Source: Bilabrum cf. latius (taxonomy: Eukaryota). Taken from it: a DNA stretch of 64,000 nt. The notes below the pieces were generated by a model. That model saw nothing but the letters and a program-made list of their open reading frames with translations. It was not told the origin of the DNA and did not search any database. Location: the NCBI GenBank assembly GCA_965178125.1, contig OZ237743.1:1-64000 (forward strand). The letters are read 5' to 3'. Positions within the stretch are counted from its first letter, which is position 1; each line of letters begins with the position of its first letter. The translations under genes were made by a program, and so were the position numbers. Positions 1 to 64,000 of the stretch are shown here, piece after piece.

Positions 1-3000
1 GCTCAGCATCGCGGGCAAGAGCTTACGAACAAACTCGTCGTCCCGCTCGCGGGTGGCCTGCGATACCAGCTCAGCCACGTGCTGAAAGTCATGCTTAGTC
101 ATGGCAGCTTGCGTATCGCCTCTGGCACGAGCCCTGAACTGCACACTGCCCAGAGATGGGCTCATGAGCAGGCAGTTCACGTTCTCTTCATCCACTTGCA
201 TTGGGAAGACGAACTAGCTCCCCACCTGTCCGAAGCCCGGTACGGAGGAGATGTCGGCCACGGCATCACCCGCAAGTGCCATGGCATGACGCAGGCCCAG
301 CACGCTCGGAAACGCAGCGTGCATGTCGCCGCCACCTGCCATGAAGCCCAGGTCCATGGAGAGCAACACGGGGTCCTGGCACTGGATCTCTGGTCGATGT
401 TGCCCGAGCTCCGTCGCCATGCGGATGGCGTCCCTCCCGGCGGCAAGAGGGTCGACGAACACTACAGGGTGCCCGCCGTGGTCCGGAGGGTCCTCCTCAG
501 GCTCACCAGCGGCCGGAGCCTGTCGCAGCATCAGGGATCGCATCACAGCAACCGCCGCCTGGTTCTGGCCCCCGACGACCAGGATTCGGTAGATCGAGCA
601 CGCCAGGACCCCTTGGATCTTCAGTCCGTCAGGATATCTCAGCCTGTGGGGCAGATGGCTGACCTGGGTGGGATGCAGGGCCGCGTCCTCGCTCAGAACC
701 CGGAGCACTTCGCACAGGAAGTACCCGGGCCTGATGCGATGCCCGCCATCAGGCTCAGCAGTCCCACGCACGCCCATGTGACGGTCTCCAGGACTCAAAG
801 TCTCGGTGTGGGTGCTTCCGCGAGAGACACCGACGGGCGAGTCGGTTGCTACAATCGCGTACGATGCGGAGAGTCCCTGCGCCGTCGTGGCAGTCCTCGG
901 GGTCGACTGCACCATGAACTCGGGCCCGCGGTACCCCTCCTTCTCTCTCACGTAGTTGATGGCACCTGCGATGCCAATCAGGAGCGACTGCACGGCCTGG
1001 TCGAACGGCGTTCCAACGAGGCGCATTCCCTCCAGTCGCCGGATGTTCCAGCGCCTCGCGAGTGTGCGCAAGGAGGCCTGCTCTTCCTCAGACCCTGCGT
1101 GAGCAACGCCAAACACCCGAGCCACACCGCCCTCCGGTAGCACGACTCGCACCTCAGCCGCCCCCGCCAGGAGGACAGAGACCGAGACGTCGCCAGATCC
1201 GACCCCGCGCTGTTTGGGCATCATCGTGAGGTACTTGCGGAGCGTGGCACGTGCGGATTTCACGGCCCTGGCATTGCCTCGCACTGTGCCGGTGCTTCCC
1301 TCCAGGATCGCTTCAGCTTCCTCTAGCACCCCAACCTCCTCGCTGCTCTGGTGGAAGCGACGAGCTGCACTTCGAACGTCCGATGTCAGGGATTGGACGG
1401 TCACGTGGTCCCCTGCTGGTGCAGGGAGAGCGTGATGGATGCGGTGCAGCCGCAGCGGCTCCGAATCCACGCCCATGTTCTGGATCCCCATCGGTCCAAG
1501 GTACGCGACGTCGATGCGGGGTGAGTAGTACGCGCCGTGACTCCTCGGCGTGCCGGGATTGTCCCGCTCCTACGTGGGGATGTGCCGGTTGAAGACGATG
1601 CTGTAGCCGAGCCGGGGCCTGGATGAGCCGCTCGTGTCCACCTCGGTGCGCTGGTGCTGCTGCGTGGCCGACTGCACCCTGATCTGCCCCCCGTCCCTCT
1701 GCAGACCCCTGCGCCCGCAGAGGACCCCATCCTGCGTCGCCGAGTCGGCTCCAATCAGCACGTCGATGAGGCCGTAGGCTTGGTCCAGCGGCTCGTCCAG
1801 CAGGAGCCGTGACACCGGCCCCCCAAGCGCCAGCATGAACGGGCTGGTCTGCACCTCCTGGGAGGCTCCGGCGCCGGATAGGATCCCGACCACCTCCATG
1901 GCGTCGACATCGGAGAGCTCAGAGCGGACCGCCACGGGGGCCGCCATGCCGTCTGGTGGGTTCCGCAGCACATCCGGGGCGGCCTCCTGCTCCTCTTCAG
2001 GCTCGCCTTCCAGCTCGGCATCCGCAGCTCCGAAAGCCTCCGCGGCAGGATCTCCACCATCCGCTTCCTCGTCGCCACCTTGGTCTCCGTCCGAGTCCCA
2101 CTGGCCTTCCCTACCCCACTCGCCTTCCCCAGCCTCATACCCGGCATCTTCGTCGCCCTCTGCATGCTCCTCCGCCCCAGCCGGCTGCGCCGCCGGCCCC
2201 TCCTCCATCTCGTCCTCGTCCTCGTCCTCGTACATGAACGCTGGAGGCTGCTCGGAGAGCCCGACCGCGTCAAAGACCGTCTCGTCCACGCGGTTGTACT
2301 CGATGTAGTGATCCCACTCCGTGCGGAGCGGAGAGAGCTTGTGGCTGTGCAGCCCGGGCTCCGCCAGCATCGGAGACGGCCAGAAGCTGACCGCCACCGA
2401 AGCCAGCTTGCTCCGAATGAAGGCAGCCCCTTCCTCGTTCAGGTCTTCGCTCTCCAGCATCTTGGTGATGTCAGTCCAGCCAACGAGCTGCACGAGAAAG
2501 CGGCCGCGCCTCTGCGCGCGCTGCTCCACGCCGGCAGCATCAGTCTCGGCATGCAGGAGGCTGTCCACGACGACAACGGCGCGCCTCTGGTACGCCCACC
2601 AGCGCCGCATGCCTTGCATGGTCACCGTCTCCATCACTGGAGGTGCGAGCGCCCTCCACACCTCGGGAGGCAGCTCCTGCCTGCCAACGCAGGTCAGCAG
2701 GCCCTGCAGGGCCTGCACCGCCTCGTCGTCCACCTCCCATATGTGGTAGGCCAGCATGGGGTGCTGCGCGAGGTCGTCTGTCGCCTCGTGCATGCCGAAC
2801 CGGTACTCGGGCGGGAGGTTGACGGCCAGGGCCTCCTCTCCATGCGCTCCCCCAGGGTCGCCGACGACCAGGTTCCACGCCTGCACGGGTGGCGCACCGA
2901 CCTCCCCTCCGGCGTCTGGGCCTGCGCCACCGCCTTGGGCGCCGGCTGCCTCTGCACCGGCAGCGAACACGACTCCGGGGATGGGCAGCTCGGGCGCTCC

Positions 3001-3780
3001 TCCCTCTGCCCCGAAGAGCGGTTGCTGGCCCTGAGCATCCCAGACCATGGCCTGCCGAGCTGCCTGGGTGGCCGCGTGGGCGGCTTGGCGCCCGAGGAAG
3101 ATGGCCTGGACCGCTTCTGGGGGCTCGTCGTCCTCCATCGCGTCCTCCCCTGCGCCGACCCCGGCCAGGACGGGCACCTCGGCGAGAGGCACGGGCCCAG
3201 GGACGAGTTGGTGCTGGGCAGCCTGGGCAGCTGGCTGCTGCTCGGCTGCTGGAGGGGCCGGACCGACGCCGGCTGGCCCACCTGCAGGCTCCTGCTGGGG
3301 CTCCGGGATCGGGAGGAAGGCGTCGGCATCGCCAGCTGGCGGCTCGGGCTGCAGGCCTCCTGGGACCGGCAGGTTGGCACCCGGACCAGCGGGGTGCTGG
3401 GGCGGGGCGGCGGGCATCGCCTGCTGGCCAGCAGCAAGAGCTGCACCCGGTGGTGGTTGTTGGGCGCCCTCTTGCTGCTGGTGCTGGGGCTCCGGAGCAT
3501 GCTCGCCGATGGCTGGGACGGGGGCCGGCAGGCCTGCCGCATCGCCCCCCCCGGCGGCATGACCGCCTGGCGCTGGCCCCACCTGGGCCGGGATCTGGGC
3601 CTGCGCCTCGCCGGCCGGCGGGCCAGGCAGGGCGGCACCTCCTGGTTGAAGTGGCCCTGGGACTCCGATGCGCACGCGATGCGGGTTCTGGGCGTAGCCC
3701 TTCGCGCGGCGGTCCAGGAAGGCCCGGAGGTAATCGAGAGCCTTCACATGCTTGGTGGCGTCGTACGTGGACTGCGCCAT
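1..3780 (-). CDS. Large orphan protein (>1260 aa, runs off the window start); Pro/Ala/Gln-rich and acidic N-half, globular-looking C-half; lies in the telomere-distal element
   Basis: ORFs 1570..3780 and 214..1491 are in one frame, separated only by TAG (1570-72, 214-16). The frame stays open to position 1. No recognisable domain. Confidence 0.65.
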
Positions 3781-4354
3781 GACCAGACTGCGGACAGAGA
3801 TGCCACAAGGATATATAATATACTTGGGATGTGATTAGTATGATGGTACGATGCGTTGTTCCCTGGTGGCGCACTCGTCACGGCGGTGCCGCGCATCAGG
3901 TTCCGCAACCTGATCCGGGCCACCACAAATGTTGTCGCAGCACACCTACCGCAAGCAAAGTGAGCATTGGGCGCGCAGCCTATATATCGCCGCGCAATTG
4001 TTTGCAGTATGTTATATTATTTGATAATATGCGCGAGATTAGTTCCAACGAGTGCTTGCCGTCGCGCAATTGAGGCAAACGTCTGAACCACGTTGCAGCA
4101 AGCGCATTGCGCAAGGCAATCCCCACGCATACCCCATCGATTTGACTCACGTTTGCTTTAGGGTTGTATGCACAATATGCTATAGTAGCTATATGCCAAG
4201 TATGCGCCTCTGCAATTGAATACAAGGAGCGCAATATGAGTGTTTCTGATTTCGCGCTGCTCGTTGGGTGAACGGGTAGGTTTCGGCGTGACAAGTGCAA
4301 GTTGCGTGCACTTTTGATGCGAATCTGTAATTTTTTTTCGGTTTCGCGTGGGTT

Positions 4355-4445
4355 GCTGTGGTGGTGTAGTGGTATTGCGTACGGTTGGTAATCGCACCCC
4401 GGCCTACCCCCGAGGTTCGATTCCCGTTGGGGCGATCTTTTTTTA
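4355..4445 (+). ncRNA. Degenerate tRNA-like / Pol III type-2 promoter element
   Basis: A-box-like TGGTGTAGTGG at ~4362, B-box GGTTCGATTCC at ~4414, possible anticodon loop TTGGTAA, then an oligo-T run. The acceptor stem pairs poorly. Confidence 0.45.
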
Positions 4446-4672
4446 ATTTTTTTTCTGGGCTGGGGTCCGTTCCCCCCACGACTGGGGGATCGACCCAACA
4501 TCATGGGTCCCAGGTCTGAGACCGAGTGCGCGGGGTTATGTGGGTGCCTTTTTTTTTTTTTTTGCCCTCGAGCTTGTCCAGGAGTAACCCTGGGTCTCGT
4601 GCCCGTGTTCCCTGTCGCATCCAAGCACCTGTTCGTGACCTCACCCGTGTTCCCCTGGCACCGCAGAGTACT

Positions 4673-6211
4673 ATGGCCGCCGCAAAGAGCTACAGCGCCA
4701 AGCACACCAAGGCATCTCGCCCTGTCGTGGCCTCCCTGGCTTCAGGCGTCGACACTTCCGCGGCCAAGCAGATCCTGCTTATCTCCCTCGTGGGCCTCCA
4801 CCAGGATTGCGGGCTGCTCTGCGGATCTTCGGAGCACTACGAAGGGACCAAGAGGGAGGGCATCAGGGCCTGCGTGGATGCCATGCTGGCGCTGGATGAG
4901 TTTGAGGTGCCATTTGGCGTGCTCACAGCGCTGAACAGCCGCCTGTGCCCAGACGCGTCAGCCAGCAGCTCCGACTGGCCAGGCTTTCGGAAGATGAAGC
5001 AGCTTCTCACGGCTCTGCGCGAGTGTGGCTACTCCACCACCACAAACCCATTCTTCAAGGCAGGCTTAGACGGCTTGCGCAGGCGCTTCAAGAACGTGCT
5101 CAAGTTCATCTGCGATAATGGAGCTGGGACGGCCTCTGTACGTGCACGCGGAGGCATGGAGGCTGTATTCATAGAGGTGTTCGACATGGCAGTCAAGGAC
5201 TCTGCCGGGGCTGCAGCAGGAGATCAAGGTGGCTCTTCGGGAGCCGCTGCTACCTCGCCGAGTGGGGCATCCCGTGCTCGGAAGGGCAAACGGAGTGCCA
5301 TGGACGACGACGACGATGAGGACGAGGACAACCCCGACAACAATGTGAAGGGCCAGAGGGCCTACACGGCCCGGAAAGCACGGGGTGAGCCGGATACAGA
5401 CGGCTCAGAGTCCAGCGACTCATCGACCGAGCGACTGAACAACGATCTTCTCAGAGCCAAGCGAGAGGCGGAGGCCGAGAGAAAGGCCAAGGCAAAGGCC
5501 AAGGCAAAGGCCAGGACCAAGGCCGCGGGCAAGTCGAAGGGCAAGTCGAAGGGCAAGTCGAAGGGCAAGGCGAAGGGCAAGGGTGCACAACCGGCAGAGT
5601 CAAAGGGCAAGAAGGCGGCTGAGGCTGAGCCGCGGGCATAGAGGCAGCCCGAGCGACCGGCAGTCGTCCAACCAGGCAATGGCAGAGGAGCACGCCGCGC
5701 CGTTGAACAGGAGAAAAGGGGAGCAAGTGGCGCAAGGAGTGGAGCAGCAGCATCACTGCCTCGTCAGGACTCTGACGAAGATGAAGAGGACATCGGTGGT
5801 CGGTACCGCGCAGACGCAGCTGGAGAGCAGGACGAGGACGACGCTCCAATGGGGTTTGAGCAGCAGGACGAGGAGGATGAGGAGCAGCTGGTTGAGGAAG
5901 AAGAAAACGACGGCCAGAACCAGCAAGACGACTCTGACAACAACAGTGGAATGGAGGACACCGCCTTCACCGACTAGCAGCGGCACCTGGTGGACCGCAT
6001 CCTTGCTGCCTGCGATGACAGCGCGATGGGCGTCAGCCGGACTCTCAAAGACATGCGCGAGGACGTGGAGGCAACAATTGAAGAGAGGGACCGCGAGTTG
6101 GAAATGTTCGCAAACCTGATGACGGCCCTCGAGAAGACGGCGAAAGGAGATCTCAATGCGGCAGACGTCGACGCTGTGGAAGCGCTCCTAGCAGCTTTCG
6201 GTGACGAGTGA
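4673..6211 (+). CDS. Orphan protein (~512 aa) with Lys-rich (KSKG/KAK) and acidic tracts and a helical C-terminus
   Basis: ORFs 4526..5641 and 5990..6211 share a frame. The only interruptions are TAG at 5639 and TAG at ~5975 (FTD*QRHLVDRIL). Ends at TGA. Confidence 0.65.
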
Positions 6212-6463
6212 GAGGCAGGCAGGGGGACGGCAATTGAGGTCAGTGGCAGCTGGGCCAGCTTGTGAGAGGAGTTTGCCAAAGTGTCTGCCATTGACCCATT
6301 CGGACGCAGCATTAGGAGCCGGGAGGCATTCTGTTGAGTCTTGACGTGTCAACCAGTTAATACCTTAGATCAAAGCAATCCACACAGCAAATACAACTGT
6401 CATGTACACCATACCCATTCTACAATTGACAGATAAACCATGCATATTGAATAAACATGCAAA

Positions 6464-7694
6464 TCTTCATACACCCATATCGGCGCCGCGCGGCCAGAAC
6501 GGAACCTGGGGAACATTTGGCCCATGTTGTGCTCCCAGGCCGTCCCGATGCAGTTTGAACGGTCTTCATATCACCTGTAGTTGCCGAGATCGTAGCACGT
6601 CGTTTTTCGGTGTGAAATTCTTCATACACCCATATCGGCGCCGCGCGGCCAGAACGGAACCTGGGGAACATTTGGCCCATGTTGTGCCCCCAGGCCGTCC
6701 CGATGCAGTTTGAACGGTCTTCATATCACCTGTAGTTGCCGAGATCGTAGCACGTCGTTTTTCGGTGTGAAATTCTTCATACACCCATATCGGCGCCGCG
6801 CGGCCAGAACGGAACCTGGGGAACATTTGGCCCATGTTGTGCCCCCAGGCCGTCCCGATGCAGTTTGAACGGTCTTCATATCACCTGTAGTTGCCGAGAT
6901 CGTAGCACGTCGTTTTTCGGTGTGAAATTCTTCATACACCCATATCGGCGCCGCGCGGCCAGAACGGAACCTGGGGAACATTTGGCCCATGTTGTGCCCC
7001 CAGGCCGTCCCGATGCAGTTTGAACGGTCTTCATATCACCTGTAGTTGCCGAGATCGTAGCACGTCGTTTTTCGGTGTGAAATTCTTCATACACCCATAT
7101 CGGCGCCGCGCGGCCAGAACGGAACCTGGGGAACATTTGGCCCATGTTGTGCCCCCAGGCCGTCCCGATGCAGTTTGAACGGTCTTCATATCACCTGTAG
7201 TTGCCGAGATCGTAGCACGTCGTTTTTCGGTGTGAAATTCTTCATACACCCATATCGGCGCCGCGCGGCCAGAACGGAACCTGGGGAACATTTGGCCCAT
7301 GTTGTGCCCCCAGGCCGTCCCGATGCAGTTTGAACGGTCTTCATATCACCTGTAGTTGCCGAGATCGTAGCACGTCGTTTTTCGGTGTGAAATTCTTCAT
7401 ACACCCATATCGGCGCCGCGCGGCCAGAACGGAACCTGGGGAACATTTGGCCCATGTTGTGCCCCCAGGCCGTCCCGATGCAGTTTGAACGGTCTTCATA
7501 TCACCTGTAGTTGCCGAGATCGTAGCACGTCGTTTTTCGGTGTGAAATTCTTCATACACCCATATCGGCGCCGCGCGGCCAGAACGGAACCTGGGGAACA
7601 TTTGGCCCATGTTGTGCCCCCAGGCCGTCCCGATGCAGTTTGAACGGTCTTCATATCACCTGTAGTTACCGAGATCGTAGCACGTCGTTTTTCG
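6464..7694. repeat. 155-bp tandem array, about 8 near-identical copies
   Basis: Unit TCTTCATACACCCATATCGGCGCCGCGCGG... recurs at 6464, 6619, 6774, 6929, 7084, 7239, 7394 and 7549. Only single-base variants, in the first and last copies. Confidence 0.97.
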
Positions 7695-7754
7695 ACAAAT
7701 ATTGAAGATGAAAATATTTTTTCCCCGACCCTGTCCCTGACTTTATATTAGATA

Positions 7755-9224
7755 CCCTAACCCTAACCCTAACCCTAACCCTAACCCTAACCCTAACCCT
7801 AACCCTAACCCTAACCCTAACCCTAACCCTAACCCTAACCCTAACCCTAACCCTAACCCTAACCCTAACCCTAACCCTAACCCTAACCCTAACCCTAACC
7901 CTAACCCTAACCCTAACCCTAACCCTAACCCTAACCCTAACCCTAACCCTAACCCTAACCCTAACCCTAACCCTAACCCTAACCCTAACCCTAACCCTAA
8001 CCCTAACCCTAACCCTAACCCTAACCCTAACCCTAACCCTAACCCTAACCCTAACCCTAACCCTAACCCTAACCCTAACCCTAACCCTAACCCTAACCCT
8101 AACCCTAACCCTAACCCTAACCCTAACCCTAACCCTAACCCTAACCCTAACCCTAACCCTAACCCTAACCCTAACCCTAACCCTAACCCTAACCCTAACC
8201 CTAACCCTAACCCTAACCCTAACCCTAACCCTAACCCTAACCCTAACCCTAACCCTAACCCTAACCCTAACCCTAACCCTAACCCTAACCCTAACCCTAA
8301 CCCTAACCCTAACCCTAACCCTAACCCTAACCCTAACCCTAACCCTAACCCTAACCCTAACCCTAACCCTAACCCTAACCCTAACCCTAACCCTAACCCT
8401 AACCCTAACCCTAACCCTAACCCTAACCCTAACCCTAACCCTAACCCTAACCCTAACCCTAACCCTAACCCTAACCCTAACCCTAACCCTAACCCTAACC
8501 CTAACCCTAACCCTAACCCTAACCCTAACCCTAACCCTAACCCTAACCCTAACCCTAACCCTAACCCTAACCCTAACCCTAACCCTAACCCTAACCCTAA
8601 CCCTAACCCTAACCCTAACCCTAACCCTAACCCTAACCCTAACCCTAACCCTAACCCTAACCCTAACCCTAACCCTAACCCTAACCCTAACCCTAACCCT
8701 AACCCTAACCCTAACCCTAACCCTAACCCTAACCCTAACCCTAACCCTAACCCTAACCCTAACCCTAACCCTAACCCTAACCCTAACCCTAACCCTAACC
8801 CTAACCCTAACCCTAACCCTAACCCTAACCCTAACCCTAACCCTAACCCTAACCCTAACCCTAACCCTAACCCTAACCCTAACCCTAACCCTAACCCTAA
8901 CCCTAACCCTAACCCTAACCCTAACCCTAACCCTAACCCTAACCCTAACCCTAACCCTAACCCTAACCCTAACCCTAACCCTAACCCTAACCCTAACCCT
9001 AACCCTAACCCTAACCCTAACCCTAACCCTAACCCTAACCCTAACCCTAACCCTAACCCTAACCCTAACCCTAACCCTAACCCTAACCCTAACCCTAACC
9101 CTAACCCTAACCCTAACCCTAACCCTAACCCTAACCCTAACCCTAACCCTAACCCTAACCCTAACCCTAACCCTAACCCTAACCCTAACCCTAACCCTAA
9201 CCCTAACCCTAACCCTAACCCTAA
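7755..9224 (+). repeat. Telomeric repeat array (CCCTAA)245
   Basis: Perfect CCCTAA hexamers over 1470 bp, ending in a variant CCTAAAA on the right (proximal) side. Confidence 0.99.
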
Positions 9225-9231
9225 CCTAAAA

Positions 9232-9391
9232 CGGTGGATGAGGCCATAGCGTGTGTGATCGGTCGATGAGTGGGTAGGGCGGTGGATGAGGCCATAGCGT
9301 GTGTGATCGGTCGATGAGTGGGTAGGGCGGTGGATGAGGCCATGGCGTGTGTGAAAGTACTGGGTCGATGAGTGGGTAGGGCGGTGGATGC
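9232..9391. repeat. Subtelomeric 48-bp tandem repeat, about 3 copies
   Basis: CGGTGGATGAGGCCATAGCGTGTGTGATCGGTCGATGAGTGGGTAGGG at 9232 and 9280, a variant copy at 9328, and a partial copy at 9382. Confidence 0.9.
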
Positions 9392-10143
9392 GGCAACATT
9401 TTTTTGTGTTTGTTGTTGTCGTGGGTTGCAGTAGAGGAGATGAGTCATGCCCTGGAAGGGAGCGTTGAGGGTTCTATATTTGTTGGTGAATTTGCTTGAA
9501 CATCAGGATTGAAGTAATGGGGAGTCAAGATGGTCCAGAAGTCGACGGTCAGGAGTTTGAGAGGAACAAGAGAGAGAGACAAATACAAGTGATGACAGTG
9601 CGGTGGCACTAGGACAGTACAACGTCTGGAAGGGGGCTCCAGGTGTCAGGCACAAGGAAAACGCGAGTGGCAGCGGTTTGCTGGCCATACAGCCCGCTGA
9701 AGAGGCCAACAGGCGGGTGGATGGATAGGACGCATGGCACGTCGGCCTGTACATGCAAGCTGAGAGGATAGAGTTATGGTGGTGATACAGGAAGCACAAG
9801 TACCTTAGGGCAGGGAACGGTATCGGGAAGCCGTACAGCAACGAGACCAGTCAAAGTGCACGGATAAAGTGGTGGTTATTCGTAGTAACAGAGGCACACC
9901 GCATCCGGGATTCAGGCTGGTGAAGCGCCAGTCGTCCGGGGTTGGAAAGTCTAGTGGGTCCGTGGGACCTGGCCGGTTTTCTCCTTAAGGTTAACTAGCA
10001 GAGATTGCAACAGGGCCAATGAGTGTGGTTGAAAGAACAAATGTGATCTAGAGGTTCAATAACAGCAGTGTATACGAGTCGTTTGGCATCAATCCATGGA
10101 ACTGCGTGGAACTGCTAACGACTCGCATGGTGGTGTAACCAGG

Positions 10144-11121
10144 TCAGTTGGTGCCCTTTGCTGGGATGGATGACATCATGGTTATGGACGTGGTTCCGGA
10201 TCCCAGCTTGGCTGCACGGTCATCAGCGTCAGTTAGGATTAGACCGACGGCGAGTGAGACAGAGACTAGCAGAGCCGTTATGATAGACACGATCACCCCA
10301 GTAGCCACAGTGCTGCGGATGCTGGGGCCTTCCTCGTCCGGCTTGGCGGGCGGGGTGTACGTGGATGCCCCCCTGGCTGGCTCGTCTGGGATGTTCTCCT
10401 CCGCAAGCGCATCCTCCAGCTGAGTGGAGATGTCCTCAGCGTATTGCGCCACATCCTTGATGAACTGGATGGTGTCTGCGATTTCATCCGAGTCCACTTC
10501 GAGCTGGGTGAGTACCGTGCGGATGGCCCGGTCGGCGTCGCCCCCGGCGACTGCCTCCGCAATGGGCTGCACTGCCCTAGACAGGTTGACCATGGGGAAT
10601 CCCATAGTGTTTTCCACCGTGGCGGGAATATCTAGCAGCGCGTACTGGTCGATGGTGGGCGCGTCCGGGCGCCGCATAGAGGCAAACACATCTGCGAGAC
10701 CTTTTTCCACGGTTTCGAATGCCCGCAGCACCTTGTCTGCGATCTCCTCGACCTCGGCATCGACCCCTTCGATCTAGAACTGGGTGTAACTCCGGTCGAA
10801 CTGGATGTCCTTGGCTGCGGCTGCAAGCTTGCCAGCCCGCTCGGTGGCCCAGCTCCAGTCGTGCGTTGCGGCAGACTGCACAGTTGCTAGTGCAGATCCC
10901 ACGGCAAAGACTCCCATGGATGCCATTGCCCGCTGGCCGGAGCTCACGACGTATGCCTCCATCGTTGCAACGAGCTAGTCCGGGTCGAACAGGACGTCAA
11001 GCATCTCGGTGGAAATCTTGCTGGTGGGGAAAGCATCAGTCACTGCATGGATACGTACGATAGTTAGCAATACAAAAATGAAAATCGGGTGACTTTTCAA
11101 CGAATTTATTGGCTGTTTCAT
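10144..11121 (-). CDS. Subtelomeric putative type-I membrane/surface protein (~325 aa)
   Basis: Three same-frame ORFs joined at TAG 10975 and 10774. Hydrophobic N-terminus (PIFIFVLLTIVRIHA) and C-terminal TM segment (VATGVIVSIITALLVSVSLAVGLIL). Ends at TGA. Confidence 0.6.
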
Positions 11122-11772
11122 GGCGAGCACATGGCGAGAATGTCTCCTGCTGTAGTACCGGCTCAGAATGCCACATGCCAGAAGAGTATCCAACTAGTTC
11201 GATTAAGGGTGATTCACTTGCTACAACGACTAAGTCAGGCAGCTAGCACCTTTATCACTCAATCTCACCCAGGTTCAAGGCATTTAGAATAGTCAAGAGC
11301 AGTCCGCAGGAAGCGATACCTACGAATACGACCATTGATATCGAAATATGGCCCAGTATCTTGTGTACAGACGGCATTCTTCTACTTTTTGCAGTGTTTA
11401 GTGAGGGCGTGGCTTTTCGCGCGATTCTCTACGATCCTAGATCCTGGTGACATCGGATCTAATCACTAGATCTGGAACCAGGATATGTCTGACCAGGATC
11501 GGATCTTGTGTGGATCTGGAACCAGCGTTCACGGGACATGTAATTGCAGTTTTGATACTTGTACACTAGAGAACCAGTCCCCTTGTTGCAACCATGGTCA
11601 ATGCAGGCGTGCCTGCACCCAGTCTCGGGCTGCCGAGCAATTGCTTCGACTCTCCACCGCACAATCCGGAAATCGACTTCCGCGGCAAAGACTGGGTGGT
11701 AGAACACTCCGATGGAAATTAAGGAGTAAATAACGAAATGATACTAGTCGTGCAACTTTCACCAGCCCGCAA

Positions 11773-14700
11773 TCAGCGAGAGCGTGGCCTCCGGCGAGCG
11801 CCCCTGCCGCGCTTGCCCCTGCCACGCCCGCGCCCCCTGCCTCGCCCACGGCCTGAATACGACCTTGCTTGCGGAGCAGTCGAGTCTGAGGATGCGCCAT
11901 TCATGCCTCCGTTGGGCCTCTCAGACCTCCTCTCGTCGTCATCGTCCTCGTCAATGTCCTCCTCGCCCTCGCCGGCGTCCATCGCGGCTTGCCCCGCCCC
12001 GGCCCCCCCGGCTCGCGCCAGCCCCACCAGGTCAGCCACGGCCTCCCGGGTCGCTGCGTCACGGGTGGAGTCCTCCCCTCCGTCGCCCTCTCCGTCCTCC
12101 ATCTCCGAGTCGGGCCGCCCTCCGCCCCGCCGCTCCCTGCTCCTCGGCCTCCCAGCCCCGGCCCCCACCGCGCCCCTGGCCCGAATCAGCGCCTCCACGC
12201 CTGCGAGCTCGTCGTCCTCCTCGTCGTCGGAACCGCTTCCGAACTGACGGCCACGGCCGCGGCCGACCATGCCAGCCTTGGCCCTGCCATTTCCACCGTC
12301 TTCGTCATCGTCTTCGTCATCGTCCTCGTCATCCTCATCGTCCCCACGCATGGCCGCCCCACGGGAGCGGGTAGTGGGCCGGGTGTTACCGTCCTCGTCT
12401 TCCTCCTCGTCCTCGCGGTCCAGCCGCCCAGACGTCGCGCTCGCCGCATCGCCGGCAGCAGACCCAGACGCACTCGCGGCGTCATCTTCCTATGCCTGTG
12501 CCCCCTCCCCCGGCTCCCCGTCCAGCCCCTCCAGCACCCTGAGCATCTGCTCGGCCTCCTCCTGGCTCACTCCTGCCGCCATCCCAGAGCTGGCACTCTG
12601 CCCGGCAGCGGCGGCCTGCAGGCTCCTGCGGGCCGCCGACAGGAACCGCGCCTCTGCTCTCTGCAGGGCCGCCCGCAGCGACAGGCCCTCCGACTCCATG
12701 GCGTGGGCGTCCCGCAGCAGCGCGGCATTCCGGGCCCGCGTGTCGTTGAGCATCTGCAGGAGCTTGGCGGCCTGCAGCCGGCTGTGCACCAGCCGCTGGG
12801 CCTGGTCCTTGCCGGCCTCCTCAGCCTTGCGCAGCTGGAACTGCAGCCGGCGCACCTCGCCCCTGTTCCGCTGCAGCTCCCGCGCCAGGTGACCCCCGGC
12901 CGCACCGCCCCCGTGCGCCCGCCCAGAAGACCGCGAAGTGCCCAAGCCCCTGCCTGTGCCCGCACCGTCATCACCGGAGCTCCCTTGCCCATGGGCGTCG
13001 CCCCGGGCCTCGGATGAACCCGCGGGCTCAATCTCGCCGCCGAGACCCAGGCCGCTGCCCGCCGCCGAGCCACCCGCGTCAGACGTGAACCTGGAGAGGC
13101 CAACGGAGAAACCTGCCGCGCTGTGCTGCGGGAAGGGCGACCTTGGCTCGGCCCTGGGCGAGGACACGGGGCCCTGCCCCACCTGGTCCCAGCGCCTCTG
13201 CGCCGCGGCCGAGGAGCTGGAGCTGAAAACACCCACGCCCATGCCCTCGTCCTAACCGCTGCCTCGCTCCACTGAGGGGCTGCGGGCCCCTGCGGCAGCC
13301 CCCATTGAGTCCATGGACAGGGCAGAGTAGGACCTACCGCGAGGGGTGCTGTGGGCGGAGGCGTTGGGCCCGAGCTGTGCCGCCACTCCCGCCGACCCCG
13401 CTGCGCCGTCCATCTCCATGGCGAACATGGCAGCTGCAACCCCCGCGTCCCTCGGATCCTCTGCCCCAGCCGCCGAGAGCATGAATCTGCGGATGGAGAT
13501 GGCGTGTCGGGGCCGCCTCGGGTCGGCGAACACCCCCGAGATGAACCCCAGCTCAGGGTGTCCCCTGTGGGGATCCACTCGGAGGGGCACCCCCCTAGGT
13601 ACCATCCCGTTGTCGCCCTGGCCCGCGTCCTGGCCGTCCCGGATGGTCTGCACCACCGAGGGCTGCCACACGGTCCGGAAGACCGGCTGGCGGGGGTGCA
13701 GCACCTGCTGGGAGTCCTTCTCCTGGGGCACTGGCTGCCCATCGTCCGAGGCAGACCCAGAGGAGGCAGACCTGCCCTCGTTGTCAGAGCCATCGTCTTC
13801 CATGGCCTGCTGCTAGCCCTCCTGCCCAGCGGTACGCCGCGAAGACCGCCGGCGGGGGGGCCTCGCTGCTGCTCGGCCACCTTTGCCAGCCCCCCTCTTG
13901 CTCCTGCCCGAGGCCTGGGAGGCGCCATCGTTCGCACCGTCCGACTCCCCCTTTGGGTCACCGTTGGGCCCCTTGAAGCTGACCTTGGACAGGCTGCTGC
14001 CGATGCCCAAAGAGGCAGTCACAGCATCGGAGGCAGCTCGCGCCGCTGCTCCCTCCAACACGGCCTCCTTGGCCGCCTCGCCCGCAGAGAAACCGCCCCA
14101 CAGCCCCGCCGCGATGCTCTGCATCCCATCGGGGTCCATCCCGCGAGGACCAATGTAGTACCCGCCCATACTGCCGCCGATCCCGCCGGCAGCGGCCGTG
14201 GCGAAGCACCTTCGTGCGGGCCGCCCAGTGATGGCCCAGCGCGAGACTACCGCCTGCAGATCCAGGGCGTCGGGGCCGTGGGGTCCCGCACCCGCCTCTC
14301 CTGCGGTCGCCACCAGCTCTAGTTGCTCTGCCGGCATTGTGGCCACGGCGCCCCACCTCAGCTTGACCCGAGTCATGTGCGCCTCTCCAGCGGCCCGCGC
14401 ATCCTCAGCCGCGCCGCCACTCGCGGGGTCTGCCTGCGCGACCACCCAGCCGTCCCCGATGGGGGACACCACGAAGTCTCCAGCGGCCAGGAGGGGCGCC
14501 GCTGGCTGGGTGTCCTGGGAGGAACTGCCCGCTGGGACGTCCGCCGGCGCACCCAGGCTCCCCTGCAGCGCCGCAGCCGCCCTGGCTCCGGGGTCAGCCG
14601 CAAAGCCTCCAGGCACGCCCGAGAACACACCATCACCGAGGGATCGCGCCAGGCGTGCCCGTAGCTGGGCGTTCTGGCGGTAGAGGGCCGCGCTGCGGAG

Positions 14701-16548
14701 CACCTCGGAGGCCTGCAGCCGCTCGCGGCGATCCACGCGCAGGCCCGCCTCGATGGCTCGCCGGAGGGTCACCGAGACGCCCCGCAGGTGCCCAACCGAG
14801 TGAGGCCTCAGGGTCTGCACGCCGCCCTTGCTGTCCTCTCCGTCGTCTCCGTCAGAAGGCGACACAACTCCGGCCGCTGCAGCGTCAAGCACCTCGCGGA
14901 GAGCCGCCCCACCGACCCCCGCGTCTGACGCTGCCCCGGCGAAGATCGCCTGGAGGTCTGCGTCCGCATCCACGTCCGGCTCACTGTCATCGTCATCAGC
15001 ATCGCCGTCGTCTGCCATCTGATCGCTGCCCGCCGCCGCCTTGGGAGCCGTCGTACGCCCGCCCCCTGCCTGCCGATCCGTCCTCCGCTTGGCCGCAGCC
15101 TCCAGGGCGCGCTTGCTCGCCGCCAGGGCCCTCGCCGCCTCTGCTATCGCCCTGCTCGAGGCCTTGCGCCGAGACCGAGCCGTCTGCAGGGCAGCCTCCA
15201 GGGCGCCCACGGCCTGGGCCTGCTCCGCTTCATCCGCCACAAACTGCTGCAGCTGCTGCACGTACTCCCTCCGCAGCAGCAGGTAGGCCTTGTCTCGCTC
15301 CTCACGCCGGCCCTGCACCGCCTCCAGCCGCTGCCTGAGGCTCAGCGTGGCACTCAGAGCGCCCATGCCCGCTGGAACCTCGCCACCGCCTGTGGAGGGC
15401 CCACCAGGCACCGCCCCCGCGGCCCACTCAGTCTGCACCCTCGCCAGCCGTCTTGCCTCGGCGACGGCAGCATCCGCGGCTGGCTCGTCTCCGAGAGCCT
15501 GCGCCGAGGTGCCGTCCGACGAGCCCTTCGACGCCCCCAGCGCGTTGTGCAGCGCGGCACTCGCATCCTCCTGCGCATTCCTCGTCTGTTCCTGTCCCAG
15601 GGCGGCGTCCTCCGCCTCCCAGGCCGCGTCCATGGCTTCGCAGTATGCGTCCGTGCCCGCCACGGAGGGCAGGCTCCCGTGCTGAAGGGCCTTCACCGGG
15701 GGATCCACGCGGCGCACCTTGCTCGGAGGCTCCTGGTCCTCGTCGTTGTCCTCGTCCTCCTCCCCGGTGGAGGAGCCTTGCTCCTATGCGGCACCTCCCT
15801 GCTTGCCCGCGCTCTCCGCCTCTGCCTCGGAGCCTGGCCCGCCGCCGGTGGCACGGGCGGGACCTCCGGGGCCCTCGCTTTGGCCCGCCTGCTTCCAGTC
15901 CAGCGCGTGCCCCAGCCCCCCTGCAGCAAACACCCCGGGCAGGCAGGGCCGCGCACCGCGGGCCGCGCTCGTACAAGCCAGGGCGGCTTGCGCAGCAACG
16001 GCCTGTGCAGCGGCACCCGCTGGCACCCCCACGGTGCGGTCGAGGCCAAGCGCCGCCCCGCCCAAGCCTAGTGGAGCGGCGCCGCCCACAGCGAACCGGT
16101 TCTGCAGCACGCCCCCCGCCCTTACCCGGCCGAGCATGTCCCCGTCCGCTACAATGCGAGCCGTGACCCAACCGGAGAGTGCGCGCGCGGGGGCAGCTAG
16201 CTCCAGTTCCGATGGGAAGCCCGCATCCCCTCCCGAAAAGGCAGCTGCCTCGAGGGCGCGCACCTCCTCGGCGCTCGCCTCCCCCTCCTCTTCCTCCTCA
16301 TCCTCGTCCTCGTCATCGTCCTCGTCGCCATCCTGATCTCCGCCGCCTGGGGCCTAGCTGCCGGCACGTCCGTCCGGAGAATCAGCGTCCTCATCCTCAT
16401 CATCTTCATCGTCCTCGTCCCCGGCCCCGCGACTTGACCGCCCCCCACGGCCGCGCTGGCTCCTGCGCTTCAGGCGTTCGGACTTCTCGCGCATGGCAAC
16501 TTCTGCTTTCCCCGCGTTGATGTTCGCGGCATCCTAGTCCGCAAGTAC
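11773..16548 (-). CDS. Large low-complexity/coiled-coil protein (~1590 aa exon; 5' end unresolved) with a possible SH3/Tudor-like segment
   Basis: Five same-frame ORFs separated only by TAG (16534, 16354, 15784, 13813, 13252, 12490). Ends at TGA. Segment GDFVVSPIGDGWVV...VKLRWGAVATM. Confidence 0.65.
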
Positions 16549-17892
16549 CTGCTATATGTTATAATTGGTGTGGCATCGCGCTGCTGTGCATACTCCCGTC
16601 AGGATTTGGAATCATCTATGAAGCTGTCCGATCTCGTGAACCACGGGTTCATGCCGCAAAAGCAAATCGGGCAGACAATCCAAGCAAATGACTACAGTGA
16701 ACTTAATAAGTGCGTGGCATCGGCTGATCAGAACCGCTTCCGCGTCGCAGCATACTGTGCTCACTTCAGCTACTTGCGGTCGCACGCCTGTGACGCTGAA
16801 GACATCATCGGCAAACTCGTTCGGGCCCAGCGGTGCAAGACCTGCGGCGCATGAAGGGATATAATACGAACTACTCTATTAAAGGTGGGACAATTGTGGC
16901 GCGCTGTCGACTTGTCGCGACCCAGCACGAGCACGGTTCTTTGAAAACGGCAAGTTCCTCCCACTGACCGGATCTCAAGACTCACGCAACTCCCTTTCCT
17001 AAGAATGAGAGCCACAATCAATGCATTCAACAAAAGCAACTCAACAAACACTTATTGCTGGCAAGGGGGAATCGATCGTCATCGGTAAATACAATGATCG
17101 GGTGCATGACTGTGCCTGCTTCCGCGAGCCTCCAGACAGCCGAGCTGGGTCTGCATTCTCATCCTAGTATGGCGATTCGTCTCGTTCTACTCACCGGTGA
17201 GATGCGGAGGCAACCGCAATATTTTGCCATGATGAGAAAGATCTTTTACGGGGGGCAGCTTCGGAACCACGGGTGCAGCGGGCCCATCGTCCCCGTGTCT
17301 TCGACTGCGTATTGAACCAAAAAGAGGTTTGTTGACGCGTCAAACAGCAGAATAACTTGTAATAATAAAAATTACAGGCTGCACGGAACGTTTGCCGGCA
17401 AGGCGGGCTCCTGCGCCAAGCGCCAAGCTGCCTCATAGACCACCGCACGCCGACCGAGCACAGTGGCAACACGTGCACTTGCTCTGTACAACACCGGTGC
17501 AGGCGGTGTACAACCCAAGTCAGTTCTTGTATTTGATATCTAACCACGTTCGCCTCACCGTTTGCGCGTGTTCATGCCTGAAACGATTCTTCAGGCGGTT
17601 GCACTTCGCGGATTCTCTTGATTTGCCGGTGCTTTCAAAACCAGTGCAAAGCTTATAGACTGCCAAGCGACCCTTCGCAACGGATTAAAAATGAGTACCA
17701 AAATAAACTCTACGGTTCAACCGCCCGGGCAAGTGCTGATAGGCTTGTCGGAACGGCGCTGATGCCCAAAACGGGGGTTCGATTGAGGCCAATGTGCGGT
17801 TGTAACCAATGATCGGATCAACGAAGTCAACCGAACGTTCCAAAGCTAGGTTGTGGCATTCGCACACGTTTAGTCAGAAAAATACGGATCAT

Positions 17893-19680
17893 TCACCTTT
17901 CGATTATTCTCAAGCTTCCAGTTACCACCTTGTTATCGAGAATGGCTCCATCCGGCAGGTCTATTCGGCTGCCGGAGTGCGCGACCACGATCACAGTCCC
18001 TCGCAGCTTCACGCCCCTGCCCATGTTCACGTTGCCGCTCACCGTCAGGTGGTCCAACTCCAGCATGTCGGGCAGGCCCGCCTCCCCCCCTTTGAATCTC
18101 TGGTAGTAGTCCCTGAGCATGGCGAACTCGGGTCCCAGCTGCACCACCGGGATGGAGGCCACGTCCCTCGAGGGATTCCGCACCAGCGACCCGTGCTTCA
18201 CCGCGAACACGTTGCTCTGCACCGTCAGCAGATCGCTCGTCGTCTTCACGGGCAGGAACCTGTCCCTAGACACCTCAATCCCCACCGCGGCAGGCAGCGC
18301 CTCCACGATGCTCCCCGCGGAGGTCTCGATCTCGAGCAGAGCGCGGCCACCCATCTCCCGCTGGTTCACCAGCACGGGCATGCGGATGCGGCCGGAGGCA
18401 GAGGCCTCGCGAGCCACCAGTTCTTCCACCGCCGCGCAACTGACCCACAGGTTGTTCGTGTTGAAGGCAGCGAACGTCTTCAAAGACCGGAACTCGGCGT
18501 CGTGCTCGGCCGGCACCTGCGCGGGCTCCACCAGCCGGGGCCTCCCATCGTACTCGATGAGGGTTCCGCCAGTGACGTCTGCTCTGGTCTTGGGCGTGAC
18601 CTCCATGCAGCAGGGCAGGTCCCCGTTGACCATGTGGTACAGTATCTCCAGAGAGGCGGTGGCCCCCAGGTTGTCAACGTTGCTGATGAAGATGTACTCT
18701 TTGCCCGCCCGGCGGAGTGCACGCAGCATCCCGCTCTTTGCAAGGGCCCGGTACACGTCTCCGTGCCCCGGCGGGTACCACGCCTGGGCCGCTGCCGGGC
18801 TGAACGGCTCCACAGGGACCGGCACCAGCGTGTCCCTGTCCACGCGCGGGTAGCAGGACTGCGTGAAGCAGTGGATCGTGACGTGGTGCTCGGCGTACCT
18901 CCGGACCACGCGAACAGTCTCTTCGTGCGTGTGGAACGAGTTCATGAGCACGAGAGGCACATCCACTCCGTACATTGTGTTTAAATACTCCACCTGCCGG
19001 ACGGCGAGATCCAAGAACGTGAGACCGCTCCTGACCTCGATCGCACCCTTCGAGCCGCGACAGCCCATCCGAGTTCCTAGACCCCCATTCAACTTTACAA
19101 TAGCTAGCTTTTGGAGAAGCTCATGTCTTAGCTTCGTGTCAGCCGGGCACGCCTCCAAGTCGCCGATGCTGGTCACGAGTTTGGCCGATGCTGGCCGGAC
19201 CTTTGACCAATCCATCTTTGGTTTTCGACGCTTTTGTTCTGCATACTACCCAAGCAAGTCGAGAAACTCTCTAGCGCTGTCAGGATCCAGGATGGATCGC
19301 ACACTCTGCGATTGACAGCAAAGAAAGACGAACACCGAACCGATCTGGAGCTTCGAGGCGAAGAAATTCAGCAGCACTAGAATAATCCTTGATCAACCAA
19401 CACTCACATCGTTTATTGTAGATCGGGCACCGGCTGGAATCCCACCCCGTGTCTGGGTGAATTCGTGCAAGGAAGCTGATTCCGCCTCGCGCGGGGCACC
19501 TATGCCGCCAAACTCCTCTTCACCAGCCCCACCAGCTGCAGCAGAGCTACCATTATCCCTGGAGATGCTGTCGCTTGCTTTTGCCCCTCCTAAGCCAGCG
19601 CCATCATCGACACTAGGTTCGAGCGCTCCATCCGGAGCTCCCGCTCCATCCGCCTCGTAGTCGCCGGCTACCGCAGCCAT
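17893..19680 (-). CDS. UGP1: UTP--glucose-1-phosphate uridylyltransferase
   Basis: Motifs KLNGGLGTRMGC, LVLMNSF, WYPPGHGD, SNVDNLGA, FNTNNLW, RFLPVK. Intron 19407-19306; in-frame TAG at 19246; TGA stop. Confidence 0.95.
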
Positions 19681-19819
19681 CGCAGCCCTCCAGTACTTAA
19701 TAAATTGCGGAGCGTGCCAGGCGCAGTTTATTGGCTTTCCATCCGAACAGGCAACCTCACGGCCCATCGAACCACGACGAACCCCTAACCGAACGTGAGA
19801 ATCCGGCGGACACACTCCA

Positions 19820-21268
19820 ATGAATGTATGGGAGCGCAGCCGATCGGTCGTTACAGCCAGCATTGTTTTCTTGTCTGGGGTCGGCGCTGGCATTGCAATA
19901 GGCTTGTTGCTGCGGGCCAGATCAGAGAAACGGAGCTCGTCGTCAAAGAGGTCAACTGCAATTCTGCAGGGATGGGTCGATGCAGTCGGTAATACGCCCC
20001 TAGTTCGATTGAAAAGCATATCAGAAGAAACAGGTTGCGAAGTTCTAGCCAAGATGGAGTTTCTGAACCCCGGTGGTACGCCGAAGGATCGAGTTGCGGC
20101 CAGCATTGTGAAAGAAGCCGTGCGCTCGGGCCAACTGAAGCGGGGCGGAACCGTTGTGGAAGGCACTAGCGGCTCAACCGGAATTGCTCTAGCTATGGCT
20201 GCTCGGGCATATGGCTGCAAGTGCGAAGTAGTGCTCCCGGACGACTAGTCCATGGAGAAAGAAATTGCGCTGAAGCGGCTCGGGGCAAAGGTGCACCGCG
20301 TGAAGTGCTGCTCGATCGTGAGCGATAACCACTACGTCAACGTGGCGAGGCGACTGGGCTCGCGACCTGGCTGCATTTTTGGCAACCAGTTCGAGACGCT
20401 GGCGAACTATCGAGCCCACCTGGCAACGACCGGGCCGGAGATCTGGCGCCAGTGTGGTGGCCGGCTGGACGCTTTTGTGATGGGAGCAGGGACAGGTGGC
20501 ACGATTGCTGGAGTGAGCAGAGCACTGGCCGATTTGGGAGTTGAGAGAACGCCCCGCCGCGAGCGATCCCCGCGAGACGATGTCTCCGTGGGGGGGGCGG
20601 AACCTTGCCGTGGATCTGCTGTGCCGGACACTGACAGCGCGATCAAGCGGTCATTAGAATCTACTCGCGTGGACGAGCTCCGCGAGCGCGGGGACAAGGT
20701 CCGCTGGGTTGGTCGCAGCGGTGCCTGGGTGCTGCTGGCAGACCCCCCTGGGTCCTCGCTGCTGCACAAGGTCAAGCACGGAGTGTGCTACGCCCCCCAG
20801 CAGGCAGAGCGGGCGGTGCGGAGACACAGGTACGACAGCATCGTGGAAGGTGTGGGCCTGGATCGACTCACGCGTAATTTCCGGCAGGCTCTGGTGGACG
20901 ATGGGTGCCGTGTCAGCGACGGAGAGACCACGCTCATGGCCCGCCGGCTGCTGCGTGAGGAGGGCCTCTTCGTGGGGTCCTCTGCTGCCATGAACGTGGC
21001 GGCGGCACGCAGGCTTGCGCTGGCGATGGGGCCCGGGCACAGGATTGTGACTGTGCTGTGCGATTCGGGGTCTCGTCACGTGAGTCGGTTCTGGAGCGAG
21101 AGCTGGATGAGGGAGCACGGCTTTGGGGAGCAGCTGGATGCAGCCCAGGCAGCCGAAGAAGGATGCGGGGAGCAGACGCAAGGGAAGGATTTGTAGCAAG
21201 GAGACAGTTCGCGCGCAGGTGATGGCACAACTGGGGAGTCCCACATCGAGGCGCACGACGGGCAGTGA
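19820..21268 (+). CDS. Cysteine synthase-like PLP enzyme with N-terminal membrane anchor (MCY1/Cys12-like)
   Basis: Motifs VGNTPLVRL, KMEFLNPGGTPKDRVA, EGTSGSTGIALA, GAGTGGTIAG, EGLFVGSS, LCDSGSRH. In-frame TAG at 20246 (PDD*SMEK) and at 21194; TGA stop. Confidence 0.93.
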
Positions 21269-21431
21269 GCAGCCATCACACACTTGCCAGGGCACGGCGG
21301 TTGCAGAGGAGTTGCTGTGCTTGGGTCGGCCTCTGCACAGAGCAGTAAATGAATTCCAATTTTACAATGCAGCAAGCAGTCTTTCAATGCCCAGTTCTCT
21401 CTACGGACGCACCGCGCGGCCCTGTTCGAGC

Positions 21432-24400
21432 TCATCGCCCCCCCTAGGCAGTCGAACCTCCACCAGCCTAGGCCGGTGCCCCTGCCTTGGGAATCCCCGT
21501 CCGTACGCGCTGCATCATGCGGAAGCTCTCCCTCCGCCGCAGCACCTCACGCGCGTCTCTCATCGCTGATTCACCCGCCGGCACATTGGTGCCCACCGCC
21601 ACGTCTGCCCGGCTGCCCTCGGCCCCTAGCGAGACGTCCTCCAGTCCAGGGGCTGCGTCCAAGTCGCTGCCTCCGCCGAACGTGACGCCTGTTCCCGAGC
21701 CTGGCATCTTGTTGCGAGCGTACTCGGCCGGGTTCAGCACAGCCGAGTGGGCTGGCATCACGGCGCCTTGTCGCACCGCCTCCCTCGTCGTGCGCACCCG
21801 CTCCTCCGTGGACTCCGACTACAGCCCTCTGGCACCCCCTGCCCTGTGGCTCCCGCTAGACCGCGCAGCTGGCGACCCAGACGCCCCCGCCGCTCCAGCT
21901 CCCCCCACCCCATCGTCGTCCTCGTCACCCCCAGCGCCTACCTCCTCTGGATCTCTCTGCACCAAGTCGGCGTACCGCTGCGCGTCCCGCAGCAACCGCA
22001 GCGCCTCCTCGGGTTTCTCGGCTTTCATGGCAGCTTCGGCCCGCTCCATGAGCTCTGAGTGGGCCTTTTGCGCGCGAAGACTCTGCACCCACTCCCTGCC
22101 GCTGGCCTCGTCCTGTGCCTGCACCAGCAGTACTCTCCCGTGGATCGTGTTGATGCGGAAGGCCCCCCTGCGAGTCATGGGCTGCACGTCCGCGATGTCC
22201 TTGAGCTGCACTACCCCTTTGGGCGCGAAGGAGTCCGGCTCGTAGTACTCGAGCGAGTCCCCGCTCAGCACGAAGCTCCGCTCTCTCCAGCTGTGCACGA
22301 TCTGGCCCCGCTTCACCAACAGTCCCGTCTTCACCACGCGCCGCTTGCGAGCCTCGAAGCCGAGGAGCTGGTTCCTGACTCCGGCCAGCTGCGCCGAGCC
22401 CACTGTCCCCGTGATCCAGTCGTGCTCAAGGACCTCCTCGGCGGTGGCTCGGCGGGCGGGGTCTACCTGCAGCATCTTGCTGACCAGGTCCTTGGCCTTG
22501 TCGCTGACCGCATCCCAGTACGGGCTGTCGAACCGGTAGTTGCCCTGCTTGATCATTTTGAAGAGCATCTGCTGGTTGGGGTGCTGGAAGGGCTGGTACC
22601 CGCACAGCAAAATGTACGAGATGATGCCCAGCGACCAGATGTCTGCCTGGTACCCGTAAGGCCGCTGCTGCAAAATCTCCGGGGCCACGTAGGAAGGGGT
22701 CCCGCAGGCGCTTCTCAGCCCGCGCATGGGGACCTCGGCTGCGAATCCCAAGTCTGCCAGGCGCAGGGGAGCGTCTGGCTCTGGTCCTGCCAGCAGGATG
22801 TTCTCCGGCTTGAGGTCCCTGTGGGCCACCCCGCGGGCGTGCATGTACGCGAGGGCCTCGGCGAGTGCCTTGACCACGTCCCTGGCCTGCCTCTCGTCGT
22901 ACGTGGACGAGTTCACGATTCGATCGAAGAGCTCCCCGCCAGTCAAGAAGTCAGAGACCAGCACCCAACGGTCGTCCACCTCCCAGAAGCCCAGCAGACC
23001 CACGATGTGCGGATGTCGGACCTCTTTGCCGATCATCACCTCGCGGTAGAAGGAACGGAGGGCATTCGAGCTCCCGGCCAGTCGAGACTTGCTCACGAAC
23101 TTGGCCGCCACAGCCCTGCCCCGCGTGAGGTCAGTCGCCCGGTGCACGATCGAGTACCCGCCACGCCCCACCACCTCGTGCACCTCGAAGAGCTCGTTGA
23201 AGTCCCCGCGGTTCACCAAGCCCCTGAAATCCTTGTCAGTGGGCGACTCGGGCAGCTTCCGCGCGTCCCTCGATGCCCCCGCGAGCCGAAGACCGGCCCG
23301 CCTCGCCAGCCATGCAGCGTCCTCCTCTGGCGTGCGTCCGGGATCCGAGGCAGACCCACCCGTCCCGGAGCCCGAGGCAGCTGCCGCAGAGGGTGAGGCA
23401 GAGGAGGAGGCCCCCGAGGCCTGGCTGGCGCCCGCGGCGGCGGCGGATCCCGGAGCGGCAGGGGCCTTAGGTCCGGCCCCGGCCCCGGCTGCAGGCACGT
23501 CTGCCCTGAGATGCACGGACTGCAGGACAATGCTATAGGCCTGCTGCACCACTGGAGTCCACCGCCCGTCCTGCTGCTCGTAGTGCGCGACGCATGCCGC
23601 CACGATCCTGTCCCTCACCGAAGCAGTCACCTCCTCCTGGCACAGCAGCGACTGGAGGGAGGCCAGGGACTCCACCAGGGAGCGCTCGCTCAGGGCGCTG
23701 CGCAGGGCGGAAATGGCCCGCTCTAGAGCGGCCGACCCCCGGTTGGGGTCCCTGACCCCTGACTTGGACAGGCGGTCCAGCTCGCCCCTCGCTTCGTCCT
23801 GCGCTGCGGCGCTCCCGCTGAGCAGCTGCCGGCGGATGTCGTCCCGACCACCCTCGCTCAGCGCCCCGGCTTCGAATAATCGGCTAGTCTCCCGAAGCAG
23901 CTGCGTTAGCGGGGTGGGCTTGCTCCTCAGCTGATCGATCGCCTGCACCCAAGCATCGCGGTCCAACTCATCTTTCGCGATCATTTGATAAACTCGACCA
24001 TCGGAACGCACCTCCACCTCAAGGACGACCGGGTTGGTGCATTTTCGAACAGCTGACATATCACCGAGCACAATGGTACCGCGTTTTTGACCGACGGGAA
24101 TTGCGCCCGCCCTCAGGTCATCTCGCTCTACTCCTGCGATGGCAGCTTCTGCCGTTCTCTGTGCCCGCTCCGCGTCCTCTCCCCCACCTACAGGAACTGC
24201 AATAGAGGTAGATCCCGTCTTATCATCTTCGGCTGTGCCGTCACTCCGGCCGCGGCTTCGACTTCGCGTGTCTCTGCGCGCGCTGTCCTCGGCTTTCAGC
24301 TGCAGCTACGAGGCATCACTTTCAGATCCAGCCTCTGAGCGAGACCTTGAACCATTCTCCTCTGCGGCTGGTACGAAGTAGCGAAGCCCAGAGGGTGTCA

Positions 24401-24716
24401 GGATGAACATTCTGGTATTCCAAGTCCTGAAGACTGCACCCTGCGAGGCTCGTTGCAGGGGCAAAAGGTTGGAATCAACGAGGAGTGCAGAGAAGCCGAT
24501 TCAATTGAACGAGCCAGGTGCATCGATTGTACCAAATTGTAGAGAAAAGGCACCCACCTGCTTCCGTAGGGTCCCGAACTTAACGACAATTTCATTATGC
24601 CAGGGTGGCATCCGCGACGAGGTTCGCTTGGGGAGGCCGCTGCTAGAGCTACTGCTTATCCCGCTGTCTCCTGCTCCCCGTAATGGAGGCACATATGATC
24701 CCGTGGCAGTGGTCAT
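21432..24716 (-). CDS. CaMK-group Ser/Thr kinase flanked by two PH domains
   Basis: Kinase motifs VGRGGYSIV, HRDLKPEN, ADLGFA, CGTPSYVAPE. PH motifs VKFGTLRKQ|GAVFRTWNTRMF and KTGLLVKRGQIVHSWRERSF. Intron 24557-24441; TAG at 24306, 21819, 21468, 21444; TGA stop. Confidence 0.9.
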
Positions 24717-24930
24717 GGCAAAACTGTATCGCGTAAACTACCGTCGAGCCATTCCTATAAACTCCTACATTAAATCTTCATCTTTCTGAATGAGTCACTG
24801 CAGACATCATTTCAAGCTTGTAGAGTCCGACGAAGAGCATGCCCTTCATTGCAACAAAAAAGTGGCAACAAGAGGGACAGACAAAGCCCAAATACCCCAC
24901 ACGGCCTCAAACTAGCTTCTAAAACGCGGC

Positions 24931-27582
24931 TCATGCACTACCCGTTTCACCATCCGGCCCGATGGGTGCGCCCGGTGCACCAGGCGCAAAGGCAACCTCT
25001 CTCGCAGTGCCAGTCGCAGTCTGGCTTCCCTCAGTTGGAGGTAGACTCCCGTCCTACCCGCCCCGCGCACTCGCCCGCATTCGCATCACCGCGCCCAGCA
25101 GCTTCGCAGCCGCCTGGTGGGACTCCGACGCTCTGTCTCCGGCGCCCCCACTAGAAGCAGCTGCAGCACCCCCTGTTCCACCCCTCGCTCGCTCCACCCG
25201 CTCGAGGGCCAGCCTCTCCATGCCCACCTCCAAATCATCACTGCCAGCCGCAAACCCAGCCGCACTGTCAGGGTGTGGCGCCCCATACCTCCGTCTCACC
25301 ACCCTGACAGCCGGCGCGCCACCCATCCCCGCCGCCTCCTCCTCCCTGCCCTCGGCCACTGCAGCCCGCCGCTCCGCTTCTGCCAGCGCCCGGGATCTGG
25401 CCATGGAGCTGCGCTGATTCGAGGGCGCGCACACGTCCAGCGCGGGGTCCTCGTGGGAGCCGAACGATGCCAAAAAGGATCGAGGCTTGCTGCTTCGAAG
25501 CAGGCGGGTCAGCTCCACGCCCGGCGCATAGTCCGCCATGCCCACGGCTGCGTGGATGGGAGGCATGCCCCCGTGCGCCGCCCCCGGGGCTGGCATGCGG
25601 ATCAGCGGTTCTTCCTGTCCGTTGAGCACCACCAGCGCCAAGGCCCCCGCCTCCTGCGCATGCTGCGCCTTCCTGCTGAAGAAGCACCGCCCCCGGGATG
25701 CAAGCGCGATGGAGCCGCGGGCCCGGGCTGGGTGCGCTCGCCAGGCCTGTGCCGATGTCGTGAGGTTGCCACCTCCGTTCGAAGCGGGCAAAGCTGTTCC
25801 TGTCGGGGACTCTGGGCCTTCGTCTGCGAGGACTGATGCGTTCGCTTGCGGACCACGACCCCCGCGCCCCGTCACCTCGATCCCCGCGATGGGCTCACAC
25901 GCGTCGATCGGGTCCAGCAGGACAATGGGCCGAACCCCACACAAGAACCGGCCCCCGAAGAGGGCAGGCTCCACCGGTACCACCAGCTCGCCGCGGGGCG
26001 GCGGCTTGCCGGGGCCCCGAGTGCCAGGTGTTGATGGCTGTGCCGGATGCGGTCGAGAAGATGGCACACCACCAGTCTCTCCCGCTACGGACGGCTGCAG
26101 ATGCGGCTACTGCTGCCTGCCAACCTCAGGCCTCCACCAGTAAGCGTCCCGGCGGCGCAGCAGACGCAGCACCGGCGCTGGGGCCTCAAAGGCGCATCCA
26201 CGCGGGCCGCACACCACACTCGGCTTACCCAAGTCACCTACAGCTTCCTATGAGGGCTGGGGGTGCATCCCATCAGTGCTATCGACCTCCATGGCTCCAC
26301 GCGCATCGCTACCGGCCAAGCCACGCGTGCCCGTCCCATGCGATTCGTTCCCCTCGCCCCCCTTTTTCTCACGGGATGCATGATCGCTGTACACACCACC
26401 TCCATCGAACGCGGGATGGTCTTCCTCCGGGGCAATGCCAGCGCCCAGCTGCCTCCTCACAAAGAGGCCCGGCGGGCGCACGGTGAGCAGCCGCGGCTTG
26501 AACGGAACAGGCACCCGCACCACGGCGCAGTGCGGCGATGCCCCGCTCCACCCAGACCCGTTCTCCCCCGCGCGGTCGGGCCCCGTATCAACCCGGGCCC
26601 CGCCTGCTGCTTCGGCTCCTGTTCGCAGCTCCCTGCACCGCAGCTGCTCCCGCGGGGTGTCTTGGAAGGCAGCCCGCAGCACCACCCTTGCCGCTGCGGG
26701 GGGAAGTCCTTCCAGCGAGCGGCCATCCACACCCACGATACGGTCTCCCACCCCGATTACGCGAGCCCTGGCCGCCTGGGATCGCTCGGCCTTGCCACCT
26801 GCCGGCATGACCTCGGCACCTCGGGACTGGCCAGGGGTCTCGGAGCTTGCAGCCAAAGGCGTTTCCTTCCTGCCGAGCGCGGACCCAAAACCTACTATCG
26901 TGAGATCAGGGGCCAGTCGCACACCCAGCGACTCTGCCCCATTGAGCACCACCGATCGGTCCAGCGGATGGGCCCTTTGGCTGGTCCACGCGAGGCGCCG
27001 GCGGGGGGGCCGAATCGTCAACGGGGGTCTCGATGCGAGAGATCGCCGTCCAGTGCCTGAGTTCACCGATTCTGCGCAGGCAAATTCTGCATCTGCCGGA
27101 CGCAAGCGTATCAATTGTGTGGATCGCGCTGCTTCACTAGCCAGCCACCGTCCGACGGCCTCTAGACCTGGGCCAGAGCTGCCTGACTGTGTCCGCGGAG
27201 GAGGCCTTCCATTGACAGAGAGAATTCGGTCACCTATTCGAATTAATCTGCTAGACTCGGCGGGCAGAAGTTGCCCGCTTTCCCTTGTAAAACCAACTAC
27301 TCGAAGATCTGGAGCCAAGCGCAACCCCATGGAAGGCTCACCCCCCCAAAACTTTTGGAGAAGCACGTCAATATCATGCTTACACCACTATGACTCGTTA
27401 TAGTGCTGCTAGAGCGTCCCAATTCTTAGTATGCCCGAGGTTCCCGGGCGTCTGATTGCCTGAGAAGCAACGAACACTAGTTGTGCCGAGTCTGCGACGC
27501 CTACCGTGGCAAGTGATGCCAAGAAGATGAGGGCATGTATATTATGACACTTTGTCGGGCGTGCTCCATGCTCAAGATGCAT
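24931..27582 (-). CDS. Putative secreted protein with two PDZ-like domains and a PA (protease-associated) domain
   Basis: PDZ-like IRIGDRILSVNG and IGVGDRIVGVDGRSL; PA-like SRGRCFFSRKAQHAQEAGALALVVLN; hydrophobic N-terminus. TAG at 27409, ~27388, 26248, ~26107, 25054; TGA stop. Confidence 0.7.
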
Positions 27583-27754
27583 GGGATCCCTGCAGGGTTG
27601 GTTTCCACACAAGGTTAGTCTACCGATAGCGGTGAATCCGGAGTTGGCCGAACTTCTGGCACGACGGACAAAGCAGAGTACGCGGGAGTGTGCTCGATTG
27701 CGTGCCCCGGTTCATAACACAAGTTGGTGCAATACGGTTAGCGGAGACTGGTTA

Positions 27755-28363
27755 TCACACTTTCGGCTTCTTGTTTGCAGATTCACCGTCGCCCTCGCTG
27801 GCAGCACCGCCTTGCGCGGCCTCAGACTCCTGCTCTTCTCTCTTGCGTTTGCTTCCCACTTCGTAGTCATCGTCGTCGTCATCCTCGTCATCATCGTAGT
27901 CCCCGCCAGCCATCAGGCGTTTCAGGTCCTCACGCCCAGCCTCGATGTCGGCCTCCGAATCTTCATCATCGTCCTCATCCTCATCCTCGTCATCGTCCTC
28001 GTCCTCCTCTTCATCATCGAAGTCGGCATCTTCGTCCTCCTCATCATCCTGCTCATTGCTACCCTTCTCTTTGTCAGGATTGGCCTCGCCATCGCCTCCA
28101 TCGGTGCTCGGTTCCGGGCCTGGCCCACTCTCGTCCTTGCTGCCATCTGCACTGGGCTAATCCTTCGCTGCATCAACTTGCTTTACATCATCAACGGCTT
28201 GCTCGACCTGTTCTTCCTTCCTGCAATTTCATTGGCGTCAACCAGCACAAGTATTCAAACCAATGGTCTAGCGCTAGCCAATCCTTTGCGATACTCAAGG
28301 TTCTTATGGCATGTAGCAAGACATTACTACATTTTGAAACCAAGGGACTCACGGATCACTCAT
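27755..28363 (-). CDS. Small, highly acidic, probably nuclear protein (histone-chaperone/prothymosin-like composition)
   Basis: MSDP, intron 28352-28221, then KEEQVEQ with D/E tracts, KRKR and a terminal KKPKV NLS-like motif. TAG at 28157; TGA stop. Confidence 0.6.
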
Positions 28364-28500
28364 TGCACCGACAATAATGCCTCTGTATGGCGCTGGGTTC
28401 TTCCACAGAATCCATGTCGATTTGCGGAACCACAAAATGTTGCTCGCGCGGCGCCGATATTCGCAACCGTTGCGAGCATCGAGCAAAAGTATCCTTTTTG

Positions 28501-30027
28501 ATGCCTTCAAAGGTAGTTTCAGACATTTTGCAGTACGTTTATGCTATAGGGTCTGTTCTGCGGGCACATAGATCACTTGATGCGGAAGCAGGCGACAAGG
28601 ACAAGGACAAGCAGGCGAATGTACGCCGTGAAAGCCTGAGGCATTGTGTCGTGGCAGTTGCTATAATCATGTTTTCATCAACGCTTGAATGGTCAGTACG
28701 CTGGGTTCCATTGTACAATATCATGAAGTCAGGCCTGCTTCTGTGGCTTATGGCCCCAAACAGCAGAGGCTCCAGGATCATGTATCGGGTGTGCATCCGC
28801 CCTGGAGTTCGAGCTCTTGTGAAAATCATTGCATCAAAGTATCCTGGGGGACAAGTCACGACTCTAGTTCGTTAGTTTCAGACAACTGTTGGAGCGCACT
28901 CAGCGAGCAGAGGCGCGCGGTAGGGCGCTTCCTCGGACTCCTTCAGGGAGCCAGCGATGCAGATCATGGGCGCAGGGGTCGGTGCTGTGCTGCAGCAAGC
29001 GGTGAATTCAGCTGCACTTGTGGCAGGCTCTGGGTGCAGCCTGCCGCCTGCAGTTCAAGCCGTGCTGAGTGCAGGCACCGGTGCAGGTGGCAGTAGTTCC
29101 GAGCTGTCTGCACCCACGTCAACATCCTCGGACTCTGCCCATCGCGGGGAGATTCACACAGCTGCTAGTGCGGCTGCAACGGCTGTTGATGCCACGGCTG
29201 CGGCTGCGGCTCGGGCAGGCACTGCGGTGCTATCCTACTTGCGCGAGGAGGTGGCCTGTGGAGTGGAGGACTTGGGGAGCGAGGACGAGGATGAGGCAGA
29301 GGCAGAGGAAGAGCAGCAGGAGCAGGAGCAGGAAGGAATGCAGGGCAAGGGTGAGGTACAGCATGTACAGCAGGTCCAGGCAGGTATTGCGCAAGAGCAG
29401 GCATCGGCGCAAGTGGTCGCAGGTCCTGGACAGCCCACAACGGGTGAGCAAGCAGAGCCTGAAGTAGCAGAGTCCGTCCAACAAGCTGCCCCAGCGTTGG
29501 CGAGTAAGCCACTGGAAAGCAAGTGTGCCCGCCCTGAGGTGGTGGACGGTAGTTCATCGGAGCAATACGCTCCTGACAGTCCTGTTGCCGATGCCTGGGG
29601 CACACCCGCTGACTCGGGCGTGGCCGTAGATGTAGGCCAGGGTGACAGTCCATTCAGCGCTGATGTGGACATTGATCTAGAGGAAGACGACTTCGCTGGG
29701 ATGGACATGCCGATTGGGCTGGGCAGCCCCGACACGGGTGATGTGTAGAACGGGGGTGTTCCTGCGGTGGATGCGGAGATTGAGGCCGAGGGCGAGGGCA
29801 AGGGCGAGAGCGAGGGCTTGAGCGCTCTGCACGCAGGCATGGCCCAAGGTAGCCCAGGACTCGTAGCACTGTCTTCTCCTTTAGTGAATGACAGGCGGTC
29901 TCGGGCCCGCCACCGCAGTCGCAAGGGCACCTCTGTCCTGCAGCTGCCCGGCGATGGGGGTTTGGGGGACCCTGCCTCAGTCCACGAGGATCAGGCTAGC
30001 TCAGCACTGCCCGCTGCTGGACTTTGA
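28501..30027 (+). CDS. TB2/DP1/HVA22 (REEP)-family protein with a long disordered tail
   Basis: Segment WVPLYNIMKSGLLLWLMAPNSRGSRIMYRVCIRP. Three same-frame ORFs joined at TAG 28873, 28921, 29746; TGA stop. Confidence 0.75.
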
Positions 30028-30086
30028 CGAAACAATCGCGTAATTTAGAATGTAATGAATGAGACAGTAATGTGCTACCCAATCAG

Positions 30087-31919
30087 TTACATCAGAATAC
30101 GTAGCATTGGGAACTCCCGCCTCAAGCCGATGACTGCCTCTCTCGTCAGCGTGGTGTGCTTGCACTGCAGGAGCCGCAGCGTACGCGGCAGCGACAGGAC
30201 CTCGGCCTCTCCGGGACCTAGCATCGCCGCTTGCTGCCCGTCTTGGTCACTGGTTCCATGCGTTGAGCTGGAGGCGGAGGCCGCGGAGGAGGACGACGAG
30301 GAGGAGGAGACAGCCGAGGTGGAGGATGCCGGTGCAGACCCTTGCGGCGCCTTCGCACTTGCTCCTGCCTCTGCCTCTGACTCCTCATCTACAGCAGCTC
30401 GAGACCGGATCAGCTCCAGAATGGCATGCTCCCTGACACCAGAGACCCCGCTGATGTCCAGCCGGGCAAGCTGAGGGCACGACACTGCGATGTCTCGCAT
30501 GGTGCGAGTGGCTACTGCGGGTGACCAGGCCAGCTGCAGGGTATGGACTCGACCGCCTACTCTCTGCAGAAAAGCCGCAAGCAAATCGGATGGCACGTGC
30601 AGATGGCCCAGCCCCAGCATGTGCAGCCTGGTGCCCCTGCTAGCCAGCGCATTGAGCACCCACTGCTGTCCGATGGCTGGGATTCCTGACAGTACCAGGC
30701 TGTTCAGCTACGGCAGCAGCGGTTCTGCCTTAATATCAACGAATGCCTTGCTATCCCAACTTGATACTGGGTCAGCGTCATGCTTGGACTCGGACTTGGA
30801 TTCAGTCTCGATGTTCGCAGGTGTACTGGGGCCAGAGGCACCCACAGATCCTGCAGGGAGTGCCGCGTGCCTGCCTACCCCGTCAGCATGCCCAGCCACT
30901 GCCTGTCTCGCAGCTTCCTCGGCCCATTTCACCACGCAATCCCACGGGCGGGCGCCATCGCTCCCCGACACGTCCACAGCACCCGTCGAGGACGAGGGTG
31001 CAGCCTGAGATGACGAGGACGTTGGGGAGGAGGAGGAGGCAGAGGACAGCAGCACTCTGAGGCCGGTCTCGCCCACACAGTAGCAGCCGCCCATGTCTAG
31101 TTCCCGGATCTATTTGCCAAAGCGCAGCAAACTTGCAGCGCTTCCGTCGGTCAGCTTCCGGCAGCCTGCCAGCGTGAGCGACTGAAGCTGGGGGCAGCTG
31201 CGGAGGCACTCCCGAAGTGTCGCGTCATCCACAGATAAACAGCCAGTCAAATCCAAGCGCTAAAGCTTATCACCGCATCTATGCATAACCTACGAGTAGC
31301 AAACGATTGCAAAGGGTAATCCCACAAGATAAATTAAGACGCTTCGCGGCCGCGCTTGCTCGCGGCAGGCAAGGATTCTGCGCTCTTACCTTTTTCAGAT
31401 ACTTGGACGTCAGGCGCGCGCCATTTTTTAACACTAATGACTCCATGCGCCAAGCCTACGTTTCCTCGGGCGACAGCGGATCTGTTATCAGCGGTTTGTG
31501 CTTGTGATGGTGGGAGCCTGGTGATCCAGGCGCATCGCCGCTAGTGCTGCTTCCAATCGCCCCATCAGACGTGAAGAAAAAACTTAGGGGTATATCGGCA
31601 TCCGAGACTACACTTGTAGACAAGCATGCATTCAATATTTCCTGTCGAAGCGCTGCCACAGATCGCGCAGTCTTCGGCGGGTTTGCAAGGCTGCGCCGCT
31701 GCCTTTGAGCGATCCTTGGCCAGTGCTTTAAGCCATCTTTCACGTTTCTGCTATCAATGAAATATACGTCGCAATTACGTGAAAATAGAGCGAGCAAATA
31801 GCAAGAAATTCAGGCAACACCAATTCATCTTACTTTGATATCACTCTCAGGGCCAGGTGAAACAAAGATAGCTGTCGCTACTTCCACGCAGGAACGGATG
31901 GACCTGCTGTTGATGCCAT
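30087..31919 (-). CDS. Cysteine-containing LRR protein (AMN1/F-box-LRR-like)
   Basis: Repeats L*RLDLTGCLSVDD, CPQLQSLTLAGCRKLTD, CPQLARLDISGV. Two predicted introns; TAG at 31878, 31456, 31260, 31110, 30708; TAA stop. Confidence 0.75.
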
Positions 31920-32056
31920 AACTAGCCAGATACCACGGACGGGGAGCAGGCAGAGGTATAAATGTTGCCTCAAGGCTGTTTCGGGTTGAGCGCATTGTAG
32001 AACGTTCGTTCACAACGAACCTGAGTTTACTGCACAAGTCATTGCACCCCGTGCAG

Positions 32057-33800
32057 TTAGTCCTCCATAGCCATGGATGCCATGGCAGCCTCTGGATCGA
32101 ACGCCACCTCGCCGCCCGCCCCTGAGGATGCAGCAGCAGCGGCCGAGGACGAGGAGGAAGCGGACGATGGGGGTGCCTTGGCAGGGGTTCCGCCCGCAGG
32201 AGAGGCCCCCTCGCCTTCCCCTGTCGCAGCAGAGGAGGCGGCTTTGAACCCTGCAGAACTGCCGGATGAGCTCTCATGCCCCCCCGCCTGCTGCTCCGCT
32301 CTCATGCGCAGCACCTTCCTGCTCTGCGCGAAGTACATGTTCGGGTGGGTGCCCACGTTCTCGGGGATGCTCTGGTGCCTCGCCTCGAACTCCCGCACAC
32401 ACGCGATCTGGTAGTCCTTGGTTGCAACCGCCTCCATCACGTGCTCCAGCTGTGCCCCTTGCAGGCCGGAGGACGCCTGCAGCATCTGTCGGACCGCCTC
32501 TGGCTTCCAGTGCTTGTACGGGCACCCGTGCGCAGACTCAGGCTCGGGGCCTGGGCCCGGGGCCGAGATGATGCGCGCGCAGGAGAAGGGTGAGTAGTCC
32601 TGCCGCTTTCCCTCCTTGCCGTACGAGTGCCTGACGTTGTATGCGTACCTCTTGAGGAACTCGTCCGGGGTCATGCTCCTCGTGAACTCGTGCTGCCAGA
32701 AGTGCAGGGACTCCTCCAGGGACAGCCCGATGCCCTTGAGGAACAGACCGTACTGCAGACGGGCGTCGTGCTTCAGCTTGTGGTGCCTCCTGAGAGCCCC
32801 ATGCGCCGCCCTCATGCACAGCGGGAAGGACTCACCCGAGACACGGTCCACGTCACCGGCAGTCAGCCGCTCCCCGCCCGCCGCCGCCATGGTCGCCTTG
32901 GCCAGGTCTGGGCCAACGTAGGCGCGAGACATGTTGGTCAGCAGCGAGCCCAGCCGCTCATCCTGCAGCACTCCAGGCAGCGAGCGCGCCGCGAAGACGA
33001 GCGCCCTGGCCAGTCGCGCCTTGAAGCGACCCACCACAGTCGCCACCAGCCGCTTGCGGGGCACGAAGGCGTCCCCCCCGCGCAGCAGGACCATCCTGCG
33101 AGACACGAGCTCGGCTGCCTGCGCAAAGGGTACCCTGTAGTACGTGTCCCTGGCCGCCTCTCGGTCTGCCTCCACGGGGCTCTGCCCGAAGGGCCGCGTG
33201 GCAATCGCGACGGCCCGCAGCTGCGGCAGCAGCTCCTGCTTGGTATCGTCGTCCACGGACTCGTACTCCAGGCCCGCCTCCCGCATGAATGCAGATACCT
33301 GCTCCGGGGTCTACCGCTGCAGCCGATGGCGGAATAGCACACCCTCCTGCGACACGAACCAGCGTCGCTTCTCTTCGTTCTGGCAGTAGGCCAACCGCAG
33401 GATGTGGTGAGACACCGTGTCGCGCCTGCGAGCATCTGCCGACCGCAAATCGCCACCCAAGTGTTCCCGGCACTACTTCTCTACCTCTGCATCAATTTCG
33501 TCGGGCTTTGCACCCCTTGATCGGGCGTTGTCTACAGCTTTGAGCACTGCGAGATTCAAACGAAAACACGAGCATGGCGCGACACAACTACCAGCATTGC
33601 GATACAGTCTTGATGTAGATCAATATTATTGGTGAGTTCTGCTGCTTACCTCTTAGCCGATCAAGGGCGAGCACTTCGAAATCGTGCAAAGTTACCTCGT
33701 CCTGGGGCTGCTGATCATACATGGTCAGGGTCGACTCTGGCTCGCTAGCTCGACCACCAGCGGGCCCAACACCTCGTTTTCCAGCTCTTTGCACCAACAT
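32057..33800 (-). CDS. PRIM2: DNA primase large subunit
   Basis: Motifs [66 protein letters not shown]. Intron 33649-33547; TAG at 33473 and 33311; TAA stop. Confidence 0.95.
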
Positions 33801-34158
33801 TGTTGCGCGTGATGTACTAAAGCTATTCTGTAAACGCTTTTGCAGGATCGAAATTCAAATCGGCATTCTTCCGGTTTGGTTGGTATGCAGACAAACACAT
33901 AAAACAAGGTTGCAAATGAGTTCGCCAAGCATAATACGTGCTGTAGATGTTCTGTTTGAGAGCATTTGTAGCGACAAGGCGCGGGCGGCTCTTAATCGGC
34001 GCGGAAAGACACCACGGTCGCTAGCATTTCAGCACTTGCTGGTGCCAAGCCGCCATCAACCGACGAAGCTCACACCCGATGGAATTTAGGAAGAGGATAT
34101 CTTACTAGCAGCAATCATTGCGGCGTAGCGGCGCGGGGCCATTCAAGAGCACGAACGA

Positions 34159-37100
34159 ATGGCATCCCTCAGTCAGGTCTCCCGATCCGCTGCGGTGTCG
34201 TCAAGTACCCGGGTGGCCCAGTCGATCATAGCACTAATTGGCGCTCTCGGACTTTCAAATCGTGGCGTAGAAGGATAGCTGCAATTTCTTTAGAGTCAAT
34301 CCACTTGGTTCCGGCAGGAGTGCCCTGCAGGCGGGTGGACCCGCGAGCCCCAGCAGCGGAGGGTATCCACATCCGAATCGCCCGCAAGAGCTTTGGATTG
34401 GTCTATGGCTCCCATGCCTCTGCAGCTTCGATCCAACCTGATGCACGCAATGCCTCGCCAAGACGGCGTGGCCGATTCCGGGCCAAGGCTTCCTCCAGCA
34501 GTTGCCGCAAGTGGCAAAGCCAGGAGGCTGCGCTGGAGGAGCTAGCAAGCAAAGGTGAAGCGACGGTCTGGAACAGACACTCAGGCGGTTGGAATCCCGA
34601 ATCCAGCCAGCGTTCTAGTCCGTGGACTAGATGAGGGAATGGAGCACCAGCTGCGCTTCGTGTGTTCAGCTGTGGACCGATGGCTGCGCGTGGGGCCAGC
34701 GTTGGGTTCTGGTGAATCAGAGGCTCTGCGTGGTGTGGGCACTGGAGTGGCTCGCTTCACGCTATCGAATATAGCAAACGAGTTGCACAAGGTGTCCCTT
34801 GGGGCCGTATCTGCAGCACATGGCACCTGCGGCGTGTCACCAGGCTAGCGCGCAGAGACTTCGATTGGAGTGGTCCGAGACACTCAAAGCGGGATATCAG
34901 TATCGCGCATGAAACTTTGGAAAGAGGCCGTCATGCAAGCCTATACGGTTGCCATTGGGGTGGCAAGGGCCGGGCATGGACTCTAGCTCTCTGGTATGCA
35001 CACCCACCCCCGCCTGCTAGATGCGACTGCCTCGATGGCGCTGCGGGCGATAGGGAACATCGCAGCGGTGTGGCCTCAGGATAAGCAGGCACATGTTCGA
35101 AACATTGCGATAGCTATTATTGATGCGTGTGCTAGTACCATTGCCGAGCAGGCCCTGCTTGCTGCCTTCGACCATGGCGATGGTCCCTCGGGAGTATTCC
35201 CGAGTGCCAGCCTGCGGGTCGCGCTGGAGCTGATCGCTGGAGGCAGGGACGGGGGCATGATGGATTTGCAATTTCTGTGCGACGAATTCGGAGCAAGTTC
35301 TGTGTGGCTAGGGCGCGAGGCGAAGGACGTGGGTCGGGCCATGGCACTGGTGCCCGGCACGCTTCAGCGGTTGCGGGGGCTGGGCACCCACGCGCTGGAT
35401 GCATCCCTGCAGAGGGTTCTGAGAGGCCTGGTCGAACTCAGCAACGCCGCCGACTTGGAGACCACTGTGGACATCGTGGCCGAGTATGTGCAGGCAGTGG
35501 CTGCCGGGGAGGCCCAGCCCGTGCCAGGCCTCTAGGGGGAGGACGAGCAGTTGTCTGGCCCCACTGCAACCCACAGTGCCGATGGTACTGGTGTCCATGG
35601 CTTGGGTGGAGGGCCAGCTGCAAGCGCAGCAGCGTCATCGGTACGGAGTGCGGTGTCTGGTGCGGCTCGCAGTGTGCTGGCCCTGTCAAACCTGCATCGA
35701 GTGGCCCGCTCCGTGAGGTCGGCAGTGTCTGGGATTGGGGGCTCGATGGCCGCTGGGCGTGCCGGTGGAGCGTCTGTCCGGAGCAGCGCCTCATCCGTGT
35801 TCTCTGCAGTGAGCACAAGGGAGTCAGTGCTGCAGTCGTAGTATGAGAGCGTGGTTGGGGCATTTACGAGAGGCGCGGGGCTGCGGCGCCGACGTGCGGG
35901 TGCGACGAAGATGGGAAGCCGACCGAGCGGGCTGGCTGTCGATGCCGCCGGAAGCGAGGCGGCCTCGGCGGCATCGACCGCGATCGGGCGGGCGCTGAAA
36001 GCCGCAGCCCGTCCGGCGCTACCCGGCCTCCCCTCCTCTGTTGGAAGGGCGCATCGGTCCCGCCACCGCCCGGGAGTTGTTCATCGAGTGGACGTGCTTG
36101 GGACCATCGGCGAGGATGACGAGGGCGAGGAGGGCGAGGGCGGGCAGGGGGCAAGCAGGGGCAGCGGTGGCGAGGAGGCGGCGTCTGAAAGTGCAGCAGG
36201 CGCAAGCAGCAGGTCTGGAACGAGCACAGTGCAATCAGAGGCAGAGGCAGGCCTCTAGCCTTTACTAGGCCTGAATGGCCGGGCCTTGGTCATTCAGCTG
36301 GGGCCACCATCACCGAGGAAAAAGGGTCCACGGTCACCCACACGGCCCCGCCCCGCCACACAGCAGCAGCCCACAGAGCAGTAGCAGGCAGCAGACCGAC
36401 GCGCGCGTTTCTTGCAGGCCGCCGCGCAGGAGGCGCGGTTCAATCGGGAGCTGCAGGAATGGGAGGCCAGCGATGCACTGGCAGCAGAGAGGCATACTGC
36501 GGCCCAGCTGCGGGAGCGAGAGGATCAGCTCAAGAAAGAAGCCAAGGCTGACTTGATGCGGCGGTATGGTGTCAGCATGGAGGACGGGTCCGCCACCGAG
36601 CCTAGAGATGGGGTCGATGAGCACGAGGCACCGGCAAGGCGCATGACACTGCTGGATCCTGCCGAGGACTAGGGGGCGGTGAGAGCGACTAGAGTCAAGC
36701 AGACGGACTTGGTTGGCACGGACAGTGTGTTGCAGCACGGGGAGGAGGGCGGTGGAGGGAGCAGGGAGAGGGGAAGGGGAGGGGGGGTAGCCCCACCACC
36801 GGCATTCAAAGCAGCCCAAGTTGATTGGGCTTCCTGCGGGATACCGCCAGCGAGCGGTCAACGCAGTCGGGCATCAGATGCCTGGCACTTGATCTCGCTG
36901 GAACAGTGGTGCGGCGTGTCGAACGCTGCCCGGGGCTGCTCCAAGTGGATCCAGGTGCAGGCAGACGAGGCCCCCTTGCGCAAGGGGCCAGGACGAGGCG
37001 CAGAACCGGGCCATCATGGGGGAGGCAGGCTTGAGGCGGCGCGAGCAGGGCGGAAAGTGCTGGGCACACTCCGTCAGATCCTCGGGGTTGCGCCTGCCGC

Positions 37101-38406
37101 CGCCGCCTCGATCGCTCTGAAGCGGCACGGGCTGCTGCAGGCGTGGCACGCGATGCACGGAGTGTGCACGTGCACGGAATCCACTGCCTGGGCTGCCGTG
37201 GTGGACGCATCGCTGCCCAGCGAGCTGGTGGGTGGCTGGGCGGCAGCAGGTGCCTGTGCTCGAGCAGCCCGAGATGCCAGGCCTCGGCCATCGCGCGGTG
37301 CTGGTCCATGTGAAGACCGATTTCATGCTCGCACTTTGTCATCGCAGCTAGATGTGCTGCTGCAGGAGGCACTGGAGGCCCCCCGAAACAGGGGGGGAGG
37401 GGCAGGTGGGGGCGTGCAGCTTGGGGGAGGCCAACTGAACGACGAGGGCACCCCTACCTTCCAGCTGAGAGCAGCCCAGACCGGCAGGGATGCAGAGGCA
37501 CGCGCCGCTGACCCCTGGGGCGTGGACTGCCTGCACTGCCTGCAGGTGCAGGTGCAGGCCCCACAGGCCCTCGGGCTGTTTTGTTCCGCTGGCGACATCG
37601 ACCGACTCGCTGGCATCGCCCCGGTGCTGCTGTCACTGGCCCGGTGCACGCGCGCCTTGGATTTGGCCTCTCTGGCTCTCATGAAGAGAGGCAGGGGCAG
37701 GGACAGGGACAGGGGTAGGGGGCGGATGATGACGGGTGCGGAGACTAAGGCGCACCGGCGGGCGTTGATGGCGCTGCAGGCCGCGCGGTCTGGTATGCAG
37801 TCGATCGCGAGGTGGGCGGGTGCCAGCTGCGAGGCGGCGTGGGGCAGGCTGCTGCGGAGGGTGGTGCACGTGGGGTCGGGGCTGGCGGCGGGAGGCACCA
37901 GCCTGTCTCCGTCCTTGCTGCGGAATCTCTTTGCGCAGTATGTGGCCGAGGTGAGGGCTGTGTGCCTGCAGGGAGGCATCGCGGGAGGTGGCTGGGAGGG
38001 CGGGCCACTGGGTGCCTTGGGCAAGGGGTGCATGCAGCTGGCGCGGGGACTGCTTGCGGGGGAAGAACAGCCGGCTGGCAGCAGGTACAAGCTTGTAGAC
38101 CGTGCAGCAGACGCGGTGGCCCACTCGTTGGGTGCACTGGAGGAGCATCTGAAGCACTCGGCCGAGGCGCTGCTGGTGGGGGCCGATGCTGCGAGGGGGG
38201 GCGCGGGCGGACTGCTGCTGGGCGCGAGCTCGGATGTAGGGCTAGTGCAGTGCATAGCTCGCTCCGAGCGAAGACAAAAGCTTGGTGGATGCATCCAGCC
38301 ACGGCTTGGTGTTGCCGATGCTTAGACGCTGGCCGTTTCGATGCAGGAGCTCGCAGCTGGACTGCAACTCACGAATGCGAGCAAATTGGTGCCGCATAGG
38401 GTGTAA
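34159..38406 (+). CDS. Probable gamma-tubulin complex component (Spc97/Spc98 family, GCP6-like), ~1415 aa
   Basis: Single frame with about 11 TAG and no TAA/TGA until TAA at 38404. GRIP2-like segment WGVDCLHCLQVQVQAPQALGLF...VLLSLAR and a central coiled coil. The family call is tentative. Confidence 0.5.
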
Positions 38407-38463
38407 TGCCGAGTGCATGCAGCCGTACAAATGAACAATGCACATACGTATATTGAAGATCAA

Positions 38464-39096
38464 TTATTTCTCTGTAAACCCCTTGACGAACTCGGTGGCC
38501 ACGAGACGCATTCTCGCGTTCACAGCCAGCTTCATGGCGCTGATCTCTTTGTCGACGTCCGCCATGAAGTGCACCACGAAATCGACAATCTTCTTCCTCC
38601 TGTGCACCTCAAGCTATTTGCTCGTGATTAGCAGGGAGATGTCGTACCCCTCGATCGCCTTCCGCCGCATGACCACAAAGTCCTCGGCTCGCTGCATCAA
38701 GAACCTCGAGAACCGGCTCACAAGAAGCGAATCTAACGTATCAGACTGCTTGATCATAATGCTCAGACGAACCGCATTGATAGAGGGCTCGATAAGCACT
38801 TTCTCCTTCGGCGATCTTGCAACGATGAGCGGCTTAAGGAGCACTTCCTTGCCAGAGTTTATTTCGACCTCAGGTTTGGAATGACGCTCCACGTCCATCG
38901 AAGCAAAGTCTTGCAAGCACATTGAAGCCTCAAGAGTCGCCGCGACAGCGTCAAGGTACGGCTTTAGAGTGCCAGCGCCTTTCCCAGAGCCACCTGCGGC
39001 TGCCTGCGATTCAGATGGGCCGCAAGAACGAGGGTGGGCAGGTCAGATGGACAGAAGATTCACTCCAAAAGACTGACAACTCAGCAATCTCACCAT
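38464..39096 (-). CDS. ARPC4: Actin-related protein 2/3 complex subunit 4
   Basis: Motifs [46 protein letters not shown], then TAG at 38614 followed by the conserved [35 protein letters not shown]. Intron directly after the ATG; TAA stop. Confidence 0.93.
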
Positions 39097-39295
39097 ACTG
39101 CTTGGGGTAGGTCCGTAATGGGACGTTGGACGCTCGGCGAGCTGGCGGAGCAGACCGGAATCCTAGAGGCACCACATTCTCTTTCGAGTTCGAGCAGATA
39201 TCAACGATTGTCGCGTCAAGAAGAACCCTAAGACGTGACGCAAATTACAGTCTGAAGAGGTGGGAATGGCTCCTGCTTAGGCACAGGGCGGCACG

Positions 39296-41131
39296 ATGTC
39301 GCTCGGACCTGCGATTCGAGCTGTGCTTTTGCTACTGTTGCTCTGGACAATGATCGGGTTCTTTTTCGGTTGGGATGCGGCCCTCGCTGGTGGTTCTGGG
39401 CTCGGACTTATCGTGACGGTATCTGTCGCTGCTGTAGCGGGCCAGCTTTTGGCGTTTGCGACTGGTGCACCCGAGCTGCTCGGCGCGCTGCTGGCCGGCC
39501 TGCTCCTCCGCAACATACCAGCCCCCGTGGATGTAGGGGCCTGGGTTGACGACTCGCTGGCATCTCTCCTTCGAGCGTGCGCCCTGGTGTTGATTCTGGC
39601 TCGTGCGGGGCTTGGCCTGGATATGGCCACGCTGTCTCGGCTCGGCGCAGCTGCCGCTCGCCTCGCGCTCCTCCCCAACGTGTGCGAGGCCTCTCTGGCC
39701 GCCGTCATCCTGCAGTCCATATGGGGCATGGGCTGGGCCTGGTCGTTCGCGGGCGGTTTCCTCCTCTCTGCGGTATCCCCCGCAGTAGTGGTCCCGTCTG
39801 TGCTCCGGCTGCAGGACCAAGGGCTTGGCACAGGGCAGGGGGTCCCCACCCTGGTGCTGGCCGCTGCATCGGTGGATGACGTGCTGAGCATCAGCGGGTT
39901 TGGTGTGGCGCTGGGTATTGCGCTGGGGGACGCAGGGCTGCAGGGAGGCGAGGGCGAGGGAGGGGGCGGGCATGGTGCAGCGGAGGTGTGGAGGCCGGTT
40001 GCCGAGCTGGCGGCGGGGCTTGGTTTCGGGCTTGTGGGGGGCGCGCTAGTGGCAGCGGTGTGGCACCCTGGGGCTGGTGGGAGTAAATCACCGCAGTCGC
40101 AGTGGGCTGGGCTTGCGCTGTTCCTGCTGGGGTGTCTTGCGGTGCTCGGCGGCAGGGCGGTGGAGCTGGGGGGCGGGGGCGCACTGGCAGTGCTGGTGCT
40201 TGGGGTGGTTGCCGCGGCGGTGTGGAAGGGGGAAGACGCAGTTGCTTTCGAGGCCCCCTAGGGCGAAGAGAGGCCGTGGTGGAGGCCGGTAGTCGTCTTG
40301 TTGAGGTTGGGGGGCGAGTGCGGGGGGGCGCTCCTGGCAGCGTGCTGCGGGTGCTGCGGGTGCTGTGGGGGTGGAGGGGTGGAGGGCGTGGATGCCCTCG
40401 ATAGCGCCGAGCCAACTGTACCGACAGCAGCAGCCGCCCCTTCGGACAGCGCAGAAGCGGGCTCTGCGCCTCGTGCCAGCCCGCGGGAGGGCAAGGGGCA
40501 CGCGCTGCTGCGAGGCACTGCTGCCCAGCTGAAGCGGGTGTGGGCCGTGGCTCAGCCAGTGCTCTTCGCTCTGATCGGCGCGGCGGTGGACGTGCGAGGA
40601 CTCTCTGGGGAACTAGTGGCAGGGGCGGCGGCGGCGCTGGCAGGCGGGCTGGCGCTGCGCGGGCTGCTTGCGTTCGCTTGCGTGCTCGGGAGCGGTGCAG
40701 GCGGGGACAAGCTGACCGCCTGGGAGTCACTGTTCGTCGCCGTCGCCTGGATGCCCAAAGCGACCGTGCAGGCCGCGCTGGGGCCGGTGGCTCTGGACGC
40801 CGTGCTGGGGCTGGTGGACGATGGAGATGAGAGCAGCCTCCCGCAGGAGCAGCAGGAGGCGCTTGAGGCGGGGCGGGCCTTGCTGGCGCTGGCGGTGCTG
40901 TCCATCCTGGTGACTGCGCCGGCGGGTGCGGCGCTCATCGCGTACACGGGGCCCCGGCTGCTGCGGGTGGACGAGAGAGTGAGGATGCTGCAGAAGGGTG
41001 AGGAGAAGGAGGGGGTCAGCGGTGTCGACAGAGAGGCTGCAGAGGGGGGAGAGGTGGCCGCTGAAGCCGGTGCTGTGCAGGGGGGCGATGCCGACATGCA
41101 GGTTGAGAGAGGTGGTGCATAGCTGGTGTGA
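39296..41131 (+). CDS. Na+/H+ antiporter of the NHA/SLC9B (CPA2) family
   Basis: Motifs LILARAGLGLD, AVSPAVVVP, AAASVDDVLSI, QPVLFALIGA, WMPKATVQAALG, ILVTAPAGA. In-frame TAG at 40259 and 41120; TGA stop. Confidence 0.92.
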
Positions 41132-41382
41132 TAGATGGCGCGTGCAAGAAAATATAAGACGTGAGTCTGGCGTATCAATTAACACAAGCAGTCGCTGTGG
41201 AAGCAATTTTGGAAGTCAATCTAAAAATAAAGATGAAGACAGCGTTGCACCGAACGAACAGCTCCACACAGTGACGATTTAGCAGAGGTAAAGGCAAGTT
41301 TATTGACAGATAATCGGCACTGTAAAATAATTTTATTGTAACCACGCTCTGAGTCCCCTCGGCGCTAGTAGGTGTGGTGACC

Positions 41383-44300
41383 ATGAGCTCTCCAGCTGCC
41401 CAGCCAGACGCTGCGAACCCCGGGACTGCAGGGCCTGTCGCGCCAAGCCCAGCCTTGGCTGGAAAAGTAGGATCGCCTAGATCAGACGAACCGAGAGGGG
41501 CACTGGCAGTGGCCATCCGAGAAGCATTGGCATCAAAGGATCCTGCCCTGGCAAGAAGGCAAGCTGAAGCGAAGAGGCAGTACATGAAGACCCATTCTCC
41601 GTATTCGTTTCAACGCGACAGTTCGGATAAATTTGTCACCAAGTAGTCAGTCAGCAGTAGAGCCGACCTCGCTGTTTCTCGATAGGTTACCAAGAGACCA
41701 GCTGATCAGCTCTCGCTTGAGGCCAGCTCTCGGCGGCAGGACACAATGCACGCTCGGCTAGATGGCGCGCACGCCTCGCTTACTGAGCGAGAGAGGTAGC
41801 TTCATGAGCGGACCGTGCAGTTAGACGCGTTGTAGTCGTAGCTGGAGGCCACTGCGGAGGTGCTCCAGATTCGCATGACAGCTGGCTCGATATCAGGCGG
41901 CACAGCGGCATCCGGACGAGACAATACAGAACAATAGAACGAGATCGACGCACTCAGAGCGCTCGTAGTGCAGTATCGCGCCGAGCGGGACCATGCCCGC
42001 GCTGATTGCAAGCACGCGGAGCGCAGGCTGCGAGCTCTGGAGGCTGAGCGAGCCGCCATGGGCCGTGTGCTGGAGAACATCAGGCCAGGCCTGCTCTCCG
42101 AAGCAGATTCTGAACCCGACTCTGAATAGACTGAGAGGCAGCTAGCACATGACGCGGTTCCCCTGCTGGAGGACGCCCCTGCGGCCGGACAGACGGCGGG
42201 CCCGTCCGCAGGTAGAGGCGGCGCTTCTGCTTCTGCTGCTAGTGAACAGCAGCACCCCCACCGAGGGGGAGGGCCGCCCGTGGGTGCCCCTTCCTCCTCC
42301 TCCCCCTCACCGGGGAGCAGCCCCTCCCAGCGACTACACTCGTCACGCATGGCCCGCTCCATCGGCAGCCGCACGTCGGCCAGCTCCCCACTCGCCTTGG
42401 CGCAGGGCATGCGGGTCAGGGGGTCCTCCCAGACCGCCTCTGTGCTCTCAGGGGTGGCCGGCACTGGCACTGCCACTCCAGGGAGAGGGACGGGAGCCAG
42501 GGGCCCCTCCCTGCCCGTGCAGAGCCCTTCTTAGATGCTGGCTGCCGGCAGGGCGGGGCAGCGCAGCACCCGCTCCAGCACGACCCCCAGCCAGGCGGGG
42601 GTTCCCCGGCGCCGCGTGGTGAGGGTGTCCCTCAGGGTGGGACCGGGCAACCGACTGAAGAGCGTCGGGAGGCTGCATAGGTTGCTGGAGAAGCGGCTGC
42701 ACCGGCAAGTAGTGGGCTTGCGGTGGGGCGACGTGTCTCTTGACGACAGGGGGGTGGCGCTTGCAGCGACTGGACTGCCGCTGGACAAGGAGGTTGAGCT
42801 TGCCGTAGTGGTGCTACGGGCTGGGCCTGGGGCAAGTCAGGGGAAGGTGGCCAAGGAGGTCATTGGTGAGGAGTCTCCGACAGAATCTGTGTAGGCCCCT
42901 GGCTAGGCCAGGGTTGCCGATTCACCAAAGAGAGTTGCAGCCGACATGCAGGATGATGAGGAAGCTGGTGGAATCAAGCAGCGTAAAGAGCAAGATGACG
43001 AGGCGCACAAGGTTGGCCGAGGTGGTGACACCGGCCATGCTGCCGGAAGGCAGGGCGCAGGAGACGTCGTTGGCAACAAGCCGAGCCAAGGTGGCGCTTC
43101 TGACCGTGAAACGCAATCGGCTGCGTCAGGTCACCATGTCTCAGACAGCCCAGCGCAAGAGAAGGCCACAAGTGCCCCAGTTGGTGCTGATTCTGCGGTT
43201 GCCAATGCTAGGACAGCCATGAAGCCCAGCCAGGTGCTTCTCGCAGGCGCCAGTCCATCTGCTGCATAGACTGGGGTATCTCCGCAGGCAGGTATCGGCA
43301 GTCCAGCAAAGCCAGCTGTGGCTCCTGGTACCGGCGGTGCCTCGGGTGCAAGCAGTCCAGACGACCGCTAGCCTCTCCCCGCCATCGCCACGCATGGACA
43401 CAGCGCATCGACCTCATCCATGTCCGGCACGCCTTACTTGCCCACTGCGGGGCCAGGCAGCGCTGCCATGCCCCCCTCACCCAGCTCCCACACGCCGGTA
43501 TCACTGCCACCACCCCGGCTGCTTGTGGCGTTCCCGTCAGATCACGACACCGTCCGCGGCTTGTTGCAAGAGCGGGAGGGATCCAGCGAGGCCACTGGAG
43601 TGCTGCACAGGCGCGCGGCAGAGGCGGGACACATACGGAGTCCATCGAAAGCTGAGGTGGCGCAAGCAAAACATCTGTTTGAGGGTGAAGGGAGTGGCCG
43701 CAGTGCCGAAGACTTGGCGTGGTCTCCGATCGGTCTGGTGATCGGCGAGAAGCGGCCGGCCTGGATGCAGAAGCCGACTCCTGTGAGCGACGAGGTCAAG
43801 CAACGGGTGGCATAGGATGCGGGAGAGCGGAGGGTGGGGCTGGGGCACATCTTTGGGAGGATGAGGAAGCTCGCCCGTCCTCGCCCGCTCGTGGATCACG
43901 TGCACTCTGCGGTGCGATACTGGGGCTTGCCCACCAAGGGACCCAAAGCAGAGAGCACGCAGAATAGCACAGCGGTGCTACTGCTGATGGAGCTGCAGGC
44001 AGTACCAAAGCGGCAAGGCGCGAGCCAACCCACCCTTCCCATTCAGCACACAAGCGAGGTGGGGCCAAGTGCAGAAGGAGGCAATGGCAATGCTACCGGC
44101 CCAGCGAGCGCCACTGCGCCGCTGCTTACACCGTCGGCATTGCTGGCTTCGTCTCCACCCAGCACGCGCGGCTAGGGGCAGGCCGAAGGTGGCTAGATTG
44201 GGACGATAGCACCGAGCTCCGGGGTTGCAAGAGTCGCGGGCGAGCAGGGAGGCAGCGGCAGCGGTACTGGCGCGGCCTCGAGCGACGACGCATCGCAGGC

Positions 44301-44514
44301 CTTGCCTGTCGCTGGCGCCCCCGCGGTGGTTCTAGAGGAGATTGTTGACTCCGGAAATGGCAGAGGTGGGGAACAAGAGGCGGGCGGAGAGGCAGGGGCG
44401 GGGCAGGGGATCCAGCTGAGGAGCAGCCGGGCCTCCCCTCAGCGGTAGGGGCGGCTCGATGTCACACCCTAGGCGTGGGGCCTCTTGGCCAAGGGGGGCA
44501 CTGGGGCGCAGTGA
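41383..44514 (+). CDS. Hypothetical coiled-coil/disordered protein (~1040 aa)
   Basis: One frame over 3.1 kb with about 17 TAG and no TAA/TGA until TGA at 44512. Coiled-coil segment ERER*LHERTVQLDAL*S*LEATAEVLQ. Confidence 0.65.
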
Positions 44515-44688
44515 CGGATCGTGTCGGGGTATTGTGTAGCAAGACCACAGCGCTACGTTTCAATTAAAAATGAATTATTCATGTCAGATCTAGATCAGGT
44601 TCAGATCCAATTGATTCAGGTTCGGCGAACGTGCACGATTCCGAATCCACGGACCACGTTACTGTTCTCCACCGCCACAGCCGCTGCC

Positions 44689-47600
44689 TCACACGGCCTT
44701 GGACGAGTACGCTAGCTTGAGCGTATGTCGCTCGAACATGGCGTTGTTGGCCATGGCCAGCACGTCCGTGGCTGCCTCCACCGTGGGCAGCTTGACCAGC
44801 CCGGTCCGCTTAGGCGTCCTGCCCCCGGGGTTCTGCCTTGGCGGGGGAAACACCGCGATCTTCTCCACGGGCTGCGTGGCCACCTGATCAAAGAGCGTCT
44901 TGATGCTTTCCTCCGTCATGGTGGCGGGGAGGTTGCTGAAGTACAGCACCGGGGTGGGCGCCGTGATGGTCTCCTCCCTGCCCGTGGTGCGGAACCGGTT
45001 GTGCATGCTGTCCTTGAACACGGCCCTCTCGCCGCCCTCGGGCAAGGGCCCCTCCGGCCCCTCGGCGCTGTCGGTGGGAGCCCCCAGCCGAGTAGTCCAC
45101 CGCCAGCCCATCACCATGGCTCCGTCCAGGAGGGCAACTGCCTGGGCAGCCAGCTCGGGTTTCTCGAACTGCACCACAGCTGTGGCTCCACCCGCGTCTG
45201 CCACGCCCGACGCGGCATCTGCGGGTGGCCGGAACTCGACGAAATCAACGTTCCCAAAACAGCACGCTACATTGAACACCCGGCTGGCCGATACCTCCAG
45301 CGGGTTTAGGTTCTGAATGTGCATGCAGTGGCTCGGCGGGAGGGACCTCTGCTTGGCGATCGCTTCCGCATGGCTCGCAGTGCCGCTCCCGCTGCCGCCG
45401 CCGCCGGTCCCAACCCCAGCAGGCCTCCCGCTAGCCCCTGCGCCTGGGCCTGGGCCCCCGCCGGCACCCCCACTCGCTGCCCCCGGGGGCATCCCCCCGC
45501 CGCCCGCTTCCATTCTCTCGAAGGCCTCCTTCTCCAGCGTGGCAACGTCCTCCGGGGTCAGCACGTTGTTGGGCATCTGCGTGCTGAGCCCGGGGTTGGT
45601 GAAGTCGTGGCTGAGCTGGCAGTTGGCTGACACCTTGAGGTGCTGCGTGCCCTTGCCCGGCATGATGCGTAGCCCGCAGCACCCGTCATAGATATCCTTG
45701 CCATGCAATGCCGCCGCAGCAGCATACGCCTGCTCCGCAGCGGCAAACTCAACGAGTGACTGCACGCCGAACCTGTGGAAGATCACCACCCGGAGGAGCT
45801 CGCCGTGCGGCCGCAGGATCTGAGTCAGCACGTCAACCGTGATGGGGAACACACCCTTCACGATGGAGATCATCAGGTTGCCGGAAATGAAGGCCTCACG
45901 TGGCAGCAGCGGGGTAGGGGCGCCGCCTCCGGGCGCCTCGAATGACGGGCGGAACCGCTGCAGGGCCGAGACAGACATGCCGCGGCTGTCCTTGGCTCCG
46001 TCCGAGTGACTTCCCCTGCCGCCCATGTCTCGACCTGCAGATGCGCTACGCCTGTCGCCCCCGCCCCCCGGTCCCCCGGAGCTGTGCATGTCCCCCGGGG
46101 GGGGACCGTTGCGGGGTGGCCTAGAGAGGTCAAGGGACGAGGCGGGCGTGCCTGACCGGGGGTTGATCTGAGAGGACCTGCTGTAGTTCATGGCGGCAGG
46201 CTTGCCTAGAATGTACACCTGCAAATGGGTGATTGGGCGGGTAGCAGTCATCAACTGGATGAGTGGGCGGGATGAGGTGCTGTTGAGAGGCAGTGCGGCT
46301 GGATATGGATCTGCTCTGTATCAACCTGGTGACCGCGCTTCTTTGCCTCTCTCCACGCTCACCGGTTCTCTTTCTGCGCCATTCACCGCGGCAGCTGCCA
46401 TGTCGGTCGTTTCGAACTGCGCCAATGCCTGTCCCCTGGAGGGCAGCAGAAGGGACATGGTCACGCGGCCGAATCGGCCTAGGGCTTGCACGATGTCCAC
46501 GTGGTCTACTCCGGAGGGGAGGCCACGCAGGTGGACGACTGGCTGTGAGAGGATGGTGGAGTGAGGTGAGGTGTGCCGGGGCAGGGTGAACTGGCTGGGG
46601 TGGCATTGGTGGGTAGATCGACAGCAATGCACTGGCAGTCGGGGAAAGCATCGGGATGGCCTCCTGGTCCCAGTCTACTGCGGTGGCCACAGTCGGGGGT
46701 GATGCACCGAGCTGGGCGGCGGTGCGAGCGATTCGACTGGTCGTAAGACTCACAGATGGGCCGTCTCCCCCAGCAGGGGGCCGTCTTGGAGGGGGTCCCC
46801 CCCTAGAGGGGGACGGGCCCCCGTACCCGCGAGACGGAGGGCCGCCTGAGCCCCCGTATGAAGAAGGTGGTGCTCCGTATCCTCCAGCGCTTTGAGGGGG
46901 CAGAGCTCCATATCCTCCACTGCCCCTGCGCGGAGCCCCGTAGCCACCTCCTCCTTGCGGCGGTGCGCCATAGCCAGAGGATGGGGGTGCGCCATAGCCA
47001 GAGGATGGCGGTGCGCCATAGCCAGAGGATGGGGGTGCACTGCTGCCAGCGGCCGGTCCAGGGTACCTATCTACAGATCCACCGCGCGGTGGGCCCGCAC
47101 TGTAGCCCCCCGGTGCGGGTGCATGACTCCCAGGTGCACCTGGGGGTCCTCGCGGGGGCGGTGCAGCTCCGCCCCCACCGTATGTGCCATGGCCACCTGC
47201 AGACGGGGGCGGGGGTCCGCCAGGACCACCTCTGTAACCACCAGGCGGGGCGCTATAATGTGATGGGGGCGGTGCATCTCTTCCATATGACTGGCGCGGC
47301 TCCTGCCGAGCGGCGTATGAGCCCGATGGTGGGGGTGCGCCGTATCCTTGGGGCGGCGGCGCCGGGGCGTATCCCGGTGGTGCTGGTGCTGGTGCGTATC
47401 CAGATGGCGCTGGTGCGGGTGCATATCCAGATGGTGCGGGTGCGGGTGCGGGTGCGTACCCGGGTGGAGCTGATCGCTGCTAGTAACCTTGGGAAGGTGC
47501 TTGTGGGGGAGCGGTGTACCCTCCTTGCTGTGCAGGAGGCTGCGAATAATAACCTCGCTGTTGCTGTGGCGGCTGCGAATCAGGTCAAGTGTGCGTGCAT

Positions 47601-47805
47601 GGTGGTTTGATAAGCTGTGGTTCAGACGCACTCCTGCAATAAACAAAACACGATCGGTGACAAACTGTGGTAGTGCTTGCCTCAACCGCTTGGGCGTGCA
47701 TGACCTCACTCCTCTTGATCCTTGCCCGTAAGAACTAGGCTATGAGCCTCTGGGCTGCTATGGATTGTATTGACCACCCTGTGAGTACCCTCCTTGATAG
47801 GCCAT
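44689..47805 (-). CDS. hnRNP L / PTB-family multi-RRM protein with a Gly/Tyr/Pro/Gln-rich N-terminus
   Basis: Motifs PS|PVVHLRGLP, QALAQF, VYILGKPAAMNYS, FPITVDVLTQI, GVQSLVEF, LHGKDIYDGCC, PVLYFSNLP, LKLAYS. Three predicted introns; TAGs in Q-rich context; TGA stop. Confidence 0.85.
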
Positions 47806-48073
47806 GTTGCACAAAAAGTGTCAAGCTGCTTGGTGGACAGCTGCAAGCTAGCAAGATCTCAGATTTGAAGAATTTTTAATGCACTGACGCAGTAAAAATG
47901 TGATTATAACCGATATACAGCTAAAAATACGGCACAATACCTTGAGTGGGATGAGCTAAGACCGATTTGTCGCTACGGAGGACCGCACTACTTAATTGTA
48001 GCGAGCCAATTCGTATTATTCATCACTCTTTGCTCGGTCAAAATAGTATCCAAGAACGACCTATTTGTCCGCA

Positions 48074-48488
48074 ATGTCGGGTGCAGCTAGCACAAAGATG
48101 GAAAGTGATTCTGCCTCATCTGGGCAAGCGTCGGGCGCGAGCTCCAAGAAGCCGGAAGCCGCGAAGCTGGACCCCAGGTCCATCGCACCGATCGATGAGG
48201 ATGATGAGTTTGAGGAGTTCGAGAATGACAGTAAGGAACTGATCTCTTGCTATCGATGGTACCCCGCAATACTCTGGCTCATGAGCTGAGCAAGCCGTGG
48301 TTTATGTGTTTGCGTTCGCAGATTTTGAAGTCAAGCCAGTGACAGCAGCAGAGGAGGCCGCCCTTTGGCAGGACGATTGGGAGGACGACGATGTTGATGA
48401 CGACTTTGTAGGGCAGCTACGAGCTTAGCTCGAGCAGCAAGGAGTGAAAGTGGAAACAGGGGCAGCTGCTAGTGGCAGCGGCCGATAA
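48074..48488 (+). CDS. SEM1: DSS1/SEM1 proteasome lid subunit
   Basis: DEDDEFEEF, intron 48231-48321, then LWQDDWEDDDVDDDFVGQLRA*LEQ with TAG at 48426. TAA stop. Confidence 0.9.
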
Positions 48489-49004
48489 TTTGCTCTGACA
48501 GAAGATTTTTTGTGTTGCTTAGTGTTCCCAATCTAGCATTTATACCTTGGTTGGTTATACAGGCAGCCTGTTAGAACGATTCGATCGACTTGTGAAGGAC
48601 AAATTTGTTGCATTCACCGAGAGCTTCGAAGCATTCGCAAAAAGGGGCCTACAGGAATGCTAGCATGTGGCTGTCAATTGGGAGAGTGGGCCAGCCGTCG
48701 CACAAGTCAGTCAAGGCCGTGTAGTACCGCGCAGACCCTAACTCGGCATACTATAAGTAAGCTTGATCCAGCAGCAGCCATCTCCCCTCCAATGTCGTCG
48801 GGCGATGCACATCAAGCTAGCCTTGCCGAACCTTGGCCTACACACCCAGCCCCAGCAAGAATGCATTAGGTTTAACCCGTTGCAGTGTAGCAACCAGTCT
48901 TGCGCAGCCCTAATGAGGGCCCAGTTTGGCCGGGTGCTTTCAAGTTGCGTTATCTGATTTTCAGGTCATCAGCGCGTCGACGACACCCCCACTGCTTTGC
49001 CGTC

Positions 49005-50391
49005 ATGAATCTTGGTGGTCTCGGGCTGACATTGCTCGGAGGACTCATTGCTGGCACATATACTGCGCTAATTCGAGCAGTTCCTGGCTGGAAAGTGGGA
49101 AGAATCCGAAAAGCCATGCCCAGTTGAAGTTGCCTGTATGAGACTCCTCACACTTTTTTTCACCGCCTCCTTCCATATATTCTGTCATTTCCAACGCTAC
49201 CCGCAGTGGGAGCATTTTTGGACATTGTATGCACTGTTTGGCTTGGTCGTGTTCCCGTGGATCTATGCCGTTTCGACTCTCTCGGGCGACTAGCTTCTCG
49301 ATGCCTGGAGGTCAGCAGATGCAGCGACCTGGGCTGCTGTGTTGCTGTTTGGTGCAGGATGGGGAGGCGGATCGGTTACATTTGGACTCGGCGTTGCTGT
49401 TGTTGGCAACTCTCTGGGTTTCTCTTTGATTCTCGGGCTTTGTGCAACGCTTGGATCCATCATCCCTTTGCTTGTCTTCCACGCATCTGATGCCACAAAA
49501 AAGACGGGGATATTTGATTTTATTGCATTAAGTATTACTATCGTGGGCTTGGTGCTGGTAGGATATGCAGGAACGCTCAAGTCAGCGGAGCAGCACGCTG
49601 CGAAAGAGCACGGCAACAAGACTGTTGAGGTAGCAGAGAAAGCACAGCTTCTTGGCGCTGTGGAACGCGAGGCAGAATCGGCAGGCATTGTGCACGCTGC
49701 CGATGTAGCCCCATCGGCAGGACACGGAGGGTCGGTGAATGGCCAAGGCACCACCGATGGGGATGCCTTGGTAGACCAGGCAGAAGTTGCTTCGGAAGCC
49801 GCTGGCAAGTCGCCATCGTTCCTGGTGGGCCTGATCCTGTGCTTCGCCTCGGGCATCCTCAGCGCCTTCTTGAATCTTTCGCTCACCTTTGGCGCCCCCA
49901 TGTCGGATGCGGCTGAGAAGGCAGGCGCCCCCAAGACACAGGCACCCAATGCGGTGTGGGTGCTGGGGTTGCTGGGCGGGTTTGTGACCAATGCAGCCTA
50001 CACGCTCTACTTGGTGGGATCCGGGGGTAGCTGGGGCATGTTCTGCCGCTGCTGCCGGGGCCAGGATGCAGGCCAGGAGGTGGGCCCCGGGGGACAGCCC
50101 CTCCGCTGGTTCGAGGCAGAGGCGGGCTCGCTGCAGGCCTGGGCCTATGCCATCATGAGCGGGGCGGCATGGTACTTCGGCACCTCCATATACGGGAACG
50201 GGCAGGCTATGTTGGGGCCCCTGGGGTCCACTGTGGGCTGGCCGGTGTTCCTGATCGCGCAGATCATCGCGGGCAATGCGGTCGGAGTGATCTGGGGAGA
50301 GTGGGCGGGGAGCGAGATGGCCTCGAGGCTGTGGATGCTCGCGGGGGTACTTGTGCTCTGCGTCGCGATCGTGGTGGTGTCACTGGGCTGA
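49005..50391 (+). CDS. L-rhamnose/H+ symporter (RhaT)-like DMT-superfamily transporter
   Basis: GWK, intron 49095-49206, then WEHFW; also GWGGGSVTFGLG, GNSLGFSLILGL, VGWPVF, GVIWGEW. About 10 TM helices; TAG at 49291; TGA stop. Confidence 0.8.
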
Positions 50392-50758
50392 CGGCGCCCG
50401 GTGCTGGTTCCGCCTGGTTTGGCCGGCCAGCGCAGATTGAATGCAGGCTTGATAGGCGGCCTGAGCCAAGGCTGCGTCCTTGGTTCGACCCAGATGTAGT
50501 TGAAGTATCGTTATTCAAGGTTTCGAACTGCAGGTATTATATCTAGTCTTCATACAATCCAGGAACGCCTCGATTTATCGTAAGTGGGTGTGATGAGTGC
50601 ATATTTCGCGCTCAGTTCGTCGTCACCGTCTTGATGGGCACGGCCCAACGAATCACGGCGCCTCGGCGTCACACTGATGGTGCCCAACGAACACACACAG
50701 TTCACTATCAATTCACTTGACACAAAGCCCTAAGTTTTCCTGTACTAGAGAATATACA

Positions 50759-53700
50759 ATGGCTGACCACAGGAGCTCACCTGCAGCCTCGGTGATAACG
50801 ATGGCAACCAGGTACAACACAGAGAGCGAAGGCATGCAAAAGTCGGAAATTGATGAGTACCGCGAAGCTTTTCGCCTGTTTGATAGGGTTAGAGAAGCAC
50901 ATGTCAAGCTTTCAGTTTATTCCAAAAAATATATTCACCATATTTCGTTCGATTGGTCCACGAGGCGTGTGGTACCTCTAAAATGCCGAACGCCACTGCC
51001 CTCAATGTCAGCCGCGCAACACACTTATTCAACTCACTCGCAGGACGGAGATGGAGCCATTGATAAAGAAGAGTTCGGAAAAATGATGAAATCTCTCGGC
51101 AGGAAGCTGACAGACATGGAACTTGACGCTATCTTCGCCGCTGCCGACCAGGATGGAAATGGGTCGGTGGAATTCGGAGAGTTTCTTGCCACGATAGCAA
51201 AGGAAGACAGCAAGCAACAAGGATCAAGTCGGCCTTTGAATGTATCCGAAAAGGAGCTGGCCGAAGTGTTTGAGGTATTCGACAAGGTGAGCTCCGCTTC
51301 AAGCGGCAGCAGCACCCACGATGTCACACAGCCTCGTGACGCACAACCTCAAGGCATATTTTTCATTCTCAAGACTTGCAGGATGGCGGTGGCACAATAT
51401 CAGTGCAGGAGCTTCGAGCTGCAATCAATCTGCTCGGAGGGGACCTGCGGGACGAGCAGGTGGAGGTGCTGATGGCAGATCTGGACTTCGACCGGAGCGG
51501 GGAGGTTGATCTCGAAGAGTTTATTGCGTTCTTCTACGCTCTTGTGGATGACGAAAAGGCAAGGAGTAAGGAAGGTAGTATTATCACGGACAGCGATTCC
51601 GGCGACTCGACGGGAACAACCAGCTCTAGGTCAAGCAGCGCCGCGAGCGGCAGCGTGGAGGACGACGACCACGCCCATTTGGCTGACATTCACAGGCTGT
51701 CGCCCGGAAGTCGTTCCATGAGCAAAGTCAGTCTTCAGTCGATGATCGACGAATCATTTGACCAGGTGCTCACTCGCATGCATTCCAAGGCGAGCATGTC
51801 GGACATGCTGCACGGATCCGCTTCGTAGGACAGCTCTGGGGAGGACGAGGCGTGCAAGAGAGGCGCGCAGGCCAGGGTCCCATTTGGGGGACCTGTATAG
51901 ACTGGTACTGACGGTGCCAGCAGTAGCGAGGCAGAAGAGGAAGAAGTTGCGGTCGTACGGACAGGCAGCTGCCAGTGGGAGGAACTGGGCATGCCGCCCG
52001 GTGGTGCCTCGGGCAAGGAAGGAAAGGACGGCTAGCGTTCGCCCAGGCTCGACGACTCTGCCTTGACCCCAATATGTGGCGTGGACTCGGGTCCGAACGA
52101 GTCAGACGGGCCCGAGCCGGGGGTGAAGCTGGCACAGGGCTCTGGGACGGGTCCTCCTGCTGGCAGGGAATTGGACAGGCCGCGGAGGAGGAGGCGCAGG
52201 GACAGGCACAGGCACAGGGACAGATCAACAGGGGGCTCGCGACTATCCCGACCATCCCGGGCGCGTGGCTCCAGGGAACAGCCCCCCGTCGGCCCCATCG
52301 ACATGGCCTGGCCCGCACTCATGCTGCTTCCGCAGGCCAGGCCCGTGCCCAGGCCCCAACCAGCCGGCAGCCCCAGCCGACGTGATGACCGCTTGCCCCC
52401 CGGGTGCCTCCTCCCCCAGGACCTGCCTGCATCCCTGCGACGGACCCTCATGCCTGACTTGGAGCTCGCGGCCGATGCAGAGGCAGAGACAGGCACCGTG
52501 TACGCCGCCATTAGGATGGACATGGGGGGGCCTTTCGCGCCGCTTTAGGCACCTCGCACTGGGGTCGCACCTGCACCTGCAGCTGCACCAGCGCAACCCA
52601 CTGTACCTGAGGGTCCAACTCAGGTTGGTGCAGCCAGCCGTGCAACATTGCGCATGGGGGGTGCTGTCGTGTGCACCACCGTGGCTGTGGCTGGCTCGCC
52701 TCCTCGAGCCGCGTCCCTCGCCCTGTCCCCTACCACTGGCACCAGCAGCCTGAGGCCTTCTAGAGGCTAGGCGTGGGCCGAGCAGCGAAGCGTGACCCTT
52801 GCTACCTGTACAGGTGCAAGAGCGCGGAAAGGCCAGTCAGCCGTTACAGAGGCTCCCTCCCAGCGTGAGGTCCAGGTCAACATAAGTGACGCCGCTGCTT
52901 TGGGCCATGGCGAGTTTCTTTCTACCCAGAGTATCCCAACGGTGCTGGTCGGATCACCGGCCGTGAAAGGACCTGCGCCCAGTGCCTGTGCTAGCGTGGT
53001 GGGAGGACCACCTGGAGCTCACAACTTCGCGGCAGGCTAGGGTGGTTTCAGTTCCTCGGATGGTCCTGGTCCTGGCAGAGGTCGTGAAGAGCCAACAAAG
53101 AGCACACCGTCGATGAAGGGGCCAAGTCGCGCCCCAAGTGCGGGGAACAAACCTGCTGACCAATCATCACGGGGAGGCAGCGAAGCGGGCTCTAGCTCAG
53201 TTGCTGCCAGTGGTGTGGAGGACAGTCCGACTGAGGGCAGCTGGCGGGGAGCCGATGCAAGCACACGCACCCGGACTCGGACGGGGCAGGAGAACAGCAT
53301 AGCAGCGCAGCACATGCAGACTAGCACGAGAAGCGAATCGCTGTCGGTGCCCCGGGCTGGGCAGGGCAGCCGCCGCCCCTCCGGCGCTAGTTCCGGCATG
53401 CGCGAGACAGAGGTGACGGACCTATCCGCTGGTCGTGCCCTGGGCATCGACATGGCGGATGTGTCTGACGACAGCAGCGAGGAAATCGACCTAGAGGAGA
53501 GTCGGGAGAAGAAGCATGATACCTCGGAGGGGGGAAGCAGCTTGAAGCAGGCCGCGCATGAAGGCCGGCAGCACCTGGGAGGGCAGAGGCAGAGGCAGAG
53601 GCAGAGGCAGAGGCAGAGGCAGAGGCAGAGGAAACACAGCGACGTGCGGTGGGCGCGCTCCCACGGAGAAGTTGAACAGGGGGATCAGGCAGCTCGAGGC

Positions 53701-54573
53701 AAGGCCAGTCTGTCTGACGATGCTTCGCATTGCAACGATACTCTGCAGCGCGACGTACAGCCCATCGCGGGCCCGTCGGGAAGGGAGCTCAACAGCAGGG
53801 AGCTGCGCCACTTGCTGGGTGAGCTTACCAAGGGAGTGGTGGGAACTGGACCAGTGCTCGAGCGGGAGCCGAATTTTTGGGAAAGTAAGACCAACGGCAA
53901 GGGCAAGGGCAAGGGCCTAAACCGCGGTGGCCCCGCTGGCAGCAGCTTCCGCTCCTCCCGATCGAAGGGGTCCTTCCGGGAGATCGGGCTGTCCAAGCCG
54001 GTGAGGACCGGGCCCATGCGTGATAGGAGCAGGGAGAGGGGGAGGGCAGGGGGAGCGGCCAGGAAGGGGAGGCAGCGCAAGAGGGTGCAGCGCACTGTAG
54101 CAGACAACCGTGGGTTGCAACCGCTAGACTCTGGCCTGGCGGGCCGCCCAGCCACAGCTCTGGACAGGCTGGCGGCCGGTTTGATAGAAGTTTCCCGAGG
54201 GTCCATTCTTCCTGAAGTGGGGATGGGTCCGAAAAGTGGGGCGGGAGCAGCCGCGGTCCATCGAGCTGCCAGTCGAGAAGGGACAGCCGGAAGGGCGGGG
54301 CGTGGCCGCGGCCGCGTGCACGTGTACGAAGCGGGCCACTCCGGAGATGTGAAGAAGCAGCCGGGGGGGGCATGGGAAAGTAACACCTCTCCTGCGTCAG
54401 GCGCGCAGCCCTCGGTCGGGGCGGGCGCCAGAGGCCCGCACGCCTCCCTGCCCACTAGCACAATGTCCCAGCTGTCGCCGGGGGGCACCTCGAAGGGGGC
54501 CTCAAAGGACAGGTCGGAGATGTCCGTGGCCAGGGTGCGTAGGATGCATAGGAGGGCCGCAAGGCGGGTGTAA
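50759..54573 (+). CDS. Calmodulin-like 4-EF-hand protein with a very long disordered C-terminal tail
   Basis: EF loops FDR|DGDGAID, DQDGNGSVEFGEF, FDK|DGGGTISVQEL, DFDRSGEVDLEEF. Introns 50888-51043 and 51287-51381. The last exon is open through 6 TAG to TAA. Confidence 0.75.
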
Positions 54574-54606
54574 TCATATGCTAGTATTCAATCAGCATTT
54601 TTGCTT

Positions 54607-54643
54607 CGAACGAACGAACGAACGAACGAACGAACGAACGAAC
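54607..54643. repeat. (CGAA)n microsatellite, about 9 units
   Basis: Read directly from the intergenic sequence. Confidence 0.9.
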
Positions 54644-54704
54644 CTTGTTTTTCGTGCTGTCGCGAGTCACCTCGCCGTAACTTCCGGTTTTGCTTGGCGC
54701 GGGC

Positions 54705-55760
54705 ATGCGCAGGCTGTTTCATCGCATTTTTCCAAGCGTCGAAATGAACGTCGTGTCGACCGGAACCGAATTCTTAAACGAATGGATTTATCCTTCATCC
54801 GGCAGTTCGTGGGGAGACTCGCCGCTCTGGTGGGCTCTGTGGGGGGACTTGGCTGCCACCGTTGGTGTCTTTTTGATAAGCGTCCTCGTCAAGAACTCCA
54901 GCGTGTATGATCCGTACTGGAGCGTTGCCCCTGTCATCATTGCATTCTATTGGACATTCGAAGACCCGAATGCCAGCGTGTCGGATGGCTGGGTGCCCCA
55001 GCTGCAGGCTAGGCAGTGGCTCGTTCTCATTTTGATCAACGCGTGGGGCCACCGGCTCACTTGGAGTTGGTGGAAGCGTCTGGGGTATGATATGTCAAAG
55101 AGAATCATATCGGGCAAGCCTGCTGGTCACGAGGATTGGCGATACGTGCTGATTCGGCAGGGCCTGACTGGCACCACCGCTCATCGCGTCTCTCTGCTCA
55201 AGGAGCTCACGTACTGGATCGTGGGGTCTCTCGGAGCCATCCATATGTTTCCAACTATCATGGTATTCTTTGGCATGGTGCCTGCATACCTCGTGCTGGG
55301 CCGCCCCGCGGTTGACACTATCTCCGCAAACCTTGGCTGGCTGGACGCAGTGGCAATCGTGCTGGGAATCGAGGCGGTCTGGCTCGAGCTCGCTGCAGAC
55401 CTACAGATGGACGCTTTCCTCGCTAGTGCTAGTGCTAAAGAAGGCAAGGCTAAACAAGTGTGCCGCAGGGGGTTGTGGGCAGTGTCAAGGCACCCGAACT
55501 ACCTGGGTGAGAACCTCATGTGGCTCTCCCTGGGGCTCTTCGCCCTGGCTGCGCATGGAACGCGAGCTCTGCTGCCTGCCCTGCTCGGCTTCGTGGGCAT
55601 CATGGGGATCTTCGTGGGGTTCTCCATCCCTCAGCTGGAAGCGAGGCAGCGGGAGAGGCGCGGGGCAGCCTACGAGCAGTACCAGCGGGAGGTGGGTGTC
55701 TTCCTGCCCGCCTCGACGTCGCTGTACTGGAGGCTGCTGCCGGGGGTGGCGGTGGAGTGA
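54705..55760 (+). CDS. DUF1295 / steroid 5-alpha-reductase-like membrane protein
   Basis: Motifs NSSVYDPYWS, HEDWRY, ADLQM, GLWAVSRHPNYLGE, YEQYQREV. TGA stop. Confidence 0.9.
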   Translation: MRRLFHRIFPSVEMNVVSTGTEFLNEWIYPSSGSSWGDSPLWWALWGDLAATVGVFLISVLVKNSSVYDPYWSVAPVIIAFYWTFEDPNASVSDGWVPQLQARQWLVLILINAWGHRLTWSWWKRLGYDMSKRIISGKPAGHEDWRYVLIRQGLTGTTAHRVSLLKELTYWIVGSLGAIHMFPTIMVFFGMVPAYLVLGRPAVDTISANLGWLDAVAIVLGIEAVWLELAADLQMDAFLASASAKEGKAKQVCRRGLWAVSRHPNYLGENLMWLSLGLFALAAHGTRALLPALLGFVGIMGIFVGFSIPQLEARQRERRGAAYEQYQREVGVFLPASTSLYWRLLPGVAVE

Positions 55761-55911
55761 CCTGCTCTACTGGAGCCTGCTACCGGGGGTGGCGATGGGA
55801 CTTTACACTAGCAAGGGGCTTGCGCTCGAGCCCTAGATATCTCGTTTCATGGCCGAGCCAAAGAGGCTCTTTACTACTTGTTGCATGCAATGATGTGTCT
55901 TTCAAATACTC

Positions 55912-58900
55912 TCATTCAGGGCCATCCACGGATGCACCCTCCGCCAGAGCCAGGTCTCTGAGCCCCGCTTCCTCCGAGCTGCAGCACCACGCACTCAATG
56001 CCTTCTCCTCAGCCTCCTCCTCCCTCCTACCTGTGGTGCCCAAGTCCTCGACGACCTGCACCTTCTCAAGTCGCACGCACCAGTTGCCTCTCTCGTACCA
56101 TGACTCCCGCACAACAAGCGCCCAGCCCGCTCCATCCTCGCCCATGCGCCCACTCTCACCCGAAGCACGATCAGCGCCCCCGGCGTCCTTTCCCTCGCCT
56201 GCACCATCCGCACCCTCACCCGCCTTACCGCGCCCCAGTCGCCCAACCTGCTCGTTCACGCCGGTCACGAGATCCTCTAGTTCACCGCGCACAAACAAAT
56301 GGCAGAACCGCTGCAGCACCAGCGACCCTGCACCCCCATCCTCTTGTGCCCTGGCCTCCCGCAGGGCAGCTGCCTGCCGCGCAGCTGCCACTGGATCATC
56401 CTCTTTCCCATCGACCTTGGCCTTACTGGCACCAGACGCAGGTCTGCCCCGCCCAATAGGCGAGCGTTCGGCTGAGGCAGTTGAATCACCAGCGCCAGCA
56501 CCAGCACCAGCACCAGCACCAGCACCAGCACCAGCACCAGCACCAGCACCAGCACCAGCACCAGCGCCAGCACCAGCACCAGAACCAGCACCAGCACCAG
56601 CACCAGCACCAGTACCAGCACCAGCACCGCTGCTAAGCCCAGCATCCTCAACCCCATCCCCAGCTTGGGCCAGATTTGCGCCTTCCCTAGCTGCCTACGC
56701 AGCGAGCGCAAGGTCCGGCGGCAGCTTCCAGGGAACAAACGTGTCCTTCCCCTGCTTCGAACCGGCCTACTACCCCGCACCCGCCCCAGCCTCCGCGAAG
56801 CATCCCAGTTTCTCAAACCGCCTGTACACCGCGCTGCCCTTTGGCTGCTCCAGTGCCCACGCCTGCACCAGCGCCGTCCCGCCGACCCGCAAGATGCGGC
56901 CTATCTCGAACATGAGTCGCACGCGCCTTGCCCTCGTGCTGATGTGGTGCAGCACCGCGATGGACATGGCTGCGTCCGCCGTGCCTCCCCTCCACGGCAG
57001 CACCAGCGCGTCGGCCACCCCCACCTGTGCCCGCAGCCCCGCCTCCTCTCCAGCCTTGCCAGCCAGCTCCACAAGCCCAGCGCTCCTGTCAAATCCAGCG
57101 CACACTAGCTGCGGAAACCCTGGTTTGCCTCCCTCTGCCCCACCCGCGCGCTCCTCCTTCGCCAGCGCCTGCGCGCTCAGGATGTACCTCCCGTTGCCGC
57201 ACCCAGCGTCCACCACCAGCGACAGCGGCCGGAGCCGCCGCATGAAATCTAGCACTCGCGGCCACCCGCCCAGCGCATTCCCGCCTCTCCGCTTGCCGCT
57301 GCCCTCTCCGCCTGCCTTGCTGTTGCCCTTGCCCTACCCCCGAGCGGCTTGCGAACCCGCCCTGCCCGCCGACCTGGTCTCGGAAAAGTGCGGGGCCACG
57401 GCGTCGTAGAAGGCATGCACCCCCACCCGCTCGCTCTCGGGGGTGCGCAGCACGGCAGCTCCCGCCTCGCTGCCTGCCTCTGCACCTGCACCTGCAACTA
57501 CTCCCGCGCCGGCACCAGCCTCGTCCTGCAGCGAGGGAGAGAACAGCCGGTCCGGGGCCTTGGTGGCTCCTCCAGCCCTCCCGTCCAGCTCGTCCAGTGC
57601 TGCCGCCCATGCCACCTGCCGCAGAGTCAGGCTGATCCGCCTGCTTCGAGGCACCAGCGAGGCGCCCACCCTATCCCTCTCACGGGGCGCGATGGCGTGC
57701 GTCCACTCGTACCTGGAGGGGCCCGTCATCACCAGCAAAGAGCGGCGGGGCAGCACCACGGGGCGCTTGCCGGCGGGATCTGCGGCGGGTGGGGCCAGCT
57801 CCATGACCGTGTCTGATAGCAGGGACAGGGAACACAAGAAAGGGCCAAAGGCGCCGGGGGTATCTGTGTGCGCACTGATGCCCTGACCAGGGAGGTACTC
57901 GTTCGCTGTCGCCTAGTCGAAGTGCCAACCCCCAGAGCCAGGGCCAGCGGCACTTGAAGCAGCAGCAATGGGTGTAGGTGCACCTGCAACGGGCGATGCA
58001 TCCGCTGTGTGTGCCAGCGCTGCCTCATTGGCACCGTGCATCGCTTTCGCCCCCGCGGCAGCATCCCGAGCAAGCGCTGCCTGCCGCTCTACTTGCTCAC
58101 TGGACTGCGCCTCCCCCCACGTGGCGGCAGTGCTGGGGGTGCAGGCACTAGGGCTGGCGCTAGTAGCATGGTCCCACGTGGGTACCAGCCAGGGATCCAC
58201 GGGAGCATTGAGCTGGCCAGCACGAGGAGCTGACGTCTTGCCTCCCTCTCCCTCTTCCTCTTCCCCGCTTGCAGCAGATGCACGAAGTGCCCGCGCCGCT
58301 CCATACGCCTCGCAAGCTGCCAGTGCCCTGCATGCTGCCTCCGCCCGGCGACACACGGACTAAAGCAGAGAAGGCATGGGCCTCGTGCAGCGGTCCCCAG
58401 GCAGGAGCGCTCTCCCCGCTCGGGCCCGCACATCCCCTGCCGCGATGCCCCTGCTCACGTAGTCGAACCGAGCCCCGAAGTGGCACACCCGCCTAGACAT
58501 CGTGGAGTCCCACATGCCCCCACCATCCCCGCCATCCCCGCCCTCCCCTCCATCCATGGACCTCGCCAGCGCCTGCTCCTCCTCCTCGCTCACGAACCCT
58601 CGCAACAGGAAGAGCCCAGGCACTCCCCGAACACGCACCTCAGGACCAAGCGCGTCCCGGAGAGGGGACAGCAGAGCCGGCAGGCTCTCGCCGAAACTGG
58701 GCAGTGCAGCGGCAACTCGCTTGGCGGACAGCCGAAACACGCTGAGCCTGGACCGGGGCCGGGGGTCGCCGGCAGAAGGCACCCCATCCGATGATGCGCC
58801 GCCCGCAGCTGCAGATGCAGCTACAGAGAGGGTGCGACCAGCTGATTTGTCTCTCGAGTGAGGGACATCCCAGTGCCCCGCAAGGCTCCAATCCATTCGG

Positions 58901-59469
58901 CACAGCTCCTCCAAATCGTCGGAAGCCTCCGACCCACGACACTCCCCAGTGGCCGCAGCCGGCGGCTCCGCCCCGTGTTTCTGCAGCAATCGGGTGAAAC
59001 CTACCGCCGCCCTGAGAGTTTTGAATGTGACAAATGCCTCTCGACGCGACGCGATGGCGCGGACTCCAGCCACACAGTCGGTGTTTCTGGCATCAAGTCG
59101 CGCCAGCTTGGTGGTGAGGATGTCTGAAATCACTGCCGCGGCCTTCCCGTCCGCCACCGCAGCTTCCTCCTCTGATGCGATATTTGCAGGTGGTAGTGTG
59201 TATCCGTTGGGACTTTGGTACGCCGAACGCTTTCTGGGTTTCGTCCATCGAACACATACGTGAAACCCAATGCTGCACCGCTCTGTTCCCGTGCACCCAG
59301 TGAATCTATGAAACGGCTGACCCAAGCAAACATCTGCTGGGCCGCTCCAGGATCGGAAAAACCCAAATCTAGCCGTATCTTGGGCGTCTGGCGGTGCGCA
59401 CCCCCTTGCGTACTAAATTGGTACGTCTTTGCCGCTCTCCAATCCGGTCTTTGCATCCACATCATGCAT
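55912..59469 (-). CDS. ALKBH8: ALKBH8-like tRNA wobble-uridine modifying enzyme (2OG-Fe(II) oxygenase + Trm9 methyltransferase)
   Basis: Oxygenase motifs PGLFLLRGFVSEEEE, RRVCHFG, FD*ATANEYLPGQGISAHTDT, RYEWTHAI, RISLTLR. MTase motifs YDAVAPHFSETR, DAGCGNGRY, IAVLHH, VWALEQ-like QAWALEQ, DTFVPW, RFCHLF, GNWCV. Seven in-frame TAG; TGA stop. Confidence 0.92.
56487..56628. repeat. (CCAGCA)n hexamer repeat encoding poly(Gly-Ala) inside ALKBH8
   Basis: Read directly; about 23 imperfect units. Confidence 0.9.
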
Positions 59470-59722
59470 TGTGGCGTAATGCTCAACATAAGCTCCGCGC
59501 GACGCTGCATCACAACTCATTTAGAACACTTGTACTCTTCAGATGCGAATCTACGGTACGCGTAGGAAATTCTGCTGCGTCGTCTAGGTAAGCCTAGATT
59601 GATTCCTGTGGAAGGCTCCGGATCCCAGATAGCGCCGCGCAAAAAAATGTTCCGTATAATGCATGCACAGGATAAATCAGAAGATCCTTCCAATAAACAA
59701 ACAGCAGCACACGAATTGGAGC

Positions 59723-60580
59723 ATGTCTGGCTCAAATATCGCTCCTGTGTACGCACCATCCCGGGATGATGAACCTAGAACGGGTGTAAACTGCTGCGGG
59801 GTGCAGTATCCGTCCACAGCAATTGCATTTTTCTCGTTCAACACTCTTTGGCTGGTGTTTGGCATCGCAATGGCTGCACTGTCTGCGTGGGCCTACGAAA
59901 GGCACGATGCTATCGCGAAAGAAATTCCTGAGGCTGGGATCGGGCCGGTTCTGTCGGCTGGTATTCTCCTCATCCTCGTGAGCATCCTGGGCTTTATCGG
60001 ATAGCGATTCTTTGCATCCCCATCCGGAAGATACATTTTGGGGGCGTATGCATTTCTTCTATCAGTGGTGGTTATTCTGGAAATCGCGTCGGCGGTGCTC
60101 ATGTTCGTGGTAATCGGGCGACTGAACAATTACGATCAAGATAAGGAGATCCGTGACAAATCTATCAAGTCTTTCGTAGACAGCGCCTACACGCATTGCT
60201 GCGGCGGTGATAGGCATGTACCATCCCCGCATGATGGCTAGTGCTGGATCCCGGAATCGATCGGCATCGTGACGGCTAAAAATTGCAGCGACCCGGACGA
60301 GTTTGACCTTGCCCTCATTGACTGGATGGTCAAGCAGCTCAACCCCGTCGCCATTGTGACGCTCGTGGTCGCGATCGTGCAGCTCGTCGCAGTGGTGCTC
60401 GGCTGTGTGGCGGTGCGGCTGGGCTAGGCCAAGCAGCTGCAGAGACAAGACGACAGCTTCCGCACGCAGGGGGGCAACTCCGCGGCCTACGGGCAGGGCG
60501 TGTACGGGGTGGAGAGTGGGGGCTCGTTCATGCAGTCCATCGGGGGGGACGGACGGGCCGGGGAACAAGGGTTCTACTGA
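59723..60580 (+). CDS. Tetraspanin-family protein (285 aa)
   Basis: Four TM segments and a CCG motif (THCCGG) with further Cys in the large loop. TAG at 60002, 60239, 60425; TGA stop. Confidence 0.8.
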
Positions 60581-60616
60581 GCATCCCGGGTCCCGGAGCG
60601 GGTGTCGCCGTTGACA

Positions 60617-60730
60617 CCAATGTGGTTGCTTTGGCCGCGATGCCATCAGGCCTAGGTCTGGTTTATACACTTCAATGTGGTTGCTTTGGCCGCAATGCCA
60701 TCAGGCCTAGATCTGGTTTATATACTTCAT
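60617..60730. repeat. ~55-bp imperfect tandem duplication between convergent genes
   Basis: CAATGTGGTTGCTTTGGCCGCRATGCCATCAGGCCTAGRTCTGGTTTATAYACTT occurs twice. Confidence 0.85.
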
Positions 60731-60875
60731 TCCAGGCAGTGAAAGTAATCTGGTACATGCACGCACGGTCGGTCTCGCTAACCCAAGCAAGAAATAATCC
60801 AAAGAAAAACGACTTGCCAGCATAGGCCTAGATCTAGCTGTGCTCCCACACCCGTTGCATTGCACTGCGCTGCAC

Positions 60876-62498
60876 TTAGCCCTGGTCGTCATCCGCCTCC
60901 CCTCCCCCAGTGATGCTGACCCCAGCAGCCGAAAGAATGCTCATGGTGGTGGACACCACAAAGAGCACGCTGCCCACGCACAGCAGCACCACGGACCCGA
61001 TGGCCTCCCACGAGTCGCAGGCCCCCCTCGAGTCGAAGGGGTCGTTACCCAGCATCAGGTGCGTTGCTGCCGGCAGCACGAACGCGATGAACACGGCCGA
61101 GAAGGACCCCGTGATCTCCAGCACGTTCCCCAAGTCATCCACCGCGAGTGCAATCCCCAGACTCACCACCCAGAGCAGGGCAGTGGCCACCCAGTGCTCC
61201 CACCCGCCAATGGCCTCCTTCCTGCTCTCCTCATGCCGGTCATCTATCTCCCCCCGCGCAACCAGATCGAACACAGGGGCCCCCTCGCTCTTCCACCTCG
61301 AGTCCGCCAGCACGTCCCCGATGACCGAGTGCAGGATGGATCGGCACACCATCAGCTCGGAGGGGTACGTCATGGTCATGTTGAGCACGAGGCCCAGCCG
61401 GGCCCCCACGATGACCATGTCCGTGCCCCCCACATCTGGGTCCTGGTCGTCGTCCTGCAGTCCGTGTCCCGCCAGCTTGTCGAAGGACAAGAAGATGTCC
61501 GCCTCGGTCTCCTCCTTGAAGGCAAGGTACCCGCAGGCCGCCATGGCTAGAGACACCACGGCAGAGATCCCCACCGAGGCGCGGGACACGGCCGAGAACG
61601 TGTCGATGCTCCTGTCCTGCTCCCGCAGCGAATCGTACACGAGGAAGACCTGGTGGTGGCACACGAACGCGAATGCGATGGTTCCGATGGCAGAGGCGAA
61701 GCCCTCGTGCGGGAGCAGTAGCACCCACGTCTGCGTGTGCTGGCTGTCCACGCGAGAAGCGGCCCTGCCTGGCCCGCGGGCCACCACCGCCACGACCATG
61801 AGCATCACGGCCGCAAGCGAGGCCATGCTGAACCTCTCGAGAGAAGAGAAGCTCCGCATGCAGCAGATGGGCAGGATCACCAGGCCGGCTGACAGGGTCA
61901 GCAGCAGTCGCGGATCCAGGGCGGCACCAGCGCGGTCCGTCGCAGCGTCTCCCGCGAACGCGGTCAGCACGGGTGCGAGCGTGTCTTTCACGATGACGAG
62001 GTATCCGATCATGGCCCCGAACGCGAATAGGAACTGGAACACCACCACGAGCCAGAACCCGGGGGCACCGAAGGCCCGCTGCACCAGCTGCTCGTAGGTC
62101 GAGCAGCCGTGCGCCACGCCCAGTCGCATGAGCAACCTCACCGTGTGGTCTGTCAGGAACGCAACGATGAGCACCAGCAAAATACCCGGTAAGAACCCGG
62201 CCTGGTTCAGAGCGTACGGCAGCCCGATGATCCCTGCTCCCAAAATCGAATTGATGAAGTTTGCGGAGGCTCCGATCGGGCTCGAGCCTTCTCCTTCACT
62301 TTCTCCGGATCCATCCCCGACAATGCCCCAAGCAGCCAGCAGGCTGTCCTGTGGTGGTTGCACCTTCGATTCCTGCTTCTCGTCTCCGGGGCGGCCTGGT
62401 TGGCCCGACCCGTACGACCCCGTCGTTTGTGACGGAGCAGCACTACCATCTCTCGAGTTGCTGCCAAGCAAGCTCTTGTCTGGCCTATCGTCAGCCAT
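60876..62498 (-). CDS. AAAP-family amino acid transporter (SLC38A11-like)
   Basis: Motifs NFINSILGAGIIGLPYAL, FAFVCHH, TMTYP, GSFSAVFIAFVLPA. Intact ORF; TAA stop. Confidence 0.93.
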   Translation of the reverse strand: MADDRPDKSLLGSNSRDGSAAPSQTTGSYGSGQPGRPGDEKQESKVQPPQDSLLAAWGIVGDGSGESEGEGSSPIGASANFINSILGAGIIGLPYALNQAGFLPGILLVLIVAFLTDHTVRLLMRLGVAHGCSTYEQLVQRAFGAPGFWLVVVFQFLFAFGAMIGYLVIVKDTLAPVLTAFAGDAATDRAGAALDPRLLLTLSAGLVILPICCMRSFSSLERFSMASLAAVMLMVVAVVARGPGRAASRVDSQHTQTWVLLLPHEGFASAIGTIAFAFVCHHQVFLVYDSLREQDRSIDTFSAVSRASVGISAVVSLAMAACGYLAFKEETEADIFLSFDKLAGHGLQDDDQDPDVGGTDMVIVGARLGLVLNMTMTYPSELMVCRSILHSVIGDVLADSRWKSEGAPVFDLVARGEIDDRHEESRKEAIGGWEHWVATALLWVVSLGIALAVDDLGNVLEITGSFSAVFIAFVLPAATHLMLGNDPFDSRGACDSWEAIGSVVLLCVGSVLFVVSTTMSILSAAGVSITGGGEADDDQG

Positions 62499-62828
62499 GT
62501 TCAGTTTCTGCGCTGCAAGTTGCAGCCTGAACCGCCAGGATCGACGAGTAAGTTGGCCTCTTTGTTCAGCCCAAAAGTCTGCTTAGGGTCAAAAGCCACG
62601 AGCCAATACCAGCCTGGAGTATTAAATATAGCTCTTGGTTCGATTGTAGGCAATGGCCGGCACCTGAAGCTCAAATGATCCTTCCTCAAGCGAATATGGA
62701 ACGTTCTTTTTTCAGAAGCGAACCTTTTCCTTTTGGTCGGCATTACAAGTCGACATTGTCTTCTATCATCGATGTGCTTAACCGTCTGAACATACCATAT
62801 CAAATTGAGCTAGATGTAGCTTGATATA

Positions 62829-63296
62829 ATGGACTTGGAGGCGCGCTTGCGAGGCCGACCGCGCGTACGGAATTCCAAGACCTACGCCGAACGCGAGCCC
62901 AAACTGTCAGACTAGGACGAACTGGATACGTCACCAGACCTAGTGCATTTGGCAAGTCTTACTAGCTTCCCCTCGCTGGTATCGGGAGCACGACTGCACA
63001 AGCATCCCTCGTAGCAAGCTGGACATGGTGAAGCGCATCAAGCGGGCACAAGCATTGCAGACGGCGCTGGCTCAGCGAATGATGATCTCGCTGGCTATCT
63101 TGCAGGATCCATGGCAACGAGGGCTCTTGATGGTTCTTCAAAGGCCCCTGCAACTGTTGAGGCTTTCCACGACAGCGCACCGGAGGAATGTGCCCTTGCC
63201 GTGCCTTTAGCCGCAGCAGCGCTGGCACGCTCATTGAACTTGGACGATCTTGAGGATGTTGCGGGCGCACTACTCAAGGAACTGGACGGGCACTGA
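62829..63296 (+). CDS. Hypothetical protein (~155 aa)
   Basis: ATG at 62829 is in frame with ORF 63111..63296 through two TAG; TGA stop. Confidence 0.35.
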
Positions 63297-64000
63297 TTCG
63301 TAGTGGGTTTTTGCTGCGAACGAACGTGTGAAAGGTCCAGCCTGCTGTGCTTGGGCTGCGGAGCACCCGTTGAAATTCTATGGACTGGGACGTACACGGC
63401 TCCTAATATTCATAGCTTTGTGGTACACTAAAAAAAAGGAGGGATTGAGTGGGCACAGCCCAAGTTGGAGTTGTTGCCGGGCTATTTGCCGTGATGAGTG
63501 ATGAAGCAGTCTGCTCGCTCATTCAGCTCGAAACAGTCTCGCCGATACGATTGCTATGCTTAGACATAAATCAAGGACAACTTGAATGCCCTCAGACAAC
63601 GCGAATGACTTGAATTCCCTCTAGCGAGAGCATTGAAGCAACTTGTGTAGCTCGCTAGTCTCACTCTCGAGCGCTATGAGCCGGACCATGTCACTTTTGA
63701 AATTCACGATCGTAATCGATGTATCACTATGCGGAAGGGGTTCGTATCGCACGCGCATCGGGGAGGTGCTGCGAGAGAAGGTAGTTGCTTCGATTCGAAA
63801 CGTGCAGCCAGATTCGCATTAGCGTGCAGACATGTGCGGCGCTGCGCAGTAGCAAGCATTGCAAGGCATACATGCAGCTGTTCACGGCTTCAGGTTGAGT
63901 GCAAGCCCTCTCTTGTCAGAGGCAAGCACGTCGGATACCAACAGCAGAGCGAGCGTGGCGGTGTCGAAACCTTTGTCATTCGATGACCTTAATGATCGCC

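Follow-up and report, generated by a model that had tools for sequence, protein, structure and literature searches.

UAG as a probable glutamine codon, with UAA and UGA as stops, in the nuclear DNA of a heterotrophic-type stramenopile

Among the closest described systems is the fornicate Iotanema spirale, in which, as reported by Panek et al. 2017 (PMC5304391), UAG encodes Gln and both UAA and UGA are stops, with 204 UAG codons in 126 genes found transcriptome-wide and an eRF1 carrying T32G. According to PMC11687900, UAG alone is also read as Gln in Protocruzia tuzeti and in two phyllopharyngean ciliate lineages, other phyllopharyngeans read it as Leu, and UAR is read as Gln (NCBI table 6) in many ciliates, hexamitin diplomonads, ulvophycean algae, Streblomastix and Amoeboaphelidium. 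The first-pass annotation of the DNA described here had cited I. spirale as its precedent, which is correct, but the list was incomplete, the Protocruzia and phyllopharyngean cases described in PMC11687900 being absent from it.

Like I. spirale, the organism studied here appears to have changed only UAG, to Gln, and to have kept UAA and UGA, and UAG accounts for ~12% of Gln codons, compared with ~8% given for that species (PMC5304391). In contrast, I. spirale is a metamonad, from a supergroup unrelated to the stramenopiles, its main stop is UAA rather than the TGA that ends 16 of 22 ORFs here, and its evidence is transcriptome-wide where ours comes from one window (PMC5304391). The decoupling of UAG from UAA with the new meaning Gln is shared with P. 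tuzeti and the two phyllopharyngean lineages, though the phyllopharyngean genomes in the PMC11687900 dataset have GC contents of at most 53.6%, one of them 28%, compared with 62% in the window. Unlike the UAG-only ciliates, the window contains a telomere-type (CCCTAA)n array and encodes proteins that group with those of stramenopiles. Ciliate telomeres differ from (CCCTAA)n. With the table 6 codes it shares a stop-to-Gln reassignment, and by analogy the route via a mutated tRNA-Gln is probably the same, but here UAA does not encode an amino acid, with no in-frame TAA where ~15 would be expected in 12,712 core codons, and six ORFs and SEM1 end in TAA. The rhizarian exLh (UAG = Leu) and Scotinosphaera (UAG = Ser) are likewise non-ciliate nuclear codes in which UAG alone has changed, but they differ in the residue, since the near-relative test described below gives -29.8 for Leu and -22.5 for Ser versus -5.1 for Gln.

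The window, the whole 64-kb stretch that was analysed, is GC-rich eukaryotic nuclear DNA (0.54-0.72 GC per 4 kb) with short GT..AG introns. With TAG read as sense, its genes include the following.

10144-11202, minus strand: ORF with 3 TAG and a coding-type GC1/2/3 pattern
11773-16611, minus strand: ORF of 1612 codons with 7 TAG and a coding-type GC1/2/3 pattern; no Pfam family was found for this or the preceding ORF
17893-19392, minus strand: UGPase exon/ORF (PF01704 4e-150, residues 42-464), ending in TGA at the conserved C-terminus; single TAG at codon 49 (19246-19248)
19799-21268, plus strand: cysteine synthase, CysS (PALP 6e-66), ending in TGA; TAGs at codon 150 (20246-20248) and codon 466 (21194-21196)
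21432-24500, minus strand: protein kinase + PH gene (Pkinase 8e-71, PH 7e-20), ending in TGA; 4 TAG (codons 65, 894, 1011 and 1019)
24931-27711, minus strand: PA/PDZ-domain protein (PA 6e-10, PDZ 1e-6), ending in TGA; 5 TAG
28378-30027, plus strand: TB2/DP1/HVA22-family protein (PF03134 1.3e-10); 3 TAG
30087-31287, minus strand: last exon of an LRR protein; 3 TAG (30708-10, 31110-12, 31260-62); introns of the gene at 31288-31387 and 31748-31833
32057-33546, minus strand: exon of PRIM2, the DNA primase large subunit (PF04104 6e-76), ending in TAA; TAGs at 33311-13 and 33473-75; intron at 33547-33649
33715-38406, plus strand: ORF of 1563 codons, ending in TAA; 13 TAG; no Pfam family found
38464-39042, minus strand: ARPC4 (PF05856 6e-67; PDB 1k8k_F 2e-61), ending in TAA; 1 TAG (38614-38616)
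39239-41131, plus strand: NHA2/SLC9B2-like Na+/H+ antiporter (PDB 7b4l 6.5e-57; no Pfam match at E 0.1), ending in TGA; 3 TAG, all outside the aligned parts
41353-44514, plus strand: low-complexity ORF of 1053 codons, ending in TGA; 17 TAG
44689-46215, minus strand: exon of a PTB-like RRM protein; no TAG
48074-48488, plus strand: SEM1/DSS1 (PF05160 1.3e-9), exons 48074-48230 and 48322-48488, ending in TAA; single TAG at 48426-48428
49207-50391, plus strand: exon of a RhaT-like transporter (PF06379 7e-15), ending in TGA; 1 TAG (49291-49293); intron at 49095-49206
51340-54573, plus strand: EF-hand protein (EF-hand_7 1.7e-9) whose long tail is disordered, ending in TAA; 6 TAG
54681-55760, plus strand: DUF1295 gene; no TAG
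55912-59520, minus strand: ALKBH8-like fusion of an AlkB 2OG-Fe(II) oxygenase (PF13532 4e-16) and a methyltransferase (Methyltransf_11 6e-9), ending in TGA; 7 TAG, one within the oxygenase core (57913-57915)
59660-60580, plus strand: tetraspanin (PF00335 5e-16), ending in TGA; 3 TAG (codons 115, 194 and 256)
60876-62582, minus strand: amino-acid transporter; no TAG

In-frame TAG occurs in 20 of the 23 gene-like ORFs and also in SEM1, in agreement with the earlier count of about 20 such genes, and the gene names given earlier hold as well, UGPase, CysS, PRIM2, ARPC4, ALKBH8 and SEM1 having Pfam matches and NHA matching SLC9B2 structures. Counted from the first ATG, the 23 ORFs contain 82 TAG, 498 CAG and 113 CAA codons, and the three ORFs free of TAG fit its usage of ~0.5% of codons. 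When TAG is taken as sense the window contains seven ORFs of at least 1000 aa (8,807 aa in total), compared with none under the standard code, none with TAA as sense and three (3,314 aa in total) with TGA as sense, TGA being the commonest stop triplet on the two strands (1519, with 1065 TAG and 608 TAA). In the cores of 21 ORFs, from which the first 60 and last 40 codons were dropped, there are 67 TAG and no TGA or TAA among 12,712 in-frame codons versus 157 TAG, 422 TGA and 51 TAA among 25,382 off-frame triplets, and by these counts TAG shows no in-frame depletion (log-odds -0.16). No frameshift is needed in any named-gene ORF, which bears out the initial description of genes interrupted neither by frameshifts nor by in-frame TAA or TGA.

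Homology runs through the TAG codons. Eight of them fall within Pfam match ranges (two in the tetraspanin and one each in UGPase, CysS, ARPC4, ALKBH8, RhaT and SEM1), PDB alignments cross TAG in CysS, ARPC4, PRIM2, ALKBH8 and SEM1, and those of UGPase reach residue 498/499. Eight GT..AG / CT..AC introns are missing from contigs of runs X5, X6 and X10, which are therefore derived from spliced RNA, and the contig pieces listed cover, and keep, 23 of the 41 TAG codons in nine gene models between 30000 and 49999. Spliced X5 and X10 contigs cover all three TAGs of the LRR exon, X6 and X10 contigs cover the ARPC4 TAG and support the SEM1 intron by splicing, and X5 and X6 contigs cover the RhaT-like TAG; an X5 contig spans 32120-33546 of PRIM2 with no letter differences, and X5 contigs at 41277-42463 and 42441-44363 include 15 of the 17 TAGs of the low-complexity ORF, again with no letter differences and no introns. 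Over the 20 kb only two letter differences are listed, at 41030 and at 47139, and no TAG is affected by them; the independent DNA run X4, from another sample, agrees with the window at every covered TAG, as do the three RNA-derived runs. That the TAGs are untranslated, being the product of pseudogenes, assembly or sequencing errors, RNA editing or tiny introns, is thus extremely improbable: C-to-T errors could a priori make TAG from CAG, but nothing was found in favour of this, the contigs lose introns and keep TAGs, the core counts of TAG against TGA and TAA are lopsided, and relatives show the reciprocal pattern described below. The covered TAGs are unedited in spliced contigs. At least one counted TAG, codon 32 of the LRR gene, is really intronic. 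Homology through TAG, its retention in RNA without editing and the absence of in-frame TAA and TGA in full-length genes together support UAG as a sense codon, as first claimed.

The identity of the residue was addressed with near relatives, 73-94% identical, which cover four TAG sites in the one 64-kb window. They have Q in four of five comparisons and E in one: CysS codon 150 is Q in P0121 (94% identity) and P0123 (73%), and for the 33715-38406 ORF, with relatives P0241 (87%) and P0242 (86%), TAG 986 and TAG 1537 correspond to Q and TAG 424 to E. In six pairwise near-relative alignments the window's own Q is matched by Q at 53 of 62 positions and its own E by Q at 0 of 113, and the resulting log-likelihoods are -5.06 for Q, -15.99 for K, -16.97 for H, -17.83 for E, -22.5 for Ser and -29.78 for L, a lead for Gln of more than 10 ln units over the next residue. 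In the reciprocal direction, the ORF calls of three relatives (P0241, P0242 and P0322) break off immediately ahead of a CAG in the window, the first two just before CAG 593 and CAG 1544 of the 33715-38406 ORF. No such end falls on GAG, even though the gene-like ORFs contain more Glu than Gln codons (964 vs 611). The proteins concerned contain 2-5% Q, and we infer that the stops ending these calls are TAG.

Deeper homologues are mixed at the TAG columns (Q, Q, E, H, R). CysS codon 150 is Q in 66 of 120 homologues and in the closest PDB chains, 5i7w/5jis, and the ALKBH8-like position is Q in human ALKBH8 (PDB 3thp, 4e-19); human SEM1, whose alignment continues 10 residues beyond the TAG, has E there, at the ARPC4 column 122 of the 134 non-gap homologues carry H and 2 carry Q, the UGPase column has R 70, K 12 and Q 10 among 120 homologues, and PRIM2 codon 103 is matched by L or I in PDB chains. 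By eye, two of the LRR TAGs align with the Q of a C-P-Q-L motif in sister repeats of the same protein. These columns, with the E at one near-relative site, could suggest that UAG encodes another residue, most plausibly Glu, or else His, Arg, Lys or Leu, and UAR as Glu and UAG as Leu or Ser are known elsewhere (PMC11687900). We consider this very unlikely given the likelihoods and the CAG-matched ends. E, H, R and K all commonly exchange with Q, and the BLOSUM62 sum over all 13 observations is 43 for Q, 23 for E and 11 for R. Gln, the residue originally proposed, is the best reading of UAG on these comparisons.

The 23 ORFs end in TGA in 16 cases and in TAA in six, and one runs off the window; the earlier statement that every model ends in TAA or TGA is true but follows by construction from how ORFs are defined. 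Within a small sample, UAA and UGA are supported as stops, as had been claimed, in that UGPase (TGA), ARPC4 (TAA, 3 codons past the end of the human alignment) and SEM1 (TAA) stop within 1-10 codons of the ends of their homologue alignments, and UAA = Gln would, from the CAA:CAG ratio of 113:498, have placed TAA in the ORF cores.

Alternatively, UAG might have a dual meaning, Gln inside genes and terminator in some 3'-end contexts. Ambiguous stop/sense codes occur in Condylostoma, in karyorelict ciliates and, for UAA, in Blastocrithidia. Within 25 codons of the ORF ends there are six TAGs (one in CysS, two in the kinase gene, one in NHA and two in the 41353-44514 ORF) where ~3 would be expected at 0.52% per codon, an excess that is not significant (Poisson p ~0.08). 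In CysS and the tetraspanin a TAG is the first stop-like codon past the end of homology, and the P0121 call terminates just before CysS TAG 466. On a frame-0 coding score with a CDS mean of 0.20 and a post-stop mean of -0.03, the 11-codon kinase tail past TAG 1011 gives -0.08 and the 41353-44514 tail 0.05, neither clearly coding, but the 50 codons past tetraspanin TAG 256 give 0.30 versus -0.19 and -0.26, with a GC3 of 0.86, and the stretches past the last TAG of CysS and of the 33715-38406 ORF give 0.19 and 0.11. Coding signal thus persists beyond three of five near-terminal TAGs, which supports readthrough of UAG near gene ends, and the three genes aligned to within 10 codons of their ends all stop at TGA or TAA. 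The poly(A)-proximity termination mechanism comes from ciliates, and the 3' UTR of the PTB-like gene, at least 106 nt in an RNA contig, is long for it. A dual UAG is therefore unlikely, and in this nuclear genome UAG very probably has a sense meaning, most likely Gln, with UAA and UGA as terminators (NCBI table 15 type).

Such a code could arise if UAG were read by a tRNA-Gln whose anticodon, CUA, differs by a single base from that of the CUG isoacceptor, and an altered eRF1 no longer recognised it efficiently, and new TAG codons would then come mainly from CAG by C-to-T change. No tRNA genes were found in the 64-kb window.

In protein comparisons the organism falls among the stramenopiles but apart from oomycetes and ochrophytes, and one gene tree places it near Cafeteria; it is a stramenopile of heterotrophic type. 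The type of code is already known and the lineage appears to be new, as full-text literature searches found no report of a UAG-only Gln code in stramenopiles. This rare code variant is thus apparently unreported for the group, and it is plausible that, as first suggested, it arose independently and may not have been described before. Judging from public data, the code seems to be present in two or three related lineages at least. A public standard-code ARPC4 call, P0269 (100% identity, 102 aa), halts at the ARPC4 TAG.

In-frame TAG is also seen outside 10144-63296, beyond the telomere-type array, in two further ORFs.

1-3834, minus strand: ORF with 2 in-frame TAG
4520-6211, plus strand: ORF with 2 in-frame TAG

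The window is gene-dense eukaryotic nuclear DNA, with a GC content of 0.54-0.72 per 4 kb. With the standard code it contains no ORF of at least 1000 aa, and the same is found when TAA is read through; seven such ORFs appear when TAG is read through (8,807 aa in all) and three when TGA is (3,314 aa). Since TGA is the most frequent stop triplet on the two strands (1519, with 1065 TAG and 608 TAA), this contrast in ORF length between TGA and TAG as sense codons is insufficient alone, and homology and frame-specific counts were used in place of it. The genes and ORFs that enter the argument are listed here; codon numbers count within each ORF.

17893-19392, minus strand, UGPase
19799-21268, plus strand, cysteine synthase (CysS)
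21432-24500, minus strand, kinase
30087-31287, minus strand, LRR gene
32057-33546, minus strand, PRIM2
33715-38406, plus strand, ORF of 1563 codons with 13 TAG
38464-39042, minus strand, ARPC4
39239-41131, plus strand, NHA-like protein
41353-44514, plus strand, low-complexity ORF of 1053 codons with 17 TAG
44689-46215, minus strand, PTB exon
48074-48488, plus strand, SEM1
55912-59520, minus strand, ALKBH8-like gene
59660-60580, plus strand, tetraspanin

Twenty-three gene-like ORFs were chosen by a coding-type GC pattern across the three codon positions, and 20 of them carry at least one in-frame TAG. Counted from the first ATG, the 23 ORFs contain 82 TAG, 498 CAG, and 113 CAA codons; 16 end in TGA and six in TAA, which follows from how the ORFs were defined, and one runs beyond the window edge. 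When the cores of 21 ORFs are considered, trimmed of their first 60 and last 40 codons, the coding frame has 67 TAG but no TGA or TAA in 12,712 codons, and the other two frames have 157 TAG, 422 TGA, and 51 TAA in 25,382 codons, so TAG is equally common in and out of frame. The first-pass annotation had described genes at 10144-63296 as interrupted by in-frame TAG, and this is confirmed by the core counts and by eight TAGs that lie within Pfam match ranges; ORFs 1-3834 and 4520-6211, to the left of that interval, also carry in-frame TAG.

The proteins read through TAG belong to recognizable families, among them UGPase (PF01704, 4e-150), cysteine synthase (PALP, 6e-66), PRIM2 (6e-76), ARPC4 (6e-67), and SEM1, which has two exons (PF05160, 1.3e-9). 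Pfam also identified a kinase with a PH domain, a PA/PDZ protein, a TB2/DP1 protein, a RhaT-like transporter, an EF-hand protein, a DUF1295 protein, an ALKBH8-like oxygenase-methyltransferase fusion, a tetraspanin, an amino-acid transporter, and a PTB-like RRM protein. No Pfam family was found for the NHA-like protein, two large ORFs, or 10144-11202; despite this, the NHA identity proposed in the first-pass annotation holds, with SLC9B2 structures matching at 6.5e-57 in a PDB sequence search. Alignments to PDB sequences cross the TAG uninterrupted in CysS, ARPC4, PRIM2, ALKBH8, and SEM1. Between its oxygenase and methyltransferase domains the ALKBH8-like gene carries low-complexity inserts, long Gly-Ala dipeptide runs among them (56485-56640), which stretch it to 1202 codons. 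CysS has a lineage-specific insertion of ~70-100 residues (20540-20830, residues ~245-345) that is conserved in two close relatives, and the CysS of Cafeteria (database protein P0164) and database protein P0126 have an insertion at the same place.

Comparison with RNA was made across 30000-49999, using three RNA-derived runs (X5, X6, and X10) together with X4, a DNA run from a different sample. Contigs of the three RNA-derived runs skip short GT..AG stretches on the plus strand, or CT..AC stretches for minus-strand genes, and they are therefore of spliced-RNA origin. The introns skipped at these spliced joints are canonical and 86-211 nt long (31288-31387, 31748-31833, 33547-33649, 46216-46359, 46543-46753, 47573-47709, 48231-48321, and 49095-49206). 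Among the pieces listed, the RNA contigs cover at least 23 of the 41 TAG codons in nine gene models of this region, including 3/3 in the LRR gene, 2/2 in PRIM2, one of one each in ARPC4, SEM1, and RhaT, and, again among those pieces, at least 15 of the 17 in ORF 41353-44514. The other 18 TAGs (13 in 33715-38406, three in NHA, and two in 41353-44514) lie outside these pieces, which say nothing about them. Letter differences were listed at 41030 and 47139, neither on a TAG among the pieces listed. For the RNA-covered sites, the agreement of RNA with DNA and the spliced state of the contigs rule out editing, micro-introns, and assembly error; the pseudogene, editing, and assembly-error readings of the TAGs were rejected. 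One TAG included in the ORF tally, LRR codon 32, proved to be intronic. The mature mRNA of conserved genes thus retains in-frame UAG in the spliced contigs, including TAGs internal to Pfam matches, and UAG in expressed genes is read as an in-frame codon.

The identity of the residue is best addressed with near relatives, which are represented by database proteins. At CysS codon 150, a TAG in the window, Q is present in P0121 (94% identical) and P0123 (73%). P0241 (87%) and P0242 (86%) are two ORF calls from one relative, each given with a contig of 6,314 bases, and in comparison with ORF 33715-38406 they place Q at TAG 986 and TAG 1537 and E at TAG 424, giving Q in 4/5 and E in 1/5 of the near-relative comparisons. 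The ends of the relatives' proteins are also informative: P0242 ends directly before CAG codon 593 of ORF 33715-38406, P0241 directly before CAG codon 1544 of the same ORF, and P0322, an 82% identical ARPC4 relative, directly before ARPC4 codon 99, which is CAG in the window. P0121 ends directly before the window CysS TAG 466. Since Q makes up 2-5% of these relatives' proteins, the chance of three ends on Q is ~5 in 100,000. A contig end might mimic an ORF end, but this is unlikely for P0242 provided that one contig carries both and P0241 is the downstream one. On these protein comparisons, TAG and CAG appear to exchange between close relatives. A search of metagenome contigs for the relatives' DNA with the CysS protein as query returned none, only six distant loci at 37-43% identity (L001-L006).

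With empirical pairing frequencies from six pairwise alignments, in which window Q stands opposite Q in 53/62 cases and window E opposite Q in 0/113, Gln has a log-likelihood of -5.06 for the five TAG observations; all other residues score about -16 or worse, among them Lys (-15.99), His (-16.97), Glu (-17.83), and Leu (-29.78). Deeper homologues give a mixed picture (Q, Q, E, H, R, L), whereas Gln stands at the UAG position in four of the five near-relative comparisons. In the case of CysS, the TAG column of 120 homologues has Q 66, A 31, M 10, V 9, and T 4, and human ALKBH8 has Q at the TAG position. Human SEM1 has E at the corresponding position, the UGPase column of 120 homologues has R 70, K 12, and Q 10, and PRIM2 codon 103 is L or I in homologues. 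At the ARPC4 TAG column (38614-38616), which lies in a locally diverged motif, 122 of 134 non-gap sequences have H and two have Q; this is the one strongly conserved column at odds with Gln. E, H, R, and K all commonly exchange with Gln, and BLOSUM62 scores summed over all 13 observations are 43 for Q, 23 for E, and 11 for R. Our evidence therefore bears out the first-pass reading of UAG as a sense codon, most likely Gln; given that UAG is sense, we consider the assignment to Gln very probable.

The first-pass annotation also held that UAA and UGA remain stops, and this is supported by their complete absence from the ORF cores and by the ends of UGPase, ARPC4, and SEM1, which stop at TGA, TAA, and TAA, respectively, 1-10 codons from the ends of their homologue alignments. 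If UAA encoded Gln as well, the cores should contain ~15 in-frame TAA, judging by the CAA:CAG ratio of 113:498, and none was seen. A code with both UAR codons as Gln (NCBI table 6) accordingly does not fit, because there is no in-frame TAA and because ARPC4 and SEM1 end in TAA. In the cores and full-length genes of this one window, UAA and UGA are unused as sense codons.

UAG might nonetheless carry a dual meaning, being both sense and terminator according to position, as one codon does in the ambiguous stop/sense codes of Condylostoma, karyorelicts, and Blastocrithidia (UAA). Six TAGs fall in the last 25 codons of ORFs where ~3 are expected, a slight and non-significant excess, and in CysS and tetraspanin the first stop-like codon past the end of homology is TAG. 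These tails were examined with a coding score based on codon usage trained with the tested gene left out, for which 25-codon CDS windows have a mean of 0.20 and post-stop stretches a mean of -0.03. The frame-0 score after the last TAG is 0.30 for tetraspanin (50 codons), 0.19 for CysS, and 0.11 for 33715-38406, so the coding signal persists past 3/5 near-terminal TAGs; it is 0.05 for 41353-44514 and -0.08 for the kinase (11 codons), both short. The window genes provide no positive case of termination at UAG; it may still occur in the kinase or 41353-44514, whose tails have no clear coding signal. We regard a dual meaning as improbable.

For UGPase and CysS, the named sequences that match best come from oomycetes and other stramenopiles (45-57% identity). 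The UGPase tree puts the window sequence in a clade with oomycetes and ochrophytes (100% SH-aLRT) but outside both, among further sequences and one EukProt transcriptome; the CysS tree joins it, with support of 92/96 (below the strict threshold), to Cafeteria and two further sequences. The proteins thus branch among stramenopile sequences in two single-gene trees, built without 18S, and the organism is provisionally placed as a stramenopile, probably Bigyra-like. RNA-derived runs under two other organism labels (B and D) match 30000-49999 with 0 or 1 letter different, and small shares of this sequence also occur in runs labeled algae metagenome and protist metagenome. The organism may be present in cultures or samples bearing another name.

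According to PMC11687900, few nuclear codes give UAG and UAA different meanings: Iotanema spirale (UAG as Gln), a rhizarian (Leu), Scotinosphaera (Ser), and a handful of ciliates, which include one with UAA as Lys and UAG as Glu, Protocruzia tuzeti (Gln), and phyllopharyngeans (Gln twice, and Leu). In the case of Iotanema, PMC5304391 gives 204 UAG in 126 genes, with UAG making up ~8% of Gln codons, and an eRF1 T32G change, and it argues that a tRNA with anticodon CUA can read UAG and not UAA. A full-text literature search, thin on subscription journals, turned up no stramenopile with a reported change in its nuclear code, although such a report may exist; PMC12480563 and PMC13768787, which concern a plastid UGA-to-Trp change and Blastocrithidia, are irrelevant here. 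The code type, that of NCBI table 15 (UAG as Gln, UAA and UGA as stops), is therefore already known, and it appears to occur here in a lineage without a reported code of this kind and to be shared by relatives. By a slight preference, we favor the view that an undescribed heterotrophic stramenopile clade, possibly near bicosoecids, GC-rich and with TGA as main stop, has the first non-standard stramenopile nuclear code and an independent origin of UAG-only reassignment to Gln. The clade so proposed would comprise the window genome and at least two or three relatives in public assemblies, at ~94%, 86%, and 73% protein identity. A bolder version would have UAG still partly a terminator there, a reassignment caught in progress.

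By analogy with the cited cases, UAG would be read by a tRNA-Gln(CUA), one mutation from tRNA-Gln(CUG), eRF1 would recognize the G in UAG less well, and C-to-T changes at CAG would let TAG codons build up in a genome with TGA as its main stop. A tRNA scan found no tRNA genes in the 64-kb window, and the window has no eRF1 gene either. Each further code that splits UAG from UAA puts to the test a mechanistic coupling of the two codons through eRF1, and this case would extend the list to a new major lineage. With an assembled genome, expressed transcripts, and a number of close relatives available, comparison could trace tRNA(CUA) gain, eRF1 change, and CAG-to-TAG spread. There is also a practical consequence for annotation. 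For example, P0269, a public standard-code call identical to the window ARPC4, breaks off precisely at the TAG after 102 aa; public proteins of this organism have thus already been truncated by standard-code calling, and table 15 is needed for annotation and phylogenomics of this genome and its relatives.

Several structural features of the window may also be recorded. A perfect telomere-type ACCCTA/CCCTAA array of 245.5 copies lies at 7754-9226, internal to the window, preceded by a 155-bp tandem repeat (6464-7694, 7.9 copies, 99% matches) and followed by a 48-bp repeat (9232-9394, 3.3 copies). The orientation of its C-rich strand fits a left chromosome end for rightward sequence, so either a scaffold join may have brought in the DNA on its left or the array may be an interstitial telomere; genes on either side of it contain in-frame TAG. 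A three-intron gene at 46130-47820 on the minus strand, with the introns 46216-46359, 46543-46753, and 47573-47709, encodes, in one listed frame, a Gly/Tyr/Pro/Gln-rich repeat protein. The convergent ends of CysS and the kinase (21194-21470), and of 41353-44514 and PTB, are ~160-175 bp apart, and the 3' UTRs of these pairs must therefore be short or overlapping.

Follow-up and report, generated by a model that had tools for sequence, protein, structure and literature searches.

A nuclear code in which UAG very probably specifies glutamine and UAA and UGA remain stops in a Cafeteria-like marine flagellate

The analysed window, a 64,000-nucleotide stretch of one contig, contains five named genes that end at TAA, together with two long open reading frames that supply further candidate TAA ends (Table 1). 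A preliminary description had named the same five ends as evidence that UAA still terminates, and all five were recovered at the positions given there. Their diagnostic value differs. The strongest is that of ARPC4, where the domain match (PF05856, E 4e-67, profile positions 3-166 of 167) stops five residues before TAA, and where read-through would lengthen the protein by 276 codons. Fair weight attaches to SEM1, whose PF05160 match reaches position 60 of 60 and is followed by a 16-residue tail, with 212 codons to be added by read-through, and to the SLC38-like transporter (PF01490, E 7e-65), which has a 19-residue tail. The other two ends are weak: PRIM2 (PF04104, E 5e-76) closes with a 90-residue low-complexity tail and meets TGA five codons beyond its TAA, and the LRR-like gene, with no Pfam match at E<=1e-4, meets its next TGA 31 codons on. 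An Rfam search of the window gave no match.

Table 1. Genes and reading frames of the window with TAA ends (window coordinates)
Feature	Coordinates (strand)	Introns	In-frame TAG	TAA stop	Weight or basis of the end
LRR-like gene	30087..31946 (-)	about 31290-31389; about 31748-31833	30708-30710; 31110-31112; 31260-31262	30087..30089	poorly diagnostic; contig and model
PRIM2 (primase large subunit)	32057..33800 (-), 5' end approximate	about 33549-33648	33311-33313; 33473-33475	32057-32059	little diagnostic
Long ORF	33715-38406 (+)		13 codons	38404..38406	candidate end; ORF model only
ARPC4 coding exon	38464..39042 (-)		38614-38616, within domain	38464-38466	most diagnostic of the five
SEM1/DSS1	48075..48488 (+)	48231-48321	48426-48428, within domain	48486-48488	moderately diagnostic
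EF-hand-containing ORF	51340-54573 (+)		6 codons	54571..54573	candidate end; ORF model only
SLC38-like amino-acid transporter	60876..62498 (-)		0	60876-60878	moderately diagnostic

Spliced public contigs from other studies retain the in-frame TAG codons unaltered. One such contig (X5 record 1) spans all three TAG codons of the LRR-like gene without a single differing letter, another (X8 record 24) spans both the TAG and the TAA of ARPC4, each unchanged, and a third (X8 record 27) is spliced and crosses the SEM1 TAG. The SEM1 intron appears as a GT-AG joint in X7 and X8, and the PRIM2 joint is seen in X5 and X8; five long-range joints in the public contigs were discarded as low-complexity artefacts.

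Codon meaning was then read genome-wide from dynein genes. At 18 of 19 ten-kb loci a single frame is open throughout, with TAG as its sole nominal stop; the remaining locus was excluded for a frame break. These 18 frames comprise 59,985 codons, among them 2223 CAG, 394 CAA and 265 TAG (about 9% of glutamine codons), with no TGA and no TAA, compared with 298 TAA among 119,979 off-frame codons. The absence of in-frame TAA proposed for the window's gene models thus extends far past the window. In alignments, the column profile of TAG nearly coincides with that of glutamine (KL 0.007, r 0.992), with lysine next at 0.198. Across 288 aligned TAG sites in dyneins, kinases and Ras proteins, glutamine was the best assignment and glutamate the second by 196 ln units. 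Strongly conserved TAG columns are glutamine in 24 of 34 cases, and strongly conserved CAG columns in 180 of 264; the non-glutamine remainders (10 of 34 and 84 of 264) show a similar spread. In the Ras motif DTAGQE, TAG occupies the glutamine place in four of ten matches.

The other codes tried fit poorly. Tyrosine, as in a table-29-like reading of UAG, received a mixture weight of 0.000 at TAG sites versus 0.903 at TAY controls, and was rejected. Table 6, in which both UAR codons mean glutamine, was likewise rejected because UAA is not read in frame as glutamine. Domain matches to 148 kinases and 65 Ras proteins held three intradomain TAA codons, all intronic. The same matches held five intradomain TGA codons, four at intron edges and the remaining one at C13:416403. 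PRP8 was dropped as a test of the code, since it has just four TAG codons and its two conserved sites align to proline (19 of 19) and histidine (20 of 20).

Thirty-six C termini were diagnostic, and these end in TGA (29) or TAA (7), never in TAG, indicating that UGA is the dominant stop and that UAA is functional. They include 20 prenylation-motif ends (16 followed by TGA, 4 by TAA, none by TAG) and the 16 dynein ends reached among the 19 loci (13 TGA, 3 TAA). TGA is also the commonest stop in the window (14 of 21 modelled ORF ends), a prevalence on which the preliminary description was silent. Taken together, three gene families, the spliced contigs and a sister lineage agree with the earlier proposal that UAA and UAG differ in meaning, and we consider it very probable that the nuclear code, as read from sequence, assigns UAG to glutamine and leaves termination to UAA and UGA, as NCBI table 15 does.

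Two other accounts of the TAG codons were weighed. UAG might be bifunctional, specifying glutamine within genes but ending translation now and then, or in certain contexts, towards the ends of transcripts. The diagnostic ends number just 36, so that their lack of TAG sets an upper bound on TAG termination of only about 8%, and a few ORFs do carry TAG within three codons of TGA (41120-41131 in the window, and a kinase-PH gene). Yet beyond the missing TAG ends, none of the seven TAG codons in Ras tails comes after the prenylation motif, and a late TAG in one dynein lies upstream of a conserved C-terminal motif, which makes such a dual role improbable. An artefactual origin of the TAG codons, through sequencing error, pseudogenes or U-to-C editing, is extremely improbable, as is their derivation from a second organism. 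The assembly does contain rDNA of a second eukaryote, on the 17.9-kb contig C95, but essential single-copy genes that contain TAG, and not TAA or TGA, are spread over dozens of large contigs, and a candidate decoding tRNA lies among TAG-using genes; the spliced contigs and the dynein codon counts effectively refute an artefact.

The genome encodes one tRNA with a CUA anticodon, at G000:C23:907607-907679 on a 999-kb host contig, with an adjoining TAG-containing ORF. The gene has an intact cloverleaf, both boxes and a terminator, seen as a T-run after it, and was the only real gene among 12 CUA-pattern matches. A tRNA-Gln(CUA) had been predicted for this genome; a tRNA(CUA) does exist, in single copy, but it is not a simply mutated tRNA-Gln(CUG), as its nearest host relative is tRNA-Tyr. 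The companion prediction, that tRNA(UUA) would be lacking, held among intron-less class-I candidates: no real tRNA was found among the 30 UUA-pattern matches inspected of 36, nor among 23 G37 variants, and the other six appeared to be a mitochondrial lysine tRNA and five copies or variants of repeats. A 'Stop(tta)' call made by ARAGORN at a relaxed score (L084) proved to be a copy of a dispersed repeat. The scan addressed intron-less genes with normal arms and recovered 29 anticodon types, an incomplete census in which tRNA-His was sought and not found and leucine is also missing.

Since C34 forms no pair with the final A of UAA, the tRNA(CUA), charged with glutamine, would read UAG only, and UAA would therefore remain with eRF1, albeit as a minority stop. 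Given the Tyr-like body of the tRNA, its glutamine charging is inferred from the proteome signal and not from the gene itself. The tRNA carries G73, G2:C71, G10, U35 and A37, the bacterial glutamine set, together with C1:G72. According to a review (PMC9976931), C1:G72 is a eukaryotic tyrosine determinant and U35/A36 are also of tyrosine type. These features, two tRNA-Gln(CUG) genes in the genome, and near-cognate glutamine insertion at UAG in yeast (as mentioned in PMC10089648) would suit a tRNA(CUA) that is Tyr-charged or an inactive relic, with tRNA-Gln(CUG) reading UAG by first-position wobble. We find this unlikely, as a cognate tRNA charged with tyrosine should prevail in decoding UAG, in conflict with the zero tyrosine weight at TAG columns, and as the structurally intact gene is without the tyrosine determinants A73 and G34.

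Similarity to tRNA-Tyr is concentrated in the acceptor stem, where six of seven pairs are shared, including C1:G72, and where 12 of 14 bases match, versus 6 of 14 for Gln(CUG) and 2 of 14 for Gln(UUG); only one of 314 control pairs of different isotype reaches 12 of 14. The variable loop likewise has five nucleotides, as in tRNA-Tyr, against four in both glutamine tRNAs. Departures from the tyrosine bases fall at G73, G2:C71 and A37. In the proposed pathway, a G34C change in tRNA-Tyr(GUA) would have produced the CUA anticodon, with loss of the tyrosine determinants A73 and G34 and gain of G73, G2:C71 and A37, turning the molecule to glutamine identity; we give this history an even chance. Descent from tRNA-Gln, the origin suggested for UAG=Gln codes elsewhere, with the Tyr likeness due to convergence or acceptor-stem gene conversion, falls a little short of even. 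It draws on a D-stem (GTGT/GCAC) identical to that of host Gln(UUG), which also shares G73 and the T-loop, on anticodon arms that match at 11 of 17 positions for Gln(CUG) and 12 of 17 for Tyr, and on global scores of at least 50, the value obtained against Tyr, arising in 5 of 314 different-isotype pairs. The D-stem likeness is not specific to glutamine, because the same type occurs in Glu and Trp tRNAs, and the acceptor stem and variable loop point to Tyr. The other one-step neighbour of CUA, tRNA-Trp(CCA), was rejected as a source (score 37 versus 50 for Tyr), and an apparent C1:G72 in tRNA-Cys was a one-base parsing shift. A search of viral contigs for a source of the tRNA gave no exact match, a weak negative since one exact pattern was used. 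An adaptation of the single GlnRS was considered and rejected: the loop by which the E. coli enzyme recognises G36 (Lys401/Arg402; PMC2978374) has the form FFGL in the host and FKRL in human, but glycine stands there in 73 of 142 homologs, so the change is not lineage-specific.

For UAG to be spared by the release factor, eRF1 would have lost its hold on the third-position G. Inspection of GTS, TASNIKS and YxCxxxF had been suggested: GTS, NIKS and YxCxxxF are kept, with unusual substitutions nearby. The single eRF1 carries N30D, S60V, L69Q, N129S and K130H, of which N30D, S60V and K130H are unique or almost so among homologs. A 102-homolog alignment shows G31-T32-S33, E55, NIKS, N67, S70, K109, Y125 and F131 intact. 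Position 69, itself a conserved TAG site, is leucine in 93 of 100 homologs. L69 and N129 have been linked to third-position G (PMC4381064), and the yeast equivalent of N129S, N126S, was enriched in a UAG screen (PMC12440015). L69Q and N129S are not confined to the host: each turns up in 6 of about 100 homologs, green-algal and TASNIKS-bearing sequences among them, so neither is sufficient.

Such changes around the pocket probably account for a lost affinity for third-position G, with L69Q and N129S as the best candidates. It is possible, though we hold it clearly short of even, that eRF1 still recognises all three stops, that tRNA(CUA) outcompetes it, and that the substitutions are long-branch drift. 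The core residues and motifs are intact, the host sits on a long branch (0.47 changes per column, with 33 of the first 150 positions off consensus), yeast tolerated N30A without effect (PMC4381064), and L69Q and N129S recur in other lineages. Against this competition, several changes cluster at positions linked to the third base, and eRF1 requires UAG read-through at two sites in its own N domain. Moreover, with as many as 49 TAG in 3,333 codons of an open frame left to a single tRNA gene, a fully active eRF1 should cause heavy truncation.

In a single-gene eRF1 tree, the host groups with Cafeteria (support 98/86) and with Bicosoecida CB-2014 (97/92); the best named eRF1 match is Cafeteria, at 69%. 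Like Cafeteria and Cafileria, the host reads mitochondrial UGA as tryptophan, with a tRNA(UCA). Neither PRP8, of no use for lineage placement with its best match at 80%, nor cox1, whose matches were close, yielded a close relative with a name. A sister lineage (L228, eRF1 92% identical in amino acids) shares the code; its eRF1 gene carries TAG in place of a host CAG, and TGA in place of the host TAA. A search for endogenous genes of giant viruses or virophages that might use the same code, through A32 and the NCLDV capsid, gave no matches, and was uninformative in that the capsid control matched nowhere either. We advance tentatively a broader scenario in which a G34C change turned a Tyr tRNA into an amber suppressor, later a glutamine tRNA, in a GC-rich stramenopile with UAA as a minority stop; in the same scenario UAG termination was lost separately in another Cafeteria-like lineage (L270), whose eRF1 changed in a different way, and flagellates of this type host giant viruses that read TAG as glutamine. 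If true, this would be the first such tRNA identity-switch origin found for a nuclear stop-codon reassignment.

UAA and UAG are nearly always reassigned together, and the few nuclear exceptions come from transcriptomes or incomplete assemblies. The long contigs of the host genome make tRNA, eRF1 and GlnRS readable together, whereas no decoding tRNA had been recovered for the other UAG=Gln codes covered by our reading. Cafeteria, the closest relative with a name, is available for comparison both in culture and as sequence; that its nuclear code is standard is assumed from annotation. Two questions thereby become testable in the host: by what means eRF1 loses G in the third position when A precedes it yet retains UGA and UAA, and how glutamine identity is gained by a suppressor. 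UGA-dominant stops remove the explanation that UAA survives as the dominant stop. In practice, table 1 truncates the host proteome and table 6 over-extends it.

The code itself is already known, from Iotanema and two ciliates; no stramenopile case was found in the literature searched. In the fornicate Iotanema spirale, UAG is glutamine and UAA and UGA are stops (PMC5304391; PMC9161772); UAG was never seen as a terminator there, nor at any of the 36 diagnostic host ends, and in both organisms in-frame UAA and UGA occur only in introns. Stop usage differs, with UAA ending 104 Iotanema genes and UGA 15, against UAA at 7 of 36 diagnostic host ends. So does eRF1, which carries T32G in Iotanema but has T32 and the whole GTS intact in the host. 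The Iotanema tRNA(CUA) was predicted, expected to derive from tRNA-Gln(CUG), and not found, whereas the host gene was found and is Tyr-like. The phyllopharyngean ciliates Hartmannula sinica and Trochilia petrani also have UAG=Gln (PMC11687900), with UAG a widely used third glutamine codon as in the host. Their lineages stop at UAA in 86.9-98.3% of genes, unlike the UGA-dominated host, and a suppressor tRNA was detected in neither species; UAG makes up 18.5-31.8% of glutamine codons there versus about 9% in host dyneins, the lineages being unrelated. NCBI table 6 (ciliates, hexamitids, ulvophytes, aphelids) shares UAG=Gln, but UAA, a stop in the host, is glutamine there too. Laboratory amber suppressors offer a lead on identity: CUA tRNAs with U35 and G73 turn glutamine-inserting (PMC9976931), and trace charging with glutamine was seen for a variant of yeast tRNA-Tyr(CUA) (PMC1483225). 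The parallel is a lead because those tRNAs were engineered and tested with E. coli GlnRS, and because the eukaryotic glutamine determinants are blank in that review's table. UAG alone has shifted elsewhere, to leucine in rhizarian exLh and TARA ciliate MAGs and to serine in Scotinosphaera (PMC5304391, PMC11687900), and there, as in the host, a CUA-anticodon tRNA decouples UAA from UAG. In the UAG=Leu cases the suppressor is similar to the tRNA for the residue it inserts, whereas the host tRNA is Tyr-like and its codon glutamine.

In the nuclear genes of Bilabrum cf. latius, UAG very probably encodes glutamine while UAA and UGA terminate translation, as the preliminary description held. For 19 dynein heavy-chain genes, 10 kb per locus was analyzed, and in 18 of these loci a single frame was open over its full length with TAG as the sole nominal stop. 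The 18 frames (the frame-broken locus, L153, being left out) comprised 59,985 codons, including 2223 CAG, 394 CAA, 265 TAG and neither TAA nor TGA, extending beyond the window the earlier observation that gene models there lack in-frame TAA; the remaining two frames of the same strands held 298 TAA, 522 TAG and 2517 TGA among 119,979 codons. When dynein paralogs were aligned, residues opposite TAG closely matched those opposite glutamine (KL 0.007, r 0.992), with lysine next (KL 0.198), ahead of glutamate (0.203) and tyrosine (1.13). Across 288 TAG sites from the dyneins, 45 kinase and 30 Ras domains, glutamine led glutamate by 196 log units, and a mixture fit gave tyrosine a weight of 0.000 at TAG versus 0.903 at tyrosine-codon (TAY) controls. 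Strongly conserved TAG columns were not glutamine in 10 of 34 cases, similar to CAG columns (84 of 264); as counter-evidence, two PRP8 TAG sites align to invariant proline and histidine. The dynein genes (L140–L158), L153 apart, show no frame break over 10 kb, and as their GC3 falls TAG and CAA both increase (3 TAG at GC3 0.91, 49 at 0.54), which suggests that TAG acts as an AT-side synonymous codon.

The other two nominal stops behaved differently from TAG. Domain matches to 148 kinases contained about 85 TAG (counted by hand), two TAA and three TGA, all five exceptions lying at intron edges; 65 Ras matches contained one TAA, which is intronic, and two TGA, one of which is shown to lie at an intron edge; and in 19 proteasome and 28 dynein AAA matches TAG alone occurred among nominal stops. 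True gene ends were judged from C-termini that identify themselves, namely the Ras prenylation motif and the conserved dynein end. A terminal prenylation motif was present at 20 of 30 Ras loci, followed by TGA (16) or TAA (4) but never TAG, and none of the seven TAG in Ras tails came after the motif. The conserved end was reached in 16 of the 19 dyneins, where the stop was TGA in 13 and TAA in three. UAA, which had been described as a working terminator, does terminate, yet is a minority stop, as it closes 7 of the 36 diagnostic C-termini and, within the window, 7 of the 21 modelled ORFs. UAG closed none of the 36, a sample that sets an upper bound of only about 8% on UAG termination.

The assembly containing the window is eukaryotic (48.6 Mb, 111 contigs). 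TAA is present at the end of each of the five genes originally named (see table), and a Pfam search identified PRIM2, ARPC4, SEM1 and the Aa_trans transporter, with no match for the LRR-like gene. The cleanest end is that of ARPC4, whose profile stops five residues upstream of TAA; reading past this codon adds 276 codons. SEM1 and ARPC4 each contain one in-domain TAG. Four public sequencing runs were compared with window positions 29900–49000. Seven of the 12 joints, from three of the runs, have GT-AG borders and fall at predicted introns, so the contigs of these three are by inference transcript-derived, though none is recorded as RNA; the other five joints were long-range and set aside. The contigs of these three runs cover, and leave unchanged, all three TAG codons in the final LRR exon, both the TAG and the TAA of ARPC4, and the TAG of SEM1. 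Elsewhere in the window, the perfect (CCCTAA)n array, 7.7 kb inward of the contig start, is either an interstitial telomere or a mis-join, and Rfam made no call for a degenerate tRNA-like element.

Coordinates of features in the host assembly
Feature	Contig	Position	Detail
tRNA-like element	C9 (window)	~4352–4436	B-box and T-run; ARAGORN relaxed score only
Tandem array	C9 (window)	6464–7694	155 bp x 7.9; flanks (CCCTAA)n
(CCCTAA)n array	C9 (window)	7754–9226	245 copies
48-bp repeat	C9 (window)	9232–9394	flanks (CCCTAA)n
LRR-like gene, TAA	C9 (window)	30087	
PRIM2, TAA	C9 (window)	32057	
ARPC4, TAA	C9 (window)	38464	
SEM1, TAA	C9 (window)	48486	
Aa_trans (SLC38-like) transporter, TAA	C9 (window)	60876	
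tRNA(CUA)	C23	907607–907679	Rfam and ARAGORN
tRNA-Trp(CCA)	C40	~415000	L341

tRNA genes were sought with ARAGORN and with Rfam, for which 63 of 780 candidates were scored. The predicted CUA-anticodon tRNA exists as the one real gene among 12 CUA pattern matches; it is single-copy, has a T-run terminator and adjoins an ORF with eight TAG on a 999-kb contig. The companion prediction that UUA-anticodon tRNAs would be absent also held, with no real gene in 30 examined of 36 UUA pattern matches, and none of 23 G37 variants was a real gene; the pattern scans covered intron-less genes without a long arm. A short dispersed repeat (L068–L094, on many contigs) occurs in about 28 of the 36 UUA matches, and one UUA-like match was rejected as a copy of such a repeat that mimics tRNA(UUA) at relaxed score.

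Among the 29 anticodon types recovered for comparison, a set without His and Leu tRNAs, the nearest relative of tRNA(CUA) is tRNA-Tyr(GUA), with a global score of 50 of 73; the corresponding scores are 42 for both Gln(CUG) and Glu, 39 for Gln(UUG) and 37 for Trp. The acceptor stems of tRNA(CUA) and tRNA-Tyr have 12 of 14 bases in common, including C1:G72; different-isotype control pairs reached this level in 1 of 314 cases, and a global score of at least 50 in 5 of 314. A rival account holds that the tRNA is of Gln origin and that its acceptor stem converged on Tyr; the D-stem (GTGT/GCAC) is like that of Gln(UUG), and the tRNA further departs from Tyr in C34, G73, G2:C71 and A37. The identity table of PMC9976931, in the part available, assigns A73, C1-G72 and G34 to eukaryotic Tyr and G73, G2-C71, G10, U35 and A37 to bacterial Gln, its eukaryotic Gln entry being blank. 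Given the Tyr-like acceptor and Gln-type changes set against this table, derivation from tRNA-Tyr with a later switch of identity to Gln is plausible, a roughly even call. From the proteome signal, we infer that tRNA(CUA) is charged with glutamine; at the G36 loop of the single host GlnRS, no change is specific to the lineage.

The host genome contains one pelota gene and one eRF1 gene (C35). The eRF1 gene ends in TAA, is predicted to contain three introns and has two TAG in frame within the region encoding the N domain. Aligned with 102 homologs (human numbering, offset set by PDB 1dt9), the eRF1 retains G31-T32-S33, E55, NIKS, N67, S70, K109, Y125 and F131, and carries N30D (residue in 0 of 87 homologs), I35V (0 of 95), S60V (1 of 98), L69Q (6 of 100, Q69 being itself TAG-encoded), N129S (6 of 101), K130H (0 of 102), G29A and L126M. 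The homolog P0323 has both S60V and L69Q in common with it. In the available parts of earlier studies, L69 and N129 were linked to third-position G and N30A was without effect (PMC4381064), and yeast N126S, equivalent to N129S, was among variants enriched for UAG read-through (PMC12440015). Because L69Q and N129S each also occur in lineages whose eRF1 gives no sign of recoding, and the host branch is long, these substitutions are only candidates for the UAG discrimination predicted of this factor.

Cafeteria roenbergensis provides the best named eRF1 match (69%), and in a 49-row tree of this one gene, with long branches, the host groups with Cafeteria (98/86) and with Bicosoecida CB-2014 (97/92). 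A metagenomic eRF1 (contig L228, 1299 bases), 92% identical to that of the host, uses TAG at a position where the host has CAG and stops at TGA where the host stops at TAA, and these exchanges at orthologous positions indicate that the UAG code is common to a sister lineage. Another metagenome contig (L270, 1310 bases; protein P0259) encodes a Cafeteria-like eRF1 with two in-frame TAG opposite glutamines of its relative L264; it terminates at TGA, and its N domain is strongly altered (GTSV; TASQIKS, with QIKS for NIKS; YWCDSRF). An AU test rejected its grouping with the host (p 0.0025; 19 rows, the group defined after the tree was seen), and this one 1.3-kb contig may represent an independent UAG reassignment.

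No sign of UGA read-through appeared in the genes examined. The mitochondrial contig (C111, L100–L103; 38.4 kb, 24% GC) reads UGA as tryptophan and has a UCA tRNA, as likewise reported for Cafeteria and Cafileria; its long ORFs stop at TAA, and ARAGORN found only 10 tRNA genes on it. Contig C12 carries the host's own short 18S gene (1700 nt), tandemly arrayed. A different 18S gene, presumably ochrophyte-like in look, lies on the 17.9-kb contig C95 (L050, L098, L099) and indicates that the assembly includes a second eukaryote. A search of the host genome for the viral markers A32 and NCLDV capsid gave no match, the capsid control being silent as well. At least six Met(CAU)-like tRNA genes (L025, L035, L039, L047–L049) have a body in common with a Pro(UGG) tRNA (acceptor 12/14), a likeness that could possibly mark a second identity shift; three such genes have U38, not A38. 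The anticodon stem of tRNA-Trp(CCA) carries an A31-C39 mismatch at its base. The genome has Ile(GAU) and Val(GAC) anticodons alongside Ala(AGC), Thr(AGU) and Pro(AGG) (L011, L044, L333), and G34 in the Ile and Val boxes is unusual among eukaryotes.

The codon table itself is already known. Available parts of the Iotanema report describe it with gene ends of 104 UAA and 15 UGA, T32G in eRF1, and a tRNA-Gln(CUA) that was predicted but unseen, with derivation from tRNA-Gln(CUG) expected (PMC5304391); those of PMC11687900 describe it for Hartmannula and Trochilia, without a detected suppressor tRNA, give UAA at 86.9–98.3% of ends in recoded lineages, and also cite Protocruzia. Literature covered, with most subscription journals and supplements outside its scope, contained neither a nuclear UAG reassignment in a stramenopile nor a Gln suppressor derived from tRNA-Tyr, and two 2026 preprints on a bicosoecid genome included none of six code-related terms. 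The supergroup lineage is apparently new for this code. Whereas Iotanema favors UAA and has an altered GTS motif, the host has UGA-dominant termination (TAA at 7 of 36 diagnostic ends) and an intact GTS; these features set the host apart, as does a decoding tRNA that looks Tyr-derived.

Follow-up and report, generated by a model that had tools for sequence, protein, structure and literature searches.

Introduction

Genetic codes that separate UAG from UAA are rare; Panek et al. (2017, PMC5304391) and McGowan et al. (2024, PMC11687900) report them from a single fornicate, a single rhizarian, a single genus of green algae, and a few ciliates. In the fornicate Iotanema spirale, UAG codes for glutamine, and UAA and UGA are stop codons (Panek et al., 2017, PMC5304391). 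The same change, with UAG as glutamine and UAA as stop, has been described for the ciliates Hartmannula sinica, Trochilia petrani, and Protocruzia tuzeti (McGowan et al., 2024, PMC11687900), and several independent origins are reported for it (PMC11687900). Other residues are also known: UAG is read as leucine in the rhizarian exLh and in a clade of phyllopharyngean ciliates, and as serine in Scotinosphaera (PMC5304391, PMC11687900). For those codes of this type for which these sources give data, UAA is the main stop codon. UAG and UAA are both read as glutamine (NCBI table 6) in many ciliates, hexamitin diplomonads, some ulvophytes, Streblomastix, and Amoeboaphelidium protococcarum (PMC6299283, PMC11687900).

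Here we describe a TAG codon located in a gene resembling ALKBH8, within a window of 64,000 nucleotides (the whole stretch of DNA that was analysed). The TAG lies in frame in an intact and constrained gene, and the frame continues through it. As judged from this gene, its relatives, and the other frames of the window, it is likely that TAG is a sense codon in these nuclear genes, most probably coding for glutamine, and that TGA and TAA still end translation. This is an already known but rare variant of the genetic code.

The ALKBH8-Like Gene

The gene occupies a frame of 1202 codons on the minus strand (positions 55915-59520) that, when TAG is read as sense, contains seven TAG, no TAA, and no TGA; since frames were defined as free of TAA and TGA, these zero counts arise partly by construction, and it is the frame lengths that carry the evidence. 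The frame is terminated by a TGA (55912-55914, minus strand), and each of the five alternative frames across this DNA contains 5 to 20 TGA (mean 12.2). M1 or M18 is the probable start of translation, given that no further ATG occurs until about codon 218, past sequence that is conserved with the closest relative.

Two enzymatic domains were recognized. Codons 509-634 (57619-57996, minus strand) correspond to the C-terminal half of an AlkB-type 2OG-Fe(II) oxygenase (PF13532, E 2.6e-16). This domain aligns with that of human ALKBH8 (PDB 3thp/3tht, E 1.3e-23 for 3thp) from D-Q-x-T-x-N-x-Y through HxD and the distal histidine. The HxD...H arrangement and the RxSxTxR end are both present, the columns of the H, the D, the distal H, and the Arg all being matched. 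Codons 771-884 (56869-57210, minus strand) correspond to a Trm9-type SAM methyltransferase (PF08241, E 5.6e-9), and this part aligns with the Trm9 tRNA methyltransferase (PDB 5cm2, E 1.7e-10). A single frame thus contains, separated by TAG codons, the N-terminal part of AlkB (codons 275-359), its C-terminal part (about 509-636), the methyltransferase (about 752-894), and a conserved C-terminal stretch; four of the TAGs lie upstream of the methyltransferase domain and three downstream. An Albugo protein named alkB 8 aligns over both the AlkB and the methyltransferase domains.

The name ALKBH8, given to the gene by the initial annotation, was supported by these two domains but not by an N-terminal RRM: no Pfam family was detected in codons 38-270 at E values up to 10, and the 3thp alignment begins only at codon 275. 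The gene is therefore referred to as ALKBH8-like. Read by eye, a REAFVTF stretch resembles an RNP1 strand. In contrast to human ALKBH8 and Trm9, the protein of the window, with 1202 residues, carries long low-complexity insertions at codons 388-534, at codons 895-1100, and between FSETR and WPRV. The GC3 of the two large insertions is 0.50-0.54, versus 0.78-0.80 in the conserved domains.

The TAG at Codon 536

The initial annotation had placed a TAG at positions 57913-57915 of the minus strand, and re-reading of the letters gave the same codon, which is codon 536 of the ALKBH8-like frame. The minus-strand translation of positions 57860-57930 is GWHFD*ATANEYLPGQGISAHTD, and the TAG occupies the conserved glutamine column of the motif [D/N]-Q-x-T-x-N-x-Y. 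The HxD iron-binding motif follows 15-17 codons 3' of it, as H-T-D encoded by CAC ACA GAT (57862-57870, minus strand), with its H and D matching columns conserved in 150/150 and 147/150 homologues. Contigs of three studies carry identical letters across the TAG (X1 record 2, X5 record 13, and X6 record 21, with 0 other letters each); X7 record 28 was left out of this count, since it begins only 7 bases from the TAG. The RNA status of these contigs is only guessed, so that they speak to the letters present and not to splicing or expression; no run recorded as RNA contained the stretch with this TAG.

Conservation of the column was analysed using positions 57610-57912 (minus strand) as query. 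This query begins one codon past the TAG, so the site itself was absent from it and the comparison was not circular. The residue preceding the query was read by offset in the best 150 matches, 144 of which reach the column (the other six begin too late). Among ALKBH8 matches with a named source organism, Chlorarachnion reached 56% over the query and Albugo 33%, both too distant for a placement of the organism. Glutamine was found in 135 of the 144 sequences, the remainder being N (three), A (two), and R, E, Y, and H (one each), with no leucine; among the homologues that also carry the methyltransferase motif, glutamine occupied the column in all 31. In the column immediately before, 76 of the 144 sequences have D and 41 have N; the window has D. 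Conservation of at least 90% for one residue was reached by 24 of the 101 query columns, and the window agrees with all 24. Codon 536 was the sole glutamine column at this level, the glutamine of PGQGI being present in 120/150.

These results bear out the assignment of the TAG to a conserved glutamine of the ALKBH8 motif, the column being predominantly Q when set against orthologues, as the initial annotation had expected. Its view of the site as the best single-site evidence for glutamine was also fair: this is the only aligned TAG of the window on a hyperconserved column. The closest relative has CAG there. Codon 536 alone, however, cannot separate a codon decoded as glutamine from a broken gene, because no nonsense mutation is more frequent than the change from CAG to TAG. 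The pattern along the whole gene and the whole window, together with the relatives, is what separates the two.

Other TAG Codons and Relatives of the Gene

The closest relative of the gene is found in two metagenome contigs (L001 and L002) and shows 83% identity over the C-terminal part of AlkB. These contigs contain the same gene in one frame, with four in-frame TAGs of their own at other places; in the window, these align to Pro, Leu, His, and Gly. Around codon 536 the relative reads TGG ACC TTT GAC CAG GTC ACA and the window TGG CAC TTC GAC TAG GCG ACA, so that the relative has CAG at the position of the TAG, with synonymous changes beside it. Window and relative share 80 residues over the 100 codons located 3' of the TAG, and their nucleotides differ at 24 first, 8 second, and 65 third codon positions, a pattern indicative of purifying selection on a translated sequence.

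The six remaining TAGs of the gene (all minus strand) occur in less conserved surroundings. Codon 36 (59413-59415) corresponds to GTG in the relative, in a weakly aligned N-terminal stretch, and codon 387 (58360-58362) to GCA (Ala). Codon 729 (57334-57336) lies within the 35-residue insertion between FSETR and WPRV, and the adjacent codons 917 and 918 (56767-56772) lie in a low-complexity insertion; none of these three can be aligned. Codon 942 (56695-56697) corresponds to Gln in P0167, a protein fragment of a relative.

TAG, TAA, and TGA in the Window

Analysis was extended to 15 frames of the window supported by Pfam or by relatives (10254 codons). In-frame TAGs were present in 12 of them, 48 in total; some of those near frame ends may fall outside the true coding sequence. 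The frames end in TGA (ten) or TAA (five), and all 15 lack an internal TAA. Given a CAA:CAG ratio of 64:252, a use of TAA comparable to that of TAG would have produced about ten in-frame TAAs. When TGA-only frames of at least 500 codons matching supported genes were considered, in-frame TAAs were located at gene ends and not inside the genes. The GC content drops past TAA at those frame ends that were examined, namely in the EF-hand frame, in frame 33715-38403, and in the amino-acid transporter, and in ARPC4 the TAA comes three residues beyond the end of human ARPC4. The window would share with table 6 codes the reading of TAG as glutamine and differs from them (PMC6299283, PMC11687900) in TAA, which ends five of the 15 frames and does not occur in frame in any of them.

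Relatives with 65-86% protein identity have in-frame TAGs of their own, and two relative ORFs stop exactly where the window has CAG. Seven TAGs of the window could be aligned with close relatives. Four of these correspond to Q, namely codons 536 and 942 of the ALKBH8-like gene and codons 986 (36670-36672, plus strand) and 1537 (38323-38325, plus strand) of frame 33715-38403, both of the latter being Gln in the relative P0165 (86% identical); the others correspond to V, A, and E. In a cysteine-synthase-like PLP enzyme, TAG codon 150 (20246-20248, plus strand) corresponds to Gln in the nearest solved homologues (5i7w and 5jis) and to Met in cystathionine beta-synthases.

When 13 further frames were compared with Pfam, four conserved genes were recognized, and the other nine frames had no match. 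A short UGPase query gave no PDB match, and the full-length query did. A PTB-like protein, with five search matches, was free of TAG. In the Atlas, the amino-acid transporter matched only broad eukaryotic clusters.

Residue Encoded by TAG

The possibility was considered that TAG is sense but encodes another residue (Glu, His, Arg, Leu, or Ser), the glutamine column of ALKBH8 then being occupied by a tolerated substitution. The known UAG = Leu and UAG = Ser codes provide precedents for this (PMC5304391, PMC11687900), and one close relative has Glu at an aligned site. In addition, distant PDB homologues have Q, H, R, L, and L at TAG sites: besides the PLP enzyme, TAG143 of ARPC4 corresponds to His in 3/3 solved sequences, TAG49 of UGPase to Arg in the three printed alignments covering the site, and TAG103 and TAG49 of the primase large subunit to Leu, in two distinct printed sequences and next to a gap, respectively. 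However, these His, Arg, and Leu sites sit in locally divergent stretches, whereas the only hyperconserved TAG column has Gln in 135/144, Leu in none, and Glu in one, with CAG in the relative. The four Q among seven close-relative sites also contrast with a frequency of about 4% Gln codons in the supported frames. A rough BLOSUM likelihood over 16 aligned pairs, which assumes independent sites and analyst-supplied background frequencies, ranked Q first, with the next residue 1.8-4.8 log10 units lower, Leu 3.3-7.3 lower, and Glu 2.4-4.8 lower; Gln was still first when codon 536 was left out. A residue other than glutamine is therefore unlikely, and glutamine stands as the best-ranked assignment, not a proven one. 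As for residues inserted at stop codons by dedicated systems, pyrrolysine is not known in eukaryotes, and selenocysteine uses UGA.

Readthrough, Gene Decay, and Splicing

A second explanation would keep TAG as a weak or context-dependent stop, read through by near-cognate tRNA-Gln(CUG) with no dedicated tRNA(CUA). Such readthrough would also insert glutamine, so that all the column evidence fits it, and a preprint deals with readthrough driven by tRNA-Gln (PMC13192750). By design, TAG never ended a frame in this analysis, and in several frames a TAG lies 2-26 codons ahead of the TGA or TAA; in frame 39239-41128 it lies two codons before the TGA, and the kinase frame has TAGs at codons 1011 and 1019 of 1022. 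Such TAGs could be stops of the past or stops in use today, in which case TAG would still end some proteins. On the other hand, with 48 TAGs in 12 of the 15 frames, and seven of them in one gene of 1202 codons, the yield of full-length protein would be tiny. Moreover, TAGs are about as frequent in frame as off frame (42 versus 54 per frame-equivalent, 11 frames), which indicates little selection against TAG. Leaky termination is accordingly considered quite improbable in comparison with TAG being a regular glutamine codon.

Less tenable is a defect in the gene or in its letters, that is, a pseudogene or a gene with a nonsense change from CAG to TAG, an error in sequencing or assembly, or U-to-C editing that restores CAG. 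Decay by the commonest nonsense route would be expected to leave a TAG on a glutamine column, and stop-removing U-to-C editing is reported from plant organelles (PMC12548569). However, across its 1202 codons the ALKBH8-like gene has seven TAGs and yet neither a TGA nor a TAA nor a frameshift, all 24 hyperconserved columns 3' of the TAG are intact, and purifying selection is strong downstream. The same TAG pattern is seen in 12 of 15 frames of the window and, at other positions, in the relatives. An assembly error is contradicted by the identical letters in contigs of three studies, and editing should affect TGA and TAA as well, neither of which occurs in frame. All three forms were rejected on this evidence as very improbable.

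The weakest explanation was that the TAGs lie within in-frame introns, with the TAG of codon 536 being part of a CTAG|G acceptor and the mature mRNA following the standard code. The genome probably does contain introns, since UGPase would need one of 102 nt (GTGAGT...CAG, 19407-19306) to join its ATG exon. In the ALKBH8-like gene, an in-frame candidate of 546 nt (GTGAGC...CTAG, 58458-57913) would remove both TAG387 and TAG536, and GC3 is lower in the two large insertions. Against this, the GTG AGC of the window corresponds to GCA TCC in the relative, which thus lacks a donor at this place; the candidate stretch is conserved as protein in frame, with 51 of 129 aligned codons identical and an excess of third-position differences (64, 54, and 84 at positions 1, 2, and 3); and the GW-x-FD directly 5' of the codon 536 site is conserved. 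The spliced product would have eight residues from HFG to NxY, whereas this spacing has a median of 46 across 106 homologues, with 11 as its lowest value and 38 as the second lowest; the product would also lack the [D/N]-Q pair. Furthermore, no GTRAGH donor is in range of TAG codons 36, 917, 918, and 942, and the UGPase intron has an in-frame TGA within five codons and a GC of 0.47, unlike the ALKBH8-like frame, with 0 TGA in 1202 codons. Splicing was rejected as scarcely credible.

Genetic Code

Under the preferred reading, in which TAG is a glutamine codon, codon 536 would supply the Gln in the [D/N]-Q-x-T-x-N-x-Y strand, with the HxD iron ligands following 15 codons later. This would be expected to involve a tRNA-Gln with a CUA anticodon, one base from CUG, which would pair with UAG and not with UAA, and an eRF1 whose recognition of UAG is lost or weakened, as in the explanation offered by Panek et al. 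for Iotanema (PMC5304391), whose eRF1 has the change T32G at the residue in contact with the third-position G. ARAGORN found no tRNA genes in the 64-kb window, Rfam found no families, and no eRF1 gene was present among the window frames scanned against Pfam.

The code of Iotanema, as given by Panek et al. (PMC5304391), is alike in that UAG alone is sense and UAA and UGA terminate. UAG falls on Gln at 22/28 hyperconserved positions in Iotanema, compared with one hyperconserved position plus four of seven close-relative sites here; at less conserved positions 23-41% of the Iotanema UAGs are on Gln, and in the window, too, Gln accounts for a minority of such sites. The main terminator is UAA in Iotanema (104/119) and TGA in the window (10/15). 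Iotanema is known by transcriptome only (PMC5304391), whereas here genomic DNA is available, with GC of 52-73% in 2-kb windows and no link to fornicates. Compared with the ciliates H. sinica, T. petrani, and P. tuzeti (PMC11687900), the codon change is the same, and the window differs in being GC-rich, with many long genes per 64 kb and a CCCTAA array. The UAG = Leu and UAG = Ser codes are alike in that UAG alone is reassigned and UAA kept (PMC5304391, PMC11687900), and differ in the residue, which the column and the relatives indicate to be Gln here.

The 64 kb of the window contain many genes, 300-1600 codons in length, as well as a CCCTAA telomere-type array, and these features, together with its high GC, are presumably unlike those of a ciliate macronuclear genome. 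It is conceivable, at somewhat below an even chance, that the window represents an independent and undescribed origin of UAG = Gln with UAA = stop, in a GC-rich, intron-poor eukaryote that terminates mainly with TGA, is neither a ciliate nor a fornicate, and shares the code with a small clade. Among the papers returned by the literature search, the 2022 aphelid genome paper not being one of them, none described a further GC-rich eukaryote outside the ciliates that reads TAG as Gln and keeps TAA as a stop, beyond the systems compared here.

A GC-rich genome with mostly TGA ends, TAA as stop, and TAG as glutamine would add a different mutational background to the codes that separate UAG from UAA. 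Since genomic DNA exists, the tRNA-Gln(CUA) and eRF1 predictions of Panek et al. (PMC5304391) could be checked in such a genome. Gene calling with the standard code fragments these genes, so that the organism and its relatives need the variant code for annotation; in public protein sets, the relatives are present as fragments that end at the expected TAG positions.

In-Frame TAG Codons in the ALKBH8-Like Gene

The minus strand of positions 57860–57930 translates to GWHFD*ATANEYLPGQGISAHTD, which confirmed the location of the TAG proposed in the initial annotation (57915–57913, minus strand). This TAG is codon 536 of a frame running from 59520 to 55915 (minus strand) and closed by a TGA at 55914–55912 (minus strand). 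With TAG read as sense, the frame comprises 1202 codons, seven of them TAG; neither TAA nor TGA occurs. Since this DNA carries 5–20 TGA (mean 12.2) in each of its remaining five frames, a run of 1202 codons without TGA marks the frame as translated; TAG is not avoided in it (seven, versus 3–9 in the other five). Six of the TAGs (codons 387, 536, 729, 917, 918, and 942) separate domain pieces that share this one frame. The seventh is codon 36; the next ATG after it lies only at about codon 218, although a relative shares conserved sequence from codon 37 onward.

Pfam analysis identified a 2OG-Fe(II) oxygenase domain (PF13532, codons 509–634, E 2.6e-16) and a methyltransferase domain (PF08241, codons 771–884, E 5.6e-9). 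Among solved structures, human ALKBH8 (3thp, E 1.3e-23) is the best match, aligned in two pieces (codons 275–359 and 535–626), and the methyltransferase part matches the Trm9 tRNA methyltransferase (5cm2, E 1.7e-10). An Albugo protein named alkB 8 by its source aligns over both domains and reads FDQVTANEY at the TAG536 site. No RRM was found at the N-terminus (Pfam, codons 38–270, E values up to 10), and for this reason the gene is termed ALKBH8-like: the name ALKBH8, as first given, fits the AlkB and Trm9-type methyltransferase domains and not the RRM. GC3 is 0.50–0.54 in two long low-complexity insertions (codons 388–534 and 895–1100) versus 0.78–0.80 in the conserved domains, and five of the seven TAGs lie within or next to the insertions (57334–58362 and 56200–56870, minus strand). 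A hexamer repeat at 56487–56628 (CACCAG on the plus strand, 23.7 copies) gives rise to an (Ala-Gly)n stretch within the methyltransferase insertion, and the contigs of every public run compared break around it, at 56482–56634.

Conservation of the Codon 536 Column

Since circularity had to be avoided, the query for the column analysis began one codon past TAG536 (101 residues). It was searched against 1.84 billion representative proteins, giving 3550 proteins at E ≤ 0.001, of which the best 150 were examined. The residue at the TAG536 column was taken by offset, directly before the aligned part of each match; six of the 150 matches start too late to cover it. Among the remaining 144, Gln was found in 135, Asn in three, Ala in two, and Arg, Glu, Tyr, and His in one each, and all 31 matches also containing the Trm9-type DxGCGxG motif had Gln. 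The preceding column, Asp in the window, is Asp in 76 and Asn in 41 of these 144. In the same best 150 of 3550, at least 90% of the matches share one residue at 24 of the 101 query columns, and the window agrees at all 24, including the N, Y, H, D, distal H, and terminal Arg columns; the Gln of PGQGI is the only other Gln-dominated column (120/150). Within this set, the suggestion that the TAG occupies a predominantly Gln column of the AlkB-domain motif, just before the Fe-binding HxD, was borne out by the very check proposed for it, column conservation against orthologues. Its description as the best single-site evidence was likewise supported, and is convincing only jointly with the gene-wide, window-wide, and comparative evidence.

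Comparison With the Closest Relative

The best match of this search (P0004, 83% identical) sits on two metagenome contigs of the closest relative (L001 and L002), where the ALKBH8-like gene occupies a single frame without TGA or TAA. Four in-frame TAGs of this gene fall where the window has CCT, CTC, CAC, and GGC, and L002 carries a fifth upstream of its window-aligned region. Codon 536 is CAG in both contigs: the window reads TGG CAC TTC GAC TAG GCG ACA and the relative TGG ACC TTT GAC CAG GTC ACA, with a synonymous TTC/TTT difference two codons upstream of the site. Over the 100 codons past TAG536, 80 residues are identical, and the differences at codon positions 1, 2, and 3 number 24, 8, and 65. 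Between TAG387 and TAG536, where conservation is weak, 51 of 129 residues are identical, with 64, 54, and 84 differences, respectively. These patterns indicated that both flanks evolve as translated sequence. Relatives at 65–86% protein identity (L001, L002, P0165, P0166, and P0167) are represented in public data by gene fragments alone; these stop where TAG is expected, indicating that gene calling under the standard code split their genes. The in-frame TAG trait seems to be common to a small clade.

Evidence for TAG as a Sense Codon Across the Window

Fifteen frames (10254 codons in total) are backed by Pfam or by close relatives: the ALKBH8-like gene, a kinase with a PH domain (21435–24500, minus strand), a PA/PDZ protein, an EF-hand protein, a tetraspanin, a RhaT-like transporter, a TB2/DP1 protein, a long frame (33715–38403, plus strand), a PTB-like RRM protein, a DUF1295 protein, an amino-acid transporter, UGPase (ATG exon 19680–19408, minus strand), a cysteine-synthase-like enzyme (19799–21265, plus strand), the DNA primase large subunit (32060–33619), and ARPC4. 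Twelve of them contain in-frame TAG, 48 in all. The first TAA or TGA ending each frame is TGA in ten and TAA in five. Past the TAA terminators examined, GC drops from 0.64 to 0.51–0.57 and the translation looks non-coding; the ARPC4 frame is three residues longer than human ARPC4 and then meets TAA. In TGA-only frames of at least 500 codons matching supported genes, in-frame TAAs lie at gene ends and none is internal. This pattern of terminators and domains indicated that the window genes read TAG as sense and use TAA and TGA as stops. The frames were delimited by TAA and TGA in the first place, so what carries weight is how long they run and which domains they hold across TAGs, rather than the zero counts themselves.

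Several TAGs lie near frame ends: two codons ahead of the final stop in a membrane-protein frame (39239–41128, plus strand), at codons 1011 and 1019 in the kinase frame (1022 codons), at codon 466 in the cysteine-synthase-like frame (489 codons), and at codon 1537 in the long frame (1563 codons). Such TAGs may be old terminators, with translation now continuing to the next stop, or they may still end translation.

Residue Probably Encoded by TAG

Against L001/L002, TAGs of the ALKBH8-like gene correspond to Val (weak alignment), Ala, and Gln (CAG), and codon 942 corresponds to Gln in a relative's fragment (P0167); codons 729, 917, and 918 were not alignable and were left out of the count. In the long frame, an 86%-identical relative has Gln at codons 986 and 1537 and Glu at codon 424, and both of its ORF fragments stop exactly at window CAG codons. 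Close relatives hence have Gln at four of seven alignable TAG sites, and Gln codons make up about 4% of codons in these frames.

For distant solved homologues, queries carried X at TAG. TAG150 of the cysteine-synthase-like enzyme (20246–20248, plus strand) lies in a P-x-x-[Q/M]-S-x-E-K loop and corresponds to Gln in the two nearest solved enzymes (5i7w and 5jis), to Ala in 5jjc (a third entry of the same protein), and to Met in cystathionine beta-synthases. ARPC4 TAG143 corresponds to His in 3/3 solved sequences; among the matches listed, UGPase TAG49 corresponds to Arg in all three alignments covering it and primase TAG103 to Leu in two distinct sequences; primase TAG49 also aligns with Leu, next to a gap. 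All four of these non-Gln sites are in regions of local divergence. The window resembles Iotanema in its mixed residues at less conserved TAG sites: there, according to PMC5304391, Gln occupies only 23–41% of less strictly conserved UAG positions, like ordinary Gln codons. A rough likelihood over 16 pairs (BLOSUM62 and BLOSUM80 odds, sites taken as independent, background frequencies supplied by us) ranked Gln first, with the next residue 1.8–4.8 and Leu 3.3–7.3 log10 units below; this also held with the TAG536 site removed. From these comparisons, TAG in the window genes is very probably translated, with Gln as the best-supported residue.

Alternative Explanations

Leaky readthrough of TAG by tRNA-Gln(CUG), without a dedicated tRNA, is improbable: seven TAGs in a single gene are hard to square with it, as is the finding that TAG is nearly as frequent in frame as off frame (42 versus 54 per frame-equivalent). 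Still less likely, taken jointly, are a pseudogene or nonsense mutation, a sequencing or assembly error, and U-to-C editing restoring CAG. A nonsense mutation too would put a TAG on a Gln codon, so that TAG536 alone proves nothing; however, the ALKBH8-like frame has no other stops or frameshifts, its conserved columns are intact with purifying selection past TAG536, and the same in-frame TAG pattern recurs in other window genes and in relatives. Editing would be expected to target TGA and TAA as well, and neither is in frame. Contigs from three studies (X1 record 2, X5 record 13, and X6 record 21) have no letter differing from the window across TAG536; X7 record 28, which starts 7 bases from the TAG, was left out. 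The RNA status of these runs is only a guess, so they have no bearing on splicing.

An in-frame intron with TAG536 as its acceptor (CTAG/G) merits attention because the genome has introns. The only one recognised in the window, deduced from the DNA, is in UGPase (GTGAGT...CGCAG, 19407–19306, minus strand, 102 nt, GC 0.47); it has an in-frame TGA after four codons and would link the ATG exon to the conserved body. The primase frame, without an ATG ahead of its conserved part, may also have an intron. Scanning the ALKBH8-like frame gave one in-frame candidate (GTGAGC...CTAG, 58458–57913), which would take out TAG387 and TAG536 together, but this explanation is the least credible of all: at the supposed donor site the relative reads GCA TCC, splicing would remove the [D/N]-Q pair and shorten the HFG–NxY spacing to 8 residues (minimum 11, next value 38, and median 46 in 106 homologues among the matches listed), and a donor in range is missing for four of the seven TAGs.

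Comparison With Known Codes

According to PMC5304391, decoding UAG while still terminating at UAA requires a CUA-anticodon tRNA, which differs from tRNA-Gln(CUG) by one base, together with an eRF1 that recognises UAG poorly. By this precedent, translation of TAG as Gln in the window genes would be predicted to involve both. ARAGORN detected no tRNA genes in the 64-kb window. UAG is described as encoding Gln, with UAA and UGA as stops, in Iotanema spirale (PMC5304391) and in the ciliates Hartmannula sinica, Trochilia petrani, and Protocruzia tuzeti (PMC11687900); UAG-only changes lead to Leu in the rhizarian exLh and a phyllopharyngean clade and to Ser in Scotinosphaera (PMC5304391, PMC11687900); and UAR encodes Gln in several lineages, including the algal parasite Amoeboaphelidium protococcarum (PMC6299283, PMC11687900). 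Our literature search returned no published code description fitting the organism of the window. In contrast to the described UAG = Gln cases, the window is GC-rich (0.52–0.73 in 2-kb windows), its genes terminate mainly with TGA, and it has a CCCTAA telomere-type array.

This array (ACCCTA/CCCTAA, 7754–9226) comprises 245.5 copies with 100% matches and has genes on both sides. A 155-bp tandem repeat (6464–7694, 7.9 copies, 99%) lies before it and a 48-bp repeat (9232–9394, 3.3 copies) after it. The array may represent an interstitial telomere, two chromosome ends that the assembly has linked, or a scaffold join.
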